Both the position numbers and the translations under genes were made by a program. From Gemmatimonadales bacterium (lineage in GTDB: Bacteria; Gemmatimonadota; Gemmatimonadetes; Gemmatimonadales; GWC2-71-9): DNA of 64,000 bases. A model generated the notes under the pieces. The model did not search any database. It saw only the letters and a program-made list of their open reading frames with translations, and had not been told where the DNA came from. Positions 1 to 64,000 of the stretch are shown piece by piece. The stretch is from the NCBI GenBank assembly GCA_036377715.1, contig DASUXW010000161.1, forward strand, positions 9,870 through 73,869, written 5' to 3'. Within the stretch, counting starts at the first letter, position 1, and each line of letters begins with the position of its first letter.

Positions 1-524
1 GAGCACGCCGTCATGGGCCAGGAGCAGATGAAGCACCTGGCCGAGACCGATCCGCTCACCAACTGCTTCAACCGGCGCGCGCTGGTCGAGAAGCTCGAGC
101 AGGAGATGGACCGCGCCGCGCGCTACGCCACCATGCTCACCGGCATGATGCTGGACATCGACAACTTCAAGCAGATCAACGACACCCACGGCCACCTCGT
201 GGGCGACCGGGTGCTCAAACAGATCGCCAATCTGCTCAAGCGGGAGCAGCGTTCGGTGGACATCGTGGCGCGCTACGGCGGCGAGGAGTTCGTCGTCCTC
301 CTGCCCGAGACCACCTCGGCCGAGTCGCGCAACTTCGCCGAGCGCATCCTGCGCCGGGTGGCTACCCATGACTTCGGCGAGGCGGGCAACCCGGTACGGG
401 TCACCATCAGCATCGGCATCGCCTCGTACCCCGACGAACGGGTCAGCGACGGCGAGTCGCTGCTCCGGCTGGCCGACACCCACCTCTATCGCGCCAAGAG
501 CGACGGCCGGAACCGGTTCCGCGA

Positions 525-528
<4 letters not shown>
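1..528 (+). CDS. GGDEF-domain diguanylate cyclase, C-terminal part (5' end lies outside the window)
   Basis: The frame of ORF 13..528 is open to the window edge. GGDEF hallmarks are present: 'DIDNFKQINDTHGH', 'RYGGEEFVVLLPET', 'YRAKSDGRNR'. Confidence 0.85.
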
Positions 529-1607
<1,079 letters not shown>

Positions 1608-1931
1608 CCTGAGACATCGGCCGGTGTACCTCGGGAGGTTGATTGGGCGGTCGGCGCCCCCCGGCAGCGGATGGAGGACGCGCAGCAGTAGGCCATTCGT
1701 GCAGGCTCCCCGCGGTCGTCTGCCGGTTCGTTCCTTCCGTCCGCCGTTCTGACCGAAACCCGCGACCTTTCCCGGGCATGCGCGCTGCAATCGAGCGGGC
1801 TGCACCCGGTGCCCGAGATGGCGAGCCGCAGTGACCAGGCTCACGGGCATGGTGTGGCGTTCCCATCAGCTTGCACGGGCGCGAGTCCGTCAGCGCACAT
1901 GAACAGCCAGTAGACGCAGGAGGAAAAAAGC

Positions 1932-2501
1932 ATGGTTGCAATCACCCAATACCGCGAGCCGACGCTGGTCGGCTTGCAGCGGCTCAACCGGATGCTGGAC
2001 GAGGCGTTCGCGGGGTGGACCGGCAGCGAGCCGGGTACGGCCATCACGTCGTCGCTCTTCGCGCCGACCGACGTGACCGAGACACCCGAGAGCCTGCAGA
2101 TCACCATGGAGATCCCGGGCGTCAAGTCCGAGGACGTGAAGATCTCCCTCGAGAACAACCTGCTCACCATCCACGGCGAGAAGCGCCAGGAGGCCGAGGA
2201 CAAGGGCGAGCGGGTCCACCGCTACGAGCGGAGCTACGGAACCTTCGAGCGGACCTTCGTGCTGCCGAACACCGTGGACCCCGAGAAGATCGAGGCGCAC
2301 TGCGGCGACGGGATCCTCACCATCAGCATCCCCAAGGCCGAGAAGGCCAAGCCGCGCGAGATCCCCGTCAGCTCGCCGGCCGGGGGGTCGACCCGGCAGA
2401 TCAATACGAAGGCGCAGAGCGGTCCCTCGGTGCAGACCGGCAATCGCAGCCGCCAGTCTCGCGATCCCGAAGAGGAAGGGAGCGCCGGCAGGACGGCCTG
2501 A
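1932..2501 (+). CDS. Hsp20/alpha-crystallin small heat-shock protein with a ~50 aa low-complexity C-terminal extension
   Basis: ACD motifs 'PTDVTETPESLQITMEIPGV', 'GEKRQE...RYERSYGTFERTFVLP', 'GILTISIPKAE'. Strong RBS AGGAGGAAAAAAGC precedes the ATG. Confidence 0.9.
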   Translation: MVAITQYREPTLVGLQRLNRMLDEAFAGWTGSEPGTAITSSLFAPTDVTETPESLQITMEIPGVKSEDVKISLENNLLTIHGEKRQEAEDKGERVHRYERSYGTFERTFVLPNTVDPEKIEAHCGDGILTISIPKAEKAKPREIPVSSPAGGSTRQINTKAQSGPSVQTGNRSRQSRDPEEEGSAGRTA

Positions 2502-2505
2502 CGCG

Positions 2506-2539
2506 GGAGGCCCCTCCGTACGAATACGGAGGGGCCTCC
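2506..2539 (+). terminator. Perfect 15-bp GC-rich hairpin after hsp20
   Basis: GGAGGCCCCTCCGTA-cgaa-TACGGAGGGGCCTCC, followed by GTTGCG (weak U tract). Confidence 0.55.
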
Positions 2540-2580
2540 GTTGCGATGCGGATTGTCACGGATCCCGGAGACTTGTAGCG

Positions 2581-3780
2581 TTGGTCGTGCTCCGGGATCT
2601 GTCGTTCCACGTCGTTGGCGTAAGCCATCATACGGCCGCGGTCGGCGTTCGGGAGCAGTTCGTCGTGGCGCCTGGCGAGCTGCCCGGTCTGCTCGGACGG
2701 GAGCAGGTCGCCGGCCGCTCGGCCCTCCTTCTATTTACCTGTAATCGCTGCGAGCTCTACTGGAGCGGCTCCGACGATCGGGAGCCCTGGTTCCGGCAGC
2801 TCGCCTCCGCCCGCGGTCTCGAGCTCGACGGCGAGCTGGTCCGGTGGGACGGGGCCGAAGCCGTGCGCCATCTCTTCACCGTGTCCGCCGGACTCGATTC
2901 GCAAATTCTGGGTGAGACGGAGATCCTGGGACAGGTGCGCCGGGCCTACGACGCGGCGCGCGCGGCGGGGACCACGACGCGGGAGATGGATGCCATCTTC
3001 TCCGCCGCGCTCGCCGCGGGCCGGCGGGTGCGCCGCGAGACGCTGCTCGGCCGGCACCCGGCCTCGGTGAGCTCGGCGGCGGTGGACCTGGCGGCGACCG
3101 AGTGGGGCGACGGGTTCGGCGACCGGCCGGTCGTGGTGCTCGGTGCCGGGGAAGCCGCGGAAGGCGTGCTCCGCGCCCTCCACCTGCACGGCGCCACCCG
3201 CGTGGCCCTGGTGAACCGCAGCGTCGAGCGCGCGAGGGTGCTGGCCGCCGCATGGGGCGCCGGGCCACATTCCTGGACCGAGCTTCCCGAGCTCATGGCG
3301 GGGGCCGACCTGCTGGTGGTCGCCACCTCGGCTTCGCGGCCGGTCGTGCGGACTGCGCAGCTCGAGGCGGCGCTCGCCGCCCGGCCGGAGCGGCGCCTCG
3401 TCGTGATGGACCTGGGCGTGCCGCGGAACGTCGAGCCCGCCGCGCGCGAGCTCGCCGGGATCCGCCTGTTCGATCTGGACGACCTGCAGCGCCTCTGCTG
3501 TCCCGCCGCGGCGGCACCCGGCCTCGCCCTCCGCGACGCCCAGCGCGTGCTGGAGGACGAGATCACCCGGCTGCAGCAGTCGCTGCGCGGCCGCGCGGTC
3601 GCGCCCCACCTGGCCGAGCTGCATCGGATCGGGGCGCAGATGGCCGAGCAGGAATCGGCCTGGGCGCTCGCGCAGCTCGCCGACCTGAGCGAGCGGGAGC
3701 AGGGGATCGTGCGGGAGATGGCGGAGCGGCTGGTGCGCCGGGTGCTCTACCCGGTGAGCCGCTCTATCCGGGCTGAGTAG
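2581..3780 (+). CDS. hemA: Glutamyl-tRNA reductase
   Basis: 'VVGVSHHTAAVGVREQF', active-site 'FTCNRCELYW', 'VLGAGEAAE' NADPH fold. The start (TTG 2581) is uncertain. Confidence 0.85.
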   Translation: MVVLRDLSFHVVGVSHHTAAVGVREQFVVAPGELPGLLGREQVAGRSALLLFTCNRCELYWSGSDDREPWFRQLASARGLELDGELVRWDGAEAVRHLFTVSAGLDSQILGETEILGQVRRAYDAARAAGTTTREMDAIFSAALAAGRRVRRETLLGRHPASVSSAAVDLAATEWGDGFGDRPVVVLGAGEAAEGVLRALHLHGATRVALVNRSVERARVLAAAWGAGPHSWTELPELMAGADLLVVATSASRPVVRTAQLEAALAARPERRLVVMDLGVPRNVEPAARELAGIRLFDLDDLQRLCCPAAAAPGLALRDAQRVLEDEITRLQQSLRGRAVAPHLAELHRIGAQMAEQESAWALAQLADLSEREQGIVREMAERLVRRVLYPVSRSIRAE

Positions 3781-4879
3781 CGCGCACGTCCAACTGCCGG
3801 CACGAGGGGTTCTCGCACCCCGGGCAGCGCGTGCGATAGAGCGGTCCGTGCGGCCGCCCCGACGCCAGGTGCTCGCGGACGATATCGGCCAGGGCGTCGA
3901 TGAAGTCCGGCCGGTCGTTGAGCGCCGGCGTCCGCCGGTACTCCGTAATTCCTACCTGGTGTGCCACCTCGCCGTATTCCCGGTCCAGCTCCGAAAGCGT
4001 TTCGATGTGGTCGCTGGTGAACGCGATCGGCACCACGAGGAGCCGCTTCTCCCCCCGCGCGCCGAGCCGGCGGATGACCCGCTCCGTGCTGGGTCCCAGC
4101 CAGCGCACCGGTCCCACCTCGGACTGATAGGCCAGGAGATACGGGTTGGGCCGGCCGAGACGGTCCACCACCGCCTGCACGCTGGCGCCCACCTCCTGCG
4201 GATACGGGTCGCCGCGGTCGATTACCGAGAGCGGCAACGAATGGGCGCTGAACAGGATCGGGACCCGGTCGCGGTGCGCCGGGTCGAACTGTCCGAGGCC
4301 CTCCCGCACCGTCTCGGTCATCGCCCCGATGAAACCCGGATGCACCGGCCAGCGGTCGATGATGCTCCAGTCGAAGGCGCCGCTCAGTCCTGTCCGCTCG
4401 GCGGCGCGCCAAAGCTCGTTCAGGCTGGAGCCGGTGGTGCTGCAGGAGAACTGCGGGTACTGGGTGAAGGCCACCGCGCGCTCCACCCCGTCGGCCGCCA
4501 TGGCGCGGAGCGCGTCCTCGCTCTTGGGCTGCACGTAGCGGAACGCCACGTAGAACGCGTGCGGCGCCGTCTCCGGCGAGAGCCGGTCGAGGCGCTCGAC
4601 CATCCCGTGGCCCTGCGCGCGGGTGTACCGCAGAATCGGCGATCCGCCCCCGATCTTCTCATATAACCCGCGCACCTTCGGGGCGCGTCGCCGCGCGATG
4701 AACGGGCCGAGCCAGCTTTGGAACGGGAGCTGAATGATCTCGCGGTCGGCAAACAGCTCGAGGAGAAATGGCTCTACTTCGTCGAGGTTGGCCGGGCCAC
4801 CGAGGTTGAGCATGACGATGGCGGTGGGGGAGCGAGGCATTCGGGGAATATAGACGACTGAGGACTCATGGCTCGTCAC
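3764..4879 (-). CDS. hemH: Ferrochelatase, with C-terminal Cys cluster
   Basis: 'VMLNLGGPANLDEVEPFLLELFADREII', 'ILFSAHSLPLSVI', 'AFTSDHIETL'. The C-terminus 'CPGCENPSC' suggests a [2Fe-2S]-type tail. GTG start with a GGAGGGG RBS overlaps the upstream TGA. Confidence 0.9.
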   Translation of the reverse strand: MTSHESSVVYIPRMPRSPTAIVMLNLGGPANLDEVEPFLLELFADREIIQLPFQSWLGPFIARRRAPKVRGLYEKIGGGSPILRYTRAQGHGMVERLDRLSPETAPHAFYVAFRYVQPKSEDALRAMAADGVERAVAFTQYPQFSCSTTGSSLNELWRAAERTGLSGAFDWSIIDRWPVHPGFIGAMTETVREGLGQFDPAHRDRVPILFSAHSLPLSVIDRGDPYPQEVGASVQAVVDRLGRPNPYLLAYQSEVGPVRWLGPSTERVIRRLGARGEKRLLVVPIAFTSDHIETLSELDREYGEVAHQVGITEYRRTPALNDRPDFIDALADIVREHLASGRPHGPLYRTRCPGCENPSCRQLDVRATQPG

Positions 4880-5526
4880 CTGACCAACCCCTCCGCGATC
4901 GCCACCCGGGTGAGGCCCGCCACCGTATAGACCTCGAGCTTCCGCATCAGGCTCTCGCGGTGGCTCTCGACGGTGCGGTGGCTGATGCCGAGCTGCTGGG
5001 CGATCTCCTTGTTGGTCTGCCCGCGCGCGACGCCGGCCAGCACCTGCCGCTCGCGCCCCGTGAGGAGCGCCAGCGCGCTGTCCGGCGCGAGCGCCTCGTC
5101 ACGCAGGGCGGCGCCGAGCTGCCGGGCGACCGGCGGGCTGAAGAAGGTTTCGCCCCGGCAGACGCTGCGGATCGCCTCGCCTAGCTCGGCGGCGGCGCTG
5201 TCCTTGAGCAGGTAGCCGTCCACGCCCGCGCGGAGCGCCTCGCGCACATACTCGGTGTTGTCGTACATGCTCAGAATGAGCACGCGGGTTCCCGGCGATT
5301 GCCGGCGCAGCGCCGCCGCCGTTTCGAGCCCGGAGATCCCGGGCATCGAGATGTCGAGCACCGCGACATCCGGCCGGACTTCGGCGGCGAGCGCCAGCGC
5401 CTCGGCCCCGTTCGACGCTTCGCCCACCACGGTGAACCCCGGCGCGTTCTCGAGCACGTGCCGAATTCCGGTGCGGACGATGGCGTGGTCGTCGGCCACC
5501 AGCACCCGGATCGGCTCCGGGCTCAT
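4876..5526 (-). CDS. NarL/LuxR-family response regulator
   Basis: REC domain 'VLVADDHAIVR...DVAVLDISMPG'. LuxR HTH 'LTGRERQVLAGVARGQTNKEIAQQLGISHRTVESHR'. Confidence 0.9.
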   Translation of the reverse strand: MSPEPIRVLVADDHAIVRTGIRHVLENAPGFTVVGEASNGAEALALAAEVRPDVAVLDISMPGISGLETAAALRRQSPGTRVLILSMYDNTEYVREALRAGVDGYLLKDSAAAELGEAIRSVCRGETFFSPPVARQLGAALRDEALAPDSALALLTGRERQVLAGVARGQTNKEIAQQLGISHRTVESHRESLMRKLEVYTVAGLTRVAIAEGLVR

Positions 5527-7307
5527 CGCACCTCCGCCGACTCGAGCGGCACCGTCACCTCGAGCGCAGCGCCGGCGCCGTCGGTTGGGCCGAAGCGGAC
5601 TGTCCCTCCCAGCGCGCTGATCCGCTCGCGCATCCCGGCCAGGCCCATGTGGCCGTCGAGCTCCAGCTGCTCGGGCGTGGCCTCGGGCGGACCTCGGCCG
5701 TCGTCGCGTACCGCCAGCCGCACACGATCGGCCGCGGCCTCGAGCTCCACCCGTACGCGGGCGGCTCCCGCGTGACGCCGAACGTTCGAGAGCGCCTCCT
5801 GCAGCGCGCGGAACAGCGCCAGCTCCGCGTCCTTGGAGAGCGCCGGGAATGTGGCCGGTGCGTCGAGCGTCACCTCGAGACCGCTTCGCGAGGCGAAGTC
5901 GGCCACCAGCGAGCGGAGGGCGGGGAGCAGGCCGAGGTCGTCCAGCAGGGACGGACGGAGGTCGTCGGTCACGTTCCTGATGCTCCGGATCCCGGCGTCG
6001 ATCAGCTCGAGCGCCTGGTCGAGCCGCCGCACCTGCGCGGGTACGACGCCGTCGCGCAGTACGCCGAGCTCCATTTTCACCGCGGAGAAGACCTGGGCCG
6101 TTTCGTCGTGCAGCTCGCGGGAGAGCCGGCGGCGCTCCTCCTCGTGCTGCTGCACCATGCGCGTCGAGAGCCGTGCCAGCTCGACCGTGCGGGCCTGCAG
6201 TCGGGTGTACAGATTCGCGTTCTCCAGCGCGGCGCCCACCTGGTGCCCCAGCGCCACCAGAAACTGCTCGTCGAGCGCGGTGAACGGGTCGCGCGCGTCG
6301 CCCACGAGCACCAGCGCGCCGATCACCTCGTCGCGCCGGAGGAGCGGGAGCACGGCTGCATAGGGATAGGCCTCGGCGCCGGGCTCACGCCAGGCGCTCG
6401 TCACCTGTGGCCGGCCGGTCTCCAGGGTACGCGCCAGCACGCGGGCGGCGTCGTGGTCGAGCTCGGCCGTGTCGGACCGCTCGCACACGCCCGCCCCGCG
6501 CACCAGCCGCGGCTGCCCCTGAACGAGCAGGTACAGGGCGCTCCCGCGCACCGCGGGCAATGTCAGCGGACGGGCGAGCAGCGCGTTCAGGACGTCCGGC
6601 TCACGGCCGGCGGGCTGGAGATCGGCGGAGAGGGCGGAAAGTGCGCCGAGGCCGCGGCGCAGGTCGTCGAGCACGAGCAGGAGAATCCCGGCGCCGACGG
6701 CCAGCGCGAGCAGAATATCCAGATAGTAGCCCCACGGCGCCCACGCGCCCCGCGCGCGCAGGAAGGGGTAGTCGAGGTGGTGCAGACCCCAGAGACCGAA
6801 CGCCGTCGCCAGCAGCGTGGCACCGCTCGAGGCCACCCGTCGCCGGTAACGGAGGAACACCCAGCCGGTCCAGAGCGTGGCGAGGCTCAGGAACAGGATC
6901 GCCGGCGCCACTGCCCAGAGAAAGTGGTTCAGGCGGTAGATCGCGATGTAGGACCAGACCGGCGGGAACAGGACCACCGCGAGATACCATGACCGCCACC
7001 GGAAGCGCTGGTCGAACACCAGCGCCGCGATCAGCAGCGCGAGCGCCGTCCATCCAGTGACGACCTGATGCCAGTAGAGCCAGATCCGGTGCGAGGTGAG
7101 CAGAAAGCTGGTAATGGCCCCGACCCGGAGCAGGTACAGCCCCCACGCGGCCGCCCACCACGCGAAGTACGGCTTCCGGTAGCGCTGGTAGAGAAAGGCG
7201 CAGAGCAGCGCCAGCGCCGCGGTGATGGCGGCCTGCAGGAGCGCGGCATCGAGCTCGAGCTCGCTGGTAGGCGGGAGGACGTCCTGCAACCGTCCATCGA
7301 TGTACAT
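5523..7307 (-). CDS. Membrane sensor histidine kinase (multi-TM N-terminus, GAF-like domain, HisKA_3, HATPase)
   Basis: Hydrophobic N-terminal ~220 aa. H-box 'LSRELHDETAQ'. ATPase 'RDDGRGP...GLAGMRERISALGG'. 4-nt overlap with the response regulator gene. Confidence 0.85.
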   Translation of the reverse strand: MYIDGRLQDVLPPTSELELDAALLQAAITAALALLCAFLYQRYRKPYFAWWAAAWGLYLLRVGAITSFLLTSHRIWLYWHQVVTGWTALALLIAALVFDQRFRWRSWYLAVVLFPPVWSYIAIYRLNHFLWAVAPAILFLSLATLWTGWVFLRYRRRVASSGATLLATAFGLWGLHHLDYPFLRARGAWAPWGYYLDILLALAVGAGILLLVLDDLRRGLGALSALSADLQPAGREPDVLNALLARPLTLPAVRGSALYLLVQGQPRLVRGAGVCERSDTAELDHDAARVLARTLETGRPQVTSAWREPGAEAYPYAAVLPLLRRDEVIGALVLVGDARDPFTALDEQFLVALGHQVGAALENANLYTRLQARTVELARLSTRMVQQHEEERRRLSRELHDETAQVFSAVKMELGVLRDGVVPAQVRRLDQALELIDAGIRSIRNVTDDLRPSLLDDLGLLPALRSLVADFASRSGLEVTLDAPATFPALSKDAELALFRALQEALSNVRRHAGAARVRVELEAAADRVRLAVRDDGRGPPEATPEQLELDGHMGLAGMRERISALGGTVRFGPTDGAGAALEVTVPLESAEVR

Positions 7308-7457
7308 GCGAAGAATTTACCACCGCCGGCGGGGGGAGTTGCGCGCTCCTGCGCCGCTGTGCACCTTGGCGGGGCCCCCAGCCGTGCCCGAGGCCTGTGC
7401 TTGGACTCCAAGTCCGCCTTCGTCAAGCGGTTCGGTGATCTGATCGCGCTCCTCCGG

Positions 7458-8873
7458 ATGGATCCGGGGAACGACGCCGCACAGGATCTCGCCCTCACCG
7501 CGGCCGTGGCGGCGGTGGAGAGCGATCCGGTCGAGGTCGAGGCCGGGGTCCAGTGGAGCGTCGTGCCCGACGAGCTCACGCTCAAGGCACGGCTCCTGGC
7601 GCGCCAGGTCGAGGTGGTGCGGGTCGCCGCGGGGGCCGAGCCGCACGAGCTGCTGGCATTGGCACGGGCGCTGTCGCACGACGTCACGCCGATCCCTTCC
7701 TCGCCCAACATCCACGTGGACATGGTGCTGCGGATCGACCCGCCCGACCCGGAAACCGGGGGTGCTGCTCCTGCGGCGCCGTCGCCGGCCTCGACCCGCT
7801 TCGGTGCCCCGGAGCGTCGGGGACGCCGCGAGCGGCGCCGGCCCGATCAGGCGAGCTACCACGGGATCGAGCGCCGACGGGGCGGCAGCCGGCGTGCCCA
7901 TGGCGAGCGCAGAGTGCAGCTCCTGCGCGAGCATCAGGCGGAGATCGCGCGCCTGCGGACCGAGCTCGCCCAAGGGCTGCGAGCCGCCGCATGGGAGGCG
8001 GTCCTCGAAGCCGCCGTTGCCCTTGTGCGTCTGGCTCCGAAGCTGCCGGGACGCGACCGGCGGATGTACGGGATCCAGCTCCGGCGCGCGGTGCCCGGGA
8101 CCGCCATCGTCGCGCTGCTCGACACCGCCGAGCAACGGACCGACCTTCGCGCAGACACGGCGGAGCTGCTCCGCTGGATCGGTCTGGACGCCGCCGAGGT
8201 AGTGCTGCAGCGCCTGCTCGATCGCGCCGCCAGCGGTACCCCACGACTCTACTACGACGTGCTCCGTGGGATGCCCGACGCCTACCGACTGATCGTTCCC
8301 CTGCTCTCGAGCCCGGATCCGCGGGAGCTTCGCCACGGTGCGGCCCTGCTGGGCCGGCTGGGCCAGCCGCAGGGCGTGGCTAGGCTGGCGCCGCTGGTGT
8401 CCCACCCCGACCCGCGGGTGCGGGTCGCTGCCGTCCGCGGGATCGGGCGCATCCACCGCGGCCCCGCGGCCGAGCCGCTTCGAGAGGCGCTGCACCACCC
8501 CGACCAGCGCACACGGATCGCGGCGGCCGAGGCCATTGCCGAATGGCGTGCCGGCGCGCTCGCGCTCCTGCTCGTCGCGCGGCTGCCGATCGAGCGCGAT
8601 CGCGACGTGTGGCAGGGAATGATCACCGCACTGGGAACGATTGGGTCGCCGGAAAGCTGCGCGGCGCTGGCCGGCGTGGCGGTTGCGAGGCGGACCATCC
8701 TCCGGCGCGACGGATACGACACCGGACAGCGGGTCGCGGCCGTACGTGCGCTCGGCCTCGCGGGCTCGGATCCCGCATGCGCCGCACTCGAACGGCTCGA
8801 GCGTGCGGGCGACGCTCCCGTGCGGGAGGCCGCCGCTCGCATGCTCGACCGGGCGCGTCGCCGCGCCGGCTGA
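7458..8873 (+). CDS. HEAT-repeat protein (start uncertain, 7422-7458)
   Basis: Repeated 'HPDPRVRVAAVRGIG', 'HHPDQRTRIAAAEAI', 'DAPVREAAARML'. The 5' part of ORF 7068..8873 overlaps the kinase gene and was trimmed. Confidence 0.6.
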   Translation: MDPGNDAAQDLALTAAVAAVESDPVEVEAGVQWSVVPDELTLKARLLARQVEVVRVAAGAEPHELLALARALSHDVTPIPSSPNIHVDMVLRIDPPDPETGGAAPAAPSPASTRFGAPERRGRRERRRPDQASYHGIERRRGGSRRAHGERRVQLLREHQAEIARLRTELAQGLRAAAWEAVLEAAVALVRLAPKLPGRDRRMYGIQLRRAVPGTAIVALLDTAEQRTDLRADTAELLRWIGLDAAEVVLQRLLDRAASGTPRLYYDVLRGMPDAYRLIVPLLSSPDPRELRHGAALLGRLGQPQGVARLAPLVSHPDPRVRVAAVRGIGRIHRGPAAEPLREALHHPDQRTRIAAAEAIAEWRAGALALLLVARLPIERDRDVWQGMITALGTIGSPESCAALAGVAVARRTILRRDGYDTGQRVAAVRALGLAGSDPACAALERLERAGDAPVREAAARMLDRARRRAG

Positions 8874-8949
8874 GCGGCGCGACTTGCCAACCCGCTCGGG
8901 GCCTGGGTAACCTACGGCCCTCTCGAAGACCGGAACCGGAGCGACCTCA

Positions 8950-9126
8950 ATGGATCTGGGCTACTGGATCGGAGTACTGCTCGCCGCGATCGGGGCTACG
9001 CTCATCCTGGGCGCGCTCGCGCTCGTGTCGGCCCTCGTAGGCGTCCTCATCAACGCCATGATCGTGATCGTGGCGGGGCCGATGATCGACCGACTCCTGG
9101 CGCTTCGGGGGCGAGGGCTCCGCTAG
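8950..9126 (+). CDS. Small two-TM membrane protein (58 aa), absent from the ORF track
   Basis: ATG preceded by GGAG at -12. Translation: MDLGYWIGVLLAAIGATLILGALALVSALVGVLINAMIVIVAGPMIDRLLALRGRGLR*. Confidence 0.4.
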   Translation: MDLGYWIGVLLAAIGATLILGALALVSALVGVLINAMIVIVAGPMIDRLLALRGRGLR

Positions 9127-9127
9127 C

Positions 9128-9472
9128 TCAGCCCCCGCTCTCCGGCGTGGTCGCGGCGCGCAATGCCGCTTCGTAGTTGATCTTGAGGCTTCCCTGCAAC
9201 TCTCGCAGTCCCCGCACCTTCATCTGCAGCCCACCACCCCGCCGCGTCATGGTGCTCATGATGCCGGCGGTCTCGGCCAGACCGGTCAGGCTCAGCCCGC
9301 CGGCCTCCGCCTTGATCTGGTCGAGCAGGCGCGCCAGCCCGCGCACCACCACGTCATCGGCTCGAAGCGATGCCATCTCCTCCACAACCGCGCGGATGCG
9401 GTCGAAACGCGGAGGCAGCGTCTGCAGGTAGGCCAGCTGGGCCTGCTGTCGGGACGAAAGTTTGGCGGACAT
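9128..9472 (-). CDS. Hypothetical protein (114 aa)
   Basis: Non-biased, helix-rich composition. It fills the gap between flanking genes. No recognisable family. Confidence 0.5.
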   Translation of the reverse strand: MSAKLSSRQQAQLAYLQTLPPRFDRIRAVVEEMASLRADDVVVRGLARLLDQIKAEAGGLSLTGLAETAGIMSTMTRRGGGLQMKVRGLRELQGSLKINYEAALRAATTPESGG

Positions 9473-9644
9473 ACCTGAATCTCTCGCTGTGCCGTTCCGT
9501 AGGGCAACAGGCCGACGCAGCGGCAGTCACAAGCCATCAGTTGTACTCGTCACTACTACCCGAGGCGATGTCGAATCGGCGGCTGATCCGACGACGACAG
9601 GGTAGCCGCTGCCGTTGCACCATCGCGAGGGAGCCACCTAGCCC

Positions 9645-12600
9645 ATGAAGCTGTCCGACATCTCGATTCGACGACCGGTGCTGGCGAGCATGGTGAGCCT
9701 TGCGCTCGTCCTGTTCGGGGCCATTGGCTACACTCGCCTGGCCGTGCGCGAGTTTCCGGACGTCGATCCGCCCATCGTTTCCGTCAGCACCGAGCTCCCC
9801 GGGGCCAATCCCCAGGTGGTCGAGTCGGCGGTCACCGATATCCTGGAAGAGGAGCTGAGTACGGTCGAGGGCCTCCGCACCCTGACCAGCTCGAGCGCCG
9901 AGGGCTTCAGCAACATCACCCTCGAGTTCAACCTCGAGCGGCCGGTCGAGGCGGCCGCCCAGGACGTGCGTGACAAAGTGGCCCGCGTTCGCGGCCGGCT
10001 GCCGGAGGACGTGCGCGAGCCGGTGGTGGCCAAGCAGGAGGCCGACGCCCAGCCGTTCTTCTGGCTCGCGCTCTCGGGCGCCAACTACGACCTGCTCCAG
10101 CTCTCCGACATCGGCGACCGGCTGGTGAAGAGCCGGCTGCAGACGCTCCCGGGCGTGGGCCAGGCTCGCATCTTCGGCGAGCGCCGCTTCTCGATGCGGG
10201 TGTGGCTGTCGGCGTCGGAGCTTGCCGCGCGCGGACTCACCGTGCAGGACGTGCAGCAGGCGATCCGGAGCCGGAATGTCGAAGTACCCGCGGGCCGGAT
10301 CGAGTCGGAGCGGCGCGAGTTCACCGTGCGCTCCCTGGGCGAGCTCAAGACGCCCCAGGAGTTCTCCGACCTCGTCGTGTCCAGCGACAGCGGCGTGCTG
10401 GTCAAGCTCAGCGATCTGGGCCACGTGGAGCTCGGCCCCGAGGACGAGCGCAGCGCGCTCAGGTTCAACGGCACGCCGTCGGTGGCCATCGGCGTGATCC
10501 GCCAGTCGAAGTCGAACATCATCCAGGTGGCGGAGGCCATCCGCGGCGAGCTGCCGAGGATTCAGGAGTCGCTGCCGCCGGGCGTCAAGCTGAGCGTGGC
10601 GTTCGACGAGTCGATCTTCGTCCAGCGGTCCATCAGCGAGGCCCAGGAGACGCTGATCATCGCCGCCGGGCTGGTGGTCATCATCATTTTCCTGTTCCTC
10701 AGGAACTTCCGGGCCACGATCATTCCCGGGCTCGCGATCCCCACGTCCATCGTGGCGACGTTCGCGGTGATGTACTTCCTTGGGTTCTCGATCAACAACT
10801 TCACCCTGCTCGCGCTCACCCTGGCCATCGGCATCGTGGTGGACGACGCGATCATCGTGCTGGAGAACGCGTATCGCCACCAGGAGGAGCTGGGCGAGAG
10901 CCCGGAGGCCGCGGCCGTCAACGGCACCCGGGAGATCGGGTTCGCGGTCATCGCCACCACGATCGCGCTGGTCGCGGTGTTCACGCCGCTCGCCTTCCTC
11001 AAGGGCTCGACCGGCCGGCTATTCAACGAGTTCGGCATCGCGGTGGCGGGCTCGGTGGTGATCTCCGGCTTCGTGGCGCTCACCCTGACGCCGATGCTCT
11101 GCGCCCGGATCCTGCGCGTGCCGCCGCGGCACGGGGCGGTGTACCGCGTGCTCGAGCACGGGTTCAACGCGCTGGCCGCGGGCTACGCGCTCACGCTCCG
11201 AGGCGCGCTCCGATATCGCTATGCGGTGGTAGCGGGGATGGTCCTGCTCACTATCGGTGCCGTGGTGGTGTTCCGTTCGCTCAAGCGCGAGTTCGTCCCG
11301 GCGGAGGACAAGGGCTGGTTCTTCTCGATCATCATCGCGCCGGAAGGATCGTCGCTGGGGTATACCGACGGCTACCAGCGGCAGGCCGAGGCGGTGCTCG
11401 ACAAGACCAAGGATGTGGAGAGCTATTTCAGCGTCGTCAACATCGGCGACGGCGTGAGCCGGGGGATGATCTTCACCAACCTGGTGGACTTCGAGCACCG
11501 CACGCGCTCGATCCAGGACATCATCGGCGGGGTGCAGGCGGGGTATTTCGCGATTCCCGGGGTGTTCGCCTTTGCCAACAACCCGCCGGCGTTCGGGTTC
11601 GGCAACCCGGTGCAGTTCGTGATCCAGAATCCGGACTTCACCCTGCTGGTGAAGGGGAACGACACCCTGCTCGCCCGCGCGCGCGGCCTCAAGGGTCTGG
11701 TCAACGTCGACAGCGACCTGCGCGTGAACAAGCCCGAGCTGACGGTCAACTTCGACCGCGACCGGGCCGAGGATCTGGGCGTCCCGGTCGGCGACGTCGC
11801 GACGACGCTCCAGGTACTGCTGGGGGGCAACCGGACCAGCACGTTCACCCGGAACAACAAGCAGTACGACGTGATCGTCCAGCTCGACCCGCATGCGCGC
11901 GCTACGCCCAGTGATATGACCGGCCTGTACGTGCGCGGGCGGGCCGGCGAGCTGGTCAAGCTGGAGGCGCTGGCGAGCGTGAAGGAGGGTGTCGGGCCGC
12001 GCGAGCTCAACCACTTCAATCGGGTTCGCTCGGCCACGATCACGGCGGGGCTGGCGCCGGGGTTCACGCTCGGCGAAGCGCTCGACTCGCTCAACCACAT
12101 CGCGAGCGAGGTCCTGCCCAAGGGGAGCAGCACGGCGCTGGCCGGCGAGTCGCGCGAGCTCGAGGAGAGCGGCTCCTCGCTCTACTTCGCCTTCCTGCTG
12201 GCGCTGTTGGTGGTCTTCATGGTGCTGGCAAGCCAGTTCGAATCGCTGGTGCACCCGTTCACCGTGCTCCTCGCGGTGCCACTCGCCGTCACCGGGGCGC
12301 TGTTCACCCTCAAGATCGCGGGGTCCACGCTCAATCTGTACAGCCAGATCGGGATGATCCTGCTCATCGGTCTCGTGACCAAGAACTCGATTCTTCTGGT
12401 GGAATACGTCAATCAGCTCCGCGAGCGCGGCCTCTCGACCGTCGAGGCGGCGCTGGAGGCGGGACGCATCCGGCTCCGGCCGATCCTCATGACCTCGGTC
12501 GCCACGATCATGGGCGCGGTGCCGATCGCGTTCGGGCTGGGCGCCGGGTCGATCAGCCGCCGGCCGCTGGGCTACGCCATCGTGGGCGGCGTGCTGTTCT

Positions 12601-12722
12601 CGACGCTGCTCACGCTGTACGTCGTCCCCGCAGTGTACGTGATCTTCGACGGGCTGCGCGAGCGCGCGGCGGGCCGGGCCCACGCGGGCCGCACCACGGT
12701 GCCGGCACTGGAGGCGGAGTGA
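9645..12722 (+). CDS. RND (HAE1/AcrB-type) efflux transporter
   Basis: 'ISIRRPVLASMVSLALVLFG', 'FPDVDPPIVSVST'. Twelve-TM pattern, 1025 aa. AGGGAG RBS. Confidence 0.95.
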   Translation: MKLSDISIRRPVLASMVSLALVLFGAIGYTRLAVREFPDVDPPIVSVSTELPGANPQVVESAVTDILEEELSTVEGLRTLTSSSAEGFSNITLEFNLERPVEAAAQDVRDKVARVRGRLPEDVREPVVAKQEADAQPFFWLALSGANYDLLQLSDIGDRLVKSRLQTLPGVGQARIFGERRFSMRVWLSASELAARGLTVQDVQQAIRSRNVEVPAGRIESERREFTVRSLGELKTPQEFSDLVVSSDSGVLVKLSDLGHVELGPEDERSALRFNGTPSVAIGVIRQSKSNIIQVAEAIRGELPRIQESLPPGVKLSVAFDESIFVQRSISEAQETLIIAAGLVVIIIFLFLRNFRATIIPGLAIPTSIVATFAVMYFLGFSINNFTLLALTLAIGIVVDDAIIVLENAYRHQEELGESPEAAAVNGTREIGFAVIATTIALVAVFTPLAFLKGSTGRLFNEFGIAVAGSVVISGFVALTLTPMLCARILRVPPRHGAVYRVLEHGFNALAAGYALTLRGALRYRYAVVAGMVLLTIGAVVVFRSLKREFVPAEDKGWFFSIIIAPEGSSLGYTDGYQRQAEAVLDKTKDVESYFSVVNIGDGVSRGMIFTNLVDFEHRTRSIQDIIGGVQAGYFAIPGVFAFANNPPAFGFGNPVQFVIQNPDFTLLVKGNDTLLARARGLKGLVNVDSDLRVNKPELTVNFDRDRAEDLGVPVGDVATTLQVLLGGNRTSTFTRNNKQYDVIVQLDPHARATPSDMTGLYVRGRAGELVKLEALASVKEGVGPRELNHFNRVRSATITAGLAPGFTLGEALDSLNHIASEVLPKGSSTALAGESRELEESGSSLYFAFLLALLVVFMVLASQFESLVHPFTVLLAVPLAVTGALFTLKIAGSTLNLYSQIGMILLIGLVTKNSILLVEYVNQLRERGLSTVEAALEAGRIRLRPILMTSVATIMGAVPIAFGLGAGSISRRPLGYAIVGGVLFSTLLTLYVVPAVYVIFDGLRERAAGRAHAGRTTVPALEAE

Positions 12723-14008
12723 TCGCCAAACTCCTCCTCGTGGTGCAGGCCGCCGCCGCCGGCGTGCCTCCGGCGACGATGCCGCGCGTGACGCTCGACC
12801 AGGCGATCGCGCGGGCCACCCGCCTCGACCCCGAGTACGTGCGCGCGCTCGGGCGCGTGGACGACGCGGAGTGGGGCCGGCGCGCCGCGCTGGCCACGTT
12901 CGTGCTGCCGTCGCTCGGCATGTCCGTCGACGCGACCCGCTACTCGACCGAGTTCTTCAACATCGGCACCGGGCGCAACCAGAGCGACGCGGTCAACGCC
13001 ACGATCCAGGCGCGCTACGATCTGTTCGACGCCCGCAAGTTCGCGGACCTGGGCCGCACCAAGGCGGAGCTCGAGAGCGCCGAAGCGAGTCAGGTCGACC
13101 AGCGGTTCCGCACGGCGCTGCTGGTGGAATCGGACTACTACGACGTGCTGCAGAACCAGGAGCTCTCGAGAGTCGCCGATGACCGGGTTCACCGGGCCGA
13201 GGAGGGCCTGGCGATCGCCCGCGCGCGTGTCGTGTCGGGAGCCGCGGTGCAGAGCGATTCCCTGCAGCTGGTGCTCGAGCTCACCCAGGCACGGACCGAC
13301 CAGCTCCGGCGAGATGCGGCGCTCCGGGTCTCCAGGCTTCAGCTCGGCCGCCGCGTCGGGGAGCCCGGCCCGGTCGATGCCGCGCCCGTGGATACGATGC
13401 CGGCGCCCGACCTGCCCATCGGGCTGGAGGAGGCGGTCCGGGCGGCGGTCTCCCAGGGCCCGCAGTACGAGGCCGCCCGCGCGGCGGAGTCGGCGGCGTC
13501 GGCGCGCCTGAAGGCCGAGCGGGGGCAGTACCTGCCGCAGGTCTCGCTGCTCGGGACCCATCTTCGGTTCGACGACAGCTTCTTCCCGAGTGCCCGGAAC
13601 GTGTCGTCGGTCGCGCTCAGCATCACGTTCCCGCTCTGGGACAACGGGCAGCGCGAGCTGGCGGTGTCCCAGGCGCGGGTCAACCGCGACGTTGCGCACG
13701 CCATCCGCCAGGACCTGGAGCGCGCCGCCCGGCGCGACGTGACCCAGGCGTGGGAGGCCTACCGGACCGCACAGGCCACCACGGCGCTGTCGCAGACCGG
13801 CGTGGTCGTGGCGCGGGAGAACTATCGCGTCCAGGAATCGCGCTATCGGGCGGGCGCCACCACCATTCTCGACGTGCTCGATGCCCAGCTCCGGCTCACG
13901 CAGTCCGAAGCCGATCTGGTCCAGGCCCGCTACGCCGCCCGGCTGGCCCTTGCCGGTCTGGAGGCGATTCTGGGCCGCCGACTCTTCACCGACAGGAACG
14001 TCCCGTGA
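12719..14008 (+). CDS. TolC-like outer-membrane efflux factor
   Basis: Two OEP repeats ('LDQAIARATRLDPEY', 'YRAGATTILDVLDAQLRLTQSEADLVQARY'). GTGA overlap with the RND gene. Confidence 0.85.
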   Translation: MIAKLLLVVQAAAAGVPPATMPRVTLDQAIARATRLDPEYVRALGRVDDAEWGRRAALATFVLPSLGMSVDATRYSTEFFNIGTGRNQSDAVNATIQARYDLFDARKFADLGRTKAELESAEASQVDQRFRTALLVESDYYDVLQNQELSRVADDRVHRAEEGLAIARARVVSGAAVQSDSLQLVLELTQARTDQLRRDAALRVSRLQLGRRVGEPGPVDAAPVDTMPAPDLPIGLEEAVRAAVSQGPQYEAARAAESAASARLKAERGQYLPQVSLLGTHLRFDDSFFPSARNVSSVALSITFPLWDNGQRELAVSQARVNRDVAHAIRQDLERAARRDVTQAWEAYRTAQATTALSQTGVVVARENYRVQESRYRAGATTILDVLDAQLRLTQSEADLVQARYAARLALAGLEAILGRRLFTDRNVP

Positions 14009-15090
14009 ACGCGATGGCGCTCTCCCCGCTTCTCCGCGCCGGTCTGGTGCTGGCGCTCGCCGCGTGCAGCAAGGCCGAATCGTCGCCCCGGCCCGCGGGG
14101 CCGCAGGGTGACGCGCCCCCGCCGATGCCGGTCGAGGTTGCGGTCGCGCGCAGCGATACCGTGGTGGACGCGATTCTTGCCACCGGCGAGATCGAGGCGA
14201 TGCAATCGATCGAGCTCCGGCCCGAGATCGAGGGCCGGGTCGCCGCCATCCTGGTGCGGGAGGGTGCGCTCGTGGGGCGCGGCACGCCGCTCTTCAAGGT
14301 CGACGATGCCGAGCTCAGGGCGCAGGTGGCTCGCGCCGAGGCCGATCGTGACCTCGCCCGGCAGTCACTCGCGCGCACCCGCGATCTGCTGGCGCAGAAA
14401 GCGTCCTCCCAGGCCGAGCTCGAGCGGGCCGAGGCCACGGCCCGGAGCGACGAGGCGGAGCTCCAGCTCCTCAAGGTGCGGCTCGAGCGCACCGTCGTGC
14501 GGGCGCCGTTCGCCGGCGCGGTGGGCGAGCGGTTCGTGAGCCTGGGCGACTACGTCACCACCAGCACCCAGCTGGTGTCGCTGCAGACCGTGTCGCCGCA
14601 GCGCGCCTCGTTCCAGGTGCCCGAGCGCTACGCCGACGAGCTCCGCACCGGCCAGCAGGTGACCTTCCGGGTGGCGGCGCTCCCGGGACGCGAGTTCGCG
14701 GGGAAGGTGGACTTCGTCGACCCGGTGGTGCAGCTTCCCGGACGCACGATCACCGTCAAGGCTGTGGTTCCCAACCGCGACCGGTCGCTGCAGGCCGGGA
14801 TGTTCATCGAGGCGCGCCTGGCCACGGCGGTGCGGCCCAACGCCGTCGTCATTCCCGAGGACGCGGTGACCGCGTTGCAGGGCTCCACCTTCGTGTGGAT
14901 CGTGGCCCAGGGCAAGGCTACTCGGCGGCAGGTGGACCTCGGCGTGCGGACTCCCGGATTCGTCGAGGCCCGGAGCGGCGTCGAGGCGAAAGAGCAGGTG
15001 GTGGTCGGTGGACAGGAGCGGCTGGGCGAAGGCGCGCCGGTGGCCCCCAAGGTGGTGGAGCGCGCGCCCGTCCGGCCCAAGGAGAGCTAG
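14005..15090 (+). CDS. RND membrane-fusion (periplasmic adaptor) lipoprotein
   Basis: Lipobox 'LALAACS', coiled-coil region, 'VRAPFAGAVGERFVSLGDYV'. GTG 14005 overlaps the TolC stop; an alternative ATG lies at 14014. Confidence 0.85.
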   Translation: MNAMALSPLLRAGLVLALAACSKAESSPRPAGPQGDAPPPMPVEVAVARSDTVVDAILATGEIEAMQSIELRPEIEGRVAAILVREGALVGRGTPLFKVDDAELRAQVARAEADRDLARQSLARTRDLLAQKASSQAELERAEATARSDEAELQLLKVRLERTVVRAPFAGAVGERFVSLGDYVTTSTQLVSLQTVSPQRASFQVPERYADELRTGQQVTFRVAALPGREFAGKVDFVDPVVQLPGRTITVKAVVPNRDRSLQAGMFIEARLATAVRPNAVVIPEDAVTALQGSTFVWIVAQGKATRRQVDLGVRTPGFVEARSGVEAKEQVVVGGQERLGEGAPVAPKVVERAPVRPKES

Positions 15091-15557
15091 TGCTCGAGCC
15101 AGGCGACCGCGCGCCGGCCTTCACACTTCCCGATGCCGATGGCCGCCCCGTTTCGCTCGACGATTTCGCGGGGCGGCACGTCATTCTCTACTTCTACCCC
15201 AAGGACGACACCCCCGGGTGCACCAAGGAGGCCTGCGGCTTCCGGGACGCCTGGGACGATCTCCGCGACCTCGGCGCAGTCGTGCTCGGCGTGTCGGCCG
15301 ACGACGCCGAGTCGCACCAGCGGTTCGCGGCCCGGTACCAGCTCCCCTTCGCGCTCCTGACCGATGCCGACCGCTCCGTGATGAAGGCCTACGGCGCCTA
15401 CGGCGAGAAGATGATGTACGGGAAGAAGGTCACCGGGGTGATCCGCTCGACCCTGTGGATCGGCCCCGATGGCTGGGTGCGCCGTCACTGGGGGCGCGTG
15501 GGCAACGCGGCAGAGCATCCGAAGCAGGTGCTCGCCGCGGTCGGCGGTTATACTTGA
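15090..15557 (+). CDS. bcp: Thiol peroxidase / peroxiredoxin Bcp
   Basis: 'APAFTLPDADG', 'YFYPKDDTPGCTKEAC'. The GTG start shares 1 nt with the MFP TAG stop. Confidence 0.9.
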   Translation: MLEPGDRAPAFTLPDADGRPVSLDDFAGRHVILYFYPKDDTPGCTKEACGFRDAWDDLRDLGAVVLGVSADDAESHQRFAARYQLPFALLTDADRSVMKAYGAYGEKMMYGKKVTGVIRSTLWIGPDGWVRRHWGRVGNAAEHPKQVLAAVGGYT

Positions 15558-15580
15558 TAGTCCCTCTCTCTGGACCCTGA

Positions 15581-16369
15581 ATGACCGCCCGCAGCACCAA
15601 CACTTCCTCCGGTCCCTCATCGATGACGCCGAAGGCCAGCCCGCCCGGTCAGGGCGGCTCCGCCGACCGGTCCCGGTCTGCGCTGATCTGGCTGTGGGAG
15701 TGGACCAAGTCCATCGTGGTGGCGCTGGTGGTCTGGTTCCTCCTGCGCACCTTTCTGGTGGAGGCGTTCCGGATCCCGTCCGGAAGCATGGAAAACACGC
15801 TGCTGGTAGGCGACTTCCTGTTCGTGAACAAGGCGTTGTATGGCGCCGAGGTCCCTGTCGTCCACGCCCACCTGCCGGCGGTGCGCGAGCCCGAGCGCAA
15901 CGACATCCTGGTGTTCGATTCGGTGGAGGAGGAAGGACTGAAGGTGGTAAAGCGGCTGATCGGGATGCCCGGCGACACGCTGGCGATGGAAGAGGGGCAA
16001 CTCTACCGCAACGGCCACCGGGTGGACGAGCCATACGCCGTCCACGGCGATCCGCACCGGTCCGAGGATCCGATTCAGCGGGCCAAGATGCGCGAGTGGC
16101 AACTGCCCCACGTGGTCCAGCGCGATACCGCGGCCTATCAGCCCGATCTGCAGGACTGGGGGCCGATCGTCGTCCCCGCCGACTCGTTCTTCATGATGGG
16201 TGACAACCGAGACAGCTCCTACGACGGCCGCTATTGGGGGTTCCTGCCCCGTCAGAACGTGCGGGGGCGGCCCCTGATCGTCTATTTCAGCTACGACCCG
16301 AACAGTTGGAAGACGTTGCCGTTCCTCACCGCCGTGCGATGGGGACGAATCTTCACGCAGCCGAGGTGA
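15581..16369 (+). CDS. lepB: Signal peptidase I
   Basis: 'IPSGSMENTLLVGD', 'VVKRLIGMPGD', 'GDNRDSSYDGRYWGF'. Confidence 0.9.
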   Translation: MTARSTNTSSGPSSMTPKASPPGQGGSADRSRSALIWLWEWTKSIVVALVVWFLLRTFLVEAFRIPSGSMENTLLVGDFLFVNKALYGAEVPVVHAHLPAVREPERNDILVFDSVEEEGLKVVKRLIGMPGDTLAMEEGQLYRNGHRVDEPYAVHGDPHRSEDPIQRAKMREWQLPHVVQRDTAAYQPDLQDWGPIVVPADSFFMMGDNRDSSYDGRYWGFLPRQNVRGRPLIVYFSYDPNSWKTLPFLTAVRWGRIFTQPR

Positions 16370-16376
16370 CCGCCGG

Positions 16377-16685
16377 CTAGAGGTGGTGCCGGGGTGCCTC
16401 GGGCATCGAGGATCGGTTCAGGGTTCGCGGAATGTAAGCTGCGGTGCGACCGCAGGCGGCGCAGTGGAGAGTGACCCGGCCGCCTTGAGCATCCTCCGAA
16501 GAGGAGCGGATGGGGGTGCGCTCAACCTCGGCGGAGCTGCAAGAAGGGCAGACGAGCGGCTTGTGGTCCCGGTCCGCCCCGATCAGGATCAACGCTTCAG
16601 GCGCGCGGTACTCTTTGATGCCCCGACGTCCCACAGTCGGCCCTTCCGGCGGGGTTCCGGTGCCGTAAGTAGCTTCCCGCCACAC
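16377..16685 (-). CDS. Hypothetical zinc-ribbon protein (CPSC...CAAC)
   Basis: Two CxxC pairs ('CPSCSS', 'CAACGR'). Third-position GC looks coding-like by hand count. Confidence 0.45.
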   Translation of the reverse strand: MWREATYGTGTPPEGPTVGRRGIKEYRAPEALILIGADRDHKPLVCPSCSSAEVERTPIRSSSEDAQGGRVTLHCAACGRTAAYIPRTLNRSSMPEAPRHHL

Positions 16686-16733
16686 CTTTCAATTTACGGA
16701 GAGCCGCTCCGGCACGCAAAGGTTTAACTCTCC

Positions 16734-17150
16734 ATGCGCATGCACAGTGTCCTTCGCATCCTCGCTCCCGCCACGGCCCTGGTCGTCTGGGTCGGTGCGT
16801 CCGCGTCCGCGCAGCAGTCGCACGTGGTCCGCCTCACCGGCGATGAGGAGGACAACTACCGGTTCGAGCCCGCGGAGGTGACCGCCCGCCCGGGGGATGT
16901 CCTGGTGTTCCGGGTCGCAAGCGGCTCTCCACACAGCGTGGTATTCGAGGCCGGCGGGCTCAGTCCCGACGTCCGGGCCGCGCTGGATGGTGCCATGCCG
17001 AACCGCTCGGCGGAGTTGAGCAGTCCTCTGCTCACGGCTGCCGGCGCCCAGTATCGGATCGTGCTGCCCCCGATCCCGGCCGGATCCTACGAGTTCTATT
17101 GCCTGCCACACAGAGCTTACGACATGCGTGGGCGGCTGACTGTCAAATAG
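16734..17150 (+). CDS. Secreted cupredoxin (plastocyanin/azurin-like blue copper protein)
   Basis: Signal peptide. Type-1 Cu ligands 'PHSVVF' and 'YCLPHRAYDM' (C-x2-H-x4-M). Confidence 0.8.
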   Translation: MRMHSVLRILAPATALVVWVGASASAQQSHVVRLTGDEEDNYRFEPAEVTARPGDVLVFRVASGSPHSVVFEAGGLSPDVRAALDGAMPNRSAELSSPLLTAAGAQYRIVLPPIPAGSYEFYCLPHRAYDMRGRLTVK

Positions 17151-17164
17151 TGCAACAACTTAGT

Positions 17165-17185
17165 TAGTAGTTATTTTAACTACTA
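17165..17185. promoter_or_regulatory. AT-rich perfect 9-bp palindrome (TAGTAGTTA-TTT-TAACTACTA) in a ~40-bp AT island
   Basis: Read directly. It lies between the cupredoxin stop (17150) and the next start (17241). It could be a weak terminator, an operator or a promoter element. Confidence 0.4.
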
Positions 17186-17240
17186 CTAGCGCTGCGGCCT
17201 CCTCGGTGCGAAAATTCAGGCATTCGCTGAAGGAGGAGCC

Positions 17241-17612
17241 GTGGTGTCGGAACTCGGCGGGTCCCAGATCTCGACGCTGCTCGAGGCCCTGCCTGGCATC
17301 GCCAACGTGCTGCGCAGCCCCGTGGCCGACGCCTTGGGCAACGTCATCCGGGCCGCGGCCCGGCTGACTGAGTTCAACGTCCAGGACGCGGACGAGCTGG
17401 TCCGCTATGCGACGCGGCGGGGGCTACTGGGCCAGGAAGAGGGCGACCGGCTACTGGCCGAGGTGTACGCCGCCGAACAGCGGCGCGCGGACAAGGCCGC
17501 CGACCGCGAGCGCGCGCAGAAGGCTCGGGCGCGGGCGAAGGGCCGGACGGTCAAGGCAGTGAAATCCGTCAAGAAGGTGAAGAAGGCGGCCAAGGGAGCC
17601 AAGCGCCGCTAG
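17241..17612 (+). CDS. Hypothetical protein with Lys/Ala-rich histone-H1-like C-terminal tail
   Basis: Strong RBS GAAGGAGGAGCC before the GTG. Tail is '[30 protein letters not shown]'. Confidence 0.55.
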
Positions 17613-19306
17613 ATCTTGAACTCCTGCATCACCGTGGTGAGCCGGGTGGCGCCCTGCAGCAGGTCGCCGGCCGCCGCGGCCATCTGTTCCGTGCTGGCGG
17701 TCTGCTCCTCGGCGGCCGCCGTCACCTCCTCGCTCGCCGAGGCGTGCTCGGCGGCGCTCTGCCCCACCTCGCGGGTTCGCAGGCCGAGCTGCTCCACGAT
17801 CGCCTGATTGGCGGCGACCTCACGCGCCACCGCGTCGGCGGCATCGTGGACCTCCTGCACCGCACGCGAGATCTCCTCCAGCGCACGTGCGGTGGCCACC
17901 GTCACCCCCTCGATCCCCTGCACCCGCACGGAGCCCACCTCCATCGTCCCGGCCACCTGCTTCACCTGAGTGCGAATGAAGCCTACGGTCTTGGCGACAT
18001 CTTCGGCTGCGGTCGCGCTCGAGTCCGCCAGCCGCCGCACCTCCTCGGCCACGACCGCGAATCCGCGCCCGTGCTCGCCGGCACGCGCCGCCTCGATGGC
18101 GGCGTTGAGCGCGAGCAGGTTGGTCTGCGATGAGATCTGCTTGATCAGATCGATGAACGCGGTGATCGGCTCGGAGAACCGCGCCAGCTCCTGGACCTGG
18201 CCGGCGGAGGTGCGCACGACCTCGCGCACGTCGAGCAAGGAGCGGCCGGCGGCATCGACCTGCGCGCGGTGATGCGCCGCGAGCTCCTGGATCCGGTCGC
18301 CCAGCTCCGCTACGCGCGCGGCCGCCTGGGCGTTGGCATCGGCGATCTCCCTCAGGCTCCCGAGCAGCGCGTCCGCCTTCTCCATGCCCGTCACCTGCTG
18401 CTCCGCGCTGGCGGCGATCCGGACCATCGCGGTCGAGATCTCGCCGCTGCTCGCAGCGAGCTCCTCGCTCATGGCGGAGAAATCGCTCGCGCTGTTGCCG
18501 ATCTGCCCGGCCTCGCCGACGACGGACTGCACGACGCCCCGGAGCCGCGAGCCCATGTCGTCCATGGCCCGAGCCAGCCGCTCGATCTCCGCGGGCATCG
18601 CCCCGCCAAGCTGCACCGGACGCAGATCGCCCCCGCCAAAGCGCTCGGCCGCGCCGATGAGCTGACCCAGCGGCCGGTCCACCGAGCGCACGGTCCAGTA
18701 CGACGTGAGCGCGCCAAGCAGCAGCGACGCGAGGAAGAGCACCCAGAGCGCGTTTCGGCGGCTCGCCGCCTCGCGCCGGAGGTCCGTCGCACGCGCCATG
18801 GAGCGCGTGGTCTGCGCCAGACCGAGGGCGCGGACGTCGCCGAGCAGCGTATCGGACGGCGCGCGGGCCCGGTCGGCCATGCGGCGCGCCTCCTCGAGGC
18901 GGCCGAGGTCAGCCAGGGCGTGCGCCATGCCGTACGCCACTTCGATCTGCGCCTGATTGGCCGCGATCTTGTTGACGATGTAGCGGTCGGCGGTGGTGAG
19001 CGACATGAGTCCGCGGTACCGCCGCTGGAACGCGTAGGCCGAGTCACCTTCCTCGACCGTGGCCGCGCGCAGCTGCGGATCGGAGCGCACCAGGTACTGC
19101 TCCGCCGCGCGGATCTCGGCCGCGACGGAGGTCACCAGCCCGTTCCCGAGGTCGGTACTCTCGAGCAGCAGCGAGAGATCCTGGGTGACGGACCGGTCGA
19201 GCGAGCGAATCGAGTTCACGCCGAGCACCGCGATCGTGAAGACCAGCGCGAGCAGGAGCACCATCCCCGCGATGACACGATGGCGCAGGCTGCGCAACGG
19301 GTTCAC
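17609..19306 (-). CDS. Methyl-accepting chemotaxis protein (periplasmic helical sensor, HAMP, signalling domain)
   Basis: Two TM segments. Conserved hairpin tip '[33 protein letters not shown]'. Confidence 0.9.
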
Positions 19307-20541
19307 CGCGTCCCTCGGGAGTCGTCCGTTCCGTTGACGACCTCGACGCTGCCGCCGCGCACCAGCCCCATGTAGACGTTCTGGTTGGGTACGTCCCCGT
19401 TGGCGTCGAACGCGACGGTGCCCGTGACCCCCTCGAACGGCGGCGTGACGGAGCCAACGCCTGCCAGCTCGCGCCGCACCGCCCCGCGGCTGGAGCCTAC
19501 CCGCGCGATCACGTCGCGCAGCAGGAAGATCGCGTCGTAGGTCGCGGCCGCCGGCTGGTTCGGCAGTCCGGCGCTCGGGTACTTTCGCCGGAACGCCTGG
19601 ACGAAGCGCCGGTTGGCGGCGCTCGGGATGTCGGGGAAGTAGGGTGAGCTGAGGTACACGCCCTCGGCGAGCTCCCCCGCCTCCTGAATGCCTTCGAGGC
19701 CGTCGCCGCCGAGCACCGGCATCCTGAGGCCGCGCTTCCGCGCCTGCCGCAGCACCTCTTCGGCCTCGCCCCGGTTGCCCGCCACGACGATGAACTCGGG
19801 CGGCTTCCCGCGCGCGAGCCGGTCGAGGTACGGCCCGACGTCGGGCCGATCGCCGAGGTAGGGGTCCACCGCTTCGAGCGCGCCACCGAGGCGGGTGTAC
19901 TCGGCGACGAACGTCTGCCTGATCCCGCGGCCGTACTCGTCATTGAGGTAGAGCACCGCGCCGTGCGTCAGGCCGAGGTGATCGCGCACCCAATGGGCCA
20001 GCACGGTGCCGTGTGCCTGATCGCTGGGGCACACGCGGAAGGTGTAGTCGCCCGCGGCAGTGACGTCGGGAGAGGACGACGATGGGCTGATGGCGACCAC
20101 CGGGTCCTCGCCGCCGTTGTACACGGGCGCGGCCGCGAGCGTCATGCCCGAGAACAGATGGCCCACCACCGCGGACACGCCGGAGGTGTAGAGATCGCTC
20201 GCGACAAAGACGGCGGAATCGGGGTCGGCGTAATCGTCGCGCATGACCAGCTCGAGCGGACGGCCACCGATGCCGCCGCCGGCGTTGATCTCCTCAGCGG
20301 CCAGCTCGGCGGCGAGCTTCATCGGCAGGCCGATCGGATCACTGAAGGACCCGGCGACGCCGATGCGAATCGGACCGCTGTCGGCCGCCCCGCAGCCGGA
20401 GATGAACCCCGCGAGCGCGAGCAGCGCGGCAGGGCGCGGCGCAATAAGCCTCAGTCGTTCGAACAATGCCAAGCCCGGCTCCCGCTCTCGGGGGTCGTCC
20501 CGTAAGAGTTGCTGGCGGAATGATTTGGGACCGGCTATCAA
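19303..20541 (-). CDS. LivK-like (type I periplasmic binding protein) lipoprotein; the true start is probably downstream of 20541
   Basis: Lipobox 'LAGFISGCG'. '[14 protein letters not shown]', '[10 protein letters not shown]'. Its TGA overlaps the MCP GTG (GTGA). Confidence 0.8.
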
Positions 20542-20585
20542 GGGGGGACGGGTGTCCCGAGGCGGGAAAAGTGCAAATTACGTAC

Positions 20586-21125
20586 TCAGGAGCGGGTGCG
20601 CCCCCAGTCGTCGAGGACGCGCCCGTCCACCAGGCTCACCGAGGCCATCCGGCCGCCGCGCTCCGTACGCCAGGTGAGGCGCAGCATGCGGCCGCGTCGC
20701 ACCCACTGCATCATCCACTGCGTACCCTGCACCGAGGCGTCCACTCGGCCATAGCGCCGCTCCACCGCGTCACGCCAGCGGTCCAGCCGATCGGCCTCTA
20801 CCGCCGCGGAGATGGTGATGACGCTGGCGACGCCGTTCACGCACGAGACCCAGAGATCCACCCGACCGCCGAGCGCAGGGTCGTCGAGCGTGCCGCGGCA
20901 CTCGCTCACGCGGGCATCGGCTTGAGCCTGCTTGCAGCGGAGCGCGCCACGGGGGCGCTCCCGCACCAGCCTCTGCAGCTCGGCGACCGACGCACCCGCC
21001 CGGAAACCGTGGAACTCGAGCGCCGCCGTATCGGCCTCCACGCCGGGCGCGCTCTCCGCACGAACCGCGGCGGGGACGAGGCCGAGGGCAACGACGACGG
21101 CGAGCGCGTGGGTGCGAGGTGTCAT
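20586..21125 (-). CDS. Hypothetical secreted protein
   Basis: Signal peptide 'MTPRTHALAVVVALGLVPAAVRAES'. No recognisable family. Confidence 0.5.
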   Translation of the reverse strand: MTPRTHALAVVVALGLVPAAVRAESAPGVEADTAALEFHGFRAGASVAELQRLVRERPRGALRCKQAQADARVSECRGTLDDPALGGRVDLWVSCVNGVASVITISAAVEADRLDRWRDAVERRYGRVDASVQGTQWMMQWVRRGRMLRLTWRTERGGRMASVSLVDGRVLDDWGRTRS

Positions 21126-21231
21126 GAGGCGGAGCCCTCGGGGTGACGTAACCCGAGCCCCCCGCCGGTGGGGCGAGGGGCTCGGGTGGGACTGGACGTC
21201 TGGAACGGGAAAGACGCCGTGCGCCGGGTCG

Positions 21232-21432
21232 TCAGACCTTGCGGACGTTGGAGGCCTGTAGACCCTTGGGGCCTTCGACTACCTCGAATTCCACGTTGTC
21301 TCCCTCGGAGAGGGAGCGGAACCCCTCGGCGACGATAGCGGTGTGGTGAACGAAGACGTCCTTGCCGCCGTCCTGCGCGATGAAACCGAACCCCTTTGCG
21401 TCATTGAACCACTTGACCGTGCCCTTCGCCAT
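21232..21432 (-). CDS. cspA: Cold-shock protein (CSD)
   Basis: '[18 protein letters not shown]', 'VFVHHTAI'. Confidence 0.95.
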
Positions 21433-21626
21433 TGTTGCAACCTCTTGATAGGGAGCCCGCAGGCCCCGGGGAAACCCCGGCCTTCGTGGCCGGGTGACAC
21501 TGCCCCAAAGAAAAAGCCGCCCGGATTCAACTCCCGGCCGGCCGGCGACGACTCAATCGTGCAAGGGGTTCACTTCGCGGAGCATGGTCTAAGGTCATGC
21601 GGGGAATGGGATTTGTCAATATGGCG

Positions 21627-21666
21627 GGCGGACAGGCGGACAGGCGGACAGGCGGACAGGCGGACA
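21627..21666. repeat. Tandem octamer repeat (GGCGGACA) x5
   Basis: Five perfect consecutive copies, read directly. Confidence 0.95.
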
Positions 21667-21679
21667 GAGCGGTTCATCG

Positions 21680-22035
21680 GTGCGGCGCGTGGGCGGAGCT
21701 TCCGGAACAAACCGTAGACAAGACGGACGGCGAGATCGCGCTGCGAGTCGAGCGATTGCCAATCGTCGTCGGACAGCAGTCCTCGATCGTGGCTGAATCG
21801 GAGGAGCTAGGCGAGCTCGGAGCGCGACCCAAGGGACATATGGAGAAAGCGTTCGAATTCCCGTTCGCCCGGCTTCGCCGCACCTTCGGCGAGGTTGGTC
21901 GGCATCGAGAGCACCGCCTTGCGCACCTGCGAAGTCACCCCATACAACTCGCTTCGAGGCCATCGATCCGTTCGCGAGGAAACCGCCAGCACCGACTGGT
22001 GCGCGGCCCGCGTCGAAGCGCTCGAACGCCATCAT
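21680..22035 (-). pseudogene. Four-helix-bundle protein of the 23S rRNA intervening-sequence family (PF05635/TIGR02436-like), disrupted
   Basis: 'MMAFERFDA' in one frame, then 'AHQSVLAVSSRTDRWPRSELYGVTSQVRKAVLSMPTNLAEGAAKPGEREFERFLHMSLGSRSELA' in another frame. An in-frame TAG follows (21807-21809), then 'LLRFSHDRGLLSDDDWQSLD...VYGLFRKL'. Confidence 0.7.
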
Positions 22036-22105
22036 ACTTCAACGGTGGTGAATACCGCCGGTTCTTGACAGCCCAATCCACGCCTGCATCATCCCGCCCG
22101 CCCGT

Positions 22106-22627
22106 CTATCTCAACACGACTCCTGCCGTCCGCAATTCATGATCGAGCAGCCAGCGTTTGCGTGCCAGGCCGCCGCCGTAGCCGACCAGCGAGCCGTCCT
22201 TTCCGACCACGCGGTGACACGGAATGAGGATGGCGAGGTGATTGGCGGCCACCAGCCAGCCGATCTGCCGCGGGTGCAGACGGGTGGCGCGGGCGATGTC
22301 ATCGTACGAACGGGTCTCGCCCAGCGGGATCTTCCGCAGGGTCTTGAACACCGCCACCTGCGCCGGCGAGAGCTCGAACCAGTGACGCAGGTGCTCGGGA
22401 AATGGGAAAGCCCGGGGAGACCCGGCGAAGTACTCGTCCAGCCACGCGGCGGTGATGCGGCATGGCCCCTGGCCGATGTGAAGCTCCGGAATCGCCGAGC
22501 GGAGCCGCACGGCCCACTTCACGTCGGGGGTCCGGTGCGGAAACTCCACTACCAGCGGCCCTGTCTCACATTCCACTACTGTGAGTGCGCCGATGGGCGA
22601 ACTGTAGGTCGTCCATTCGACCTGCAT
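22106..22627 (-). CDS. ogt: Methylated-DNA--protein-cysteine methyltransferase
   Basis: Active site 'IPCHRVVGKDGSLVGYGGGLARKRWLLDHE'. Confidence 0.9.
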   Translation of the reverse strand: MQVEWTTYSSPIGALTVVECETGPLVVEFPHRTPDVKWAVRLRSAIPELHIGQGPCRITAAWLDEYFAGSPRAFPFPEHLRHWFELSPAQVAVFKTLRKIPLGETRSYDDIARATRLHPRQIGWLVAANHLAILIPCHRVVGKDGSLVGYGGGLARKRWLLDHELRTAGVVLR

Positions 22628-22730
22628 GCTGGTCTCCGGGGAGCTTCACAGGAAAGGTAGCCGCCGCCGCCCACTGGAGCCAACGGGCGCCCGCTGACGC
22701 CGCGGCCACCTTCACCTTACATTTAGCGCC

Positions 22731-23342
22731 ATGACGTCACCTCAGTCGCTCGTGGTACGCACGTTTACCGATCGCGCCGAGGGGCTGTCCCACTTCGTGC
22801 TCCGGGCCGGTGAAGCGCCGCGGCTCCTTGCGTTCGACGACGCGCTTGGCTGTCCGCTCGAGACCGCGCTCGCGGCGCTCGAGTGGACCGGCGCGGTGGG
22901 GATCCTGCTCGACGACGATCAGCTGCACGCCGCCCGGCTCACCAGCGAGACGGCGGCCGCGGTGGTCGAGCGTAAGGGGCCCGACGGCCGGAGGTTCGTG
23001 TATCTCGGACCCCGGCTCGACGCGCCGCCCATGGATGTGTTCGAGGGTGCGGTGCTGTTTGACGAGCCCGGGGTCAAGGCGGTCGAGTTCACCCACCGCG
23101 CGCACGCCCTGGCTCACTTCCTCCGGGCGACCTCGGGCGCCGGCGCGCTGCTCGCCCTGCTCGGCCGGCGCGCTCCGGAGCTCCGCCACCTTCGGCGCTG
23201 GCTGGGGCCGATCATCCAGCGGCTCGACGTGCCCTGTCCGCTGGTGGCGGGGTGGTTTGCGGCCAGCTCGGCAGGGTGTCTGTTCGCCTCGCTCGAGGCG
23301 GAACCGGTGTACCGCTACGTTGAGGTCGGGCTGGAGCCCTGA
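22731..23342 (+). CDS. Hypothetical protein (203 aa)
   Basis: Long ORF with ordinary composition. No recognisable family. Confidence 0.5.
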   Translation: MTSPQSLVVRTFTDRAEGLSHFVLRAGEAPRLLAFDDALGCPLETALAALEWTGAVGILLDDDQLHAARLTSETAAAVVERKGPDGRRFVYLGPRLDAPPMDVFEGAVLFDEPGVKAVEFTHRAHALAHFLRATSGAGALLALLGRRAPELRHLRRWLGPIIQRLDVPCPLVAGWFAASSAGCLFASLEAEPVYRYVEVGLEP

Positions 23343-23479
23343 CGGAGCGTCAGGACCACGTGTGGGAGTGTGGATTCACATCTCCACATTGTGTGGACGG
23401 ACGGGGTAGGCTGCGGGCCGAGCACGGGTTAGCTATCCACACCGCTGGTCGATAGAAGTGGCGTAACCCGAATAAAGTC

Positions 23480-23515
23480 AGGCACTTGCGAGATTATCGC
23501 GGGTGCCTATTTTCA
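23480..23515 (+). terminator. Intrinsic terminator candidate (12-bp stem including two G.U pairs, GAUUA loop, ATTTTCATT tail)
   Basis: AGGCACTTGCGA-gatta-TCGCGGGTGCCT followed by a T-rich run. Confidence 0.6.
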
Positions 23516-23906
23516 TTCTACGCGCTCCGTTGGATGCGTGCTGGGGCCCCGAGCTTCAGTAACGGCCGGCAGGGCGGGCTCGAGCGGGATATCAGGGGAG
23601 AGGGCCGACGCAACCAAGGGCTCAGGCTCTCGTCGATCCTGGTGATCACCCCGGCTCGGGCAGGTGAAGCCAGTCGCGTGCTTCATCCACTCCGATCTGG
23701 CGCCTCGGAGTGCAGTGCGAACGGTCGGTCCGCGACCCGATCCGACTCGCAGCGCTCGAATGGACGAACCAGGCAGGATGGCCATCCAGCTTGGGGATCA
23801 AAACCGAGGCCTCACCACGCCCTCCCGAGCGGCGAACCAGCCAACCGGTGGCAGGTGGGAGAAGAACGGCGGCAGCAATGCCCCGACCCCGGCATAGTCC
23901 ACACGT

Positions 23907-23947
23907 GGGACGGCCGCCTAGCCACGACTGGGCGGCCGTTCCGTTTT
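23907..23947 (+). terminator. Intrinsic terminator candidate (12-bp GC stem, then GTTTTCT)
   Basis: GGGACGGCCGCC-12 nt loop-GGCGGCCGTTCC, then GTTTTCT. The U tract exists only on the + strand. Confidence 0.6.
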
Positions 23948-24949
23948 CTATCCTATCTCATTGCCGTCGTTCGGCGGCAGACCCCAGTCGCTCACACCCC
24001 GGTAGGCCCGGCGCCGGTCGAGCTGCCAGAGCTTGGCGCTCACCAGGGCATCGCCCGTGAAGTTGGCCGGGTCGCCGAGCGCGTCGGCCATGCCGGCGGT
24101 CTTGGCGCTCGCGTTGTCGGCGTAGTGGAGCACTTCGGCCTCGAGCGTCATCGGGGGAATGGCGGCGCCGAACTCCGGCTTGCCGTGATGGGAGGCGATG
24201 AGGTGGTGCAGCACCGTGAGCTCGCGGTCGGTGCATGGCGCCGGGTCTTCGCGCGCCACGCGCCGGTCGAGCATGAGAAGACCGAGCGTCACGTGCCCAA
24301 GCAGCGCGCCGCACTCGGTGTTCTCGAAAACGCCTTCCCACCGATATGCCTCGAGCTTGCCGATATCGTGCAGCAGCGCGCCGGCCAGCACCAGCTCCGA
24401 GTCGGCGTGGCAGGCCTTGGCAATGGCCCGCCCGATAGCCGCGACTTCGCAGGTGTGCCGGAGCAGCCCGCCGAGCTCGGCGTGGTGCCCGACGGTGCTC
24501 GCGGGACACTCCTGGTAGCGCCGGCGGAACTCGTCGTCGGCATAGAACAGCTCCAGCGTGCGGCGGAGCCGCGGACGCCGGAGCTCGCCGCGCCAGCGGT
24601 CGAGCAGGTCCCAGTAGGGTGCGACCTCACGGACGGAGCGGACGAGCTGACGCCAGTCAATGGCGCCCCGCGGGAGGATGCGGATCGAGCTGATCTTGAG
24701 CTGGCGCTTGCCGTTGTACTGGCCCACTTCGCCGATGACCTGGGCCACGTCTCCCCGGGCTATGCCGGCGATACGCACTTGATCTTCGGGCCAGAAGGGA
24801 GCGCTCGGGATCTGCCCGTAGCAATTGCCGAGCACGAGGGTGGTGAAGGCGCCGCGGCCGGAATCGCGCTGCTCGACCTCGAGCACGAGCAGCGGGTCCT
24901 GCACGCGGCTTCCCACGGCGAGCTGCTTGAGATCGGGCGGCCCCGACAT
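23948..24949 (-). CDS. OB-fold + HD-domain protein (YhaM-like 3'-5' exoribonuclease family)
   Basis: N-terminal OB 'VLGNCYGQIPSAPFW...VIGEVGQYNGKRQLKI'. HD region 'HHAELGGLLRHTCEVA...ALLHDIGK'. Start taken at the MSGPPD Met. Confidence 0.8.
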   Translation of the reverse strand: MSGPPDLKQLAVGSRVQDPLLVLEVEQRDSGRGAFTTLVLGNCYGQIPSAPFWPEDQVRIAGIARGDVAQVIGEVGQYNGKRQLKISSIRILPRGAIDWRQLVRSVREVAPYWDLLDRWRGELRRPRLRRTLELFYADDEFRRRYQECPASTVGHHAELGGLLRHTCEVAAIGRAIAKACHADSELVLAGALLHDIGKLEAYRWEGVFENTECGALLGHVTLGLLMLDRRVAREDPAPCTDRELTVLHHLIASHHGKPEFGAAIPPMTLEAEVLHYADNASAKTAGMADALGDPANFTGDALVSAKLWQLDRRRAYRGVSDWGLPPNDGNEIG

Positions 24950-25025
24950 GGCTGACTCGGCGGCTGGATTGGGCACAAGATAGGTCCGTCTGTCTCCGGC
25001 GGGAACTCGGCAGTAGGTTGGAGCC

Positions 25026-25403
25026 ATGGATCCGATGCACCTGCTCGTGCTCGAGCGCGACCCGGACCGGCGGGACGCGCTGTTGGCGACGCTGCGCGGC
25101 GCGGGGCATCACGCCGTCGCGGCTCCCGATGCGGGGGCGGCGGCGACTGCGTTGGCCGCGCCCGGCTTCGACGCGCTGGTGCTCGACCTTGGCCTGCCCG
25201 ACCTGGACACGGCGCGGCTGCGCGAGGCACTGGTGCCGACGGAGACGGCGGCGCCCGACTCCCTGGAGGCGGCCGAGCGACGCCACATCGCCCTGACGCT
25301 GCAGCATACCGGCGGCAACAAGCGACGCGCGGCGCTGCTGCTTGGCATCTCCCGATCCACCTTGCTGCACAAGGTGCGGAAGTACGGGCTCGGCGCCATT
25401 TGA
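25026..25403 (+). CDS. Truncated receiver + Fis-type HTH protein ('mini-NtrC', no AAA+ domain)
   Basis: REC-like 'LLVLERDPDRRD...DALVLDLGLPD', followed directly by HTH_8 'RRHIALTLQHTGGNKRRAALLLGISRSTLLHKVRKYGL'. Confidence 0.7.
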   Translation: MDPMHLLVLERDPDRRDALLATLRGAGHHAVAAPDAGAAATALAAPGFDALVLDLGLPDLDTARLREALVPTETAAPDSLEAAERRHIALTLQHTGGNKRRAALLLGISRSTLLHKVRKYGLGAI

Positions 25404-25489
25404 GCGTTCCGTCGGTGCGTGAGCACGCGACCCCTCATCGGAGGTGCCGTCAGCCTCCGAACCAGCCGAGGGGCCGCGCGCCGGGGCGC

Positions 25490-25915
25490 TCACGGCACGA
25501 TGCGCACGCGGCCGAGTCGGGAGACCACCACCGTGCGAACCGAGGCGCCCCGACTCAGACGGAACGAGGCGTTGCTCAATCCCATGCTCATCCCCACCGG
25601 CGAGAAGGTGATGCGTCTCTGCGGCCCGGCGAGTGCCACGCGGCTGGCGGCGGGACCCGGTGCACGCCAGAGATCGACGGCGCTGCCGCGAGCACGAATG
25701 GCGAGATCGGCGGAATCGACCGTGAGCTCGATGACCTGACTCCGGAGCACGGCCACCATGCGCGCGCGGCGATGCGCGGCGATGATCTCGTGGGCGGCAC
25801 GGTCGACCGCGATGCTGTCGGTCAGGCCGCGGAGTTGCGGGAGTGCAATGCCAAGCAGCAGCCCGATGATGGCGAGCGAGAGGGTGAGCTCGAGCAGGGT
25901 GGTGCCGCGTTGCAT
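25490..25915 (-). CDS. GspH/FimT-like minor (pseudo)pilin
   Basis: Prepilin N-terminus 'MQRGTTLLELTLSLAIIGLLLGIALP' with Glu at +5. GspH-like body. Confidence 0.75.
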   Translation of the reverse strand: MQRGTTLLELTLSLAIIGLLLGIALPQLRGLTDSIAVDRAAHEIIAAHRRARMVAVLRSQVIELTVDSADLAIRARGSAVDLWRAPGPAASRVALAGPQRRITFSPVGMSMGLSNASFRLSRGASVRTVVVSRLGRVRIVP

Positions 25916-26038
25916 GGGGCAAGAGTACGGCGCGCCGGGGCGGCGGCAGGCACCCCTTTTGCGCCGTCGGATGCTCCAAATTGCGTGCCCTTGCCTCCCG
26001 GCATTCCGCGCGCGATACTAGGCTGAACCATCCGACTC

Positions 26039-27346
26039 TTGACGGAAGGACGCGCCCTGTTCACGCCGCAGCACCTCTTCGGTGAGGCCCAGCCGTCCGA
26101 CGACTTCCTGAGCCAGGCGCCCTTCCTGGAGCGGGCCAGGACGGAGCACCTGCGCCAGCGCGAGCTCTCCGCCCGGCTGGCGCTCGGCGCCTACCTGGTC
26201 TCCAGGCTCGTGGAGCGGACGCTCACCCACTCAGGCGATTTGCGGGCGGAGGAAGGGTTGCTCTGGCAGCATGAGGCAGTGCGCCGCCACCTGCGTGACC
26301 TGCCCACGGACTCCCCCGAAAGCGCTCATCTGCACGGTATTGCCGAGGCCATCACCGTCACGGCGCAGCCCCGCGCCGGGCTGCGCTTGAGCCTCACCGC
26401 CTACGCGTATTTCCTCGAGCACGAAGGCCGCCTGGAAGAGGCCCTCGAGATCCTGGCGCTGGCGGTGCGCACGCACGGGCCCGAGGTGCCCGACGGCGAT
26501 TTCGCTACCTCGGCGCTGTTCGCCGGCCGGCTCAATCGTCTGCTGGCCAGGTGGATGGTCGCGACCAACTGCTACCTCGCGGCGGAGGCGGCGGCGGAGC
26601 GGACCGGCGACCGGGTGCTCAGCCTGCGGGCGAGGCTGGGTCGCGGAGCGGTGCACAGGGGCCAGGGCAACCTGCCGCTGGCCCGCAAGACGGCCGAGGA
26701 GGTCGCCACCGCGGCGCGGCGGGACGGGCTGCGCGAAGTCGAGGCGATGGCGTGCTCCGATCTCGGCTCGGTCCTGGCCAACGAGGGCAGGAGCGTGGAG
26801 GCCGTGCAGGCGATCTACCGCGCTTTTCTGCTGACCGACGACGTGCTCCAGCAGACCCGGGTACTCGGTGACCTCGGGATCGCCTTGCTCGACACGGGGG
26901 CCCGGGAGGCGGCGCGGACCGCGTTCGAGATCGTGCTGCGATCCAAGACGAGCTTCCTGGTCCGTACCAACGCGCTGCTCGAGCTCATGGACATGGAATC
27001 GGCCGCGGGTAATCGGATGGCGTTCGAGCGGCGGCGCACCGAGGCCGACGCTGCCCGCACCCGCATGCCGCCCAGCATGCTGGCCGATCTCTACTTCAAG
27101 GCCGGAGTCGGCCTGGCCCGCTTCGGTCAGACCGGACGCGGGCGCACCCTGCTGGAGACGGGGTTGAAGCACGCGGAAGAGCACGAGCTCAACGCCTGGT
27201 ACTTCCGTTTCGAGCGGACCCTGGACAACCTGGCTGCGCTGGAACTCCGCGAGCCCGAGCTCGCCACGCCCACACCCGAGCAGGTGTCTCCGGCGCTGGA
27301 CGAGGTGGCGGTCGGGCTCCGCGAGTTTGCGCTTCAGGCGATCTAG
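26039..27346 (+). CDS. TPR-like helical-repeat protein
   Basis: Repeated Ala/Leu-rich helical hairpins ('GRLEEALEILALAV', 'GRSVEAVQAIYRAFLL', 'ADLYFKAGVGLARFGQ'). TTG start is uncertain. Confidence 0.55.
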   Translation: MTEGRALFTPQHLFGEAQPSDDFLSQAPFLERARTEHLRQRELSARLALGAYLVSRLVERTLTHSGDLRAEEGLLWQHEAVRRHLRDLPTDSPESAHLHGIAEAITVTAQPRAGLRLSLTAYAYFLEHEGRLEEALEILALAVRTHGPEVPDGDFATSALFAGRLNRLLARWMVATNCYLAAEAAAERTGDRVLSLRARLGRGAVHRGQGNLPLARKTAEEVATAARRDGLREVEAMACSDLGSVLANEGRSVEAVQAIYRAFLLTDDVLQQTRVLGDLGIALLDTGAREAARTAFEIVLRSKTSFLVRTNALLELMDMESAAGNRMAFERRRTEADAARTRMPPSMLADLYFKAGVGLARFGQTGRGRTLLETGLKHAEEHELNAWYFRFERTLDNLAALELREPELATPTPEQVSPALDEVAVGLREFALQAI

Positions 27347-27483
27347 TTATTGGCCCCTTGGGTCTCGAACGCGGGCACGGTCTGGTCTGACGGGCCCGTG
27401 GCATCCATGCGCGTGCAGGCGCTGGAGGTGATCCCGGCGATGGTCAGCGAGGCGATCAGGATCCACTTGGTCGAGCGAGACAT
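27343..27483 (-). CDS. Small lipoprotein (46 aa)
   Basis: AGGGAG RBS. 'MSRSTKWILIASLTIAGITSSAC' signal plus lipobox. Its stop shares the CTAG palindrome with the convergent TPR gene stop. Confidence 0.5.
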   Translation of the reverse strand: MSRSTKWILIASLTIAGITSSACTRMDATGPSDQTVPAFETQGANN

Positions 27484-27584
27484 GGCCACTCCCTTGGATT
27501 TGGCGTCTGGGGATGAGGGTAGAGCCAATCTGGGGCACGATTCCGCTCCCGTTTAGGCCCTTTTTGCGACAAATAGGGGCGATT

Positions 27585-28388
27585 TTGCGACATCTCGTCC
27601 TGGCTGCGGTGCCCACTGAGCGGCTTTTCCGCCTGCGCTCCCTCGATCCCGACCGGTTCGTCTGGGAGGTCGTGGGCACGTGGCCGGAGGCGGTGGAGGC
27701 GATCCGGGCCAAGCCGGTGCAGATGGCCGTGGTCGATCCCCTCCTGGGCACCCCGGTCCCCCGGACGCACGGGATCGGTCGCCTGCGGCAGTTCTTCCCC
27801 TCGCTGCCGCTGCTGGTCTACACCGAGCTGGCGCCGTCCACCGCGGGCGTGCTGCTCGAGCTCGGCCGGGCCGGGATCCGCCGGGTGGTCGTGCACCGGT
27901 TCGAGGACGCGCCGGTCGCGCTCCGCACCGCCCTGTTGGCCGAGCTCGAGCAGAGCGCCTCGCAGCAGGTCATTCAGGCGCTCGCCCCGGTGCTCCAGGA
28001 CCTGCCCGAGTCGGTCCTCCATGCGCTCGAGCAGATGCTCCACGCGCCCGGCGAAGGCCCGACGGTCACGGCGCTCGCGCGGCGGGCGCGGCTCACGCGG
28101 CGCACCTGCGAGCGGCTGTTCACCAAGGCCGGCCTGCCTTCGCCGCGCGTGGTGATGGTGCTGAGCCGGCTGCTCTACGCCCACCGGCTGCTGCTCGATC
28201 CCGGATTCACGGTGGAGGATGTGGCAAACAAGCTTGGCTACAGCCGGTCCAAGACGCTGCAGATCCACCTGCGCACGGTCTTCGGGATGACCGCGGGCGA
28301 GCTCCGCGTCTCGCTCTCGACCGACGAGGCGCTGGCGGCGGTCACCGGCCGGTACCTCCAGCCGATGAGCCGGGCCGCCGCATCATGA
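27585..28388 (+). CDS. AraC-family regulator with receiver-like N-terminal domain (start uncertain)
   Basis: C-terminal HTH_18 'VTALARRARLTRRTCERLFTKAGL...VEDVANKLGYSRSKTLQIHLRTVFGMT'. N-terminal 'MAVVDPLLG' REC-like fold lacks the acidic pair. Confidence 0.75.
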   Translation: MRHLVLAAVPTERLFRLRSLDPDRFVWEVVGTWPEAVEAIRAKPVQMAVVDPLLGTPVPRTHGIGRLRQFFPSLPLLVYTELAPSTAGVLLELGRAGIRRVVVHRFEDAPVALRTALLAELEQSASQQVIQALAPVLQDLPESVLHALEQMLHAPGEGPTVTALARRARLTRRTCERLFTKAGLPSPRVVMVLSRLLYAHRLLLDPGFTVEDVANKLGYSRSKTLQIHLRTVFGMTAGELRVSLSTDEALAAVTGRYLQPMSRAAAS

Positions 28389-28786
28389 GCCCCCGGGTGC
28401 TGATCATCGACGACGAGCCGGCGGTCCGGCGCGCGCTCGAGCGGGTGCTCCGGAGCGTGGGCTGCGACGTGGTCACCGCCGGCGATCCTCACCTGGCCTA
28501 CGGGGTGCTCGACGAGACCGACGTAGACCTGGTATTGCTCGATCTGCACCTCCCGCAGATGTCCGGCGATACGCTGTTCCTCGCCCTCACCCGGCGCTGG
28601 CCGCGCCTGGCCGACCGCGTCATCCTCATGACCGGCGACTGCTCGCCCGAGACGGCGCACTGGCCGCCCGAGCTGTGCCGCTGCACACTCCTGCTCAAGC
28701 CGTTCACGATCGACGTACTGCGGCGAACCGTGCTCCAGGCCCTCCAGGGGTCGGAACCGCGGCGGGCGGGCGGCAGTTCGGCATGA
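28385..28786 (+). CDS. Single-domain CheY-like response regulator
   Basis: 'RVLIIDDEPAVRR', 'DLVLLDLHLPQMSG', 'LLKPF'. ATGA overlap upstream. Confidence 0.85.
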   Translation: MSPRVLIIDDEPAVRRALERVLRSVGCDVVTAGDPHLAYGVLDETDVDLVLLDLHLPQMSGDTLFLALTRRWPRLADRVILMTGDCSPETAHWPPELCRCTLLLKPFTIDVLRRTVLQALQGSEPRRAGGSSA

Positions 28787-29421
28787 CGGCGGGGCTCACC
28801 GCCGCGGCGCCGCCGGACCCGCTCACCACCCTTCGCGAGTATCGGGCACTCGCCCCTTGGGGGCTGCGCGACCTCGCCGCGCTCGCCGGGGGGATCCTCG
28901 ACGCCTCCGGCGTGGTGCCGGTGAATGCCGCGGCGCGCGCCAGGCCCACCGAGCGCACCATCAGGTTCTACGTGGCGCGCGGGCTCGTGAGCCCACCCGA
29001 CGGGCGGGGCACGGCCGCGGTCTACTCCTACCGGCACCTCCTCCAGGTGCTGGCCATCAAGCTGCGCCAAATGGAAGGCGCCACGCTCGAGTCGATGACC
29101 CGGGAGTTCGCCGGGCTCACCGGGGACCTCATCGAGCGCCGGGTGGCCGGCGTGCTCGGTCCCGCGCTGCCGCCGCCCGAGCGGCTCGCCCTGCTTCAGA
29201 CCGCCGGCACCGCTCGTGGCCGGGTCGGGCGCGCCGTGCTGGGCTGGCTTGCGCCGGTCGAGGGCGCGGCGGGCGCCGTCGCGTCCTGCCGGCGCGTGCC
29301 CGTCGCTCCGGGCGTGGAGCTGCTGATCGACGAGCAGCACCCCGTGCTCCGGCTCAACGGCGACATCGGCGCAATCACCGAAGCGTTCCGCCAGGCGCTC
29401 GCGGGCCTGGTGCCCTCCTGA
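28783..29421 (+). CDS. MerR-like HTH protein with uncharacterised C-terminal domain
   Basis: 'TERTIRFYVARGLVSPPDGRGTAAVYSYRHLLQVLAIKLRQ'. ATGA overlap with the CheY gene. Confidence 0.65.
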   Translation: MTAGLTAAAPPDPLTTLREYRALAPWGLRDLAALAGGILDASGVVPVNAAARARPTERTIRFYVARGLVSPPDGRGTAAVYSYRHLLQVLAIKLRQMEGATLESMTREFAGLTGDLIERRVAGVLGPALPPPERLALLQTAGTARGRVGRAVLGWLAPVEGAAGAVASCRRVPVAPGVELLIDEQHPVLRLNGDIGAITEAFRQALAGLVPS

Positions 29422-29443
29422 CCTTCAGCCGCACGAGGCGTCC

Positions 29444-30016
29444 ATGGGCTTCCTGATCCTCCTGGCGGTGCTCGCCGCGGTCGTGCTCTGGATCATCGCC
29501 GCCTACAATGGTCTCGTCGGTCTCAGGAACCAGGTCGCCAACGCCTGGAAGCAGATCGACGTCCAGCTCAAACGGCGCCACGACCTGATCCCCAACCTGG
29601 TCAACACGGTGAAAGGCGCCATGGACTTCGAGCGCTCGACGCTCGAGGCGGTGATCAGCGCGCGCAACAAGGCGGTAAGCGCGACGGGCGTGCGGCAGAC
29701 GGCGCAGGCCGAAGGCGAGCTGAGCCAGGCGCTGGGACGGCTCTTCGCCCTGACGGAGGCCTATCCGGACCTCAAGGCGACGGGCAACGTCGCGCAACTG
29801 CAGGAGGAGCTGACCAGCACCGAGAACAAGATCGGCTTCGCGCGGCAGCTCTATAACGACGTCGCCACCGAGTACAACACCCGCCAGCAAACGTTCCCCA
29901 CGATGCTCGTGGCCGGCCTCGCCAAGGCGTCCCCCGCCGAGCTGTGGCAGATCACGGACGAGGCGGAGCGGGCCGTGCCCACGGTGGATCTCTCGGCCGA
30001 CCGCCGGGCGCCGTGA
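29444..30016 (+). CDS. lemA: LemA family protein
   Basis: 'YNGLVGLRNQVANAWKQIDVQLKRRHDLIPNLV', 'YPDLKA', 'YNDVATEYN'. Confidence 0.9.
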   Translation: MGFLILLAVLAAVVLWIIAAYNGLVGLRNQVANAWKQIDVQLKRRHDLIPNLVNTVKGAMDFERSTLEAVISARNKAVSATGVRQTAQAEGELSQALGRLFALTEAYPDLKATGNVAQLQEELTSTENKIGFARQLYNDVATEYNTRQQTFPTMLVAGLAKASPAELWQITDEAERAVPTVDLSADRRAP

Positions 30017-31065
30017 CCGGGGACGCCGACCTCTTCGCACAGCAGGAAGCCAACCGCCGACGATCCACCTGGCTGGTCATCGGGTTCATCATCTTCTTCG
30101 CGTGGGTCGGCTTCGGCGGCGACATCGCGTTCGGTCTGCTCACGGCCGATGCGCCGCCGGGCGCGTACCACCACGTGGTTCCGCTCATCGGCATCGCCAC
30201 GACCCTGATCGCCGCCGGGATCTGCTGGTATTCGTGGCGCTACGGGCCCGAGCGGGTGCTGTGGTCCACCGGCGCCTGGGAGATCATCAACCCGGCCACC
30301 CCCGAGCAGCGGCAACTGGTCAACGTGGTCGAGGAGATGGCGATCGCCGCTGGGCTGCCGAAGCCGCGGGTGTGGATCGTTCCCGACGAGGACCCCAACG
30401 CGTTCGCGACGGGCCGCGATGCCGCCACGGCGAGCATCGCGGTGACCGAGGGACTGCTGCGCTCGCTCTCGCGCGACGAGCTGCAGGGGGTCGTCGCCCA
30501 CGAGATGTCGCACGTGCGCAACCTGGACGTGCGGCTCATGACGCTGCTCGCGGCCATGGTCGGGGCCATCGCGCTCATGTCGGACGGGATGGGCCGGATG
30601 CTGCGCGGCACCCGGCATGTGAGCGTGGGCGGCCGGAGCGGCGGCGGTCGCGGGGGCAAAGGCGGCAACCCGATCGCGCTGGTGATCCTGGTGCTCTGGC
30701 TGCTCACGCTGGTCGTGGCGCCGGTGGTCTCGCGCGTGCTCGCGATGGCCGTGAGCCGGAAGCGGGAGTACCTGGCCGACGCGACGGCGGCCCAGCTCAC
30801 CCGCAATCCGATGGCGCTCGCGTCGGCGCTCGAGAAGCTGGCGGCGGCGGTCTCGCCCACACGCGCGATTACCAGCGGAGCCGCGCACCTCTGCATCGTG
30901 GACCCCGCGCCGGGCGCGCTGGCGTCGCGCGAGGGGTTTTTCGCCGACGCCTTCGCCTCGCATCCGCCGATCCGCCAGCGGGTGATCCGGCTCGAGGGGA
31001 TGGCCTACCGCGAAGCGAAACGCGCCGCCGCTCCCGCAGCGCTCAGCTCACCAGCTCAGCCATAG
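30013..31065 (+). CDS. M48-family zinc metalloprotease (HtpX-like)
   Basis: 'NAFATG', 'HEMSHVRNLD', 'EYLADATAAQLT'. TM segments present. GTGA overlap with lemA. Confidence 0.85.
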   Translation: MTGDADLFAQQEANRRRSTWLVIGFIIFFAWVGFGGDIAFGLLTADAPPGAYHHVVPLIGIATTLIAAGICWYSWRYGPERVLWSTGAWEIINPATPEQRQLVNVVEEMAIAAGLPKPRVWIVPDEDPNAFATGRDAATASIAVTEGLLRSLSRDELQGVVAHEMSHVRNLDVRLMTLLAAMVGAIALMSDGMGRMLRGTRHVSVGGRSGGGRGGKGGNPIALVILVLWLLTLVVAPVVSRVLAMAVSRKREYLADATAAQLTRNPMALASALEKLAAAVSPTRAITSGAAHLCIVDPAPGALASREGFFADAFASHPPIRQRVIRLEGMAYREAKRAAAPAALSSPAQP

Positions 31066-32098
31066 CCGCCGTAAACAGCCCGGGATCGAAGGGCAGCTCG
31101 ATGACGCGGTCCGCGCCCGCCGACCGCGCCGCGGCGCCGTCGCCCTGCACCAGGGCGACCACGCGGTAGTCGCGACGCGGCGGCGGCCCGAAGCCGCCCA
31201 GCGGGTGCGCGCCCGCCGCGCCGGTCCCGCCGAGCACCAGCACGAGCGACACGCCGGGCCGCTCCGCCGTGCGTGCCAGGGCCTCGGGCCCGGTGCAGCG
31301 CTCGACCGCGAAGCCGGCGTGCCGGAGCAGTAGCTCGACGATCCGGGCCAGGTCCTCGTCGGGGACCATGACCAGCGCGACGCCGTGGTGCGGCTCGACC
31401 GCCGCGGCGCCGGAGGCATCCAGATCGATCATCAGCACGCCCGGCGTGTAGGCCGTGGTGCGGGCGGCGCGGAGATCGCCGATCCGCCGCACGATGTCGC
31501 GGATGCGGTGGAGCGATTCGAGGACGTCGTGGAGCGCGGCCCGACCCTCGGCCTCGCCCATTCCGGGCGGGGCGAGCAGGAGCTCCACGCCGGCGGTGGC
31601 GGCCATGAGGGGGTTGTTGATCTCGTGATGCAACGTCACGGTCATCTCGCCGATCGCCGCGAGGCGCTCCGCGCGCATGAGGTCGCGCTCGGCGGCGACG
31701 AGCGCCTTCCGCAACTCGCGGCTGCGCCGCACACGCTCGAGTGTCTTGGGGAGGGCCGCGACGAACGAGTGGTCCTTGGCCAGATAGTCGTCGGCGCCCA
31801 GGCGGAGCGCCGATGCCGCGAGCGCCTCGCTTCCATGCGCCGTGATGAGGACGACCGCCGGCGGATCCGGACGCGCCCGCAGCGCTTCCAGAAGCTCGAG
31901 CCCGCTGGCATCGGGCAGATGATGGTCGAGCAGCACGATCTCGATCCCGTCCAGGGCAGCCAGCGCCTGACGTGCGGTCGTCACCTGGAGTCCCTCACCG
32001 AGCCCGCGTGAGCGCGCCAGCCGGAGCACCAGCCGCCCGATCGCCGGATCATCGTCCACGACCAGCAGCCGAGGCCGGCCGTTACTCTCAGCCATCAT
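31043..32098 (-). CDS. REC - HisKA(DHp) - receiver-like protein without an ATPase domain
   Basis: 'RLLVVDDDPAIG...IVLLDHHLPDASG', then H-box 'ERLAAIGEMTVTLHHEINNPL'. No N/G1/G2 boxes. The C-terminal ~130 aa has a REC-like pattern. Confidence 0.8.
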   Translation of the reverse strand: MMAESNGRPRLLVVDDDPAIGRLVLRLARSRGLGEGLQVTTARQALAALDGIEIVLLDHHLPDASGLELLEALRARPDPPAVVLITAHGSEALAASALRLGADDYLAKDHSFVAALPKTLERVRRSRELRKALVAAERDLMRAERLAAIGEMTVTLHHEINNPLMAATAGVELLLAPPGMGEAEGRAALHDVLESLHRIRDIVRRIGDLRAARTTAYTPGVLMIDLDASGAAAVEPHHGVALVMVPDEDLARIVELLLRHAGFAVERCTGPEALARTAERPGVSLVLVLGGTGAAGAHPLGGFGPPPRRDYRVVALVQGDGAAARSAGADRVIELPFDPGLFTAAMAELVS

Positions 32099-32690
32099 TG
32101 CGGCGCTGCGAGACGACCGCGGCGAGCGCGGCGTGCACCGCGGGGTCGATCGCGGTGCCCACCAGGTCGCGCATGCGCTCCAGCGCTTCGGCCGGCGCCA
32201 TGCGTTCCTGATACGTGCGGGGGGTGGTGAGCGCGTCGTAGGTCTCGACCGCGCCGAGGATCCTGGCACCGAGCGGGATCGCTTCGCCGGCGAGCCGGTC
32301 GGGGTAGCCGAAGCCGTCCCAGCGCTCGTGGTGGCTGCGCACGTAGCCCGCGGCCTCGCGCAGGTGAGCGAGCGGTGCCAGGATGCGGCTGCCGACCACC
32401 ACGTGGCGCTTCACGTGCTCGTACTCCTCGTCGGTCAGCGGTCCCGCCTTGTGGAGCACATCGTCCCGGACGGCGATCTTGCCGATGTCGTGCAGGCGGC
32501 CGGCGGCGCGGACCGCTTCGATCTGCGCGCCGGCGCATCCCAGGTGCGCCGCCACCGAGGCCGAAAGCTCGGCCACGCGCTCGGAGTGCCCGCGGAGATG
32601 CGGGTCGCGGGCCTCGATCGTGTTGACCAGGGCTTCGAGGGTCGCGGCGAGGAGCAGCGCCCCGTCCCGAGGCTGCGGCTCGGCGCTCAG
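32088..32690 (-). CDS. HD-GYP domain protein (start codon unresolved)
   Basis: 'DPHLRGHSERVA', 'RLHDIGKIAV', 'HHERWDGFGYPD'. No in-frame ATG/GTG/TTG that would keep the HD-GYP domain intact lies downstream of the upstream gene's stop; only a CTG overlapping that stop is available (CTGA). Confidence 0.75.
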   Translation of the reverse strand: MSAEPQPRDGALLLAATLEALVNTIEARDPHLRGHSERVAELSASVAAHLGCAGAQIEAVRAAGRLHDIGKIAVRDDVLHKAGPLTDEEYEHVKRHVVVGSRILAPLAHLREAAGYVRSHHERWDGFGYPDRLAGEAIPLGARILGAVETYDALTTPRTYQERMAPAEALERMRDLVGTAIDPAVHAALAAVVSQRRNDG

Positions 32691-33532
32691 GAGTCGGCGA
32701 ACTCCACGGTGATCTTCTCGGGCAGCAGGCCCGCCGCGTGCCCGCGGTCCAGCAGCGCCTGCACCGCCTGGCGGCCGCGCGGACCGTAGTCCACCGTCCA
32801 CTGGTTCACGTACATGCCGACGAAGGTGTCGGTCCGCTCGTCGCCGATGCCGCGATTGAACCGGCTCGCGTGGGCGAGGGCGGGCGCGCGGTGCTCGAGG
32901 GCGTAGACGATGCTGGCGCGCAGGTCGCGGGCGATCTGCTCGATGATCGCCGGTCCGAGGTCGCGGCGGACGACGTTTCCCCCCAAGGGGAGCGGGAGCC
33001 CGGTCGCTTCCAGCCACCAGGCGCCGAGATCGGCCCAGAGGTGCAGCCCGGTGTCGGCGTAGGTGAGCTGGCCCTCGTGGATCAGCAGGCCCACGTCCAC
33101 GTCTCCGCGGTCGACCGCCTCCTCGATTTGATCGAACGGAACCACCACCTCGATGAGGTCCGGTTGAAAGAGCTTGAGGGCGAGATACGCGGTGGTGAGG
33201 GTGCCGGGGACCGCCACCCGCAGGCCGCGCAGCGCGGCTGCCGGATCGTCCGGCCTGGGCCGGCGGGACACCAGCCGGGGCCCGTACCCGTCGCCCATCG
33301 AGGAGCCGGAGCCGAGCAGGACGTACCGCTTCCAGAGATAGGCATAGGCATGAATCGAGACCGCCGTCACCTCCAGCTCGCCGCGGAGGGCGCGCCGGTT
33401 CAGCGTCTCGATGTCAGAGAGCTCGTGCACGTACCGGAGGTCGCCCGTGTCGATCCTGCCCTCGGCGAGGGCGTAGAACATGAACGCGTCATCGGAGTCG
33501 GGGCTGTGGGCGACGTGGATGGTTCGGGGCAT
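32687..33532 (-). CDS. MqnA/MqnD-family (futalosine-pathway, PF02621-like) protein
   Basis: 'IHVAHSPDSDDAFMFYAL', 'ELSDIETLN', 'AVSIHAYAY'. SBP-like fold pattern. Confidence 0.75.
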   Translation of the reverse strand: MPRTIHVAHSPDSDDAFMFYALAEGRIDTGDLRYVHELSDIETLNRRALRGELEVTAVSIHAYAYLWKRYVLLGSGSSMGDGYGPRLVSRRPRPDDPAAALRGLRVAVPGTLTTAYLALKLFQPDLIEVVVPFDQIEEAVDRGDVDVGLLIHEGQLTYADTGLHLWADLGAWWLEATGLPLPLGGNVVRRDLGPAIIEQIARDLRASIVYALEHRAPALAHASRFNRGIGDERTDTFVGMYVNQWTVDYGPRGRQAVQALLDRGHAAGLLPEKITVEFADS

Positions 33533-33546
33533 GGGGCCTCATGTGG

Positions 33547-33638
33547 GACGGAGAGACGGAGAGACGGAGATGGACGCCACACCACCTGGCGTGGTTTACC
33601 TGTCCGTCCCTCCGTCCCTCCGTCCCTCCGTCTTCCGT
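33547..33638. repeat. Imperfect long hairpin built from (GACGGAGA)x3 and (TCCGTCCC)x3-4
   Basis: Units read directly. The arms are complementary except one A/C position per unit. A central 5-bp CGCCA/TGGCG stem is present. Confidence 0.85.
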
Positions 33639-34420
33639 TTGAAGTCTTCGATCACCGCCGCATGCTCACGGTACTCGCTCCGGCCCGCCCGCATCTCGGC
33701 GGCGTAGTGCGCCAGGAAGTCGCGGCCGGCGCTCGACCGGGCGGCGGTGTCACCCTGGAGCTCAGCGGCCTGGCCGCGGACCAGATAGCCGAACAGGTGG
33801 CCCGGCGAGCGGACGAGAATGGTGTCGGCGAGCGCGAGCGCCCCCGGGAGGTCGCCCACCTGAAGACGGAGCACGGCGGCGTGATAGCGGGCGTCCGCGT
33901 CGATGCTGTCGAGCTGGGTGTAGGCGCCGAGGGCCATCGGCGTGAAGCGGACCACCTGGGCGCTGTCGCCGGCTTCCGCCGCCTGCATGATGCGGTTGAA
34001 CAGCCGGTCGAATCGCTCCCGCGGGGTCATGCTGCTGATGTCCGGTGCCGGACCCATGGCCGGGCCCTGGCTGCCGAGCGCCTGCGCGCTCGCCGAGCCC
34101 GCATTGGCCATGTCGGGCGCCACCGGCGCGGGTGGTCGCCAGACCCGGAGGAGGATCGCCGCCAGGAAGGCCGCGCACAGCACGCCCGCGATGATCCAGG
34201 CCGTGCGCTCGCGCGACGGCAGCGGCGCAGTGGTGGGAGGACCGGCGCCACCCGCCCCGACCGGACGCCCGCACCGGTGGCAGAAGCGCGCCCGCGCCGA
34301 GAGGTCGGCGTGGCAGGCCTCGCAGGTGCGCGCCGTGAGGCTCGCGCCGCAGGCGCTGCAGAAGTTGCCGGTGGCGGGCGTGCCACAGGCTGGGCAGGGC
34401 GTCGGCGATGATGCGGTCAT
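33596..34420 (-). CDS. Zinc-ribbon / single-TM / periplasmic helical-repeat protein
   Basis: N-terminus 'CPACGTPATGNFCSACG...CEAC...FCHRCG', TM 'AWIIAGVLCAAFLAAILL'. The last ~12 codons are encoded by the repeat element. Confidence 0.6.
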   Translation of the reverse strand: MTASSPTPCPACGTPATGNFCSACGASLTARTCEACHADLSARARFCHRCGRPVGAGGAGPPTTAPLPSRERTAWIIAGVLCAAFLAAILLRVWRPPAPVAPDMANAGSASAQALGSQGPAMGPAPDISSMTPRERFDRLFNRIMQAAEAGDSAQVVRFTPMALGAYTQLDSIDADARYHAAVLRLQVGDLPGALALADTILVRSPGHLFGYLVRGQAAELQGDTAARSSAGRDFLAHYAAEMRAGRSEYREHAAVIEDFKRKTEGRRDGGTDR

Positions 34421-34541
34421 GGCGGGAGAAGCGTAACCCGGTATCGAGGTCGGGGAAAGGATGCGCGGGGCCTTACCCCCGTGCCGTTCCCGGGATTTCT
34501 TTCAGTCTGCACCCTTCATCCACGCGGGAGACGCAATCGCA

Positions 34542-35942
34542 ATGGCTCACGCCAGACAGCGGGCGGGCGGCACCGCCGAGCGGCCCAGCCTCGAGGAGTT
34601 TCCGGAGGACCTGAGCGGCGCGCAGCGCGACGATCTGCTGGAGCTGGGCGACCGGTTCGGCGTCGAATTCCTCCGGCTGCAGTTCACCGACATTCTCGGC
34701 ATCAACAAGAACGTCGAAGTGCCGCGCAGCCAGTTCGCCAAGGCCCTCGACGGCGAGATGATGTTCGACGGCTCGTCCATCGAGGGATTCGTGCGGATCG
34801 AGGAGTCGGACATGCTCCTCAAGCCCGACCTCGGCACCTTCCGTCTCCTCCCCTACGAGGACGAGGGCGGGCGGGTGGCGCGGCTGCTGTGCGACATCTA
34901 CACGCCCGAGGAAGAGCCGTTCGCCGGCTGCCCCCGGACCACCCTCAAGCGCCAGCTCGCGAGAGCGAAGAAGCTGGGCTTCGGCATGATGGCGGGGTGC
35001 GAGGCGGAGTTCTTCCTGTTCGAGCGGGCGCCGGACGGCTCGCCCACGCTCGCGACGCACGACTCGGCCTCGTACTTCGACCTGGGCCCGCTCGACAAGG
35101 GCGAGGAGATCCGGCGCGTCATCGTGGAGCAGCTGGTCCGGATGGGGTTCGAGGTCGAGGCGGCCCATCACGAGGTGGCGACGGGGCAGCACGAGATCGA
35201 TTTCCGGTATGCCGACGCCCTGGTGACGGCCGACAACCTGACCACCTTCAAGTTCATCGTCAAGAACGTCGCCAGCCGGTACGGGTACTTCGCCTCGTTC
35301 ATGCCCAAGCCGATCCAGGGGATTCACGGCAGCGGGATGCACACGCACCAGTCGCTGTTCCGGGGGAAGGAGAACGCGTTCTACGATCCCAAGGGCGAGT
35401 ACCAGCTCTCCAAGGTCGCCCTGAGCTACGTGGAGGGGCTGCTGCAGCACGCGCGCGGATTCTGCGCGATCACCAATCCGCTGATCAACAGCTACAAGCG
35501 GCTGGTGCCGGGCTTCGAGGCTCCGAGCAACGTGGCGTGGTCCACGCGGAACCGCTCGCCGCTCGTGCGCATTCCCGACCGGCGGGGGCTCGGCACCCGA
35601 TGCGAGCTCCGGATGCCCGACCCGTCGTGCAACCCCTACCTGGCCCTCACGGTCCAGCTCGCGGCGGGGCTGGACGGGATCGAACGGAAGCTCGCCGCGC
35701 GGCCGCCGGTCCACCGCAACATCTTCACGATGAGCTACCGCGACCGCCGCAAGTACCGCATCGACGAGTTGCCCCGGGATCTGCACGAGGCCCTCGAGAT
35801 GTTCGAAAAGGACAAGGTGATCCAGGCGGCGCTCGGAGAGCATCTGACGGAGCGGTTCCTCGAGGCCAAGCGCGACGAGGTGCTGCAGTACAACCTGCAG
35901 GTGAGCAGGTGGGAGATCGACACGTATCTGGGGAGATATTAG
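34542..35942 (+). CDS. glnA: Glutamine synthetase (type I-like)
   Basis: 'FDGSSIEGF', 'HHEVATGQHEIDF', 'KPIQGIHGSGMHTHQSL', 'SNVAWSTRNRSPLVRIP'. Confidence 0.9.
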   Translation: MAHARQRAGGTAERPSLEEFPEDLSGAQRDDLLELGDRFGVEFLRLQFTDILGINKNVEVPRSQFAKALDGEMMFDGSSIEGFVRIEESDMLLKPDLGTFRLLPYEDEGGRVARLLCDIYTPEEEPFAGCPRTTLKRQLARAKKLGFGMMAGCEAEFFLFERAPDGSPTLATHDSASYFDLGPLDKGEEIRRVIVEQLVRMGFEVEAAHHEVATGQHEIDFRYADALVTADNLTTFKFIVKNVASRYGYFASFMPKPIQGIHGSGMHTHQSLFRGKENAFYDPKGEYQLSKVALSYVEGLLQHARGFCAITNPLINSYKRLVPGFEAPSNVAWSTRNRSPLVRIPDRRGLGTRCELRMPDPSCNPYLALTVQLAAGLDGIERKLAARPPVHRNIFTMSYRDRRKYRIDELPRDLHEALEMFEKDKVIQAALGEHLTERFLEAKRDEVLQYNLQVSRWEIDTYLGRY

Positions 35943-35986
35943 GAAGATCGGAAGGGGCCGTTCCTTCGGTCCTTCAGCCCTTCAGT
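35943..35986 (+). terminator. Imperfect hairpin containing (CCTTCRGY)x3 after glnA
   Basis: GAAGG-ggccgtt-CCTTC core stem. Three tandem octamers at 35963-35986. Confidence 0.45.
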
Positions 35987-36672
35987 CATTCCGCCCGTGT
36001 CAGCTCCAGCGTGATCTGCCCGAAGGGCAGGGGAAGCTCCATCTCTACGGGGAGCCGGCGGGCGTCGTCGGTCAGCGCCACACTCATCCGGAGTGAGCGG
36101 GAGGCGACGTCCAGCAGGAGGACGGGGACCGATGATCCCGAGGGGAGCGTACGCGTCTCCCTTCCCACTACCTGCACACGGATCGGGTTATAGCCGGTCT
36201 TGAAGTAGCGGGGAATCTCGTAGGTGGCGCCGGGCCGGAGCGGCGCGGTGCGGAGATAATAGAGGAACGCGAGCTCGTCGAGCGGATTGGACGGGGCCAT
36301 CCAGTCCTGCGGATTGCCTACCTCGCGATAGCGGCTCGAGTCGGGGATGATCTGGTACTGCGCATCCTCCACCCGGCCGCCCTGGAAGAAGCGGCGGTGG
36401 AAGCGCAGGGAGTTGAACCCGCGGGTGCCGACGTACGACGTGAGCTCCGCTCCCACCCGGATGCCCATGGGCCGGCCCTCGCCCGAGGCCTCGAACACGA
36501 ACGCCTCCCGCCCGCGCTCCTGCGTCATCGAGTTGACCGACATGGTGGCGGTGCCGACCGGGAACACGCCGAGACTCGCCTGGTACTGCAGGGTCTCGCC
36601 GACGGCAAAGGGGTATGGGGCGGCCAGGCGCGCGAGGAGCGCCGCATGGACGAGCAGCGGGGTGACCGGCAT
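35986..36672 (-). CDS. DUF3108-like protein
   Basis: 'GETLQYQASLGVFPVGTATMSV', 'YFKTGYNPIRVQVVGRE', 'LPVEMELPLPFGQITLEL'. Start taken at the MPVTPLL Met. Confidence 0.6.
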   Translation of the reverse strand: MPVTPLLVHAALLARLAAPYPFAVGETLQYQASLGVFPVGTATMSVNSMTQERGREAFVFEASGEGRPMGIRVGAELTSYVGTRGFNSLRFHRRFFQGGRVEDAQYQIIPDSSRYREVGNPQDWMAPSNPLDELAFLYYLRTAPLRPGATYEIPRYFKTGYNPIRVQVVGRETRTLPSGSSVPVLLLDVASRSLRMSVALTDDARRLPVEMELPLPFGQITLELTRAE

Positions 36673-36731
36673 GGATGGCCCTTCGATGAAAGCTGTTGGA
36701 CGATAACCGGTACGCGCGGGACGCGACAACC

Positions 36732-37514
36732 ATGCCAGCACCCTCGCCGGCCGGCTTTCTGTTCGATCTCGACGGCACGCTGTACGTGGGCTCCGCCGCG
36801 GTGCCGGGCGCGCCCGAGACGGTCGCCCGGCTGCGGAACGGCGGGGTGCCGTTCCGCCTGGTCACCAATACCACCAGCCAGTCGCGCCGTATGCTGATGG
36901 AGCGGCTCGGCGCGTACGGGTTCGAGGTGATGCCCGAGGAAATCATGACGGCGACGCTCGCCGGTGTGGAGCTCCTCCGGACGAACGGTTACACTCGCGT
37001 GGCCGCCTTCGTCCCGGCCGGCGCCCTGGAGGACATGGCGGGGCTCACGCTCGTGGGCGGCACCTCGGGACGGCCCCGCGGTCAGGCGGACGCGGTGGTG
37101 CTCGGCGATCTCGGCACCGAGTGGACCTACACACTCCTGCAGGAAGCGTTCGAACAGCTCATGGCCGGCGCCGCCCTGGTGGCGCTGTCCCGCGACCGCT
37201 ACTTCCGACAGGACGGCCGGCTCGCGCTCGATGCGGGACCGTTCGTGGCCGCGCTGGAATATGCGGCGAGCGTCACGGCCGCCGTGGCAGGGAAGCCCAG
37301 CCCCGCGTTCTACCAGGCCGCGGTGCACGGCCTCGGGGTGGCGCCGGCTCGGGTCGCGATGGTCGGCGACGATCTCTGGTCGGATGTCGAGGGCGCGCAG
37401 CGCGCGGGATTGCAGGGGTGGCTGGTCCGCACGGGCAAGTTCCGCGAAGATGCGTTGCGCAGCAGCGGGATCCGCCCCGATAGGATCCTCGCCAGCGTCG
37501 CCGACGCGGGCTGA
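36732..37514 (+). CDS. HAD-IIA family phosphatase (NagD-like)
   Basis: 'FLFDLDGTLY', 'LVTNTTS', 'GKPSPAFY', 'MVGDDLWSDVEGA'. Confidence 0.8.
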   Translation: MPAPSPAGFLFDLDGTLYVGSAAVPGAPETVARLRNGGVPFRLVTNTTSQSRRMLMERLGAYGFEVMPEEIMTATLAGVELLRTNGYTRVAAFVPAGALEDMAGLTLVGGTSGRPRGQADAVVLGDLGTEWTYTLLQEAFEQLMAGAALVALSRDRYFRQDGRLALDAGPFVAALEYAASVTAAVAGKPSPAFYQAAVHGLGVAPARVAMVGDDLWSDVEGAQRAGLQGWLVRTGKFREDALRSSGIRPDRILASVADAG

Positions 37515-37554
37515 GCGGCGTACTATCTTTCCCGCCCTCGTGACTGGAGTCCCT

Positions 37555-39159
37555 GTGTGGTACCGGCGCGTGCTGCCGCTGATCGCTCTCGCGCTGCCCT
37601 TCCGGCTGTCTGCCCAGGCGCCCGCGCCCACAACAGCGGCGCCCACCGGGGACGATACCCTTCGGGCCGTCGTGCTCGATCGGCGCGACATCTTCGATCC
37701 GGATGAGCAGGGATGGATCGCCCGGGTGGCGAACGCACTGCACGTGCAGACCCGGGCGTCCACGGTCCGGCGCGAGCTCCTGTTCCGGGCGGGCCAGCCG
37801 TACGACTCCGCGCGCATCGCCGAGTCCGAGCGGAATCTCCGGGCATTGGGGGTATTCCGGCGGGTGCGGATCGACACTGTCCGGACCGATTCGGGGCTGG
37901 TGGCGCGGGTGCTCACCAAAGACGGGTGGAGCACCAAGGCCGACTGGCGCTTCCGCAGCGCCGGGGGCGAGGTCGCGTTCACCATCGGCCTGGTCGAAGA
38001 CAATCTGCTGGGCACCGCGTCGTCGGCCGCGGTGCGGTATCGCAAGAACCCCGATCGCACGAGCGTGACCCTGGCCCTCAGACGGCCCCGGCTGTTCGCC
38101 GGGACGGTCGGGCTGGGGCTCACGTACGAGGACCGCTCCGACGGCCGCGTCAGCGGACTCGCGCTGGAGCGGCCCTTCTACTCGCTCACCTCCACCTCGG
38201 GCTTCCGGTTCGACGCCGAAGACCGCGACGAGCGGGTGCTCAGGTTCTTCGACGGGGCGAACATCGCCCGGGACACGCTGACTCATCGCTACACCCTGGT
38301 ACGCGCTTCAGGCGCGCGAGCGCTGCGCGCCTCGTCGGGGGGCTACCTGCGGTTGGGCCTGCAGGGCCAGGTGCGCCGGGAGGACTTCCTGCCCGAGGGC
38401 TCGACGGCCCCCTTCGAGAAGACGATCACCGCCGCGGTCGGACCGTACCTGGCCTGGAGTCGCGCCCACTTCCTGGTGACCCACGGGGTGTCGGGCTTCG
38501 CGCGGGAAGAGGATGTGGACCTCGGGCTGACCGTGCGCGCCGGGCTGCTCGCCGCGCCCAAGCTGTTCGGCTACGAGCGGGACGGCATCGGTCCGGAGGT
38601 CGCAGCTCGTGCGGGCACAAGCCTGCCTGGCGGATTCGGGTACCTGGAGGCTGCCGCGGGAGGGGTGTTCGACGGCGGGGGGCTCGACAGCGGCTCGGTC
38701 CAGCTCGCGGCGACGTCCGTCCTCAAGCCGCGGGTACACCACGTCGCGATCATGCACGTGGAGGCGGGCTGGATCAAGGATCCGCTGCCGGGCTCCGAGT
38801 TCGATCTCGGCTTGGGCACCGGTCCTCGCGCGTTCCGGAGCCACGCGTTCACCGGCGATCGGGCCTACTTCGCGACGGCCGAGTACCGGGTCACGCTGCT
38901 GGAGGATTTTCTGGGGATGATCGGGCTGGGCATCGCGGGGTTCGTAGACCACGGCGGCGCATGGTACGCGGGCTCCCCCCGCCGAACCGGCTGGGATGCC
39001 GGGCTTGGGCTGCGTCTGGGTGCCAGCCGATCCACCGATACCGAGGCGCTCCGGTTCGACCTGGCCCGTCGGTTCGGCAACGATGCGCAGGGCCCGGGCT
39101 GGGTGGTGACGGTGGGCAAAGGATTCGTCTTCTCGCCGCTCACTAGGGTGCCGTTGTGA
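37555..39159 (+). CDS. BamA/Omp85-family outer-membrane protein (POTRA + surface-antigen barrel)
   Basis: Signal peptide 'VLPLIALALPFRLSAQA'. POTRA-like 'RRELLFRAGQPYDSARIAESERNLRALGVFRRV'. C-terminal beta-strand pattern ends 'VTVGKGFVF'. Confidence 0.75.
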   Translation: MWYRRVLPLIALALPFRLSAQAPAPTTAAPTGDDTLRAVVLDRRDIFDPDEQGWIARVANALHVQTRASTVRRELLFRAGQPYDSARIAESERNLRALGVFRRVRIDTVRTDSGLVARVLTKDGWSTKADWRFRSAGGEVAFTIGLVEDNLLGTASSAAVRYRKNPDRTSVTLALRRPRLFAGTVGLGLTYEDRSDGRVSGLALERPFYSLTSTSGFRFDAEDRDERVLRFFDGANIARDTLTHRYTLVRASGARALRASSGGYLRLGLQGQVRREDFLPEGSTAPFEKTITAAVGPYLAWSRAHFLVTHGVSGFAREEDVDLGLTVRAGLLAAPKLFGYERDGIGPEVAARAGTSLPGGFGYLEAAAGGVFDGGGLDSGSVQLAATSVLKPRVHHVAIMHVEAGWIKDPLPGSEFDLGLGTGPRAFRSHAFTGDRAYFATAEYRVTLLEDFLGMIGLGIAGFVDHGGAWYAGSPRRTGWDAGLGLRLGASRSTDTEALRFDLARRFGNDAQGPGWVVTVGKGFVFSPLTRVPL

Positions 39160-39268
39160 GCACGCGACTCAGCACCACGACGACGATGATCACCAGCACG
39201 ATGATCAGGACGAGCGCCAGCACGGTGATGCCGCGCCTGCTCCGGTCGGGTCCGATGAGGGCACGCAT
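39143..39268 (-). CDS. Possible small membrane protein (41 aa)
   Basis: GGAG RBS. 'MRALIGPDRSRRGITVLALVLIIVLVIIVVVVLSRVLTTAP'. It lies in the C-terminal part of an otherwise implausible ORF. Confidence 0.3.
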   Translation of the reverse strand: MRALIGPDRSRRGITVLALVLIIVLVIIVVVVLSRVLTTAP

Positions 39269-39337
39269 GAGAGGCTCCGGTCGGGGACCCGCGCATACTA
39301 CCCCTCCCGGCATCGCTCCACCAGCGGGAGCAGGGCC

Positions 39338-40231
39338 GTGAACGACCGGGATGGTCTGGCGCTCGTCCTCAATCCGGGCTCGGGTGGCGCGAGCGGCGAA
39401 GCGACGCCGGAGCGGGTGGTTCGGCTGTTCGAGGAGCACGGGCGCGAGGCCCGGGTGGTGCCGATCGGCGCCGGCGCCGACATCGGGGCCGCCGCGCGGC
39501 AGGCGGTGGAAGACGGCTGCAGCGTGCTGGTGGCGGGCGGCGGCGACGGCACCGTGAGTGCAGCCGCGGGCGCGCTCGTGGGAACGACGGTGCCGCTCGG
39601 CGTGCTGCCGCTCGGTACCCTCAACCACTTCGCCAAGGACCTGGGGATTCCTCTGGAGCTGGCCGAGGCCGTCGGGGTCGTGGCGCGCGGGCGGGTTCGC
39701 GAAGTCGACGTCGGCGAGGTGAACGGCCGGATCTTCCTCAACAACTCGAGCCTCGGCGTCTACCCGCGGATCGTCGAGCTCCGCTCGCGACACGGGGGCC
39801 GCGGGCCCGGGAAGTGGATCGCCGCCTTGTGGGCCACGCTCGCCGTGCTGCGTCGCCACCCGTTTCTGACGGTGCGAATCCGGACGGAGGATGAGGAGGT
39901 GGTGCGGCGGACGCCGTTCGTCTTCGTGGGAAACAACGAATACCGCATGACCGGCCTCCATCCGGCGGCCCGCGAGTCGCTGGACCGGGGCGTGCTCGCG
40001 GTCTATGTCATGGACGCCACGCGGCGCCGGAGCCTGCTCCGGCTGGGGTGGGACGTCCTCCGGCTCGGACCGGACGGCGTAGGCGAACTGGACCTGCTTC
40101 GGGTGACGGAGGCGGTGGTCGAGACCGGCCGCTCGAACCTGAAGGTGGCACTCGACGGCGAGGTGGCGGGGCTGGCGGCGCCGCTCAGGTATCGGAGCCG
40201 GGCCGGCGCGCTCCGCGTGATCGCTGTATGA
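39338..40231 (+). CDS. Diacylglycerol/lipid kinase (YegS/DAGK family)
   Basis: 'VLVAGGGDGTVSAAAG', 'LGVLPLGTLNHFAKDLG'. Confidence 0.85.
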   Translation: MNDRDGLALVLNPGSGGASGEATPERVVRLFEEHGREARVVPIGAGADIGAAARQAVEDGCSVLVAGGGDGTVSAAAGALVGTTVPLGVLPLGTLNHFAKDLGIPLELAEAVGVVARGRVREVDVGEVNGRIFLNNSSLGVYPRIVELRSRHGGRGPGKWIAALWATLAVLRRHPFLTVRIRTEDEEVVRRTPFVFVGNNEYRMTGLHPAARESLDRGVLAVYVMDATRRRSLLRLGWDVLRLGPDGVGELDLLRVTEAVVETGRSNLKVALDGEVAGLAAPLRYRSRAGALRVIAV

Positions 40232-40244
40232 CGCGGTAGACGAC

Positions 40245-40487
40245 TCATTCGTCCGCGAGACGGGTCCTCATGTTGATCCAGGAGCCGGTGCGTTTGCGCC
40301 CGCCGCGGAAATCGAAATGCTCCTCTGCCATGAGCCGCTCGCCCTGCGGTGTCGCGGGTGCGGTGAGATGCCAGAGCAGCAACTGCTGCCCGATGGCCGA
40401 GGCCGGCATCCAGACCCCGGGCTGCACCCCGGGGTAGAGCGCGGCGTACTCCGGCTTGAGCCGGGCTTCGCGGATATTGCTCTGCAC
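40245..40487 (-). CDS. Hypothetical small protein (80 aa); boundaries uncertain
   Basis: GTG preceded by GGAGGA-N5. High third-position GC by hand count. Part of the longer ORF 40245..41114. Confidence 0.4.
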   Translation of the reverse strand: MQSNIREARLKPEYAALYPGVQPGVWMPASAIGQQLLLWHLTAPATPQGERLMAEEHFDFRGGRKRTGSWINMRTRLADE

Positions 40488-40541
40488 GCTGGTCCTCCGT
40501 CGGGGTTGACGCGATTTCCAAGGCCCGCTCTCTTGCTGCCC

Positions 40542-40886
40542 ATGGACGATGCGGCGGCCGAAACGCTGTGCAAACGGGCCATGGTCGAGCTGGTATTTCT
40601 GCTCGCACACCAGCGGCAGCCGAAAACGCGCGACCGGCGTGACTGGTCGCTGCTCCGGAGTCTGTTGCGCGAGGGGCTGGCGGCGGCTCCGCCAGCCGAC
40701 CAGCTCCAGCACGGACCCTGGCAGGTCGGTCAGCGGCCGCTCCGCAAACCGGGACGCCACGGCCTGCGGTTCATCCCCCTCGCGGTTCGCGGCACCACGG
40801 AAATCATGATGCCTACCCCGGCCGAAGCCGAGGACCTGGTGGCGTTTCTCAACTGGTGTGGAATGCCGGAGCTCGGCGAGCGCTAG
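40542..40886 (+). CDS. Possible hypothetical protein (114 aa); coding strand ambiguous here
   Basis: Third-position GC is higher on + than on - in this interval by hand count. No RBS and no family match. Confidence 0.3.
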   Translation: MDDAAAETLCKRAMVELVFLLAHQRQPKTRDRRDWSLLRSLLREGLAAAPPADQLQHGPWQVGQRPLRKPGRHGLRFIPLAVRGTTEIMMPTPAEAEDLVAFLNWCGMPELGER

Positions 40887-40951
40887 GCGACGCCGCCCAG
40901 TCGACGCCGCCGAAGATGCTGCCGGACCGGCCTCGATGGAAGGGCTGGGGC

Positions 40952-41617
40952 TCAGGCCGCCGGCGGAACGGGGATCGTGAAGCAGCACTGCGGGCGCGCT
41001 CCCTGCTCGCAGCACTGGCGCACGTCCGCGCCGGTCACGTCGGAGAGGAGTGCCTGCACCATCCGGCAGGTCTCCGGGCGACGGCTGACCGCAGCCGACA
41101 CGGGACAGCCGCAACCGCGGATCCGGTATCCCGTGCCGTCGGGCTCGAGGCTGGCATCGCCGCCGAGCTCATTGAGCAGGGCGACGGCCTGCCGGGCGCG
41201 TCCCTCGGGCGTATCCTCCCGGCGGTGTACGGCGGCGGCGAGCCGGTGGCCGACGGCGCGCAGCAGGTCTTCGGTCTGCTCCCGCGGGAAGCGGTTGGCC
41301 AACTCGTCGAGCAGTGCCCCCAGGACGGGCGCGTACGCACGCGACAGCCGGACCTCGACCTCGGGAGTAAGCTCGTAGATCGCCGCCGGTTTCCCGGCGC
41401 CCGCCCCGCGCCGCAGTCCGGCCTGCGTGACCAGCCCGTCCCGTTCGAGCGTCGCGAGGTGGGCCCGGATGGCGTTGTCAGTGAGATCCAGCTCGCGCGC
41501 AAGCTCCTCGACCGTACGCGGGCCGCGGCGGAGCAGGCTGAGCACCTGGCCCCGGGTCGTCTCCATGAAGCGTTTGGAAAGGTCGGTGGGCACCGCATCT
41601 CCGCAGTTGGCAGTCAC
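40952..41617 (-). CDS. ArsR-family HTH regulator with Cys-rich C-terminal domain
   Basis: 'RTVEELARELDLTDNAIRAHLATLERDGLV'. C-terminal 'GCGCPVS...CR...CCEQGARPQCC'. Confidence 0.8.
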   Translation of the reverse strand: MTANCGDAVPTDLSKRFMETTRGQVLSLLRRGPRTVEELARELDLTDNAIRAHLATLERDGLVTQAGLRRGAGAGKPAAIYELTPEVEVRLSRAYAPVLGALLDELANRFPREQTEDLLRAVGHRLAAAVHRREDTPEGRARQAVALLNELGGDASLEPDGTGYRIRGCGCPVSAAVSRRPETCRMVQALLSDVTGADVRQCCEQGARPQCCFTIPVPPAA

Positions 41618-41641
41618 TTGAATGTACGTGGGCCAGGCCCC

Positions 41642-41672
41642 TTGTCAACTAACTCAAGAAACATCTTGACAA
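41642..41672. promoter_or_regulatory. Inverted repeat TTGTCAA-N17-TTGACAA in the divergent ArsR/DUF4142 promoter region
   Basis: Read directly in a low-GC intergenic stretch. The right half-site coincides with a TTGACA -35-like hexamer. Confidence 0.4.
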
Positions 41673-41740
41673 ATTAGAGACATTTCGCAATCCTGAGTAC
41701 GCCGGGTACGCAGGCTCACCGCTCCACTCAGGAGGATGGA

Positions 41741-42322
41741 ATGCGCAGGTTGCACCTTATCGCTGCCGCAGGCATCGCTCTCCCGCTGCTCACCGCCGCG
41801 GCTGTCCACACCACCGATCCCGCCGCACCCCCGCTCGACGACCCCACGATCGTGGCCATCTTCGATGCCGCCAATACGGCAGATATCGAGACCGGTACCC
41901 TGGCCGCAGACCGCGGCGCGTCGCAGGAGGTCCGGCAATTCGGCGCCATGCTCGCTCGCGACCACAAGCAGGTTCGGCAGCAGGGCCGGGATCTCGCGGC
42001 CAAGCTGCACGTCACTCCCACGCCGCCGGCCGATGACCAGTCAGCCAAGGCGCACGCGGAGACGATGGCGAAGCTGCGCTCGCTCAAGGGCGCCGAGTTC
42101 GACCGCGCTTTCCTGGAGCACGAGTACACCTTCCACCGCGACGTGATCGACGCCATTCAGAAGACGCTGCTCCCCGCCATTCAGAACCCGGAGCTCAAGG
42201 CGCTGGTGGTGAAGGTCGCGCCGGCGTTCCAGGCCCACATGCAGATGGCGCAGCAGCTCGAAAAGCAGTTGGCGGAGAAGGGCTCGGACGCGCCCGCGAC
42301 GAACGCGGGGTACTCGCACTAG
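41741..42322 (+). CDS. DUF4142-domain secreted protein
   Basis: Signal peptide. 'AANTADIETGTLAADRG', 'FGAMLARDHKQ', 'FDRAFLEHEYTFHRDVID'. Confidence 0.8.
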   Translation: MRRLHLIAAAGIALPLLTAAAVHTTDPAAPPLDDPTIVAIFDAANTADIETGTLAADRGASQEVRQFGAMLARDHKQVRQQGRDLAAKLHVTPTPPADDQSAKAHAETMAKLRSLKGAEFDRAFLEHEYTFHRDVIDAIQKTLLPAIQNPELKALVVKVAPAFQAHMQMAQQLEKQLAEKGSDAPATNAGYSH

Positions 42323-42424
42323 CCGTTCCGGTCGGCGGGCGGGCGAATGCATTCGACGCCCGCCGCCGGCTGCCCCGCAAGCTTCCTTCACGCCCGCTTC
42401 CGTCCAGCTTCACCGGGCGGACCT

Positions 42425-43630
42425 ATGTTGGGACGGTCAAGCTTCCGGACCGGTCCGATGCGGGTTTCCATGTCGCTGCTCGCGCTCGTCCTCGCGCTCC
42501 CGTCCACGGCCGAGGCCATTCCCGCCTTTGCCCGCCGCTACAAGGTGAGCTGCCAGCTGTGCCACAACCCCGTCCCCAAGCTCACGGCGTTCGGCGAGCA
42601 GTTCGCCGCGAACGGCTTCCGCTTCGGGCCCAACGAGGTGCCGGCCGACACGTTGGCCACCGGCGACCCGCTGCTCACGCTGCTCCAGGAGGTCCCGATC
42701 GCGTTCAGGCTCGACGCCTACGTCCAGGAGTTCACCGGAGGGAAGGCGGTTACCGACTTTCAAACGCCCTATGCGCTCAAGCTGCTATCTGGGGCGCCGA
42801 TCTCCCGGAAGCTCTCCTACTACCTGTACGCGTTCCTCTTCGAGCGCGGCGAGGTGGGCGGGGTCGAGGACGCGTTCATCACGCTGAACGACATCGGGGG
42901 GAAGCCGGTGGACCTCACGGTCGGCCAGTTTCAGGTCTCCGACCCGATGTTCAAGCGCGAGCTCCGGCTCGAGTTCGAGGACTACGCGATCTACCGGGCA
43001 CGGATGGGCGACTCGCCCGTAGACCTGACTTACGACCGCGGGGTGGTCCTCAACGCCGACGTTCTGGGCTTCGGGCTTACCGGGCAGGCGGTGAACGGGA
43101 ACGGGCGTGGTCCGGCGCAGCCCAACCGGCGGTTCGACAACGATTTCGGCAAGAACCTCGCGCTGCACGCCACCCGCGACGTGATCCGGGGTCTCCGGGT
43201 GGGCGCGTTCGGCTATTTCGGGCGCACCACCGCCGACGAAATCGAGAACGAGACCACGATGCTGGGTTTCGACGCCACGGTGGAGCACGGTCCTTTCGAG
43301 TTCAACCTGCAGTATCTCCACCGGAACGACGACCGGCCCACCTTCACCTTCCCCTCGCCGCGAACGGACGTGGACGGCGGCCTCGCGGAACTGGTGGTGC
43401 GGCCGCCCCGCTCCCGCTGGCACGGCTTCGCGCTCTACAATCTGGTGAAGGCGGACACGCCGATTCTGAGCGTGCGCCTGGGTGAGCCGGGGCCGCTGCG
43501 TCGCTACGAGACGGTGACCGGCGGGGCGGGCTACCTGGTGCGGCGCAACTTCCGGATGACCGGCGAGGTGACCCAGGATCTGGTGCAGGGCCAGACCCGG
43601 TGGACCCTCGGATTCGTCTCGGCGTTCTGA
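42425..43630 (+). CDS. Predicted outer-membrane beta-barrel-like protein with an N-terminal CXXCH heme-binding motif
   Basis: Signal peptide. 'FARRYKVSCQLCHNPVPKLTAFGEQF'. Alternating beta-strand pattern; C-terminal 'WTLGFVSAF'. Confidence 0.65.
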   Translation: MLGRSSFRTGPMRVSMSLLALVLALPSTAEAIPAFARRYKVSCQLCHNPVPKLTAFGEQFAANGFRFGPNEVPADTLATGDPLLTLLQEVPIAFRLDAYVQEFTGGKAVTDFQTPYALKLLSGAPISRKLSYYLYAFLFERGEVGGVEDAFITLNDIGGKPVDLTVGQFQVSDPMFKRELRLEFEDYAIYRARMGDSPVDLTYDRGVVLNADVLGFGLTGQAVNGNGRGPAQPNRRFDNDFGKNLALHATRDVIRGLRVGAFGYFGRTTADEIENETTMLGFDATVEHGPFEFNLQYLHRNDDRPTFTFPSPRTDVDGGLAELVVRPPRSRWHGFALYNLVKADTPILSVRLGEPGPLRRYETVTGGAGYLVRRNFRMTGEVTQDLVQGQTRWTLGFVSAF

Positions 43631-43709
43631 GGCTCTCCCCGATTGAGACAACCGTCACACCGGGCGCCGGCGCATTGGGCCATCCTTCGACTTCAGGGAA
43701 GGAGACCGC

Positions 43710-44807
43710 ATGCCCACTACGACCCCCGACGTGCAGCTCACCCGTGAGCGTGTCCAGGAGGCGCTGGCCCGGGTTCACTACCCGGGGCTCACGCGTGACC
43801 TGGTCTCGTTCGGGATGGTGGAGCATGTCAGCGTCTGCGACGGGCGGGTGAAGGTGCGCCTCGCGCTTCGCACGCGAGACGAATCGGTTCCCGCGCGACT
43901 CCGCGCGAGCATTTCGGAAGCCCTGGTGCCGCTCGGTGCGACGGAGGTGTCGGTCGAGATCGTCGCGCCGGCACCAGCGCCGCAGGCGGTGCCGGCCCGT
44001 GCCGCTCCCGATCCCTGGGCGGAGCAGGCCCGGCTCGCGGCGGTGCGACACGTGATCGCCGTGGGGGCCGGCAAGGGCGGAGTGGGCAAGAGCACCGTCG
44101 CCGCGAACCTGGCGCTGCTGCTCGCCCGGGAAGGGCTCCGGGCCGGGCTGCTCGATGCCGACATCTACGGTCCGAGCCTGCCGCTCCTGCTCGGCATCGA
44201 GGACGGCGCGCAGCGGGTGCGCATGACGGCCGACAAATCCATCCAGCCGCTCGACGCGCACGGGCTCCCGCTCATCAGCTTCGGTTTCTTCCTGGGCGAA
44301 GGCTCGCCCGCCGTGTGGCGCGGGCCGATGGTGTCCAAGGCCGTAAAGCAGTTCGCGCGCGGCGTGGCCTGGCCGGAACTGGACGTCCTGGTGGTGGACC
44401 TCCCGCCCGGCACGGGCGACATCCCGTTGAGCCTGGCGCAGGCGATCGTGCTCTCCGGGGCCGTCGTCGTCACCCAGCCCGCGCGGGTGGCCGCCGCCGA
44501 GGCCCGCAAGGCCGCGGCGATGTTCCGAAGCCTCGAGGTGCCGGTGCTCGGGATCGTGGAGAACATGGCGGGCGCCTTCGGCCGCGGGGCGGGCAGCGCG
44601 ATCGCGGCAGAGCTGTCGGTGCCGTTTCTCGGCTCCGTTCCCTTCGATCCTTCGATGGTGGCCGAAGGCGACGCCGGGGCGCCGACCGTGCTGGCCCGGC
44701 CCGAGAGCGAGGCGACGCGGGCGCTCGCCGCAGTCGCGCACGGCGTCGCCGCGGGGCTGGGCTGGCGGCATGTCGCCGACGCGCCCGCGGCGGGAGGCGG
44801 GCGATGA
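43710..44807 (+). CDS. apbC: Mrp/ApbC/NBP35-type Fe-S cluster carrier ATPase with N-terminal DUF59
   Basis: 'VHYPGLTRDLVSFGMV', Walker A 'GKGGVGKSTVA', 'DLPPGTGD'. Confidence 0.9.
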   Translation: MPTTTPDVQLTRERVQEALARVHYPGLTRDLVSFGMVEHVSVCDGRVKVRLALRTRDESVPARLRASISEALVPLGATEVSVEIVAPAPAPQAVPARAAPDPWAEQARLAAVRHVIAVGAGKGGVGKSTVAANLALLLAREGLRAGLLDADIYGPSLPLLLGIEDGAQRVRMTADKSIQPLDAHGLPLISFGFFLGEGSPAVWRGPMVSKAVKQFARGVAWPELDVLVVDLPPGTGDIPLSLAQAIVLSGAVVVTQPARVAAAEARKAAAMFRSLEVPVLGIVENMAGAFGRGAGSAIAAELSVPFLGSVPFDPSMVAEGDAGAPTVLARPESEATRALAAVAHGVAAGLGWRHVADAPAAGGGR

Positions 44808-46117
44808 CGCCGGCGACCGCCACAGCACCGCCGCGCGCGCCCGTGGCCCCGATGGGCGGGGGCATCGCCCCCGCGGCCGGCTCGATTCGACTGGCCGCCG
44901 AGCACTTCGTCGCGGCGACGCTCTACCTGCTTGCGGGTGCCGTGGGGCTGGTGTGGATCGCGCCGGAGCTCGCGGCCGGTGCCTATCTCTCGCCGCACGT
45001 GGCCGGCATCACCCACCTTTTCACGCTGGGCTGGCTCACCACGACCGTGTTCGGCGCGCTGTGCCAGCTGCTGCCCGTGGCACTGGGGACGCCGGTGCGC
45101 TCCACGCGCGTCGCCCACGCGGCGTTCTGGGCATTCGCACCCGGTGTCGGGATCTTCGCCGCCGGCGTGGCGACCAACCGGACGATGCTCCACCACGGTG
45201 GCGTGCTGCTGGTGGCGGTCGGCATTCTGCTGGTGGCGGCGAACGTCGGGGCCGCGCTGCCGCGCGCCCGGACCCGTGACGTGACCTGGGCCGCCATCGC
45301 GCTGGCGCTCACCTATCTGGTCTCCACGCTCGTGCTCGGGATCGTGCTGCTGCACAACCTCCATACCGGCTTTCTTGGTGGGTCGCGCGTGAGCGTGCTC
45401 GCGAGCCATCTCCACGTCGCGATCGTCGGGTGGCTCCTGATCATGATCGTGGGCGTCTCGCACCGGCTGCTCCCGATGTTCCTGCTCGCGCACGGGGCCG
45501 ACACGTCATGGACCCGCCGCGCCCTCGGTCTGCTGGGGGCCGGTGTGCCGGTGCTGGCGCTGGGCCTCGGGCTGGCGCAGCCCGTGGCGGCATGGGCGGG
45601 CGCGGTGCTCCTCCTCGCCGGACTGGGCTGCTTCTACCGGCAGGTGTTTGCCTTCTTTCGTGCGCGGGTGCGCAAGCAGCTCGATGTCGGAATGCGCTTT
45701 GCCGCCACCGCGCTGGCGTTCCTCGCGGCGAGCGCGATCCTGGGACCGGTGACGCTCGCCTGGGGCGGCTCGAACCCGCGGCTCGGGACGGTGTACGTGC
45801 TCGCCGGGCTGCTGGGCGGGATCGTGCTCTTCGTGATCGGATTCTTCTACAAGATCGTGCCGATGCTCGCCTGGACGGCGCACTTCCGGGGACGGATGGG
45901 GAAGGGACCCGTGCCCACGGTCGCCCAGCTCTACTCGGCGAGACTCGCCCACGTACAGCTCGGGCTGATGGGCGCTGGCGTGCTCGGCCTGGTCGCGAGC
46001 ACCGCGGCGGGGTGGGCACACGGCGCCCGCTGCGGGGCGGTGCTCTTCCTGGCCGGCGTGGTGGTCTTTCTGATTCAGCTCGCCCGCGTGGCGCGCGGGC
46101 AGAAGGTGGCGGCATGA
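44804..46117 (+). CDS. Polytopic membrane protein with heme-copper-oxidase-subunit-I-like His pattern
   Basis: About 12 hydrophobic segments. Conserved-looking 'ITHLFTLGW', 'LHHGG', 'SHLHVAIVGW', 'VSHRLLPMF'. ATGA overlap with the Mrp gene. Confidence 0.6.
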   Translation: MTPATATAPPRAPVAPMGGGIAPAAGSIRLAAEHFVAATLYLLAGAVGLVWIAPELAAGAYLSPHVAGITHLFTLGWLTTTVFGALCQLLPVALGTPVRSTRVAHAAFWAFAPGVGIFAAGVATNRTMLHHGGVLLVAVGILLVAANVGAALPRARTRDVTWAAIALALTYLVSTLVLGIVLLHNLHTGFLGGSRVSVLASHLHVAIVGWLLIMIVGVSHRLLPMFLLAHGADTSWTRRALGLLGAGVPVLALGLGLAQPVAAWAGAVLLLAGLGCFYRQVFAFFRARVRKQLDVGMRFAATALAFLAASAILGPVTLAWGGSNPRLGTVYVLAGLLGGIVLFVIGFFYKIVPMLAWTAHFRGRMGKGPVPTVAQLYSARLAHVQLGLMGAGVLGLVASTAAGWAHGARCGAVLFLAGVVVFLIQLARVARGQKVAA

Positions 46118-46971
46118 GCAAGACCGGGACGGCTCCGATTCAGGCGAGCGACAGGGTGAGCGACGTGCTGGCGCGCGACGAGGCGCTGGTGGAGGTGTTC
46201 GTGCGGCAGTCGCCCCACTTCATCAAGCTCCGGAACCGGGCGCTCCGACGGGTGATGGCGCGGCTGGTCACGGTGGAGGACGCGGCGAAGATCGCCGGGA
46301 TCGCGCCGGCCGGACTCGTAGGCGAGCTGAACGCTGCGCTTGGGATCGAGCCCGCGAGGGGCGCCGCGAGCCCGGCTGGTGCAGCCGGTCAGACCGCCTT
46401 GGAGTCGGTGCGCACGCAGGCCGGAGCGGGGCGCCCCGCCGGTGCGCCGGTGGTCGAGGTGGACGTCCGGGAGGACCTCCGGGCGGGGCGGGAGCCGTTC
46501 TCGAAGATCATGGCCGCGGTGAGCGGGCTCGCCTCCGGTGAGGTACTGCAGCTCCGTGCGACGTTCGAGCCTGCGCCGCTCTACGCGGTGCTCGGCAAGC
46601 GAGGTTTCGTGCACGAGACGCACAACGACGGACCGGATGACTGGTCCGTCTACTTCTGGCGAGCAGAGTCGGGGGGAGCATCCGCTGGCGGTTCCACGGC
46701 CGTGTCCCCTCCCGCGCCGGCCGCGAGCGAAGCCGGACTGAATACCGGGCCCGGCACGTTGCAGCTCGACGTGCGCGGGCTCGAGCCGCCCGAGCCGATG
46801 CAGCGAACGCTCGAGGCCCTCGAGGGACTGCCGCCCGGGCACACGCTAGTTCAGATCAACGTGCGTGTCCCGCAGTTCCTGCTCCCGATCCTCGCTGAGC
46901 GAGGGTACGAGTGGGAGATCGATGAGTCGGCGGCGGATCGCGTTCTCGTGCGAATCCGCCGGCGGGGGTGA
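46114..46971 (+). CDS. DUF1858 + two DUF2249 domains
   Basis: 'VSDVLARDEALVEVFVRQSPHF...VTVEDAAKIAGI'. 'VEVDVREDLRAGREPFSKIM', 'LQLDVRGLEPPEPMQRTLEALEGLPPG'. Confidence 0.7.
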   Translation: MSKTGTAPIQASDRVSDVLARDEALVEVFVRQSPHFIKLRNRALRRVMARLVTVEDAAKIAGIAPAGLVGELNAALGIEPARGAASPAGAAGQTALESVRTQAGAGRPAGAPVVEVDVREDLRAGREPFSKIMAAVSGLASGEVLQLRATFEPAPLYAVLGKRGFVHETHNDGPDDWSVYFWRAESGGASAGGSTAVSPPAPAASEAGLNTGPGTLQLDVRGLEPPEPMQRTLEALEGLPPGHTLVQINVRVPQFLLPILAERGYEWEIDESAADRVLVRIRRRG

Positions 46972-47023
46972 ACCGCGTCACCCGGCTCGCTTCACGTCTT
47001 CAGGCAGGGAGAACTCCGAACGC

Positions 47024-47257
47024 ATGTCCACGCCGCCGCTCGAGCTCGACGTTCGCGCCATTCCGCCGCGCGAGAAGCACCCGGCCATCTTCTGCACCTT
47101 CGGTGGCCTCGCGATCGGCCAGGCGATGGTGATCATCAACGACCACGATCCGCGTCCGCTGCGCTACCAGTTCATGGCCGAGCACCCCGAGGGGTTCGAC
47201 TGGCAGTACGAAGAACAGGGGCCGACGGTCTGGCGGGTGCGTATCAGCCGCCGATGA
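47024..47257 (+). CDS. DUF2249-domain protein
   Basis: 'LELDVRAIPPREKHPAIFCTFGGLAIGQAMVIINDHDPRPL'. Confidence 0.75.
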   Translation: MSTPPLELDVRAIPPREKHPAIFCTFGGLAIGQAMVIINDHDPRPLRYQFMAEHPEGFDWQYEEQGPTVWRVRISRR

Positions 47258-47799
47258 ACGCGCGCACATGGATCGCGACCGCCGCGCTGGCCGCCACGAT
47301 CGGGATGCCGGCGCCGGGCGTGGCCCAGGCGGAGCATGCCCATGGAACCGGACTCGAAGTGCCCGCCTCGATCGAGGCCGAGCATCGGGAGATCCAAGCC
47401 GCGCTCGAGGCCGCCACGCGTGAGCCGGGCCGAGTCGGCGCCGCGGCGCGGGCCCTCGCGAAGGTGCTCGACCCCCACTTCGTCCGCGAGGAGCAGATCG
47501 CGCTGCCGCCGCTCGGTCTGCTCGGGCCGCTGGCCGCGGGCGAGCGCCCGGCGGGGATGGCCACGGCGCTCGCGATGAGCGATTCGCTCCGGCACGAGCT
47601 GCCCCGGATGCTCGAAGAGCACGGCCAGATCCGCCGCGCGGTCGCGGCCCTGCGCGCGGCGGCGCGCGAGGCGCACGCCGTCGAGGCGGAGCGCCTGGCG
47701 GAGGAGCTGGCGCTGCACGCGCAGACCGAGGAGCAGGTGCTGTACCCGGCGGCCGTGCTGGCGGGCGACGTGATCCGGGCACGGCAGGCGGGCCGGTGA
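47254..47799 (+). CDS. Hemerythrin-like (HHE cation-binding) protein with signal peptide
   Basis: 'IEAEHREIQAALE', 'LEEHGQIRR', 'HAQTEEQVLYP'. N-terminus 'MNARTWIATAALAATIGMPAPGVAQA'. Confidence 0.7.
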   Translation: MNARTWIATAALAATIGMPAPGVAQAEHAHGTGLEVPASIEAEHREIQAALEAATREPGRVGAAARALAKVLDPHFVREEQIALPPLGLLGPLAAGERPAGMATALAMSDSLRHELPRMLEEHGQIRRAVAALRAAAREAHAVEAERLAEELALHAQTEEQVLYPAAVLAGDVIRARQAGR

Positions 47800-47815
47800 G
47801 CACCCGGGCCGGCGC

Positions 47816-48547
47816 CTAGGCTTCGCCTTCGTCGTAGCGCGGGCGCTCCCCCGGCCGGGCGAGCGTCCTGAGGCGCGCGACGTCGGGGAGCAGCAGCCTG
47901 CGCCGGCCCAGCTCCAGGACGAGGCCCTTCTCCCGGAGCTGCCTGAAGGCACGAGACACCGACTCGCGCGCGGTGCCGAGCTCGACCGAGAGCGCCTGCC
48001 GCGTTCGGTCGAGGGTGACCACCACCCCGTCGGCGCGCGGGACGCCGCTCTGCTCGGCCAGGCCGGCGAGATACAAGGCCAGCCGCGCCGCGACGTCGCG
48101 GAAGGCGAGCGTCTGGGTGAGCTGGACGAAGTGGCGGAGGCGGCGGCCGAGATCGCGGATGATCGCTTCGGCGACGTCCGGATTGGCGCGGTAGAGCGCC
48201 TCGAACTCGGCCCGGGGCACGAAGAGCAGCTCGCTCTCTTCCTCGGTGATGGCGGAGGCGGGATAGGGTCCGCCATCGAAGAGCGGCAACTCGGCCACGG
48301 CCTGGCCTGGGCCTTCGGTGTGGAGCACCTGCTCGCGGCCCGACGGGCTCGCGCGGTAGATGCGCACCCGGCCCGAGGCGACGACGTACAGCCCGCGGTA
48401 CGGCTCGCCGGCCGTGAAGAGCGGGCTTCCGACGGGATGGCATCGGAGCACGCTCCGGCGGGCCAGCCGCTGCAGCGCCGCCTCGTCGAATTCGGCGAAC
48501 AGCGGGAGCCGTCGGAGCAGCGCGACGGGATCGGCGGCAGGGGTCAT
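47816..48547 (-). CDS. Crp/Fnr-family transcriptional regulator
   Basis: cNMP-binding 'FTAGEPYRGLYVVASGRVRIY'. HTH 'TRQALSVELGTARESVSRAFRQLREKGLV'. Confidence 0.9.
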   Translation of the reverse strand: MTPAADPVALLRRLPLFAEFDEAALQRLARRSVLRCHPVGSPLFTAGEPYRGLYVVASGRVRIYRASPSGREQVLHTEGPGQAVAELPLFDGGPYPASAITEEESELLFVPRAEFEALYRANPDVAEAIIRDLGRRLRHFVQLTQTLAFRDVAARLALYLAGLAEQSGVPRADGVVVTLDRTRQALSVELGTARESVSRAFRQLREKGLVLELGRRRLLLPDVARLRTLARPGERPRYDEGEA

Positions 48548-48574
48548 GGACCCAATCTAGACGGAGCCGGAACC

Positions 48575-48868
48575 ATGAGTGAGACGGAAAGCGAAGATCC
48601 GCGCACGGACGCGTTGCGCCAGGCGCTCACGACGGTGATCGACCCGGAGATCGGGCTCGACATCATCACCCTCGGACTGGTGTACGAGCTGGAGGTGCGG
48701 GACGATGTCGCGCGGGTGGTGCACACCCTGACGACGCCCGGCTGTCCGATGGAGCGGATCATCACGGACGGGATTCGGAGCGCCGCGGGGATGGTCGAGG
48801 GAGTGCGGCGGGTAGAGACCGAGCTGGTGTGGGAGCCGGCGTGGCATCCGGGGATGATCGCCCGTTGA
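48575..48868 (+). CDS. DUF59/MIP18-family Fe-S assembly protein (SufT/PaaD-like)
   Basis: 'VIDPEIGLDIITLGLVY', 'LTTPGCPM'. Confidence 0.85.
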   Translation: MSETESEDPRTDALRQALTTVIDPEIGLDIITLGLVYELEVRDDVARVVHTLTTPGCPMERIITDGIRSAAGMVEGVRRVETELVWEPAWHPGMIAR

Positions 48869-48883
48869 GTCCCGGCCGCCGGC

Positions 48884-49069
48884 ATGGCCGGGAGTGGAGG
48901 GCCCGCGGTCCAGCTCGGGGCCGACGTCGATCTCTCCTCGTCCGCGCTGCTCAACGCAAATCTCAAGTGGAACAGCATGACCGTCGACCTCGAGAGCGGC
49001 GGGACACCGCTCACGAGCCTCAAAGTGGATCCGCCGTCGCTCGGGGTGGGAGTGGGCTTCCGGTTCTGA
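48884..49069 (+). pseudogene. C-terminal remnant of an OmpW-family outer-membrane protein
   Basis: '[26 protein letters not shown]...[16 protein letters not shown]' matches only the last ~55 aa of OmpW (which ends ...DPW..G.GYRF). There is no room for the N-terminal ~150 aa. Confidence 0.6.
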
Positions 49070-49128
49070 CTTGCAGCGCTCCGCTCGGCTTGCGCAACCC
49101 CTTGTGCAGTCTTACGTTTGCTGTCCCC

Positions 49129-49199
<71 letters not shown>

Positions 49200-49208
49200 C
49201 TCCGTCCG

Positions 49209-51326
49209 ATGCACGACCACGACAGCCATTCCGACCATCATCACCATCGTCCGGCCCCGCCATCGGGGCCGGCGCCGGCCGAGCCGGGCTATCCGGAGCA
49301 CCCGGAGACGCACGCGGCGGAGCACGGCGGCGGCCATGCGGGCCACGACAAGCACGCTGGCCACTCCGTCGCGATGTTCCGCGACAAGTTCTGGCTCTCC
49401 CTGCTCCTGACCATCCCGACGCTCGTCTGGGGGCACATGCTCCCGCGAGCGCTGGGCTACACGCGGCCGCCGTTTCCCGGCTCCCATCTGATCGCGCCGC
49501 TCTTCGGCACGGCGGTGTTCCTGTACGGCGGACGGCCGTTCATCCAGGGCGCCGCGAGGGAGTTGCGCGACCGGCTGCCCGGGATGATGACGCTGATCGC
49601 GCTCGCGATCACCGTCGCCTTCGTCTTCAGCGCCGCCGTCACGCTGGGCTGGCCCGGCATGCCGCTCTGGGAGGAGCTGGCCACACTGGTGACGATCATG
49701 CTCCTGGGCCACTGGATCGAGATGCGGAGCATCACCCAGGCGCAGGGGGCGCTGGCCGAGCTGGCGAAGCTGCTGCCCAATACGGCGGTTCGGATCGCCC
49801 GTGAGGGAAGTACCGAGCGCATGGAGGACGTACCGCTCACCGCGCTGGCCCACGGCGATCTGGTGCTGGTTCGGCCGGGCGCCAGCGTGCCGGCCGACGG
49901 CCAGGTCCGCGAGGGGCACAGCAGCGTCAACGAGTCGATGCTCACCGGCGAATCCCGGCCGGTCGAGAAGCATCCCGGCGACCGGGTCATCGCCGGCACC
50001 GTGAACCAAGCGGGCTCGCTCCGCGTCGAGGTCACGGGAACCGGCGAGCGGACCACGCTGGCCGGGATCATGCGCCTGGTGGACCAGGCGCAGAGCTCGC
50101 GCTCCCGGGCGCAGGCGCTCGCGGATCGCGCGGCCTTCTGGCTCACCATCATCGCGCTCGTGGCCGGCGCGGTCACGTTGATCGCCTGGCTCGCCGCCGG
50201 GGCGAGCGGGGCGTATGCGGTCGAACGCCTCGTCACCGTGCTGGTCATCGCCTGCCCCCACGCGCTCGGCCTCGCGGTGCCGCTGGTGATCGCGATCTCG
50301 ACCACGCTCGGGGCGCGCAGCGGCCTCCTCGTGCGCGACCGCCGCGGATTGGAAGAGGCGAGGCACCTGGACGCGGTGGTGTTCGACAAGACCGGCACCC
50401 TGACGCTGGGAGAGCATCGGGTGGTCGGCCTCAGGGCGGCCGGCGGTCTCACGGAGGACGATGCGCTCCGGCTGGCCGCCGCGGTCGAGCAGGATGCCGA
50501 GCATCCGGTCGGGCGCGCGATCGTGAGCAGCGCCGCGGCGCGCGGGCTCCAGGTTCCGCGCGCGACGGACTTCGAGGCGATCGCCGGACACGGCGTCCGG
50601 GCCACCGTCGCTGGTCGGCGGCTCGAGGTGGGCGGACCCAATCTGATCCGTCGCGACAACGTCGCGATGCCTGCCGAGCTGGAAGCGTTCGCGGACGAGG
50701 CAGCCGGACGCGGACAGAGCGTCGTCTATCTGGTCGGTGACGGCGATGCGCTCGCCGCCTTCACGGTGGCGGATGCGATCCGACCCGAATCGGCGGAAGC
50801 GGTTCGCCGGCTGCATGCGCAGGGTCTGCAGGTGGTCATGCTCACCGGGGACGCTCGTGCCGTCGCCGAGGCGGTCGGCCGCGAGCTGGGGATCGACACC
50901 ATCTATGCGCAGGTGCTCCCGGAGCAGAAGGTGGAGCGGATTCGGGAGCTCCAGCGGGCGGGCAAGCGGGTCGCCATGGTCGGCGACGGCGTGAACGATG
51001 CGCCGGCGCTGGTGACGGCCGACGTGGGTATCGCGATCGGCGCCGGCACCGACGTGGCGGTGGAGGCGGGCGACGTGGTCCTGGTCCGGAGCGATCCGCG
51101 CGACGTCCCGCGCATCGTCCAGCTCTCCCGCGCGAGCTACCGCAAGATGGTCCAGAACCTCTGGTGGGCCGCCGGGTACAACATCGTGGCGATGCCGCTC
51201 GCGGCCGGGGTGCTGGCGTCGGAAGGCATCGTCCTGTCGCCGGCGGTCGGCGCCATCCTGATGTCGCTCAGTACCGTCATCGTCGCGGTGAACGCGCAGC
51301 TCCTTCGGCGGGTGCGGCTCGGGTGA
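49209..51326 (+). CDS. copB: P1B-type heavy-metal ATPase, CopB-like (His-rich N-terminus, CPH motif)
   Basis: '[13 protein letters not shown]', 'TGESRPV', 'ACPHALGLA', 'DKTGTLT', '[10 protein letters not shown]'. Confidence 0.9.
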
Positions 51327-51338
51327 GCCCGGGCTGAC

Positions 51339-51499
51339 TCACCACGGAAGCACGGAAGGCACGGAAGTGACACGGAAGGGGCGTCGGAGCAGTTCAGGGA
51401 GCGGAGCCCACGACGACATGCTTGTTGTTGTCACACGGAACCGTCCCGCCCCGGGGAACCTTCGGTGTCACCGCCGTGCCTTCCGCGCTTCCGTGGTGA
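51339..51499. repeat. Long inverted repeat of CACGGAAG-type tandem units (~41-nt arms, ~76-nt loop)
   Basis: Left arm TCACCACGGAAGCACGGAAGGCACGGAAGTGACACGGAAGG. Reverse complement of the right arm is TCACCACGGAAGCGCGGAAGGCACGGCGGTGACACCGAAGG (4 mismatches). Confidence 0.85.
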
Positions 51500-52815
51500 C
51501 TGGACAGGAGCGCGGGGCGGAGACGGGCGAAGACCGCGACTCCCACCGGCGTGCGGCTACCGTACGCCGGCTCAAGCGCGTCCGGGACCAGGTTGACCGC
51601 CGCCCGAGTCCCGACGCCGAGCGTGGCCCCCTGGAAGGCGGCGAACTCGCGAACGTAGCCGAGCGACAGGGTGCCGGTATCGAACTCCTCATCTGCTGCG
51701 CCGGGAATCACCAGGTCCTCGGCACTCTTCCGCACGTACTCGATTCGACCGAACACGGTGTTGGCCCGGTCGAGCTGCAGGTTCGATTCGGCCATCAGGC
51801 TATGCTCCCAGCCGCCGCCCTCGCCGCCGCGCGGCACGTGCTCGTTGCCCCCGTAGATCAGGGCGGACGCCCACTCGCCCGCGTTGCCGAACCGCAGGGT
51901 GTGCAGAACGGACGCGCCGAGGCGGCGCTGATCTTCGTCCGGATGGAGTGCCTCGGGCCGGACGAGATAGCCGTAGCTCGCGCTCAGCGCCCAACGCGAG
52001 GTCGGGTTCGCCGACACCCGGAAGCCGTACGAGTCGAGCGGGTGAAAGTCGAAGTCGTACCGGTCCTCATCGGGCTCCCGGCCGTTGAAGAGGGTGGCTT
52101 CGAGCTTCACGCTTCGGGTGAACACCCCCGCCGTCAGCACGCCGTAGGTAATGTGGGTGGCGTCGGTCCAGTGGTGCGGCAGCGGCGCGAACGGGTCGTT
52201 GAGCGCCGATGGGCGGTGCATGTATGCAACCGGTCCGATCCCGGGCTCGCCCACGGGGGCGGCGTAGACGACGACGCCGAGGCGGCGTGAGACCGGCCGC
52301 TCGTACATCGCCGACAGCTCCATGAAGAGGTCGTGCGGATGCTGCCGATCGTGGAGCGGTGCGCCCCGGTAGGATTCGCCGCTCTGCAGGAGCAGCGGAT
52401 AACCTCCCGCCCCGATCGTGAGCGGCTCGGCGCTCATCATCCCGTGGAGGTGCAGCGTGCCGGCGCCCAGCGGTCGCATGGCCATGAGCATCGCCCAGTT
52501 GATGCTGCCGAGCTGGTCGTCGCCGCGCGCCCCGCCCTGATGGTCGTACTGCAGAAAGGCATCGCCGTGCACCATCAACATCCAGCGCCCGGCGGTGAAG
52601 TGCCATGCGCGCATTCCCGAGGCGTCGGGAAGCCAGGCGGTGCCGGAACCCATGCGGGTCATCGGGATCCCGAGCGGACGCACGGGCATGTCCGGCATCG
52701 CGGGCATGGCGCTGGAATCGTGGTGCTCGTGGCCGACCTGCGCTGACAGGCTGCACGCCGGAAGCACGGGGCCGGCGGTCGCGAGGACGATCGGAAGGAC
52801 CAGACAACGGGCCAT
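51394..52815 (-). CDS. Secreted/outer-membrane protein with His/Met-rich N-terminus (putative copper-related)
   Basis: Signal peptide 'MARCLVLPIVLATAGPVLPAC'. 'GHEHHDSSAMPAMPDMP'. Beta-rich body. The last ~34 codons run into the repeat element. Confidence 0.6.
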   Translation of the reverse strand: MARCLVLPIVLATAGPVLPACSLSAQVGHEHHDSSAMPAMPDMPVRPLGIPMTRMGSGTAWLPDASGMRAWHFTAGRWMLMVHGDAFLQYDHQGGARGDDQLGSINWAMLMAMRPLGAGTLHLHGMMSAEPLTIGAGGYPLLLQSGESYRGAPLHDRQHPHDLFMELSAMYERPVSRRLGVVVYAAPVGEPGIGPVAYMHRPSALNDPFAPLPHHWTDATHITYGVLTAGVFTRSVKLEATLFNGREPDEDRYDFDFHPLDSYGFRVSANPTSRWALSASYGYLVRPEALHPDEDQRRLGASVLHTLRFGNAGEWASALIYGGNEHVPRGGEGGGWEHSLMAESNLQLDRANTVFGRIEYVRKSAEDLVIPGAADEEFDTGTLSLGYVREFAAFQGATLGVGTRAAVNLVPDALEPAYGSRTPVGVAVFARLRPALLSSHHGSAEGTAVTPKVPRGGTVPCDNNKHVVVGSAP

Positions 52816-52951
52816 CCCCCGTGCGATTGCCGGCGCCGGCCGCCGGCCCGCGGCTCCATCGAGGGGGAGTTTTCCACCCGTGTGACCGAACTCACCGTGG
52901 CCACCGCGCTGCGTCCGCATACTGGATTCTCGCCGGCACCCAGCGTGAGGT

Positions 52952-53398
52952 ATGCCCGTGTTCGTCTCCCCGAGATCGACCCGCCGCATCCTCACGCTCC
53001 TCCCCTTCCTCTTCTCACTGACCGCCTGCGGCCCGAAGCCGCCCCGGAAGCAGCTCGACAAGCATGGCAAGTCGGTGGCGTCATGGGCGGCGACTGCGGA
53101 GATGGTCGCCACCGCCTGGCTCCGCGGCGACGTGCCGACCGACTACGCCCGGCAGACGCTCCAGAGCGGCGCGAAACAGGTCGAGCGCGCGCGCAGCTCG
53201 CTCGCCCAGGTCGCCGCGGGCGATTCGCTGGCCGAGGCGGCGGTCGAGGCGTACGGCCGGCTGGCCGATCGGCTGACCCGGATGACCGCCGCACTCCAGC
53301 AGAATGATCGCTCGGCCGTGGAGCAGTCGACCGATCGGCTCCCCAGCGAAGCACAACGCATCCGGGCCCTGCGAGGGCACGTTCGGCCCGGTGCATGA
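52952..53398 (+). CDS. Hypothetical lipoprotein
   Basis: Lipobox 'LFSLTACG'. Helical body. Confidence 0.55.
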   Translation: MPVFVSPRSTRRILTLLPFLFSLTACGPKPPRKQLDKHGKSVASWAATAEMVATAWLRGDVPTDYARQTLQSGAKQVERARSSLAQVAAGDSLAEAAVEAYGRLADRLTRMTAALQQNDRSAVEQSTDRLPSEAQRIRALRGHVRPGA

Positions 53399-53540
53399 AG
53401 CCGAAGAAGAAGTCGGCGCGATCGCCACCGCCGCGGAGGCCGAGCTGCAGCGCGCGGGCTGAGAGCGCATCGCGACACCCGCCCCATGGGCCCTTCGCTG
53501 CGCTCAGGACTCCCGGGAGGGCCGGAACCGGAACGCTCTT

Positions 53541-54962
53541 TCAGGCGCTGAGCGCTTCTACAGCGGCCGTCGCCGCGTGATAGCCGCCCATGCCGTGCAC
53601 GCCCGCCCCCGGCGGCGTCGAGGCCGAGCACAGGTACACGCCGGGCGCAGGCGTGCGGTACGGGTCGACCCGGAGCACCGGGCGCGCGATCACCTGTCGC
53701 AGGTCCATGATCCCGCCGCTGATGTCGCCGCCCACCAGATTGGGGTTGCGCCGCTCGAGCTCGGTTGGTGAAAGCACGCTGCGCGCAAGGATCCGGTCGC
53801 GGAAGCCGGGAGCGAACCGCTCCACCTGCCGCTCGATCCGTTCGGTCAGATCCAGGGTGCAGCCGTTGGGGGCGTGGCAGTACGCCCACGCCGTATGTCG
53901 GCCCGCCGGCGCGCGCGAGGGGTCGAAGAGGGTGGGCTGCACGAAGAGCACGAATGGGCGGTCGCTCACCTCTCCCCGCGCGGGCGCTGCTTCCGATGCC
54001 GCGATCTCCTCGAGCGTCCCGCCCAGGTGCACGGTGGCCGACCGTGCGCACGCCTCGGCCGCCCACGGCACCGGACCGTCCAGTGCCCAGTCGAGCTTGA
54101 ACGCCGCCGCGCCGTAGCGATAGCGCGCGAGCTTCCGGCGGTACGCCGCGGGAAGGCGGTCACGGCCGATGCGCGCCACCTGATGCGGTCCAAGGTCCAG
54201 CATCACGACGCGCGGCGAGGCCAGCTCGTCGAGGCTGGCCACCGGCGCATCCGTCTGGATCTCGCCCCCGAGCGACCTGAAGTAGCCCGCGAGCGCATCG
54301 GCCAGGCGCTGCGACCCGCCCCGCACGATCGGCCAGCCCACCGCGTGGCCCGAGATCGAGAGCAGGAGGCCGAATGCCGCGGTCCCCGCCTGTTCGAGCG
54401 GGAGGAACGAATGCGCCGCGCTGCCGGCGAAGAGCGCCCGCGCCGGCATACCGGTCAGTCCCCGTGCCAGCAGGGTCGCCGGGAGGAGCGCCTCGAGGCC
54501 GAAGCGCGCCAGCAGAAGCGGGTGGTGGGGGACGTGGATCGGGGGCGCCAGAACGTCGTTCGCGAGCCCCTCCCAGGACTCGACGAACGGCCCGATCAGG
54601 CGGCGCCAGCCTGCGCCGCCCCGGCCGAGCGCTCTGGCGGTCTCGTCGAGCGACCGCTCGAGCAGCACGCCACTCCCGCCATCCAGCGGATGCGCGAGCG
54701 CGGCCGGCGACTCGACCCAGTCGAGGCCGAACTCCTGGAGCGGGAGACTGCGAAAGAACGGCGAAGCGCGAGCGAGCGGGTGGACGGCCGCGCAAACGTC
54801 GTGGACGAACCCCGGGAGGGTCAGGGGCTCGGACCGGAGGCCGCCGCCCACCTGCGGGGCTGCCTCGCGGAGGACGGTGTGAAGGCCCGCCCGCGCGAGC
54901 ACGATGGCTGCGGCCAGACCGTTCGGACCAGATCCCACGACGACGGCATCGGGGTTCGTCAC
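53541..54962 (-). CDS. FAD-dependent oxidoreductase (phytoene desaturase/CrtI-like family)
   Basis: 'DAVVVGSGPNGLAAAIVLARAG'. C-terminal 'GVHGMGGY'. Confidence 0.85.
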   Translation of the reverse strand: MTNPDAVVVGSGPNGLAAAIVLARAGLHTVLREAAPQVGGGLRSEPLTLPGFVHDVCAAVHPLARASPFFRSLPLQEFGLDWVESPAALAHPLDGGSGVLLERSLDETARALGRGGAGWRRLIGPFVESWEGLANDVLAPPIHVPHHPLLLARFGLEALLPATLLARGLTGMPARALFAGSAAHSFLPLEQAGTAAFGLLLSISGHAVGWPIVRGGSQRLADALAGYFRSLGGEIQTDAPVASLDELASPRVVMLDLGPHQVARIGRDRLPAAYRRKLARYRYGAAAFKLDWALDGPVPWAAEACARSATVHLGGTLEEIAASEAAPARGEVSDRPFVLFVQPTLFDPSRAPAGRHTAWAYCHAPNGCTLDLTERIERQVERFAPGFRDRILARSVLSPTELERRNPNLVGGDISGGIMDLRQVIARPVLRVDPYRTPAPGVYLCSASTPPGAGVHGMGGYHAATAAVEALSA

Positions 54963-55042
54963 GCGCCGAAGTATAGCGCGCCCGGAGGGCCGGTCGGGGC
55001 AGGAGCTCTGTGAGCCAGGTCATTTCCGGCGCGCGACCTGAA

Positions 55043-55068
55043 GTGCTGTATAGAGGTGCTGTATGGAG
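55043..55068. promoter_or_regulatory. Tandem 13-bp direct repeat GTGCTGTATAGAG / GTGCTGTATGGAG
   Basis: 12/13 identity. Located in the divergent intergenic region upstream of the PIG-L operon. Confidence 0.4.
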
Positions 55069-55113
55069 AAGAATCGCGCGGCACGCCGAACTTGGGAGAT
55101 ATACGGGTAGTTC

Positions 55114-55938
55114 GTGGCGGTGGTGGAGTCTGCAGTGGTCGCGGCGCTGTGCCGGTCCCGGCGCCCGATGGTGATCGTGGCCCATCCGGATGATGAAGTG
55201 ATCGGTGCCGGGGCGCTTCTCGGGCGGCTCGCCGGGCCGGTGGTGGTACACGTGACCGACGGAGCGCCCCGCGATCTGGTGGACGCCCGCTCGGCAGGGT
55301 TCGACTCCGCGGCAGGCTACGCCGCGGCCCGCAGGCGCGAAGCGGCACGCGCGCTCGCACTCCTTCCTTCCAAACCTGGTCCCACGGTCGAGCTCGGGGT
55401 TCCGGACCAGGAGGCCTCCCGCTCGCTGGCGGGGCTCGCCGGTCGGATTGCCGACCTGCTCGGCCGCGAGCGCCCGGACGTGGTCCTGACGCACGCCTAC
55501 GAGGCGGGGCATCCGGACCACGATGCGGTCGCCTTCGCGGTGCACGCCGCGGTGCGCCTGCTCGCGGGCTCAGTCACGACGCCGCCCGCACTGCACGAGG
55601 TGACCGGGTATCATGCCGGCGACGGCGCGCTCGTCGTCGGTCGGTTCCTGGCGGAATCAGCGGCGCGTGCGGCCGTCGTCCGGCTCACAGGCGCCGAGCG
55701 CGAGCGCAAGCGCCGCATGCTGGGGTGCTTCGTCACCCAGGTCCGGACGCTCGAGCCGTTCGTGCATCGGCTCCGGTTCGAGCGGGTGCGGTCCGCGCCA
55801 GCCTACCGGTATTCCGCGGCGCCGCATCACGGGCGGCTCTGGTACGAGCACTTCGGCTGGGGCGGCCTCACCGGCGAGGAGTGGCGCGCGCTGGCCGCGG
55901 CCGGTCTCCGGGAGCTCGGGCTCGAGGAGCCGCTCTGA
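55114..55938 (+). CDS. PIG-L/LmbE-family N-acetylglucosaminyl deacetylase
   Basis: 'MVIVAHPDDEVIGAG', 'HPDHDAV'. Confidence 0.85.
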   Translation: MAVVESAVVAALCRSRRPMVIVAHPDDEVIGAGALLGRLAGPVVVHVTDGAPRDLVDARSAGFDSAAGYAAARRREAARALALLPSKPGPTVELGVPDQEASRSLAGLAGRIADLLGRERPDVVLTHAYEAGHPDHDAVAFAVHAAVRLLAGSVTTPPALHEVTGYHAGDGALVVGRFLAESAARAAVVRLTGAERERKRRMLGCFVTQVRTLEPFVHRLRFERVRSAPAYRYSAAPHHGRLWYEHFGWGGLTGEEWRALAAAGLRELGLEEPL

Positions 55939-56978
55939 TGCTCCGAGTGCTGAGCGTCGCGTATCCGTTCGCCCCGGTCGGGCCGGACGCCGCGGGTGGC
56001 GCGGAGCAGGTGCTGGCCGCGATCGACGCCGCGCTGGTGCGCGCGGGGCATCAGTCCCTCGTCGTGGCCCGCGAGGACTCAAGGGTGGCCGGGACGCTGC
56101 TGCCGATCGCGCGGACCGAGGGTCCCGTGGACACCGCCGCGCATCACTTCGCGCACGAGTCGGTGCGGCGCACGATCAGGGACACGCTCGAGCGCCGGCC
56201 GGTGGACCTGGTCCACCTGCACGGGGTGGACTTCTTTCGCTACCTCCCGCCTCCCGGGGTGCCCGCGCTTGCCACGCTGCACCTGCCGCCGGGGTGGTAC
56301 CCGCCGCAGGTGTTCCGCCCCGAGCGACCGCAGACGTTTCTGGTGTGCGTCTCTCACAGCCAGCGGGAGCGCTGTGGGGCATCGCCGGCGATCGTGGCGG
56401 TCATCCGCAACGGGGTCCCGCTCGCCCGGCTCGAGCACCGGCTCCACCGCCGCGACTATGCCGCGGCACTCGGCCGGATCTGCCCCGAGAAGGGCTTCCA
56501 CCACGCGCTCGATGCCTGCCGCCGCACGGACACGCCGCTCCTGCTGGGCGGTCGCGTCTTCATGCATCCGGAGCACCAGGCGTATTTCACCCGCGAGATC
56601 GTCCCGCGGCTCGACCGCCGCCGACGCTTCCTCGGTCCGCTCGGCTTCCGGCAGAAGCGGCGGCTGCTCGCGACCGCCCGGTGTCTGCTGGTGCCGAGCC
56701 TGGTCCCGGAAACCAGCTCGCTGGTCACCATGGAGGCGCTCGCGTGCGGCACGCCGGTTGTCGCGTTCCCGGCGGGCGCGCTCCCCGACCTCGTCGAGCA
56801 CGGCCGTACCGGCCTGCTCGTGGCGGACGAGCGTGAGATGGGCGAGGCGCTCCAGGCGGTGCGGGCGATCGACCCTGAAGCGTGCCGGTCGGTCGCCCGG
56901 GAGCGGTTCTCGGTCGCGGCCATGGCTGAGCGGTACCTCGACCTGTTCACCCGCCTCGCGCAGAAGCGTGCGGCATGA
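55938..56978 (+). CDS. Glycosyltransferase family 4 (GT-B)
   Basis: 'GGAEQVL', 'PSLVPETSSLVTMEALACGTPVVA'. 1-nt overlap upstream: the ATG (55938-40) shares its A with the PIG-L gene's TGA stop (55936-38), sequence TGATG. Confidence 0.85.
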   Translation: MLRVLSVAYPFAPVGPDAAGGAEQVLAAIDAALVRAGHQSLVVAREDSRVAGTLLPIARTEGPVDTAAHHFAHESVRRTIRDTLERRPVDLVHLHGVDFFRYLPPPGVPALATLHLPPGWYPPQVFRPERPQTFLVCVSHSQRERCGASPAIVAVIRNGVPLARLEHRLHRRDYAAALGRICPEKGFHHALDACRRTDTPLLLGGRVFMHPEHQAYFTREIVPRLDRRRRFLGPLGFRQKRRLLATARCLLVPSLVPETSSLVTMEALACGTPVVAFPAGALPDLVEHGRTGLLVADEREMGEALQAVRAIDPEACRSVARERFSVAAMAERYLDLFTRLAQKRAA

Positions 56979-57967
56979 ACGGCGTTCGCATCGAGGTGGT
57001 GGAGCGCAGCGCCCGGCTCGAGGCCCTGGCGCCGGCATGGGCGGCGCTGTGGCAGCGGGTGCCGGCGACGACCCCGTTCCAGTCACCTGCGTGGCTCGTG
57101 CCCTGGTGGCGCCACTTCGGCCCTGGGCGGCTGTCCGTGGTCGGCCTGTGGCAGGGGGGGCGGCTGACGGGAGTGCTCCCGCTGTACCACGCCGACGAGC
57201 CGCCGGGCGGGACCCTCCGGCTCCTCGGGGGCGGAAACACCGACTATCTCGACGCCATTGTCGAGCCGGGCTGTGCTCGCGAGCTCGGCCCGATCATCGG
57301 CGAAGCGCTCGCGCAGATCAGGGAGCCGGACGAGGCGGTGCGGCTGGAGCGGCTTCCCCCCTGGTCGCCGCTCGCGGGCGTCGAGGGCGACTTCGACCGC
57401 GGCCGCGAGGACGAGCCATGCCCGGTGCTCGACCTGCCCCACGGATCGCGGTCCTGCTGGAAGGACGCGAGATACCTCCTCCGGCGGCTCGGCCGCATGG
57501 ATGGCTTCGCGATCCGGACGGTGGGACGGGACGATCTTGGGGCCGCCCTCGATTGCCTCGCGGCGCTGCACGCGTCGCGCTGGGCCGAGCGGGGGATGCC
57601 CGGCATCTTCGCGGATCCGACCAACGCCGCCTTCCTCCGGGATGCGGCGGCCGCGCTGCTCGACGCCGGTGTCCTGCGCTGTCATCTGCTCCATCTCGAG
57701 GGCCGGGTCGTGGCGGCACACCTTGGAATGGTTGCGAAGGGCCGCGCCTACTATTACATCGCCGGCTTCCACCCTGCCGTCGCGCGGCTCAGCCCGGGCT
57801 CGGCGCTCCTCGCGCACGCCATCGAGGACGCGGAGCGGGAAGGCGCGCGCGCGTTCGACTTCCTGCGGGGCGCCGAAGGTTACAAGTATCACTGGGGAGG
57901 GAAGGATCAATGGACTCAGCGACTGGTATCGACACCCACGTTCTCGACCGTATCAAGCTCCGGCTGA
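56975..57967 (+). CDS. CelD/BcsL-type (FemAB-fold, Acetyltransf_6-like) acyl/aminoacyl transferase
   Basis: 'TTPFQSPAWLVPWWRHFG', 'AYYYIAGFHPAVARLSPGSALLAHAIEDA', 'FDFLRGAEGYKYHWG'. Confidence 0.7.
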   Translation: MNGVRIEVVERSARLEALAPAWAALWQRVPATTPFQSPAWLVPWWRHFGPGRLSVVGLWQGGRLTGVLPLYHADEPPGGTLRLLGGGNTDYLDAIVEPGCARELGPIIGEALAQIREPDEAVRLERLPPWSPLAGVEGDFDRGREDEPCPVLDLPHGSRSCWKDARYLLRRLGRMDGFAIRTVGRDDLGAALDCLAALHASRWAERGMPGIFADPTNAAFLRDAAAALLDAGVLRCHLLHLEGRVVAAHLGMVAKGRAYYYIAGFHPAVARLSPGSALLAHAIEDAEREGARAFDFLRGAEGYKYHWGGKDQWTQRLVSTPTFSTVSSSG

Positions 57968-58461
57968 CGGCCTGCGTTCGCCGGGCCCACGAGGGCGATC
58001 TCGGTCCGCTCGAATGGTGCGGCATGTTCACACCCCATCGTGAGATCATCCGGGAGACATGGGAGGCCACGTGCCGCGGTGAGGCCGAGATGCTCGTCGC
58101 CGTGGCCAACCGGTTTCCGGTCGGCCAGACCTGGATCGATTTCAGCCGCTACGCGGCCGAGCGCGTCGGCCTGGTCTGGGCCGTGCGCGTGCTGCCCGGC
58201 CTGCATCGGCTCGGGATCGGCACGCGGCTCCTCGAGGCGGCGGAGCGCACGGTGCGCGAGCGCGAATGGGATGAGGTCGAGATCCAGGTGGAGCCGGGGA
58301 ACACCCGCGCGCAGCGCCTCTACGAGCGCCGGGGCTATCGGGTGCACGACGACATCCACGAGAAGCTGGTCTACACCAGGCCCGACGGTACGACGGCCCG
58401 CTCGCGCCGGCACCTGCTGCGCCTGCGCAAGACCCTGCCGCCGCCCGAGCTCGCCGCATGA
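57910..58461 (+). CDS. GNAT-family N-acetyltransferase (start uncertain)
   Basis: 'VRVLPGLHRLGIGTRLLEAAE', 'NTRAQRLYERRGYR'. Confidence 0.7.
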   Translation: MDSATGIDTHVLDRIKLRLTACVRRAHEGDLGPLEWCGMFTPHREIIRETWEATCRGEAEMLVAVANRFPVGQTWIDFSRYAAERVGLVWAVRVLPGLHRLGIGTRLLEAAERTVREREWDEVEIQVEPGNTRAQRLYERRGYRVHDDIHEKLVYTRPDGTTARSRRHLLRLRKTLPPPELAA

Positions 58462-59258
58462 CGCGGCTCGCCGTACGCTGGACCGTGGGCGACGTGAGCG
58501 ACGAAGGCTTCGCCGCGCTGCAGCTCTCGATCTGGGGCGCGTGGAAGGCGTTCGGGCCGGGTGCCGAGTACACGGTGTGCGTCAACTCGCGACCGTTGGC
58601 TCGAGCCAGGGAGGCAACCGGGGCGCTCCCGACCCAGGTTGCGTGGCTCGCGGTGGATCGCTCGGCGGTCCCCGAGTGGCTCGCGCAGCGGCTGGACGGC
58701 GGCATGGCCGAAGGGGTCGGGTGGAAGTTCGCCCCGCTCCGATTGTTCGACTGCCGCTGGGCGCTGGCTCTCGACAACGACTGCATCCTCTGGGATCGAC
58801 CGTGGGCCATCCGGCGCTGGCTCGAAGCGGACCGGGCGTCCGTGCTCGCCGAGGACGTGCGCGCCTGCTTCGGCCAGTTCGCCGACCTGTGCAGCGGCGT
58901 GCCGCGGAACGGCGGGATCCGCGGGCTCCCCCCATCACTCGATTTCGAGGGCGCCCTGCGCCAGGTCCTGGAAGAGCACCCCGTCACCCTCACCTCCGAG
59001 CTGGACGAGCAGGGTCTGCAGGTGGCGGCGCTCGAGCGGGCGGGGCCTACGCTGGTCGTCGGGCTCGACGAAGTCACGATCTGCTCGCCCTTCCCGCCCA
59101 ACCTGCCCGGTCTGGGGAGCTGCGGGGCGCACTTCATCGGATTGAATGCGAACGCGCTCCCCTGGAGCTACGAGGGACGGCCCGCGTCGGCACTGGTGCG
59201 GGAGCACTTCCACGGGCTCGAGCCCGTGCTCCGCGAGCGCGTGGGGCTCGCCGCCTGA
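58458..59258 (+). CDS. Hypothetical protein, possible nucleotide-sugar transferase-like (DxD 'LDNDCILWD')
   Basis: ATGA-coupled to the GNAT gene. Ordinary composition. No family recognised. Confidence 0.5.
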   Translation: MTRLAVRWTVGDVSDEGFAALQLSIWGAWKAFGPGAEYTVCVNSRPLARAREATGALPTQVAWLAVDRSAVPEWLAQRLDGGMAEGVGWKFAPLRLFDCRWALALDNDCILWDRPWAIRRWLEADRASVLAEDVRACFGQFADLCSGVPRNGGIRGLPPSLDFEGALRQVLEEHPVTLTSELDEQGLQVAALERAGPTLVVGLDEVTICSPFPPNLPGLGSCGAHFIGLNANALPWSYEGRPASALVREHFHGLEPVLRERVGLAA

Positions 59259-60056
59259 TCAGGAGTAGTAGCGCTTGAGGTAGGCGGCGACGCCGTCGAG
59301 GTCGGGGAACAGGCGGCGCTCGTCCACGCTCACCATGTCGAGCTGGTCGCGCACGCGGCCGGCGTGCTCGGCGGGAATGACCATGCGGGTCAGTGCACCG
59401 CCGAGCCCATGACGCTCCAGGAATTCGTCGAATGTATGGCGCTTGTCGGAGCAGAGCGTAAAGGCCGCCGACTGCGCCACGATGCGCGAATCGAGCGAGG
59501 GCGGCTCGATCATGCAGGCGAACGGCCGGCTGTCGTCCTTCATCGCGAACAGCGCGGCCGGGGTGAACGGGCGGTCGCCACCCAGCATCTCTTCCAGATC
59601 CTGGATCAGGAGCGCCAGCTCGGGGAGCCCGAACCGGCGGTGCACCTCCTTCCAGTCGAGCCGCCACACGGCGCGATCGGCCTCGGCCGGTCCGCCCACC
59701 GTGGCGAAGTGGGCAGCTACGAGCGGCGAATAGGTCCAGTCCAGCAGCCGCGTGGGCAGCCCGTGGTGCTGCGCGGCCACCAGGACTTCCCAGTCGTTCT
59801 CCGGCGGGTTCAGGAAGTACGGCCGGGAGTACCGGATGAAGTTGCGGAGGATGTACTCCTCGAGGTCGGCCTTGGCGTGGGGCGACGAGGCGCCGCCGAG
59901 CTTGTCGAGGCTGGTGAGCAGCGGCCAGCCTGCATCGGCCGCACCGCGATAGACGCCGCTGCTGCGGCGGCGCCCGGTCGCCGGATCGGGCTCGGCCGGC
60001 GTCGTGGCGGCGATCAGATCGCCCAGCGAGGTGATCACGACGTCGCGGATCGTCAT
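59259..60056 (-). CDS. FRG-domain protein
   Basis: 'VYRGAADAGWPLLTSL', 'EVLVAAQHHGLPTRLLDWTYSPLVAAHFA'. Confidence 0.75.
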   Translation of the reverse strand: MTIRDVVITSLGDLIAATTPAEPDPATGRRRSSGVYRGAADAGWPLLTSLDKLGGASSPHAKADLEEYILRNFIRYSRPYFLNPPENDWEVLVAAQHHGLPTRLLDWTYSPLVAAHFATVGGPAEADRAVWRLDWKEVHRRFGLPELALLIQDLEEMLGGDRPFTPAALFAMKDDSRPFACMIEPPSLDSRIVAQSAAFTLCSDKRHTFDEFLERHGLGGALTRMVIPAEHAGRVRDQLDMVSVDERRLFPDLDGVAAYLKRYYS

Positions 60057-60120
60057 GGCTGGATATGAAGTCGGCTCCGCGGGGTCGCGCAAGGGCGGCG
60101 ATGGCGGCCAAGTTTCGCCC

Positions 60121-61020
60121 ATGCCTCCGATCGACCTCAGCGCGCTCGCGGCCAGGCTTCCCGCCCGGCCGCTCACCCGTTTCGCACCGAGCCCGACGGG
60201 ATACCTGCACCTGGGCCACGTCGCCAACGGGGTGTGGGTGTGGGGTGTGGCACGCGCACTCGGCGGCCGGGTGCTGCTCCGGCTCGAAGACCACGATCGG
60301 GGGCGCTGCCGGTCCGAGTACGAGGCGGCGCTGCTCGACGATCTTGCCTGGCTGGGCCTTGCGCCCGAGCTGGGCACGCCCCTGCGCCAGAGCGATGCCG
60401 GCGAGCACTACACGGCGGCGCTGGAACGGCTGGGTACGGACGTGTTCGCCTGCGAGTGCTCCCGAAAAGACCTGGCGCAGGTCGTGGGCGACGTGCTCAA
60501 CCAGGAGACGCGCTATGCCGGCCGATGCCGCGACCTGGGGCTCGAGCGCAGGCCCGGTCGCGGGCTCCGGCTGCGGCTCGCGCCCGGGGGCGAGTGCTTC
60601 GTCGACGCGCGGCTGGGGCCCCAGGAGCAACACCCGGAGCTGCAGTGCGGCGACCTGCTCCTCCGGGACCGGATGGGTTGGTGGACCTATCAGTTCGCCG
60701 TGGTCGTGGACGACCTGCGCCAGGGAGTGGATCTGGTGATCCGCGGCGAGGACCTGCTGGATTCAACGGGACGGCAAATCCTGCTGGGCCGCCTGCTCGG
60801 GCGCGGGGTGCCGCCGGTCTTTCTGCACCACCCGCTCATCCTCAAGCCGGGCGGCGAGAAGCTGAGCAAGTCGAGCGGCGACACGGGGATCCGGGAGCTT
60901 CGGGCGGCGGGCGCGACACCGGCGCAGGTGCTCGGGCGGGCCGCGTGGCTCACCGGCCTCCAGCCCGGTCCGGCGCCGCTCCGGCCCGACGATCTGGCCG
61001 GGCTCTTTGCCGAAGGTTAG
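60121..61020 (+). CDS. gluQ: Glutamyl-Q tRNA(Asp) synthetase (truncated GluRS paralogue)
   Basis: 'RFAPSPTGYLHLGH', 'LRLEDHD', 'YQFAVVVDD', 'KLSKS'. About 300 aa with no anticodon-binding domain. Confidence 0.85.
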   Translation: MPPIDLSALAARLPARPLTRFAPSPTGYLHLGHVANGVWVWGVARALGGRVLLRLEDHDRGRCRSEYEAALLDDLAWLGLAPELGTPLRQSDAGEHYTAALERLGTDVFACECSRKDLAQVVGDVLNQETRYAGRCRDLGLERRPGRGLRLRLAPGGECFVDARLGPQEQHPELQCGDLLLRDRMGWWTYQFAVVVDDLRQGVDLVIRGEDLLDSTGRQILLGRLLGRGVPPVFLHHPLILKPGGEKLSKSSGDTGIRELRAAGATPAQVLGRAAWLTGLQPGPAPLRPDDLAGLFAEG

Positions 61021-61053
61021 CATCTTCCGGGATACCTGCCGGACGGAGGAGCG

Positions 61054-61656
61054 ATGACGAACGCATTCAGAGTGCTCGCGGCCGGAGCGGTTGTCGCGTT
61101 GGCGACTGGTTTGATGCCCCTCGAGCGAGCCGAGTCCCAGCAATTGCCGCGCGTCGTCATCGAGACCGAGCTCGGCGACATCGAAGTAGAGATCGACAGC
61201 ATCCACGCTCCGGTCACATCCGCCAACTTCCTCCGGTACGTCGATCTCGGCTTCTACCGGTTCGGCCGCTTCCACCGCACCGTGCGGGCCGACAACCAGC
61301 CCAACGACAAGGTGAAGATCACGGTGGTGCAGGCCGGGCTCGACCCCTACCGGGTCAAGGATTTTCCCCCCATCCCGCTCGAGCGCACCAAGGACACCGG
61401 CCTCCGGCACAAGGACGGCACCATCTCAATGGCCCGCGACGGCCCCAACACGGCCACCTCCGACTTCTTCATCTGCATCGGCGACCAGCCCGCGCTCGAT
61501 TACGGCGGAAAACGGAACCCTGACGGCCAGGGCTTCGCGGCGTTCGGACGGGTGGTCCTGGGAATGGACGTGGTTCGGAAGATCAATCAGTCGCCGGCCG
61601 AGGGGCAGAGGCTGGAGCCGGCGATCGGGATTCGGGAGATTGGGAGGAAGCGGTGA
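61054..61656 (+). CDS. Cyclophilin-type peptidyl-prolyl isomerase, secreted
   Basis: Signal peptide. 'FHRTVRAD', 'GTISMARDGPNTATSDFFICIGDQPALD'. Confidence 0.9.
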   Translation: MTNAFRVLAAGAVVALATGLMPLERAESQQLPRVVIETELGDIEVEIDSIHAPVTSANFLRYVDLGFYRFGRFHRTVRADNQPNDKVKITVVQAGLDPYRVKDFPPIPLERTKDTGLRHKDGTISMARDGPNTATSDFFICIGDQPALDYGGKRNPDGQGFAAFGRVVLGMDVVRKINQSPAEGQRLEPAIGIREIGRKR

Positions 61657-61663
61657 GCGAAAT

Positions 61664-61747
61664 GCGGTAAGCGGTAAGCGGTGAGCGGGAACTGCACACC
61701 GGAGTGGTCTGGTGTGCGGTTCCCGCTCACCGCTTACCGCTTACCGC
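61664..61747. repeat. 37-bp-stem hairpin built from GCGGTRA heptamer repeats (10-nt loop)
   Basis: The left arm (61664-61700) is the reverse complement of the right arm (61711-61747) with a single T/G difference. Confidence 0.95.
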
Positions 61748-63570
61748 TCACTGCCTCCGTGCAAGATCCCGCTCCGAACCCTCACCGCCTTCCCCGACGC
61801 CGCCGGATCGATGCTCAGCCGCCGCTCGATGCGGGTGGCCAGGCGCACCGTGCCGTTCAGCGTGATCGTCTGGCCGGCGCGGCGGACGACGATAGAGAGA
61901 TGTTGTCCTTCCGCGTGGCTGAAGCGGGTGCGGTACTGCTCGCCGAAGCTCGAGTCGGTGACGGCCAGCTCGCCCAGTTTGAGCAGGACGTCGCCGCTCT
62001 GCACCCCGGCATCCGCAGCGGCGCTTCCCGGGACGACCTCGGTCACCATGATGGCCCCGCTCGAATCCACGTTCGTGCCGATGCCGAGCCGGGGCTCGCG
62101 CACGGTGTCGGCCTCGAGCCGGAGCCCGGCCAGCGGGAGCACCTCGGTCCACGGGAACGGCAGGCGGCCGTCCACGTACTTCGCCGCGAAACCATTGAAG
62201 TTTTTCCCGCCGCCATTCCGGGACACCGCGCGCCACCAGTCCGCGCCCGTGAACCCTCGACCGGCCTTGTAGGTGCTCCGGTAGAGGTCGCGCATGACAT
62301 CATCGAGGGAGTGGTGGTTATCGCTCGCATCGCGGATCAGGATGTCCAGCAGCAGCCCCGCCAGAGAGCCCTTGGGATAGTAGAGGTAGCCGCTGCCGTC
62401 GGTGGGGTGGATCCAGGTCGAGAGCGAGGCATCCTCCAAGGCCGTGGGCGGCGCCTCCGCGACCGTGCCGATCTTCTGGGTGGTGGTGGTGAGGAACTGC
62501 GCGCTGTCGATGACTCCGCCCCGCAGGACCGCCAGGTCGGCGTAATAGTCGGTGATGCCCTCGCTGACCCAGAGCCAGGGCGTGGGCTCGCTCCGGTCGT
62601 AGCGATAGGGCACCATGTCGGCCGGGCGGAGCCGCTTGACGTTCCAGGCGTGGAAGATCTCGTGCGCGGTGATCGACGGCAGAATCGGAGTGCCGATGAA
62701 GCCGGGGTTATAGATCCCTACGTGCGAGTTGGTGTGCTCCAGCGCGCTCCCGCCGCCGTAGGTCGAGTCGAAGATCATCATGACCGTGTAATTCGGCCAC
62801 GGTGTCTCACCGAACACGGCAGCCTCGGCGGGGATCACCTTCCCGATCTCGTCCCAGACCTGCGCCCGCGCCGGGCCGGTGAGCTGTCCTGCCGGATAGG
62901 TGGCGAGACGGGTCCAGGTTCCGGCCACCCTGGTGCTGTCGTAGTCCATCCGGCCCACGAAGAACGGCTTGTCCACCAGGTCGTGGTAGTTGCCTTCGCG
63001 CCAGGTACGCCGGCGGCCGGGCACCGCCCGCATGCCGGTCGCGACCAGCCACTCGGGCTCCGTGTTCACGGTGACGGTCGCGGGGAAGTCGGTGCCGCGA
63101 CCTTCCGGATACGGGAACACGTTGGTGCCGTTGAACAGCGCGAAGTCGGGCCGGGCCCAGGCCATCGCGTTGTCGAGCGTGTCGGCCAGGTAGTCGAAGT
63201 GCAGGGTGATGGCCCGCGCGCCGCCGGGCTGGATCCGCCAGGTGTCATAATCCAGCTTGTCCCACGGGAGGGCCTTCCCGCCGCCGGTCGGGTTGAAATT
63301 GGAGACCCAGCGCGCGAACCAGCTCAGCTCGTAGGCGCCGGGTGTCCATGCCGGCAGCGACAAAAGCACCAGCCCCGGCCCCTTCACGTCGAAGCTCATC
63401 GCCACCTTGAGCGTGCGGGCGCGCGCGGTGGCGGAGTCGAAGGTGATCTCGTAGCGCACGTTCGCGATGGGCGCCGAGCGGACTGGACGTGGCTGCTGGG
63501 CCGCGACGGAGCGCACGGGGACAGCCAGCGCCAGGGCAGTGACACAGGAATACAGGGTGCGACGTTTCAT
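61741..63570 (-). CDS. M61 glycyl aminopeptidase with C-terminal PDZ domain
   Basis: 'HEIFHAWNVKRLRP', 'SEGITDYYA', PDZ 'GVQSGDVLLKLG'. Signal peptide present. Confidence 0.85.
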   Translation of the reverse strand: MKRRTLYSCVTALALAVPVRSVAAQQPRPVRSAPIANVRYEITFDSATARARTLKVAMSFDVKGPGLVLLSLPAWTPGAYELSWFARWVSNFNPTGGGKALPWDKLDYDTWRIQPGGARAITLHFDYLADTLDNAMAWARPDFALFNGTNVFPYPEGRGTDFPATVTVNTEPEWLVATGMRAVPGRRRTWREGNYHDLVDKPFFVGRMDYDSTRVAGTWTRLATYPAGQLTGPARAQVWDEIGKVIPAEAAVFGETPWPNYTVMMIFDSTYGGGSALEHTNSHVGIYNPGFIGTPILPSITAHEIFHAWNVKRLRPADMVPYRYDRSEPTPWLWVSEGITDYYADLAVLRGGVIDSAQFLTTTTQKIGTVAEAPPTALEDASLSTWIHPTDGSGYLYYPKGSLAGLLLDILIRDASDNHHSLDDVMRDLYRSTYKAGRGFTGADWWRAVSRNGGGKNFNGFAAKYVDGRLPFPWTEVLPLAGLRLEADTVREPRLGIGTNVDSSGAIMVTEVVPGSAAADAGVQSGDVLLKLGELAVTDSSFGEQYRTRFSHAEGQHLSIVVRRAGQTITLNGTVRLATRIERRLSIDPAASGKAVRVRSGILHGGSER

Positions 63571-63658
63571 CCGGTGAACGGTGGATGCTCACCCGGGTAG
63601 AAACAAGGGGGGCGGGGCGCCTAGATTCTTCCATCCTCCATTCCGGGGCCACACCTCC

Positions 63659-64000
63659 GTGACCGAACCCGTCCGACGGCGCCGCCTCGCGCTGCACACC
63701 AAGATCATGCTCGGCCTGCTGCTCGGCGCAACGGCCGGGGTGGTGAGCAACATCTATGCGCGCGAGTCCCGCTGGCTCAGCGTGGTGGTAGACGACGTGG
63801 CCCAGCCGATCGGCCAGATCTTCCTCCGCATGCTGTTCATGGTGGTGGTGCCGCTGGTGTTTGCTTCGGTCACCATGGGCGTGGCCTCGCTGGGCGATCT
63901 CCGGCGGATCGGGCGAGTCGGGATCAAGACCCTGGTCATCTTCGTCCTTACCACCGCCCTCGCGGTATGCGTCGGGCTCACCCTGGTGAACCTGATCCGC
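63659..64000 (+). CDS. Dicarboxylate/amino acid:cation symporter (DAACS), N-terminal part (runs off the window)
   Basis: 'KIMLGLLLGATAG', 'IGQIFLRMLFMVVVPLVFASVTMGVASLGD'. No stop before the window end, so it is absent from the ORF track. Confidence 0.75.
   Translation, partial: MTEPVRRRRLALHTKIMLGLLLGATAGVVSNIYARESRWLSVVVDDVAQPIGQIFLRMLFMVVVPLVFASVTMGVASLGDLRRIGRVGIKTLVIFVLTTALAVCVGLTLVNLIR

Follow-up and report, generated by a model that had tools for sequence, protein, structure and literature searches.

The five loci considered here raise the question of how a short sequence comes to be repeated in tandem right at the end of a gene, often opposite its own reverse complement and with a different unit at each site. 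The window, by which we mean the whole stretch of 64,000 nucleotides from a Gemmatimonadales bacterium that was analyzed, contains all five where a sequence-only reading had placed them (Table 1). Most likely such elements are tandem repeats of 7–9 nt, often with an inverted copy and then forming a hairpin, that have grown in place from local sequence. They are real, fast-evolving and widespread repeats which occupy the intergenic gaps of soil bacteria, and they are a variant of those already described in Xanthomonas and cyanobacteria. As to the five window loci themselves, we lean towards regarding them as long simple-sequence repeats with 7–9-nt units made in place.

Table 1. Repeat elements of the window and genes next to them, with tandem-repeat calls (TRF: unit, copies, matches) and fold z-scores.
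Feature	Position	Strand	Description	TRF	Fold z
Cold-shock protein gene	21232–21432	−	PF00313, E = 6e-28; downstream of element 1 in its own sense		
Element 1	21627–21672		(GGCGGACA)x5.6 tandem array, no inverted partner	8 nt x5.6, 97%	21600–21700: −0.1
Element 2	33545–33633	−	hairpin; left arm (GACGGAGA)x3 at 33547–33570, right arm (TCCGTCCC)x3.8 at 33603–33632	left arm 8 nt x3.0, 100%; right arm 8 nt x3.8, 100%	33535–33645: −5.9 (+ strand), −8.0 (− strand)
DZR gene	33596–34420	−	double zinc ribbon (Pfam)		
Element 3	35943–35996		left GGAAGATC GGAAGGGG; right four NNNCCTTC-type units	35962–35991: 8 nt x3.8, 81%	35935–36000: −0.9 / +0.2
Element 4	51339–51499		hairpin, CACGGAAG(G)-type arms 51339–51390 / 51448–51499	51343–51379: 9 nt x4.0, 86%	51330–51479: −3.6
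473-aa gene	51394–52815	−	conserved, no Pfam match		
PPIase gene	61054–61656	+	cyclophilin-type (Pfam)		
Element 5	61648–61754		near-perfect palindrome of GCGGTRA units; arms 61664–61703 / 61708–61747	61648–61688: 7 nt x5.9, 73%; 61723–61748: 7 nt x3.7, 94%	61640–61775: −14.9 and −14.4
M61 peptidase gene	61741–63570	−	Pfam		

The sequence-only reading had taken all five loci for hairpins, which holds for elements 2, 4, and 5, whose folds are significant. Element 2 has 40-nt arms of 80% complementarity, element 4 has 52-nt arms (83%) around a 57-nt spacer with an inner hairpin, and the stem of element 5 has 40 nt per arm, 95% complementary, with a 4-nt loop. Element 1 is a plain tandem array without a significant hairpin, and element 3, where glnA and DUF3108 converge, is a weak and unequal remnant with no significant fold. 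At the same glnA/DUF3108 junction strong arrays are found in the related loci L018, L014, L022, L029, L030, and L043.

As had been claimed, four open reading frames end inside the elements (at 33596, 51394, 61656, and 61741). Element 2 spans the gap from the conserved C-terminus of the DZR protein to the ribosome-binding site of a MqnA-like gene, and the DZR stop codon together with the last ~11 codons (TEGRRDGGTDR) is read from its right arm; in DZR orthologues conservation extends to ...EDFKRK, beyond which the tails differ in length and sequence. At element 4 a P-type ATPase gene and the 473-aa gene converge; the stop and the C-terminal ~35 residues of the latter are encoded by the right arm and loop. 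The conserved core of this family ends with ...RLRPALL, followed in most homologues by a short His/Met-rich tail; long unrelated tails are present in the window protein and in P0001 and P0002. Element 5 takes up all of the space between the PPIase and M61 genes, which converge: the PPIase stop (61654–61656) is inside its first unit and the M61 stop (61741–61743) is the TAA of its outermost GCGGTAA unit, both proteins being of normal length.

Such arrays are far more frequent than expected by chance. In the window there are 6 arrays of period 7–9, as compared to a mean of 0.20 and a maximum of 1 in 100 dinucleotide shuffles, and 4 long inverted repeats (0.43 expected), three of which are elements at the five loci. 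In 695 kb of Gemmatimonadales DNA 102 arrays were found versus 0–6 in shuffles, and 1.76 Mb of related DNA yielded 220, about half with an inverted partner, where it should be noted that the sampled loci are centered on two neighborhoods picked because the window carries elements there, so that orthology makes these counts pseudo-replicated and they carry an ascertainment bias. The range of periods in the related DNA is narrow, dominated by 7 (99 arrays), 8 (76), and 9 nt (40), with only a few of 10 (4), 6 (1), and 5 nt (1). Among 215 arrays there are 128 distinct units, and the modal copy number is 4. The excess over shuffles is ~30-fold and array edges are heaped on stop codons, which disposes of the objection that repeats of this kind might be no more common at gene ends than in shuffled sequence.

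The edges lie at a median distance of 1 nt from stop codons and of 14 nt from start codons; 51 of 89 stop-proximal arrays are within −10 to +4 nt, versus 7 of 54 start-proximal ones. The claim that the elements sit on gene ends thus holds for this crowding on stops, but not for element 1 in its non-coding stretch, nor for the junctions in general, of which arrays occupy 12% of the convergent, 8% of the divergent, and 7% of the tandem ones. Array hairpins are strictly oriented: 59 start 5′ with their purine-rich arm and 0 with their pyrimidine-rich arm (24:0 at convergent, 18:0 at tandem, and 7:0 at divergent junctions), whereas in ordinary hairpins the polarity is weak (29:15). Single arrays also follow a gene-oriented rule (16:6 near stops, 11:1 near starts). 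Units containing a stop codon are enriched about 2-fold, but on both strands, which therefore is no specific sign of selection for sense stops. Nor was selection at the RNA level seen at junctions transcribed in one direction, where the sense strand was the more stable in 9 and the antisense strand in 8 cases (p = 1.0).

Where does a unit come from? The unit GCGGTGA of element 5 is identical to the last 7 nt of the PPIase gene (terminal AAG CGG TGA), whose end, AAGCGGTGA, is common to the window and to L161, a relative with 90% nucleotide identity in M61. L161 has no array: element 5 is a ~97-nt insertion relative to it, and the PPIase and M61 genes there overlap by 74 nt. The gene end is therefore the apparent seed of the unit, although the comparison leaves the direction unpolarized, as L161 could have lost the array and kept one unit. 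L127 has a unit identical to that of element 5. At the M61 stop, arrays with differing units are present in ~35 of 76 metagenomic lineages. Among close relatives, L090 and L091 carry an array where L111 has none, and the (CGTCCGAC)n array of L090 is an expansion of TGACGG, the stop context present in L111. Element 4 has an orthologue with the identical unit in L161, and is absent from the close relative L164, in which the flanking genes overlap by 35 nt.

Units also turn over in place. The MqnA/DZR, DZR/glnA, and glnA/DUF3108 junctions each have differing units across species. At the junction of element 2, arrays of other units are found in L001, L002, L003, L005, L008, L027, L032, and L034; the left-arm unit is GACGGAGA in the window, GACGGAAG in L005, and GACGGAAA in L002. 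In L005 the substitution is present throughout both arms, and in the window and L002 the arms mismatch at one position. Units drift gradually at orthologous sites while the arms stay paired. Arrays vary even between strains with 98–100% identical flanking genes: L105 differs from L106 and L107 at no position of a 450-nt flank and at 2 positions of the 27-nt left arm, and L152 and L153 (97.8% identity) differ in units and tail lengths. A test of whether one arm mirrors the other en bloc gave 14 of 39, an ambiguous result. Recurrence at the same junctions in many lineages could alternatively reflect selection for a function. What relatives show is gain and loss of arrays, not the conserved ordinary terminators that would have spoken against the sequence-only reading. 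The differing orthologous units, the varying presence and the agreement of the element 5 unit with the ancestral gene end favor its proposal of a generating mechanism over a mobile sequence.

That reading had also noted the lack of a shared consensus. In the window each unit was indeed found at its own locus only and the five units are all different. Other genomes, by contrast, reuse units at distant sites (three sites each in L073 and L071, two each in L158, L143, and L153): 15.7% of distant sites within a contig share a unit versus 3.1% between contigs, and 7.4% versus 0.9% match exactly, although 84% of within-contig site pairs have differing units and where a unit is shared, the loops and flanks still bear no relation to one another. 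Such sharing is not predicted by purely local seeding and an added process is therefore needed, for which ectopic copying, similar stop-codon seeds, and a genome-specific preference are candidates.

The architecture is not new. In Xanthomonas (GGGAATC) and Nostoc (GGGGAYT), tandem heptamer arrays are mostly intergenic, have no link to mobile elements and are without proven function (Rehm et al., 2015, PMC4692102). Xanthomonas genomes each have ~70 convergent pairs forming an inverted repeat; arrays lie <50 bp from or overlap a stop codon with the G-rich strand sense, or upstream of open reading frames with it antisense, and between close species length and sequence differ while the single or paired type is kept (PMC4692102). 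Tandem units, inverted pairs, abutment on stop codons, and strand polarity are the same here. Different are the unit, which in Xanthomonas and Nostoc is a single genome-wide one with G3–4 tracts read as G-quadruplex-forming and in the window is particular to each site, and the periods, 8 and 9 being as common in the window as 7; most units there are incapable of quadruplexes. The local seed, the concerted change of both arms, and the rewriting of C-terminal tails are absent from Rehm et al. (2015). Long simple-sequence repeats with 5–11-nt units were surveyed by Mrazek, Guo and Shah (2007, PNAS). As reported in PMC4679880 and PMC4692102, over-long arrays, heptamers being commonest, occur in free-living large-genome bacteria and were attributed to polymerase slippage, ~7 nt being proposed as the polymerase contact length. 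Non-multiples of 3 are kept out of coding sequence there as here; as far as these reports go, the survey does not describe inverted pairing, gene-oriented polarity or an edge-on-stop-codon rule, nor does it highlight Gemmatimonadota or Acidobacteriota. The TAACTGA repeats of marine Beggiatoaceae and cyanobacteria are likewise intergenic heptamers with a stop-containing unit tight against coding boundaries (MacGregor, 2015, PMC4679880), as are the cyanobacterial STRR heptamers near such boundaries. They differ in having a fixed unit per genome, in lying mainly just upstream of starts, and in being almost always direct (one inverted pair in 170 sets).

The reuse of units at unlinked sites with unrelated loops, at 5–8 times the between-contig rate, would also be expected of a trans-acting factor that reads or writes a genome-specific word, be it a single-stranded DNA- or RNA-binding protein with a 7–8-nt register, for which the arrays are binding sites, or a templated repeat-adding activity, of which they are products. 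The single genome-wide units of Xanthomonas, Nostoc, and Beggiatoaceae and the narrow 7–9-nt periods fit this, yet we consider it very unlikely, given that no candidate factor was identified, that the element 5 unit is pre-existing local sequence, and that units are so diverse both in the window and beyond. If the elements were copies of a small mobile element of the MITE or REP type with variable stems, or the scars of its excision, one would expect them to be intergenic, palindromic and variably present among relatives, as they are; REP/BIME elements and MITEs share these traits and likewise frequently lie where convergent genes end, and true REP-like palindromes exist in these lineages, at times nested in array loops. 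REP and MITE families, however, have a consensus and many near-identical copies, and the window elements have neither: between copies there is no common sequence, terminal repeat or target duplication, loops and flanks are unrelated, units drift gradually, the element 5 unit comes from the end of a flanking gene, and no Rfam family matches. This explanation is largely refuted and we give it next to no chance; nothing supports the scars that had been suggested, while the exclusion of CRISPR and of REP/BIME was borne out, and the elements are not a dispersed MITE-type sequence either.

More weight has to be given to the hairpins being selected as bidirectional terminators or insulators without a U-tract, or for protection of mRNA 3′ ends, slippage being the easiest route to longer stems. 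Intrinsic (Rho-independent) terminators are likewise GC-rich hairpins directly downstream of genes, a palindrome could serve a convergent pair, and U-tract-poor hairpin terminators are reported in high-G+C bacteria. The purine-first polarity would then be functional: hybrids with purine-rich RNA are more stable than those with pyrimidine-rich RNA, and a pyrimidine-rich 3′ arm gives the weakest RNA:DNA hybrid, from which the transcript could come free as the hairpin folds. Of the five window elements, three lie between convergent genes and one after a stop codon, convergent junctions have the highest occupancy, pairing survives sequence turnover, and polarity is absolute only in array hairpins; in addition, repeats of this kind coincide with transcript starts or stops in Xanthomonas more often than control repeats do (PMC4692102). 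Nevertheless this explanation is unlikely. Stems are far longer than those of intrinsic terminators, reaching 40 bp of tandem units, and T-tracts are missing from all of the elements, while a canonical terminator does exist at 23905–23944; divergent and tandem junctions are occupied nearly as often; hairpin-less single arrays, such as element 1, exist and show the same polarity; there is no G·U asymmetry between sense and antisense; and close relatives lack the elements, their convergent genes even overlapping. Extremely improbable is a role as non-B DNA, G-quadruplexes or cruciforms whose G-rich arms modulate transcription or replication. Layout and polarity are as in the G4-forming GGGAATC arrays, four is the modal copy number, and some units have runs of G3–4 (e.g., GCGGGGAA, GAGGGAAA, CAGGGAT). 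But G-runs of 3 or more are present in only 77 of 215 units (in 138 the runs are of 1–2), the window units GACGGAGA, CACGGAAG, and GCGGTRA have a single GG each and GGCGGACA two, GTAAACG, GGCTATT, and TCACCAG are incapable of quadruplexes, and a mode of 4 is also expected from decaying lengths above a 3-copy detection threshold.

Growth in place, the explanation that we prefer, would proceed in three steps. A short pre-existing local stretch, in at least two cases probably the stop-codon context of the flanking gene, would be amplified by replication slippage; reverse-complement copying of the array over the short gap between the genes, for which template switching at replication would be the simplest route, would then give a palindrome; and both arms would go on changing jointly by more slippage and copying. 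The period distribution matches the heptamer-centered class attributed to slippage by Mrazek et al. (2007), as that survey is reported (PMC4679880, PMC4692102). Template-switch mutations are short-range reverse-complement copies that yield perfect stems in one event and multi-base "compensatory" changes (Monttinen and Loytynoja, 2022, PMC8794818), quasi-palindrome correction in bacteria being grouped with them as a similar mechanism, and they can both make and maintain perfect hairpins (PMC8794818). They are known from genes for rRNA and other RNAs rather than from tandem-repeat arms; that they act here we infer, and complementary arms would then be explained without selection on RNA. Since such arrays would not be mobile, each site would tend towards its own unit, and expansion up to constrained sequence would let them abut or overrun stops, rewrite tolerant C-terminal tails, and end ~14 nt before starts. 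Orientation may be filtered by constraints at the level of translation: next to a stop, arrays would have to be rich in purines on the sense strand, as units of this kind are able to contain stop codons; upstream of a start they would have to be rich in pyrimidines on that strand and so escape a series of motifs resembling Shine-Dalgarno sequences and start codons; and the two rules together would give the purine-first order in pairs. Effects on transcripts (termination, processing) are probably incidental.

Element 1 is part of ~670 nt of non-coding sequence and precedes the start of the cold-shock gene by 195 nt; in the sense of that gene it is pyrimidine-rich, and no coding signal is present around it (GC3 0.54–0.65). 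Directly after it, on the minus strand, there is a TTGACA hexamer.

The five repeat loci all lie where the sequence-only reading had placed them, and they are real and far above chance. The window (G+C about 70%) contains six arrays of period 7–9 against 0.20 expected from 100 dinucleotide shuffles, and four long inverted repeats against 0.43 expected, three of the four being the elements. The loci are heterogeneous, however: three are hairpins, one is a plain array and one is a remnant. That they form hairpins is thus correct for elements 2, 4, and 5, which fold far better than shuffled sequences, but not for elements 1 and 3. Genes were called by third-position GC and Pfam, and the gene calls are approximate; the glutamine synthetase of the window is 85–91% identical to those of Gemmatimonadales MAGs.

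Features discussed in the text, with positions in the window or, where an L number is given, in the locus of a relative or metagenomic lineage
Feature	Position	Strand	Description	Fold z
Element 1	21627-21672		plain (GGCGGACA)x5.6 array, no inverted partner	-0.1
Element 2	33545-33633		hairpin	-5.9 and -8.0
Element 3	35943-35996		weak, unequal remnant	-0.9 and +0.2
Element 4	51339-51499		hairpin	-3.6
Element 5	61648-61754		hairpin, 40-nt arms 95% complementary, 4-nt loop	about -14.5 to -15
Region around element 1	21433-22105		non-coding, G+C 0.64, between cold-shock gene and ogt-like methyltransferase gene
Rejected ORF	21616-22035	-	around element 1
Rejected ORF	21597-22142	+	around element 1
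Ordinary hairpin	2506-2539		perfect 15-bp stem, 4-nt loop, starts 5 nt past stop of gene 1932-2501
Terminator-like hairpin	23905-23944	+	17-bp stem, then TTTCTATCC
glnA upstream region	34421-34542		no array
tRNA-Cys (GCA)	49129-49200	+	within 5' end of mechanical ORF 49071-51326
P-type (E1-E2) ATPase gene	49230-51326	+	convergent to 473-aa gene
473-aa gene	51394-52815	-	no Pfam domain
glnA-upstream pair	L018 9967-10065		(GTRAACG)n and (GTTCACY)n
Gene-end hairpin	L034 1907-2000		unit GGCGGACA, zinc-ribbon gene end
M61/PPIase overlap	L161 1190-1263		convergent ORFs, 74 nt
473-aa gene/ATPase overlap	L164 3435-3469		35 nt
REP-like palindrome	L081 6400-6500
REP-like palindrome	L083 7770-7803
REP-like palindrome	L084 2800-2900
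REP-like palindrome	L087 7350-7450
REP-like palindrome	L115 4560-4650

Convergent gene pairs flank elements 3, 4, and 5, namely glnA and a DUF3108 gene, a P-type ATPase gene and a 473-aa gene, and a PPIase gene and an M61 peptidase gene, respectively. Element 2 separates two - strand genes, following the stop of a double-zinc-ribbon gene and preceding the start of an MqnA-like gene, and the last base of its array is just 5' of the GAGG preceding the MqnA start codon. Element 1, which had also been assigned to a gene end, is not at one, because it lies in a non-coding region, 195 nt upstream of the cold-shock gene. About 670 nt around it lack a coding signature (GC3 0.54–0.65 versus 0.85–0.93 in real genes), and the two ORFs called there, which would make element 1 part of a gene but have this low GC3 and no Pfam match, were rejected as spurious. 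Read on the - strand, (GGCGGACA)5 is immediately followed by a TTGACA hexamer; if this is a -35 box, the array would be at the position of an upstream promoter element. The ORF called for the ATPase contains the tRNA-Cys gene in its 5' part, and the true start of the ATPase gene is therefore downstream, near 49230.

Relatives were surveyed in 158 high-G+C loci (1.76 Mb), with 80 loci at glnA from GTDB genomes, 80 at M61 of metagenomic origin, and some others. In these loci TRF found 220 arrays of period 6–10 (99 of period 7, 76 of period 8, 40 of period 9, and 4 of period 10), counts which are pseudo-replicated by orthology and come from two neighborhoods picked because the window has elements there. 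The Gemmatimonadales subset has 102 arrays versus 0–6 in shuffles, and arrays are also present in the sampled Acidobacteriota and other soil MAGs. Among 22 long loci, genomes showed no overdispersion in array density (p = 0.21). Of the convergent junctions 12% carry an array, compared with 8% of the divergent and 7% of the tandem ones, so that arrays mark intergenic space in general and not 3' ends in particular.

The class to which these arrays belong is already known. Long simple-sequence repeats (SSRs) with units of 5–11 nt, heptamers being commonest, have been attributed to polymerase slippage (Mrazek et al., 2007, as described in PMC4679880 and PMC4692102), and the present arrays share their properties: they are longer than composition predicts both in the window and in its relatives, heptamers dominate, and units that are not a multiple of three are kept out of coding sequence (of the period-7 arrays, 32 are intergenic, 8 lie at gene edges, and 4 are in coding sequence; those of period 12 are all coding). 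They also change fast between close strains. For example, L105 differs from L106/L107 at 2 of 27 positions of the left array arm next to coding sequence that is identical over 450 nt; L152 and L153, 97.8% identical, have unlike units and unlike C-terminal tail lengths; and a (CGTCCGAC)n array in L090 and L091 is absent from the L111 site.

The layout is almost the same as that of the GGGAATC arrays of Xanthomonas (Rehm et al., 2015; PMC4692102), which make up some 70 inverted pairs in convergent orientation in each genome, lie at most 50 bp from stops or overlap them with the G-rich strand sense, and are antisense upstream of ORFs. Their lengths vary between species, they have no link to mobile elements, and their function was left unsettled (PMC4692102). 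Here, too, 116 of the 220 arrays are paired with an inverted copy at most 300 nt away, and polarity at stops and starts is marked. The single genome-wide G-rich unit of Xanthomonas is absent, however: the window has five units, and some other genomes show partial reuse. In contrast to Xanthomonas, most units are specific to one site, and most are probably unable to form quadruplexes (a G-run of at least 3 in 77 of 215 units, a modal copy number of 4, and G-runs of 2 in the window units). Arrays of period 8–9 are no rarer than those of period 7, and the lineage also differs. For Gemmatimonadota or Acidobacteriota our literature search found no description of such arrays. What is new are the site-specific units, an identified seed, the concerted evolution of two arms, the rewriting of C-termini and an absolute polarity in new phyla.

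Other repeat classes do not fit. As had been argued from the sequence, the arrays are not CRISPRs, which have repeats of at least 20 nt and unique spacers of similar length, since the units here have 7–9 nt and are contiguous; nor are they REP/BIME elements, since there is no shared genome-wide consensus palindrome, and different sites have unrelated units, loops, and flanks. Against a MITE speak the lack of repeated copies and the boundaries of element 5, which are ancestral gene-end sequence with no duplicated target. The BoxC/TMECO triplex motif was also considered; it is a fixed-consensus element and unrelated.

Orthologous junctions carry arrays across many species, but the units are unlike. 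At the MqnA/zinc-ribbon junction the unit is GACGGAGA in the window, GGAAGGAC in L001, L003, and L005, GCGGTAAGG in L008, TAAGGGCGG in L027, CGGCGGGA in L032, and GGACAGGC in L034. Downstream of M61, arrays starting at the stop codon or overlapping it are present in about 35 of 76 lineages, with units including GCGGTRA, GAAGTGA, GAGGTRA, ACGGTAG, GGAGCTR, GCAGGAA (x11), TCACCAG (x12), GGACGGAGA, and GACGCAGAG, and the others have none. Related units are one or two substitutions apart, each carried through the units of an arm: the left arms at the MqnA/zinc-ribbon junction read GACGGAGA in the window, GACGGAAG in L005, and GACGGAAA in L002. Both arms match in L005, and those of the window and of L002 differ at one position. 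In such comparisons the arms show concerted evolution, with some independence between them.

That each site has its own word is true of the window, in which none of the five units recurs elsewhere, but only partly of other genomes. Of 121 within-contig site pairs 19 (15.7%) share a unit with at most one mismatch, versus 3.1% between contigs; for exact matches the values are 7.4% and 0.9%. Examples are GGTTCCAR at three junctions of L073, a unit at three sites of L071, and one at two sites each of L158, L143, and L153. Loops and flanks of unit-sharing sites are unrelated, and many units are of the form NNGGTRA. Possible sources of reuse are ectopic copying, similar seeds derived from stop codons, or a genome-specific preference. 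The octamer GGCGGACA of element 1 also builds a zinc-ribbon gene-end hairpin in another Gemmatimonadales genome (L034), where it encodes a tail of about 30 residues (...RRLSARRLSACPPVRPSIYI), so that one word stands at different sites in different genomes.

Upstream of glnA, at the divergent zinc-ribbon/glnA junction, at least eight species share a pair, (GTRAACG)n and, about 45–60 nt on, (GTTCACY)n, which brackets the likely promoter and leader region (L018, L013, L016, L019, L022, L028, L029, and L043); the window has no array there. In L029 a second pair, (GWCAGGA)n/(GACTCCN)n, is nested. Unlike at other junctions, the unit is conserved across species and could have a regulatory role for glnA.

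How such an array may begin is suggested by element 5, which in the alignment with L161 is a clean insertion of about 97 nt. L161 is the closest syntenic relative (protein about 82% identical, nucleotides 90% identical over M61). The PPIase gene ends in AAG CGG TGA in both, and the unit GCGGTGA is thus the last 7 nt of the gene itself. AAG CGN TRR is also a common ending of PPIase genes in lineages that have no array, and M61 genes frequently end in GCAGTRA, so that the two convergent ends provide a ready-made 7-bp inverted seed. In a second case, the array of L090/L091 expands a TGACGG stop context that is intact in L111. It should be noted, however, that two taxa cannot prove direction: L161 might have lost element 5 and kept one unit. 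Gain or loss among relatives is seen for elements 4 and 5. L161, whose element 4 shares the CACGGAAG unit but has a diverged interior, lacks element 5, and its convergent M61 and PPIase ORFs overlap; L164 lacks element 4, and there the 473-aa gene and the ATPase gene overlap. Near its conserved C-terminus the M61 ORF of L161 lacks a stop codon of its own, and it runs into the PPIase gene antisense.

The explanation that we favor, and consider fairly probable, is that local sequence would be amplified in place by slippage to give SSRs, and that inverted copying would then supply the complementary second arm. The arrays would occupy unconstrained intergenic space and be filtered by constraints at the level of translation. 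The proposal that a generating mechanism, and not a mobile sequence, lies behind the loci is supported by units that differ between sites, by turnover and by a local seed; the suggestion of insertion or excision scars found no support. Template switching is documented for RNA genes as a process that creates and maintains perfect hairpins (PMC8794818). A mirror-register test for en-bloc copying of arms gave 14 of 39, a figure that favors neither side because TRF boundaries blur the symmetric register. Selection for sense-strand stop codons in the units was considered and dropped: they are enriched on the purine strand (41% versus 23% expected) and equally in fold on the other (13% versus 6%), and the enrichment is therefore not specific. 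If the proposed birth of element 5 is correct, a 7-nt gene end apparently grew into an 84-nt palindrome that now provides the stop codon of the neighboring gene, structured intergenic DNA thus arising from nothing and a hairpin without point-by-point compensatory mutation. In genome scanning, "covariation" in such stems is no evidence for a functional RNA.

The arrays have characteristic edges and a strict orientation. Those near stops have a median gap of 1 nt (51 of 89 within -10 to +4 nt), and those near starts are about 14 nt away (7 of 54 within that range). Of 77 hairpin elements, 59 have the purine-rich arm 5', none has the pyrimidine-rich arm 5', and 18 are ambiguous; no junction type departs from this rule (24:0 for convergent, 18:0 for tandem, and 7:0 for divergent junctions), which was seen in Gemmatimonadales, Acidobacteriota, and other soil MAGs. 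It is not a general property of hairpins here, as ordinary intergenic hairpins give 29:15 and coding ones 53:54. Read in the sense direction, arrays near stops are purine-rich in 57 and pyrimidine-rich in 6 cases, and those near starts are pyrimidine-rich in 24 and purine-rich in 4. Single arrays behave alike (16 purine-rich versus 6 pyrimidine-rich after stops, 11 pyrimidine-rich versus 1 purine-rich before starts), and element 1 obeys this gene-oriented rule. An equivalent rule was reported independently for Xanthomonas (PMC4692102). This shared orientation points to a general constraint or function.

The main rival is that the hairpins have a selected role as terminators or insulators, which we regard as unlikely. 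A G.U wobble in the sense RNA becomes an A.C mismatch in the antisense RNA, and among 17 elements at junctions transcribed one way the sense strand was the stabler in 9 and the antisense strand in 8 (p = 1.0), with large differences in both directions. The terminator scan, which found the canonical terminator at 23905-23944, detected a T-tract after none of the five elements, so that the GC-rich stem-loop plus T/U-tract of an intrinsic terminator is absent from all five loci; and close relatives manage without the elements. Taken together, these results provide no positive evidence for function. No element qualified in the promoter consensus scan, and when the whole window was compared with Rfam, tRNA-Cys was the sole match above threshold. 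Two ordinary hairpins, this terminator and the one at 2506-2539, indicate that repeat hairpins are not the only post-gene hairpins of the organism.

Less probable still, in our estimate, is a reading in which self-building hairpins are widespread cis-elements of a kind overlooked so far, shared by soil phyla (Gemmatimonadota, Acidobacteriota), Xanthomonas, and cyanobacteria, and acting as bidirectional, U-tract-independent terminators or insulators. Their polarity would be functional, a weak pyrimidine-RNA:DNA hybrid being present as the hairpin closes, and the genome-specific reuse of words would stem from a trans-acting factor or from arrays being actively copied from site to site. Simple-sequence expansion would then be a general bacterial route to new regulatory structure.

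The arrays also have consequences for proteins. The statement that ORFs end inside elements holds in two ways. Neither the PPIase nor the M61 peptidase departs from normal length, their stop codons lying within the outermost repeat units. In other proteins the tail is rewritten. Conservation of the zinc-ribbon protein reaches ...EDFKRK, the final 11 or so residues are array-encoded, and the tails of orthologues differ in length and sequence. In the 473-aa protein conservation reaches ...RLRPALL, after which most of 7,179 homologues have a short His/Met-rich tail. The proteins of the window, P0001, and P0002 have traded this for an unrelated tail of about 35 or more residues read from the hairpin; P0001 is from a 99%-identical strain with the same gene spacing (67 nt) and the same tail. 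Arrays also mislead gene callers, since ORFs enter or cross the palindromes and convergent genes seem to overlap.

The N-terminus of the 473-aa protein is signal-like, a His/Met-rich stretch comes next, and its family usually ends in a His/Met-rich tail (HAMDPEMHH). Its gene is convergent to that of the P-type ATPase in four of four relatives examined. These features suggest an uncharacterised family of metal-handling proteins.

Two families of REP-like palindromes, TCATCCCGAGCGAAGCGAGGGATC... and GTCACCCTGAGCGAAGCGAAGGGGGCATG..., recur across unrelated metagenomic lineages, in L124, L129, L131, L135, L151, and L157 (downstream of the M61 stop) in addition to the loci in the table. In contrast to the arrays, these palindromes follow a common consensus and are therefore separate from them, probably a mobile element. 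In L084, L087, and L129 the palindrome lies within the loop of a tandem-repeat hairpin, between array and inverted copy, and the element seems to target or tolerate array hairpins.

Follow-up and report, generated by a model that had tools for sequence, protein, structure and literature searches.

Intervening sequences (IVSs) of 23S rRNA genes are found in helix 9, 25 or 45, and the class that bears an ORF measures ~430-760 nt. It is still a hypothesis that they descend from a mobile element whose ORF aided mobility. Inverted repeats associated with a gene are also known from the REPIN/RAYT system, in which REP hairpins are accompanied by a REP-associated tyrosine transposase (RAYT), an HUH/Y1 transposase of known chemistry, and from the eukaryotic Foldback (FB) elements, which have long inverted arms of short tandem repeats, exist in forms with a central coding region or made almost entirely of arms, are far larger and have an associated transposase.

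The IVS of Coxiella is 428-444 nt long, its termini form a 28-bp stem with an S23p ORF in the loop, and RNase III cuts it; a 2016 study of this IVS calls the origin of rRNA IVSs and the role of their conserved ORF unclear (PMC4990558). The protein family concerned, PF05635, resembles Avd (review, PMC10053308). Short tandem repeats are known from Xanthomonas, where, according to Rehm et al. 2015 (PMC4692102), arrays of the heptamer GGGAATC are mostly intergenic, differ in copy number between relatives, cluster beside stop codons and form G4 in vitro, ~70 occurring as convergent (inverted) pairs. In the passages searched they are treated as G-quadruplex motifs, and a term search of the text for XCC0516, S23 or a four-helix protein returned nothing.

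The locus analysed here lies in a 64-kb stretch of Gemmatimonadales DNA (the window). We interpret its positions 21629-22105 as a dead copy of an insertion element made of a G-rich array, a ~435-nt cassette with a four-helix-bundle (4HB) gene and an array of the reverse complement, and put the probability of this reading at about 75%. The cassette would consist of a short leader and a ~120-codon 4HB gene (S23p, 23S-rRNA-IVS protein or Avd-like), the arrays of intact copies would pair into a stem closing round it, as in ORF-bearing 23S IVSs, and the element would adjoin an ordinary gene at its 3' end, the arms being tandem repeats. In open-access papers and bioRxiv we found no account of 4HB genes between inverted tandem arrays, and this repeat-armed packaging seems undescribed.

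A decayed four-helix-bundle gene between MGMT and cspA

The minus strand carries a 4HB pseudogene at 21690-22035. Its repaired translation, i.e. that of the window copy with the frameshift and in-frame stop mended, gives full-length matches to PF05635 (77.8 bits, cut-off 33.8, profile positions 2-99 of 106) and TIGR02436 (73.3 bits, cut-off 24, positions 2-108 of 109), which bears out the initial annotation of a gene of the 23S-rRNA-IVS type. Judged by profile, the window copy belongs to the family; judged by an intact ORF, it does not. P0001, an intact homologue 72% identical to the repaired copy, matches PDB 2GSC (XCC0516) with E = 5e-21. PF05635 is the sole domain detected in the ~120-residue helical bundle, in which no transposase, nuclease or reverse-transcriptase domain is recognisable, and searches of PADLOC and PHROG returned no matches for the 4HB protein.

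The frame changes at about 22009/22008, inside the interval first suggested (near 22000-22012), and alignment A2 reads the change as a 5-nt deletion that takes out Trp-Arg codons (GAC GCG [TGG CG]G GCC GCG CAC). The in-frame TAG at 21807-21809 is present as well, but the Gln (CAG) first expected at this position is not what the homologues hold: all full-length sequences of A2 have Tyr there (motif SEL.YLLRF), and the ancestral codon was thus TAC or TAT. Furthermore, homologues end 5-9 residues beyond 'YRK.R', whereas the window copy has lost its native stop, so that, as noted before, the open frame runs past the C-terminus into the octamer array, continuing through it to 21570. An independent ENA assembly, L001, holds the identical TAG and 5-nt deletion; neither is therefore an assembly error, and the gene is truly decayed.

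The block that contains the gene spans ~477 nt of the minus strand, from about 21629 to 22105, and was delimited by alignment A1 and by a listing of junctions against the closest empty site, L118. On its left lies the MGMT/Ogt gene (22106-22627, minus strand; PF01035, 8e-26, and PF02870), whose TAG stop (22108-22106) is conserved in relatives and forms the boundary, the insertion starting with the next base. On its right, the -35 box TTGACA of cspA (21614-21619, minus strand) marks the boundary region, 8 nt from the relic, and directly follows the variable spacer in every syntenic relative; the cold-shock protein gene itself occupies 21232-21432 of the same strand (PF00313, 6e-28). Profile searches of the neighbourhood identified MGMT, CspA, a periplasmic binding protein and an HD protein. 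In ~35 other syntenic Gemmatimonadales contigs MGMT and cspA are still adjacent, with a gap of 143-319 nt and no 4HB gene, whereas the gap is 673 nt in the window and 664 nt in L001, both with the gene. Since so many related contigs keep this adjacency without the block, the block is an insertion. In L118 the MGMT TAG is followed across the junction by CCCGCCATATTGACA, with no hairpin and just CCCGCC, and the empty-site junctions of syntenic relatives are short, varied and unlike deletion scars. The exact boundary is uncertain by a few bases because CCGCC is present at both ends.

The right (3') arm of the window copy, at 21627-21672 on the minus strand, is C-rich and reads (TGTCCGCC)5.6 on the gene strand (TRF score 83, period 8, 97% matches); L001 has one copy fewer. 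It is complementary to units of the GGCGGACA or GGCGGGCG type if G.U pairs are allowed, and the homologous position in the family holds the reverse complement of the upstream array. The left (5') arm is eroded: ACGGGCGGGCGGG at 22093-22105 (minus strand) is what remains of a G-rich tandem array, where intact homologues have 3-19 copies of GGGCGGAC-type units. It pairs with the right arm over only ~12 bp, and the fold of the window copy is not more stable than expected (z = +0.4). The copy in the window is thus a dead relic. According to our reading, the element would have arrived, in the lineage of the window, in the spacer that separates the MGMT stop from the cspA promoter and would afterwards have lost most of its left arm, five nucleotides of its gene, the Tyr codon (now TAG) and its stop codon.

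The 9-nt inverted match reported earlier to bracket the unit (GGCGGGCGG at 21623-31 and CCGCCCGCC at 22094-102) does exist, yet it is weak evidence by itself, as chance produces one in ~1.6% of cases when two 40-nt windows with a 480-nt spacing are drawn at random from this window (70% G+C). It gains meaning solely as the remainder of an arm which in intact relatives is long. With 69 TRF rows in the 64-kb window, where short G+C-rich tandem repeats are frequent, one could suspect a decayed gene that happens to lie beside an unrelated microsatellite and a chance inverted match; however, L005, L008 and L011 conserve the homologous leader and the positions of the arms, and the controls described below refute such a coincidence.

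The leader, GATGATGCAGGCGTGGATTGGGCTGTCAAG..., extends from the arm to the start codon (22036-22092, minus strand). A consensus scan gave a single candidate promoter, an outward-facing TTGACA-16-CATCAT on the opposite strand (22065-22092, plus strand), and a wider leader alignment shows a candidate GGTAC...TAnnnT near the ATG on the sense strand. Were the promoter of the gene to lie in the leader, its own mRNA would start without the left arm, leaving read-through transcripts or DNA as the only places where the stem could form.

Paired tandem arrays around intact homologues

In the intact loci L005, L008 and L011 an array (GGGCGGAC)n is followed by leader and ORF and then by (GTCCGCCC)n. Among 94 sources, an upstream array was found in 78 of 84 loci and a downstream array in 81 of 89, while both were present in 70 of 82; the corresponding values for 2081 control pairs are 17%, 15% and 3%. 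No control pair (0/2081) had units matched as reverse complements. Family members without flanking short-repeat stems would have refuted the initial annotation, but they do carry such stems, and we consider coincidence an extremely improbable explanation. After removal of redundancy, both arrays occur in 62 of 71 loci with full flanks, 43 of the 62 being inverted by a strict 6-mer test, and the arm-to-arm spacer in this set has a median of 435 nt (IQR 426-450). The 80 genome loci were ranked by a query that included the translated repeat tail, which could favour downstream arrays of the CCGCC type; both arrays are nevertheless present in ~34 of ~40 loci whose match ends before this tail, and the ranking query contained no upstream array.

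The arms consist mostly of 8-nt units with a GGCGG or GACGG core. Their sequence varies by locus (GGCGGACG, GGCGGTCA, GAGGGAAC, GGGCGAAA, 10-mers and 15-mers), and the two arms match each other. Indeed, between the orthologous loci L008 and L011 the units switch in both arms, from GGGCGGAC/GTCCGCCC to GGACGGAC/GTCCGTCC. Altogether, the arm-cassette-arm design is family-wide, with both arms co-varying. The arrays reach up to ~150 nt and are predicted to pair over ~30-60 bp in intact copies. For L005, the fold of the element has -295 kcal/mol compared with -241 +/- 6.6 for shuffles (z = -8.3), with an arm-arm stem of ~50 bp. Arm-pairing energy weakly favours sense RNA (43 vs 32 loci, p = 0.03, redundant loci included), a bias too slight to be decisive as a discriminator between RNA and DNA. 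One locus considered as an internal-deletion intermediate, P0034, was discarded; close to a contig end, unrelated DNA interrupts its gene around codon 68. On the practical side, arrays break short-read assemblies, as many contigs end inside them, and ORF calls become too long at arrays since reading frames continue into the repeats.

Intact 4HB proteins are under purifying selection, with dN/dS of 0.045-0.31 in 10 pairs of intact copies. This would also suit an immobile host gene whose arrays act in cis, as iterons, as G-quadruplex or i-motif structures or as a terminator or 3' stabiliser, and whose absence elsewhere reflects deletion of an unstable palindromic stretch. Such a reading could also explain why arms often abut the stop codon of a neighbour (22/52 left, 29/57 right), why the upstream arm has a fixed polarity, being G-rich in 74 of 77 loci, and why arrays of GGGCGGAC fit a G3N5 quadruplex motif. 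The variation in array copy number between near-identical strains is what slippage predicts, and the Xanthomonas arrays that form G4 in vitro and cluster at stop codons offer a parallel (PMC4692102). (No preference for TAG or TAA at stops beside arms is claimed because TAA- or TAG-bearing arrays end any frame that enters them, and the ORF calls are crude.) Against immobility stand the close homologues in unrelated contexts, namely DinB/P-II, a 51-aa gene with an aldehyde dehydrogenase, MGMT/cspA and accB/accC; an insertion within the accBC operon can hardly be read as an ancestral arrangement. The many syntenic relatives without the block, and their junctions, point in the same direction, as do the 95%-identical elements with unrelated flanks described in the next section. 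We thus regard an immobile gene as quite improbable.

Proposed movement of the element and source of its arms

Two loci, L034 and L035, are 95% identical including their arms, while their downstream flanks are unrelated. Moreover, arm class follows 4HB protein similarity (permutation 2/5000), the nearest protein neighbour having the same class in 37 of 57 cases. The arms are thus co-inherited with the 4HB gene. Near-identical copies at different sites of one genome were not seen in a sample of one genome per species. The two hallmarks of classical transposons and MITEs, a target-site duplication and a transposase, are both absent here: no duplication is present at the occupied versus empty MGMT-cspA junction, the sole site with an empty allele available. 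A loose likeness of 9-10 nt around the L008/L011 element (TAGATCACA vs TACATCCACA), seen by eye in this one case, was not accepted as such a duplication.

Tandem-arm hairpins without cargo are common at gene 3' ends: ~20 were counted in 692 kb, the window has at least three that are well supported, and some occupy the MGMT-cspA site itself in L102, L104, L105 and L129. That of L129 has octamer arms of the 4HB type, (GGCGGTGA)n and (TACCGCCT)n, around a 37-nt loop. In rRNA helices it is the tetraloop whose place an IVS takes, and REP palindromes are the target of IS1397. By analogy, leader and ORF alone might be mobile and enter the apical loop of hairpins already present at gene 3' ends, so that the arms would stem from the target. 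This is conceivable given the hairpins just named, but the closest empty allele, L118, has none, and the tracking of protein similarity by arm class, the arms shared by L034 and L035 across different flanks and the nearly constant placement of the G-rich arm upstream of the gene would be unexpected for arms taken from the target. In addition, the arms of 4HB elements consist for the most part of 8-mers with a GGCGG core, in contrast to the mostly 7-nt units of cargo-less hairpins, which are diverse in sequence and differ from hairpin to hairpin. Entry into existing loops is therefore, in our judgement, unlikely.

We thus favour an insertion element that carries its own arms. By analogy with IVSs, the whole unit would relocate; RNase III would cut the long stem in transcripts coming from the neighbouring gene, freeing the cassette and sparing host expression, and the 4HB protein may act on the repeat arms. 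The earlier description of the unit as a cargo-bearing repeat hairpin, IVS-like and outside rRNA, is strongly supported by the stems of intact relatives, by the insertion and by the gene-less hairpins at MGMT-cspA. The accompanying idea that the empty hairpins of the window are remnants of 4HB elements fits less well: cargo-less hairpins mostly have diverse 7-nt units as opposed to the mostly 8-nt units of 4HB arms, and the GGCGGACA unit is absent from all other hairpins and arrays of the 64-kb window. The loop of one such hairpin (33547-33632) was considered as a leader remnant (GGCGTGGTTTACC vs GGCGTGGATTGGG) and set aside, the stretch being too short to judge.

Relation to rRNA IVSs, REPINs and Xanthomonas repeats

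The element resembles the 23S rRNA IVSs of Coxiella burnetii and Leptospira in its PF05635 protein, in complementary termini that in intact relatives form a stem around the ORF (only ~12 bp being left in the window), in its sporadic presence among close relatives and in its size, the 428-444 nt of Coxiella comparing with a median spacer of 435 nt and a block of 477 nt in the window. It differs from them by its place outside rRNA genes, with the MGMT stop on one side and the cspA promoter on the other, and by arms that are tandem 8-nt arrays of variable copy number instead of unique inverted repeats; in the window copy, furthermore, the gene has decayed to a pseudogene and the stem has eroded. 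Rfam finds no rRNA in the window, only a tRNA, and a sarcin-ricin-loop motif was found in 0 of 178 loci; we found no link to a Gemmatimonadota 23S rRNA gene. A second relative of the protein is Avd of diversity-generating retroelements, a homologous pentameric four-helix bundle, and PF22296 is additionally listed in the precomputed Pfam annotation of several homologues of the window copy. Neither a reverse transcriptase nor a template/variable repeat lies beside the 4HB gene in the window or in the relatives inspected.

As in the REPIN/RAYT system, a small gene lies, in the Xanthomonas case described below, between inverted hairpin-forming repeats that are also dispersed without cargo at gene 3' ends. 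However, the 4HB protein has no recognisable catalytic motif, PF05635 being the only domain detected and HUH/Y1 absent, and REP arms are single palindromes and not tandem arrays. FB elements share the inverted arms of tandem repeats and the existence of cargo-bearing and nearly all-arm forms, but they are eukaryotic and have no sequence relationship to the element.

The same arm-cassette-arm design is present in Xanthomonas, where the 4HB gene XCC0516 lies between accB and accC with GGGAATC and GATTCCC units on its two sides, and where the element folds with z = -7.1; the arrays of X. campestris number roughly 180. Inverted arms 385-490 nt apart occur also in Limnocylindrales, Anaerolineales and a deltaproteobacterium. 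The GGGAATC pairs of Xanthomonas (PMC4692102) are like the present arms short tandem repeats in inverted pairs, and the cargo-less hairpins of the window are placed likewise; they are unlike them in that one unit is shared genome-wide, while Gemmatimonadales units differ per hairpin. Taken together with that paper, a repeat-flanked gene and dispersal of the same repeat are thus both seen in Xanthomonas, whereas the window has no other GGCGGACA array.

A broader idea, which we put forward as tentative and on balance doubtful, is that 4HB (S23p/Avd-like) proteins are the trans-acting partners of tandem-arm foldback hairpins in several phyla, with rRNA IVSs and the Xanthomonas GGGAATC arrays included. 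The gene would travel inside such a hairpin, and its product would recognise the repeat unit and help hairpins of this kind to form, homogenise or spread at gene 3' ends; recognition of the unit by the protein would make arm class track protein similarity. If true, this would amount to an analogue of REPIN/RAYT built on a non-enzymatic nucleic-acid-binding pentamer. ORF-bearing rRNA IVSs would then be copies that landed in rRNA helices, and the GGGAATC arrays, read so far as G-quadruplex motifs, would be part of a 4HB system. The question can be tested directly in Xanthomonas, a tractable organism for which a crystal structure of XCC0516 exists and in which the arm repeat belongs to a known dispersed family.

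In summary, our study reveals a 4HB unit that is present or absent between close relatives at one defined junction and whose design is shared by at least four further lineages, Xanthomonas among them. The gene known from IVSs is thereby found outside rRNA, packaged in a unit that matches IVSs in size and shape, which could help to explain the origin of IVSs.

A relic four-helix-bundle gene between MGMT and cspA

The window has a G+C content of ~70%, and uncultured Gemmatimonadales provide the best matches to its proteins. On the minus strand, the O6-methylguanine methyltransferase gene MGMT (22627-22106) and the cold-shock gene cspA (21432-21232) lie, in this order, on either side of a region that we translated in all three minus-strand frames. 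One frame provides the N-terminus MMAFERFDA of a protein with its start at 22035, another the remainder, AAHQSVLAV...ELYGVTSQVRKAVLSMPTNLAEG...GSRSELA*LLRFS...VYGLFRKLR. The initial annotation had proposed a full-length match to the four-helix-bundle (4HB) family of 23S rRNA intervening sequence (IVS) proteins, and indeed the repaired translation matches nearly the whole PF05635 model (77.8 bits, cut-off 33.8) and positions 2-108 of the 109 of the TIGR02436 profile (73.3 bits, cut-off 24). P0001, an intact homologue with 72% identity to the repaired translation, matches XCC0516 (PDB 2GSC), a pentameric protein of solved structure, with E = 5e-21.

Both lesions described initially are confirmed, with small corrections from our alignment with the closest homologues (A2): the frameshift arises from loss of 5 nt, and with them of conserved Trp-Arg codons (GAC GCG [TGG CG]G GCC), and the in-frame TAG (21807-21809, minus strand) stands in place of an invariant Tyr, not of the Gln that had been expected. 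In the same alignment, homologues have their stop codon 5-9 residues past 'YRK.R'; in the window copy this stop is missing, and the frame, as had been noted, enters the octamer repeat of the right arm, (TGTCCGCC)5.6 (21672-21627, minus strand), and reads through it to 21570. GATGATGCAGGCGTGGATTGGGCTGTCAAG, the conserved leader, is kept, as is the right arm; of the left arm, only ACGGGCGGGCGGG is left. The 9-nt inverted match initially seen to bracket the unit is real, but by itself such a match arises by chance in ~1.6% of comparable window pairs. The arm stump can now pair with the right array over only ~12 bp, and the predicted fold is no better than that of shuffles (z = +0.4). The copy in the window is a relic without function. 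A promoter-like TTGACA-16-CATCAT (22065-22092, plus strand) faces outward from its leader towards MGMT; transcripts that start here might leave the element through the left arm. The two hexamer positions are also conserved at L008 and L011, two related loci (TTGACA...CACCAC or CATCAT).

We compared this locus among contigs bearing close MGMT homologues. One of them, L001 (MGMT 97% identical), shares the block, including the TAG and the 5-nt deletion, and the lesions are therefore not assembly errors; its element differs from that of the window by an extra 1-nt deletion and one octamer fewer. MGMT lies directly upstream of cspA in ~35 other contigs, with gaps of 143-319 nt and in no case a 4HB gene, as compared to 673 nt in the window and 664 nt in L001. 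In the closest empty allele, L118 (MGMT 95% identical over the part present), the MGMT stop TAG is directly followed by CCCGCCATATTGACA, where the window reads TAG, ACGGGCGGGCGGG...(TGTCCGCC)n... and then CCCGCCATATTGACA. Hence, a block of ~477 nt (21629-22105) is placed precisely between the stop of MGMT and the -35 box of cspA; judged from these alleles it is an insertion, with no target-site duplication at the occupied window junction versus the empty one. Between the window and L001, ~1 kb (~22300-21300; MGMT 3' end, dead element and cspA) is 97-100% identical, whereas the genes around this tract show only 79-93% identity, which suggests that recent recombination moved the already-dead element between lineages. 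The ~190 nt from the cspA -35 box to the start codon (21433-21620) are highly conserved in all syntenic relatives, whose MGMT is 57-97% identical, as would fit a long structured 5' UTR of cspA.

Contigs of other lineages carry hairpins without a gene at this same site, with arms of (GGGAGTC)n and (GACTCCC)n in L102 and (AGTCGTC)n-type arms in L104 and L105; in L129, a 37-nt loop is enclosed by octamers of 4HB type, (GGCGGTGA)n and (TACCGCCT)n. The MGMT-cspA site thus repeatedly hosts tandem-arm hairpins, whether a gene is present or absent.

Inverted tandem arrays around intact relatives

The closest intact homologues (61-69% identity) have unrelated surroundings: the neighbours are DinB and P-II in one context, a 51-residue gene and an aldehyde dehydrogenase in the other. 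Locus L005 consists of (GGGCGGAC)6, a ~60-nt leader, the ORF and (GTCCGCCC/T)7, and L008 follows the same plan with ~11 upstream units. L011, orthologous to L008 by its alignable flanks, has (GGACGGAC/GGAGGGAC) and (GTCCGTCC/GTCTGTCC) arms, so that both arms have changed together.

The window relic led to a pattern that is found across the family. A family-alignment scan with one genome per species found 584 relatives, of which we kept the best 80, almost all from Gemmatimonadales. When TRF was run on 220-nt flanks from 94 sources, with 2081 random pairs as control, upstream arrays were detected in 78/84 4HB flanks (controls 17%), downstream arrays in 81/89 (15%) and both in 70/82 (3%), contrary to a family devoid of flanking repeat stems; most same-period pairs had reverse-complement-matched units, compared to none of the 2081 controls. 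The unit varies by locus and its period is mainly 8, but also 4, 9, 10, 14, 15 or 18-20; in same-period arms, the upstream unit recurs downstream mostly in reverse-complement form (0-1 mismatch). Both arrays occur in 62 of the 71 non-redundant loci with full flanks and are inverted by a strict 6-mer criterion in 43 of these 62, with an arm-to-arm spacer of median 435 nt (IQR 426-450) and arms of median 49 and 42 nt (maximum ~150-170 nt). The ranking query contained the translated repeat tail and could thereby favour CCGCC-type downstream arrays; upstream arrays, however, were never in the query, and both arrays are still present in ~34 of the ~40 loci whose match stops ahead of the tail. Near-identical contigs vary in array copy number, e.g. 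L008, L009 and L010 with 10.5, 8.5 and 4.5 upstream units, a variation expected from slippage.

In the predicted fold of the L005 element (-295 kcal/mol versus -241 +/- 6.6 for shuffles, z = -8.3) the two arrays pair into a closing stem of ~50 bp. Furthermore, L034 and L035 are 95% identical in leader, ORF and arms, while their downstream flanks show no similarity. Arm class tracks protein similarity (permutation test, 2/5000), the nearest protein neighbour being of the same arm class in 37/57 cases, and at 74/77 loci it is the arm upstream of the gene that is G-rich. Taken together, stem folding, the L034/L035 pair, arm-class tracking and arm polarity lead us to favour arms that would be inherited with the cassette (leader and ORF) rather than borrowed from the target site. 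The dN/dS values of ten pairs (0.045-0.31, mostly ~0.1) indicate that the protein is kept by selection where intact. From presence and absence at a site, varied genomic contexts and shared arms with unrelated flanks, we infer that the element is mobile. Altogether, the insertion and the inverted arrays of intact relatives support the initial idea of a decaying, IVS-type, cargo-bearing repeat hairpin.

Several genomes supply two loci each to the best 80, and the gene is thus multi-copy in Gemmatimonadales; on the L058 contig, two copies lie 1.5 kb apart (699-1045 and 2501-2836), one of them split by a frameshift. Many contigs with a 4HB gene end inside or at arrays (e.g. L015, L033, L034, L035, L046, L051, L056 and L068), and the repeat arms appear to be assembly break points in short-read metagenomes. 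The copy in L179 (1201-1479) has upstream (GACG/GACGGACG) arrays of the normal kind; at ~codon 68, close to the end of the contig, unrelated sequence interrupts it, which could be another element's insertion or a chimeric contig. In L064 (2370-3312), 10-mer arms surround the gene plus ~400 nt more (spacer 836 nt), and in L054 (245-657) (GTACGRCG)n arms enclose 297 nt without a 4HB match.

Hairpins without a gene

In 692 kb, made up of the window and 173 loci (mainly Gemmatimonadota), we counted 69 inverted array pairs, whose spacer lengths are bimodal: 48 with 400-550 nt, which are 4HB cassettes, and ~20 with loops of 17-113 nt. The latter hairpins have mostly 7-nt units of diverse sequence, some of which are shared across genomes (e.g. 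GAGCGGT in the window and L036; GAGAAGT in L019 and L112).

Those of the window sit at gene 3' ends. Octamer arms, (GACGGAGA)3 and (TCCGTCCC)3.8, form the hairpin at 33547-33632 (z about -7 to -8) between two co-directional minus-strand genes, where the minus (transcribed) strand folds into an unbroken 24-bp stem with G.U pairs (z = -8.1); the ORF call of the upstream gene extends into the right arm. The very strong hairpin at 61633-61771, with heptamer arms AAGCGGT/GAGCGGT and CCGCTTA/CCGCTCA (z -13 to -17), occupies precisely the interval that separates the stop codons of two convergent genes, and its unit also forms a cargo-less hairpin in L036 (2769-2913). At 51339-51499, again between convergent genes, a 52-nt inverted pair is 83% complementary around a 57-nt loop; its left arm is a (CACGGAAGG)4 array, and the called ORF 51394-53112 extends with its 3' end into the right arm. 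The GGCGGACA unit occurs in none of the window's other hairpins. Their mostly 7-mer units, as opposed to the 8-mers that prevail in 4HB arms, speak against an origin of most cargo-less hairpins from 4HB elements; the L129 hairpin and that at 33547 are candidates for such an origin.

Known systems and Xanthomonas

Among known systems, the ORF-bearing 23S rRNA IVS comes closest. The Coxiella IVS (428-444 nt) carries an S23p ORF in the loop of a 28-bp terminal stem that is cut by RNase III, and its origin as a mobile element, with the ORF aiding mobility, has been put forward as a hypothesis only (PMC4990558). Protein family, size and, in intact copies, the stem-enclosed design are common to both, whereas the elements described here lie outside rRNA and have arms built of tandem repeats. 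Their logic resembles that of REPIN/RAYT systems, with a gene flanked by a dispersed hairpin repeat as in Xanthomonas (below), but Pfam, PADLOC and PHROG searches recognised no catalytic domain in the 4HB protein. Arms built of tandem repeats also recall the eukaryotic Foldback elements. Since no reverse transcriptase lies near the gene in the window or at the inspected homologue loci, it is not a DGR Avd here. A figure legend of PMC10910872 lists '23S rRNA IVP' among proteins that show an enhanced association with CRISPR arrays or with adaptation modules; the tandem arrays beside 4HB genes might add to such a signal. We found no description of 4HB packaging in inverted tandem arrays in the open-access and bioRxiv literature searched, and the pattern seems undescribed.

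Inverted arms 385-490 nt apart also surround a 4HB gene in one Limnocylindrales, one Anaerolineales and one deltaproteobacterial genome. With part of the XCC0516 sequence as query, we found Xanthomonas loci (L174-L178, ~1424-1875) in which the gene is inserted inside the accB-accC operon. The upstream array, GGGAATC GGGAGTG GAGAATC GGGAATC, contains the GTG start, and the downstream array, CATTCCC CATTCTC GACTCCC TATTCCC, is followed at once by the accC ATG; these four GGGAATC-type and four GATTCCC-type units pair in register (z = -7.1). GGGAATC is the heptamer of Rehm et al., whose article describes ~180 sites per Xanthomonas genome with ~70 convergent pairs, mainly intergenic and clustered beside stop codons, and reads the arrays as G-quadruplex motifs (PMC4692102); in a term search of that text, neither XCC0516 nor S23 nor a four-helix protein came up. 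The packaging pattern of the family is directly testable in Xanthomonas.

Follow-up and report, generated by a model that had tools for sequence, protein, structure and literature searches.

OLE (ornate, large, extremophilic) RNA of the Firmicutes is a stand-alone, multi-domain and lineage-restricted RNA with strongly conserved blocks and covarying pairs. ROOL and GOLLD are likewise large and structured; recent cryo-EM work has shown that their loops mediate higher-order assembly, and they occur patchily, in prophages or near tRNAs. Regulatory small RNAs can be encoded beside their own transcription factor, as for OxyS/OxyR, GcvB/GcvA and SgrS/SgrR in E. coli; RNAs of this type are 100-230 nt long, weakly structured and act via short base pairing. 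Large orphan RNAs of the OLE type are, to our knowledge, rarely encountered, and new biology has followed from every one of them. In soil, the Gemmatimonadota rank among the most abundant bacteria, yet they have barely been cultured. The raiA motif RNA forms another class of large, structured orphan ncRNAs in bacteria (PMC10861870). Literature searches for a lineage-specific functional RNA in the Gemmatimonadota (Gemmatimonadetes) found none described.

The 605-bp gap at positions 23343-23947 of the window (the whole 64-kb stretch of Gemmatimonadales DNA that was analysed) lies between two convergent genes (Table 1). We consider it best explained, with a probability of about 60%, as a new structured non-coding RNA gene with its regulatory region. 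The gap would then hold one self-contained gene, composed of a structured RNA of ~428 nt (~23520-23947, + strand) and a regulatory region of 170 bp. An unannotated RNA locus, as opposed to a decayed gene, had been proposed from a sequence-only reading, and this proposal is strongly supported by conservation in relatives, covariation, flat codon periodicity and indel lengths that are mostly not multiples of three. Folding of the whole gap is stronger than that of its shuffles (z = -4.5).

Table 1. Features of the RNA locus and of the adjoining genes, with positions in the window.
Feature	Position	Strand	Basis or remarks
Upstream neighbour, 203-aa conserved hypothetical protein	22731..23342	+	Most constant 5' neighbour; outside the RNA
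Box cluster 1	23369..23397	.	TGTGGA (23369-74), TTCACA, TCCACA (23383-88), TGTGGA (23392-97)
Box 2	23434..23441	.	TATCCACA; DnaA-box-like, ~-85 from predicted start
A-rich element CGTAACCCGAATAAA	23462..23476	.	Near-invariant; directly upstream of -33 box
RNA promoter, predicted	23485..23515	+	-33 CTTGCG (23485-90), 19-nt spacer, -7 box TATTTTCA (23508-15)
Structured non-coding RNA	23520..23947	+	~428 nt; conservation, covariation, non-coding tests, no Rfam, tRNA or tmRNA match
5' variable hairpin domain	23520..23577	+	Pairs in close relatives with some compensatory changes; aligns poorly family-wide
Peripheral domain	23578..23661	+	Closing helix GCUCGAGCGG/CCGGCUCGGGC
Peripheral domain, inner helices	23593-96/23638-41, 23600-06/23625-31, 23642-44/23647-49	+	
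Core, three adjacent hairpins, near-invariant	23663..23755	+	Conservation, stem covariation, model R1
Core hairpin 1	23663-71/23678-87	+	Loop CCAGUCGCGUG
Core hairpin 2	23689-95/23705-11	+	Loop UCUGGCGCC
Core composite stem	23712-20/23747-55 plus 23723-28/23737-42	+	Loop UCCGCGAC
3' domain	23758..23904	+	Long-range closing helix GAAUGGAC/GUCCACAC, four further helices inside
Intrinsic terminator of the RNA	23905..23947	+	15-17 bp G+C-rich stem, then UUUU
Convergent neighbour, OB-fold + HD-domain protein	23948..24949	-	YhaM 3'-5' exoribonuclease-like; Pfam HD, NCBIfam YhaM below cut-off
Downstream neighbour, 125 aa, truncated receiver domain + Fis-type HTH	25026..25403	+	HTH_8 8e-13

Homologues of the RNA are present in seven Gemmatimonadales genomes. 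Five Gemmatimonadales MAGs share the gap at 83-87% identity, compared with only 72-84% for their flanking protein, and the core is retained in two more distant genomes. To assemble the wider family, metagenome contigs were searched for an exact 20-base pattern from the core, and at least 120 matched; the constancy of 23700-23721 is therefore a product of the search, and members that diverge further were missed. Of the first 100 metagenome contigs examined with the covariance model R1, at least 95 carry the core, each in a single copy (61-126 bits), and the window likewise contains one copy (122 bits, next best 16 bits). The RNA is thus a conserved single-copy feature of Gemmatimonadales genomes and of many contigs from soil metagenomes.

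Conservation in relatives and covariation had been suggested as checks in the sequence-only reading, and both came out in favour of an RNA. For an alignment of 46 non-redundant sequences RNAalifold gives 107 consensus pairs, 66 of which show changes on both sides; in the structure as tested, 66 of 112 pairs do so with pairing kept. Paired cells amount to 96.9%, vs 35-45% after sliding the partners, a contrast that is inflated since the tested structure was drawn from the same alignment. For covariation the score is 0.368, while the controls get no higher than 0.097, and none of 500 shuffles reaches any of the measures. By compensatory substitution, with shuffle and slide controls, the locus is therefore a conserved structured RNA in the generic sense, folded into ~19 helices that are supported by compensatory changes; because of its G-U pairs, it is assigned to the + strand. 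Two local hairpins had been singled out by eye. The hairpin CACTCCGA-N9-TCGGAGTG (23688-23712) is present and covaries, with UA, CG and GC at one pair. The other, GGTCG-N5-CGACC, was rejected, as covariation (closing pair G:C to C:G and A:U) favours the pairing GGUCGG/CCGAUC around the 8-nt loop of the core composite stem. Pairing of the 5' end (ACG) with CGU before the terminator, as a closing helix, occurs in close relatives and is not kept family-wide; such a helix is not claimed.

The helices fall into domains that differ in their constancy. The core has a mean column identity of 89% (alignment A6, 89 distinct sequences), and its stems covary (hairpins 6, 8 and 10). Within its loops, GUCGC (23673-77) is complementary to GCGAC (23732-36), with a longer form GUCGCG/CGCGAC, and a third loop carries the palindrome GCGC. 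A loop-loop contact GUCGC/GCGAC is possible on this complementarity, and it is without covariation because both loops are invariant. On either side of the core the domains are supported by two-sided changes, in 10/10 closing-helix pairs and 7/7 pairs of helix 3 in the peripheral domain, and, in the 3' domain, in 8/8 closing-helix pairs and in the majority of pairs within helices 14, 15 and 17. The inner part of the peripheral domain is deleted in five loci (L101, L128, L169, L191 and L196) and the 3' domain is swapped for one short hairpin in five others (L083, L088, L157, L167 and L171). The peripheral domains are dispensable in some lineages, while the core is constant.

Transcription of the RNA would start from a promoter of the type described for Bacteroidetes, in which a TTG is separated by a spacer of 17-23 nt from TAnnTTTG (PMC9723704; 10.1101/172254), the sigma-A box lying at -12 to -5 (PMC9723704). 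The sequence upstream of the RNA conforms to this pattern (-33 TTG / -7 TAnnTTTG). The spacing TTG-19 nt-TA is held in 88/89 relatives, irrespective of the presence of a hairpin; GGCACTTGCG is found in 72/89 and a -7 box TAnnTT in nearly all, and TATCTTTG, TATCTTAG or TATCTTGG occurs in relatives. The sole TAnnTTTG of the 64-kb window lies 9 nt upstream of a tRNA gene, with a TTG 20 nt upstream. From this conserved geometry we infer transcription from a Bacteroidetes-type sigma-A promoter with a start near A23520, the predicted 5' end of the RNA, which is placed by promoter geometry only. The RNA locus would in this way provide direct evidence for -33/-7 promoters of this type in the Gemmatimonadales.

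At the other end, an intrinsic terminator was found by a scan, with 17 pairs and the hairpin at 23905-23944. Its stem is kept by covariation in the 46 sequences, with compensatory changes in 7/12 stem pairs, and the T-run is present in relatives. By scan, conservation and covariation, this is the RNA's own terminator. The 3' end of the RNA is placed in the U-tract (23944-23947), which directly adjoins the stop codon at which the convergent HD-domain gene ends (23948-23950, - strand).

Between the upstream gene and the promoter, several short DNA motifs are conserved. Box cluster 1 consists of overlapping inverted repeats at ~-150 to -125 from the predicted start. Its boxes are at fixed positions in 89 distinct relatives, and the half-sites vary independently with no compensatory change; RNA hairpins formed by TGTGGA/TCCACA, as in an attenuator-like switch, were rejected for this lack of compensation. 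Across the 1.35 Mb that the related loci comprise, the inverted-repeat patterns are confined to this position, and cluster 1 is a putative transcription-factor binding array. At the position of box 2, TCCACA is found in 85/89 relatives. The A-rich element, with the consensus cGTAACCCGAAgAAA held at >=80% in 76 relatives and positions invariant in alignment A1, may be UP-element-like or a further protein site. The conserved geometry of the TGTGGA/TCCACA boxes (23369-23441) suggests that transcription of the RNA is controlled by a protein bound to them. The most likely candidate is the receiver/Fis-HTH protein encoded downstream, with DnaA as the alternative.

The gene for the receiver/Fis-HTH protein is the most constant neighbour of the RNA, downstream and on the same strand in 89 loci, and its product is a candidate for a dedicated regulator. 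The HD gene is a variable neighbour, separating the RNA from the next gene in only 43 loci. The gene for the 203-aa protein is upstream of the RNA, on the same strand, in 78 loci. This protein has more than 1300 homologues, all hypothetical and all from Gemmatimonadales; it matches nothing in Pfam or NCBIfam, and a fold comparison with its AF2 model, which is poor (pLDDT 61), gave no match. With a convergent gene directly after it in the window and the Fis-HTH gene as constant neighbour, the RNA gene is stand-alone.

How far can other readings of the gap account for these observations? Long ORFs span it, in a genome of 70% G+C, and a public gene caller drew an ORF of 203 aa across the homologous region of one relative (L202, 4609-5220), as might be expected for a protein-coding gene, decayed or unrecognised. 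The gap is, however, lower in GC than the window (64.3% vs 70.4%), as had been noticed from the letters, and its ORFs, already judged unconvincing, have a GC3 of 0.56-0.73 vs 0.87-0.88 in the flanking genes and no match in Pfam. Variability among the homologues is flat over the codon phases (0.20/0.21/0.19), with no 3-base periodicity; indel lengths modulo 3 are distributed 189/38/15 over the remainders 1/2/0, so that 227/242 are not multiples of 3; and base pairing, not codons, governs the substitutions. On GC3, periodicity, indel lengths and the absence of Pfam matches, a coding gene, intact or decayed, was rejected; we assign it next to no probability. The public protein database demonstrably carries spurious ORF calls from the RNA locus, and public gene callers currently annotate the RNA as a hypothetical protein. 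A divergent form of RNase P RNA, tmRNA, 6S or SRP RNA, or of a described large class (OLE, raiA, ROOL, GOLLD, HEARO), would fit the size, the single copy, the strong tRNA-type promoter, the strong terminator and the order-wide conservation. Yet all 4227 Rfam 15 models, at gathering score and at permissive thresholds, gave only chance matches on the window and nine diverse homologues (a snoRNA at E <=10 on 23250-24050; miRNA and ctRNA at E <=5 on the nine homologues). The RNaseP_bact_a/b models had no match at any of these settings, nor did the 6S and SRP RNA models, and the consensus is a row of hairpin domains and not a rod; the models of OLE, raiA, ROOL, GOLLD and HEARO matched neither the window nor the nine homologues. 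ARAGORN found neither tRNA nor tmRNA in 22000-25000, and inspection by eye showed neither conserved RNase P sequences of the P4 type nor a tRNA-like end or a tag ORF. The failure to match RNase P, tmRNA, SRP or 6S by eye thus held up, and a divergent member of these classes is highly improbable. A further model, that of the sequence-only reading, has two transcripts, one of 60-150 nt ending at 23480-23515 and a second of ~400 nt, each closed by a terminator on the + strand. Both sites are indeed hairpins with a T-rich tail, although two terminator-like sites vs 0.8 +/- 1.0 expected in shuffles are not significant on their own; only the second is backed by conservation and covariation. The first (23480-23508, 12 bp, then a T-rich run) is formed in this genome by the promoter spacer. 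It reaches -10 kcal/mol or lower in 41/89 relatives and is weaker than -6 in 20/89, so weak or absent in about half, whereas the TTG-19 nt-TAnnTT arrangement persists; what looks like a T-run is the conserved -7 box. Promoter elements make up the invariant parts of the hairpin, and site 1 is better read as the promoter of the RNA than as a terminator; in roughly half of the lineages this hairpin may also terminate the upstream protein gene. Alternative RNA hairpins are conceivable from the TGTGGA/TCCACA repeats, but the repeats change on one side only, and no promoter-like site was found upstream of the segment. The 5' 170 bp (23343-23515) are fixed DNA motifs without compensation; with the promoter geometry at site 1, this leads to one RNA of ~430 nt plus a regulatory region, and two transcripts are very unlikely.

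Two other readings keep the RNA and assign it a different role. As a riboswitch-like leader acting in cis, its core would sense a ligand and its terminator would gate the receiver/Fis-HTH gene. The position of that gene agrees with such a role, particularly where the HD gene is missing and the gene begins ~70-100 nt past the terminator, and a compact invariant core is typical of aptamers. A leader should, however, lie in the 5' UTR, on the same strand and with nothing between. In the window and 42 other loci the opposed HD gene is interposed, and read-through control is therefore ruled out there. Moreover, the terminator is a long perfect G+C stem under covariation with no competing conserved pairing seen, the sequence immediately preceding the regulator gene of one locus (L110) reads as a -33/-7-like promoter, and 430 nt far exceeds known aptamer-plus-platform units. 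We regard a cis-acting leader as unlikely. The boxes raise the different possibility that DnaA controls the site, which would be a replication origin or a DnaA-regulated promoter, with the RNA as an origin-associated transcript. Within ~75 bp there are four to five matches to nTnTCCACA or its complement, including box 2, the sole match to TTATCCACA with at most one mismatch in the whole window. Against this, neither dnaA nor dnaN was found among the neighbours, there is no switch of gene orientation at 23 kb (to its left, 10.6 kb are on the + vs 7.9 kb on the - strand), the GC skew changes weakly and no AT-rich unwinding element was found. In addition, the boxes are arranged as inverted repeats, which fits a dimeric HTH protein, and within the 1.35 Mb they are specific to the locus. 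An oriC or DnaA-box cluster was rejected on these grounds in spite of the boxes, and control by DnaA is, overall, quite unlikely.

With a structured RNA gene and its regulatory region as the preferred reading, the RNA might act in trans. Its three-hairpin core, probably compacted by the GUCGC/GCGAC contact, would be a binding platform for a conserved partner, and the variable peripheral domains would serve as scaffolding, in a ribonucleoprotein or a regulatory RNA. This is a guess from the anatomy of the molecule, to which we give somewhat less than even odds, and an invariant core would suit ligand binding or catalysis equally well. More tentatively still, the RNA may represent an undescribed class of large structured RNA that Gemmatimonadales cells possess as a core component: either a ribonucleoprotein or an RNA that assembles with itself, switched on by a dedicated regulator, whose centre binds a partner or does chemistry and which possibly oligomerises via its complementary or palindromic loops. 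With ~430 nt, ~110 conserved pairs and a core that is nearly constant throughout the order, selection on this RNA is as strong as on housekeeping RNAs. The locus is also a clean test case, in that promoter, predicted regulator sites, RNA and terminator all lie within 600 bp.

Compared with the known systems, the RNA shares its size class with RNase P RNA and tmRNA, and with housekeeping RNAs in general it shares order-wide conservation, an intrinsic terminator and the promoter type that the window's tRNA gene has. Its architecture sets it apart, with hairpin domains lined up around a core of three hairpins; a ribozyme centred on P4, a tRNA-like/tag RNA and the rod of 6S RNA are all built differently. 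As for the small RNAs encoded beside their regulator, there is a dedicated conserved upstream array (of putative protein sites) and a small DNA-binding regulator gene as constant neighbour; in contrast to these, the RNA is 430 nt long, with ~110 conserved pairs and an invariant core, and the link between regulator and boxes is putative. The two invariant complementary loops (GUCGCG/CGCGAC) and the third with the palindrome GCGC recall ROOL and GOLLD, whereas the RNA described here is chromosomal, syntenic and vertically conserved, and neither model matches it; that it oligomerises is pure speculation. A further likeness is to OLE and raiA. Like these, it is a single-copy, stand-alone, multi-domain RNA of several hundred nt, found in one lineage, with conserved blocks and abundant covariation, and with neighbours that give no evident function. 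Unlike these, it belongs to another phylum, matches neither Rfam model, is shorter than OLE, lacks adjoining genes for membrane proteins like oapA/B/C and has its own conserved upstream array of putative regulator-binding sites. If this reading is correct, the Gemmatimonadales would possess a new lineage-wide functional RNA with a standing comparable to that of OLE or raiA.

The gap between the 203-aa ORF and the convergent HD-domain gene had been described, in a sequence-only reading, as lower in GC and non-coding. This description holds: its GC content is 64.3% against 70.4% in the window, third-position GC is 0.56-0.73 in its ORFs but 0.87-0.88 in the genes on either side, and no gap ORF matches Pfam. 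The whole gap folds better than shuffled sequences (z = -4.5). The Rfam search proposed in the same reading recovered no known family in the gap (Rfam 15, permissive threshold; nothing except a chance snoRNA match, E = 3.9). The tRNA at 49129 is the sole Rfam 15 match in the whole window, and ARAGORN placed neither a tRNA nor a tmRNA at the gap. In the homologue alignment, substitutions are spread evenly over the three codon phases (0.20/0.21/0.19), and indel length is not a multiple of three in 227 of 242 cases; a decayed gene is therefore excluded. A 489-aa ORF (23486-24955, +), which runs through the predicted structured RNA and antisense to the whole HD-domain gene, is a high-G+C artefact and not a gene (GC3 0.68 in its gap part). 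In one homologous locus (L202, ERZ25039483, 4609-5220) a gene caller's 203-aa hypothetical protein sits exactly on the RNA homologue, so that spurious "proteins" from the RNA locus stand in protein databases.

The gap region is conserved, and conserved as RNA. The window was assigned to Gemmatimonadales through the HD-domain protein. In seven species-representative Gemmatimonadales MAGs, in which the HD-domain protein is 58-84% identical, the gap DNA is 83-87% identical over ~650 bp in five, and the two most distant keep only a core of ~200-300 bp. An exact 20-base core pattern (23700-23721), with which the family was gathered, matched at least 120 metagenome contigs; 95 of the first 100 contain the core in a single copy that scores 61-126 bits with R1, a covariance model built from 89 distinct core sequences, and five were chance matches. 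In the window R1 finds a single copy (122 bits; next best 16 bits).

RNAalifold on 46 non-redundant full-length sequences gave 107 pairs, and in 66 of them both partners change while pairing is retained. Standard pairs fill 96.9% of cells against 35-45% with the 3' partners slid by 1-3 columns, a contrast inflated by deriving the structure from the alignment on which it was tested. Sliding lowers the covariation score from 0.368 to 0.097 at most, compensatory pairs and pair types are far more numerous than in either the slid or the shuffled controls, and none of 500 shuffles reaches any of the pairing measures. The abundance of G-U pairs identifies + as the strand of the RNA. These data show an RNA that is conserved and highly structured, does not code for protein, occurs in single copy and has a conserved terminator.

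Features of the gap and of the RNA
Feature	Position	Strand	Remarks
Gap	23343-23947		605 bp; flanks: 203-aa ORF 22731..23342 (+), OB-fold/HD-domain gene 23948..24949 (-)
Boxes TGTGGA, TCCACA, TGTGGA	23369-23397		fixed position, 89 distinct relatives
Box TCCACA	23436		fixed position, 89 distinct relatives
CGTAACCCGAATAAA	23462-76		fixed position, 89 distinct relatives
GGCACTTGCG	23481-90		fixed position, 89 distinct relatives
TAnnTT	23508-13		fixed position, 89 distinct relatives
Variable 5' hairpin domain	~23520-23577	+	
Helix closing a domain	23578-87/23651-61	+	
Core	23663-23755	+	nearly invariant; three adjacent hairpins
Core hairpin	23663-71/23678-87	+	loop CCAGUCGCGUG
Core hairpin	23689-95/23705-11	+	loop UCUGGCGCC; named in the sequence-only reading
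Core composite stem	23712-20/23747-55 plus 23723-28/23737-42	+	loop UCCGCGAC
Long-range helix closing the 3' domain	23758-65/23897-904	+	
Terminator	23907-42, then UUUU at 23944-47	+	

Invariance of 23700-23721 was imposed by the search pattern; that of the other blocks was not. Of two hairpins singled out earlier, the one at ~23688-23712 belongs to the nearly invariant core, and GGTCG-N5-CGACC is not a conserved pairing: the changes of G23728:C23737 to C:G and A:U fit GGUCGG/CCGAUC, of which this is the closing pair, and break GGTCG-N5-CGACC. The periphery is more plastic, the interior of the domain closed by 23578-87/23651-61 being deleted in one lineage (L101, L128, L169, L191, L196) and the 3' domain swapped for a single hairpin in another (L083, L088, L157, L167, L171).

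Two + strand terminators, and with them a separate short RNA from the 5' segment, had also been proposed. A pattern scan finds terminator-like sites at exactly the named places (23480-23508 and 23905-23944), a count that is not significant alone against shuffles (0.8 +/- 1.0), and the first hairpin is not generally kept (-10 kcal/mol or lower in 41 of 89 relatives, essentially absent in 20). The short RNA is not borne out: the 5' 170 bp hold fixed-position motifs with variable spacers between them, whose half-sites change without compensation in the 89 distinct relatives, and would thus appear to be a regulatory region. A TTG-19 nt-TA spacing, in which the first hairpin lies, is conserved in 88 of 89 relatives. 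The Bacteroidetes-type sigma-A promoter reads TTG-N17-23-TAnnTTTG, with the box at -12..-5 (PMC9723704; 10.1101/172254), and from its conserved geometry we infer that the motif of the RNA is such a -33/-7 promoter. The sole TAnnTTTG in the window (TACGTTTG; region 49090-49128) has its end 9 nt ahead of the tRNA gene (49129, +) and is preceded by TTGCG and 20 nt. This argues that the organism uses Bacteroidetes-type promoters for stable RNA genes; at the sequence level the tRNA upstream region is direct evidence that -33/-7 promoters of this type would be in use in this Gemmatimonadales genome. The geometry predicts a start near A23520 and an RNA of ~428 nt. In lineages with a strong spacer hairpin, this may double as a block to transcription running in from the gene upstream.

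Among the matches listed, 78 loci have the 203-aa gene upstream of the RNA in the same orientation, 89 have a 125-aa truncated-receiver/Fis-HTH gene downstream of it, again in the same orientation, and only 43 have a YhaM-like HD/OB gene between RNA and Fis-HTH gene. The HD/OB gene is a presence/absence polymorphism (absent in many loci, e.g., L110, L169, L201): where present, its stop codon adjoins the U-tract of the RNA, and where absent, the Fis-HTH gene begins ~70-100 nt past the terminator. All of the more than 1300 homologues of the 203-aa protein are hypothetical. The protein has neither a family nor a PDB sequence match, and its AF2 model (pLDDT 61) is without fold match; it gives no functional clue. 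A small secreted-protein gene sometimes sits between the 203-aa gene and the RNA (L093, L103, L109, L191, L196, L199; ~550 bp from the 203-aa gene to the boxes); it has a signal-peptide-like beginning and overlaps the 203-aa gene at the latter's stop codon.

Left of the gap, an unlisted 66-aa cold-shock protein gene (21232-21432, -) is preceded by ~170-190 bp of non-coding sequence on the - strand (to ~21620), which may be a long cspA-type 5' UTR. The lower-GC stretch from this gene to a four-helix-bundle gene holds a tandem array (21627-21672; 8-bp unit GGCGGACA, 5.6 copies, 97% match). The ORF at ~21690-22035 (-) matches PF05635, the family of 23S rRNA intervening-sequence proteins (5e-14). 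As only profile positions 17-72 of 106 are covered, the ORF may be listed in truncated form or have its start further upstream.

The DnaA-box-like repeats mark no replication origin, since neither dnaA nor dnaN was found nearby, there is no switch in gene orientation at 23 kb and the GC skew change is weak. Their conserved geometry suggests that the array would be bound by a dedicated DNA-binding protein. As the inverted-repeat forms suit a dimeric HTH protein and are unique to the RNA locus in 1.35 Mb of related loci, our preferred candidate binder is the Fis-HTH protein, whose gene is the constant neighbor, rather than DnaA.

The RNA would be transcribed from its own -33/-7 promoter, as the conserved spacing suggests. 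A cis-leader is untenable in the window, where the RNA is followed by a convergent gene. A core that is compact and invariant, set among dispensable peripheral domains, suggests that the RNA acts in trans and that its core may be a specific binding platform (RNP or regulatory RNA), to which we give a tentative 35-40%. The loop bases GUCGC (23673-77) and GCGAC (23732-36) are complementary and both invariant, and could form a loop-loop contact; it is possible that the core is ligand-binding or catalytic, or serves self-assembly via complementary loops.

Full-text literature searches turned up no earlier description of such an RNA from Gemmatimonadetes, Rfam 15 membership tests on ten family members were all negative for the RNA, and we file it as a new family among the stand-alone structured bacterial ncRNAs. 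Its behavior is like that of the large orphan structured RNAs OLE and raiA, and it shares its putative promoter, terminator and conservation profile with housekeeping RNAs.
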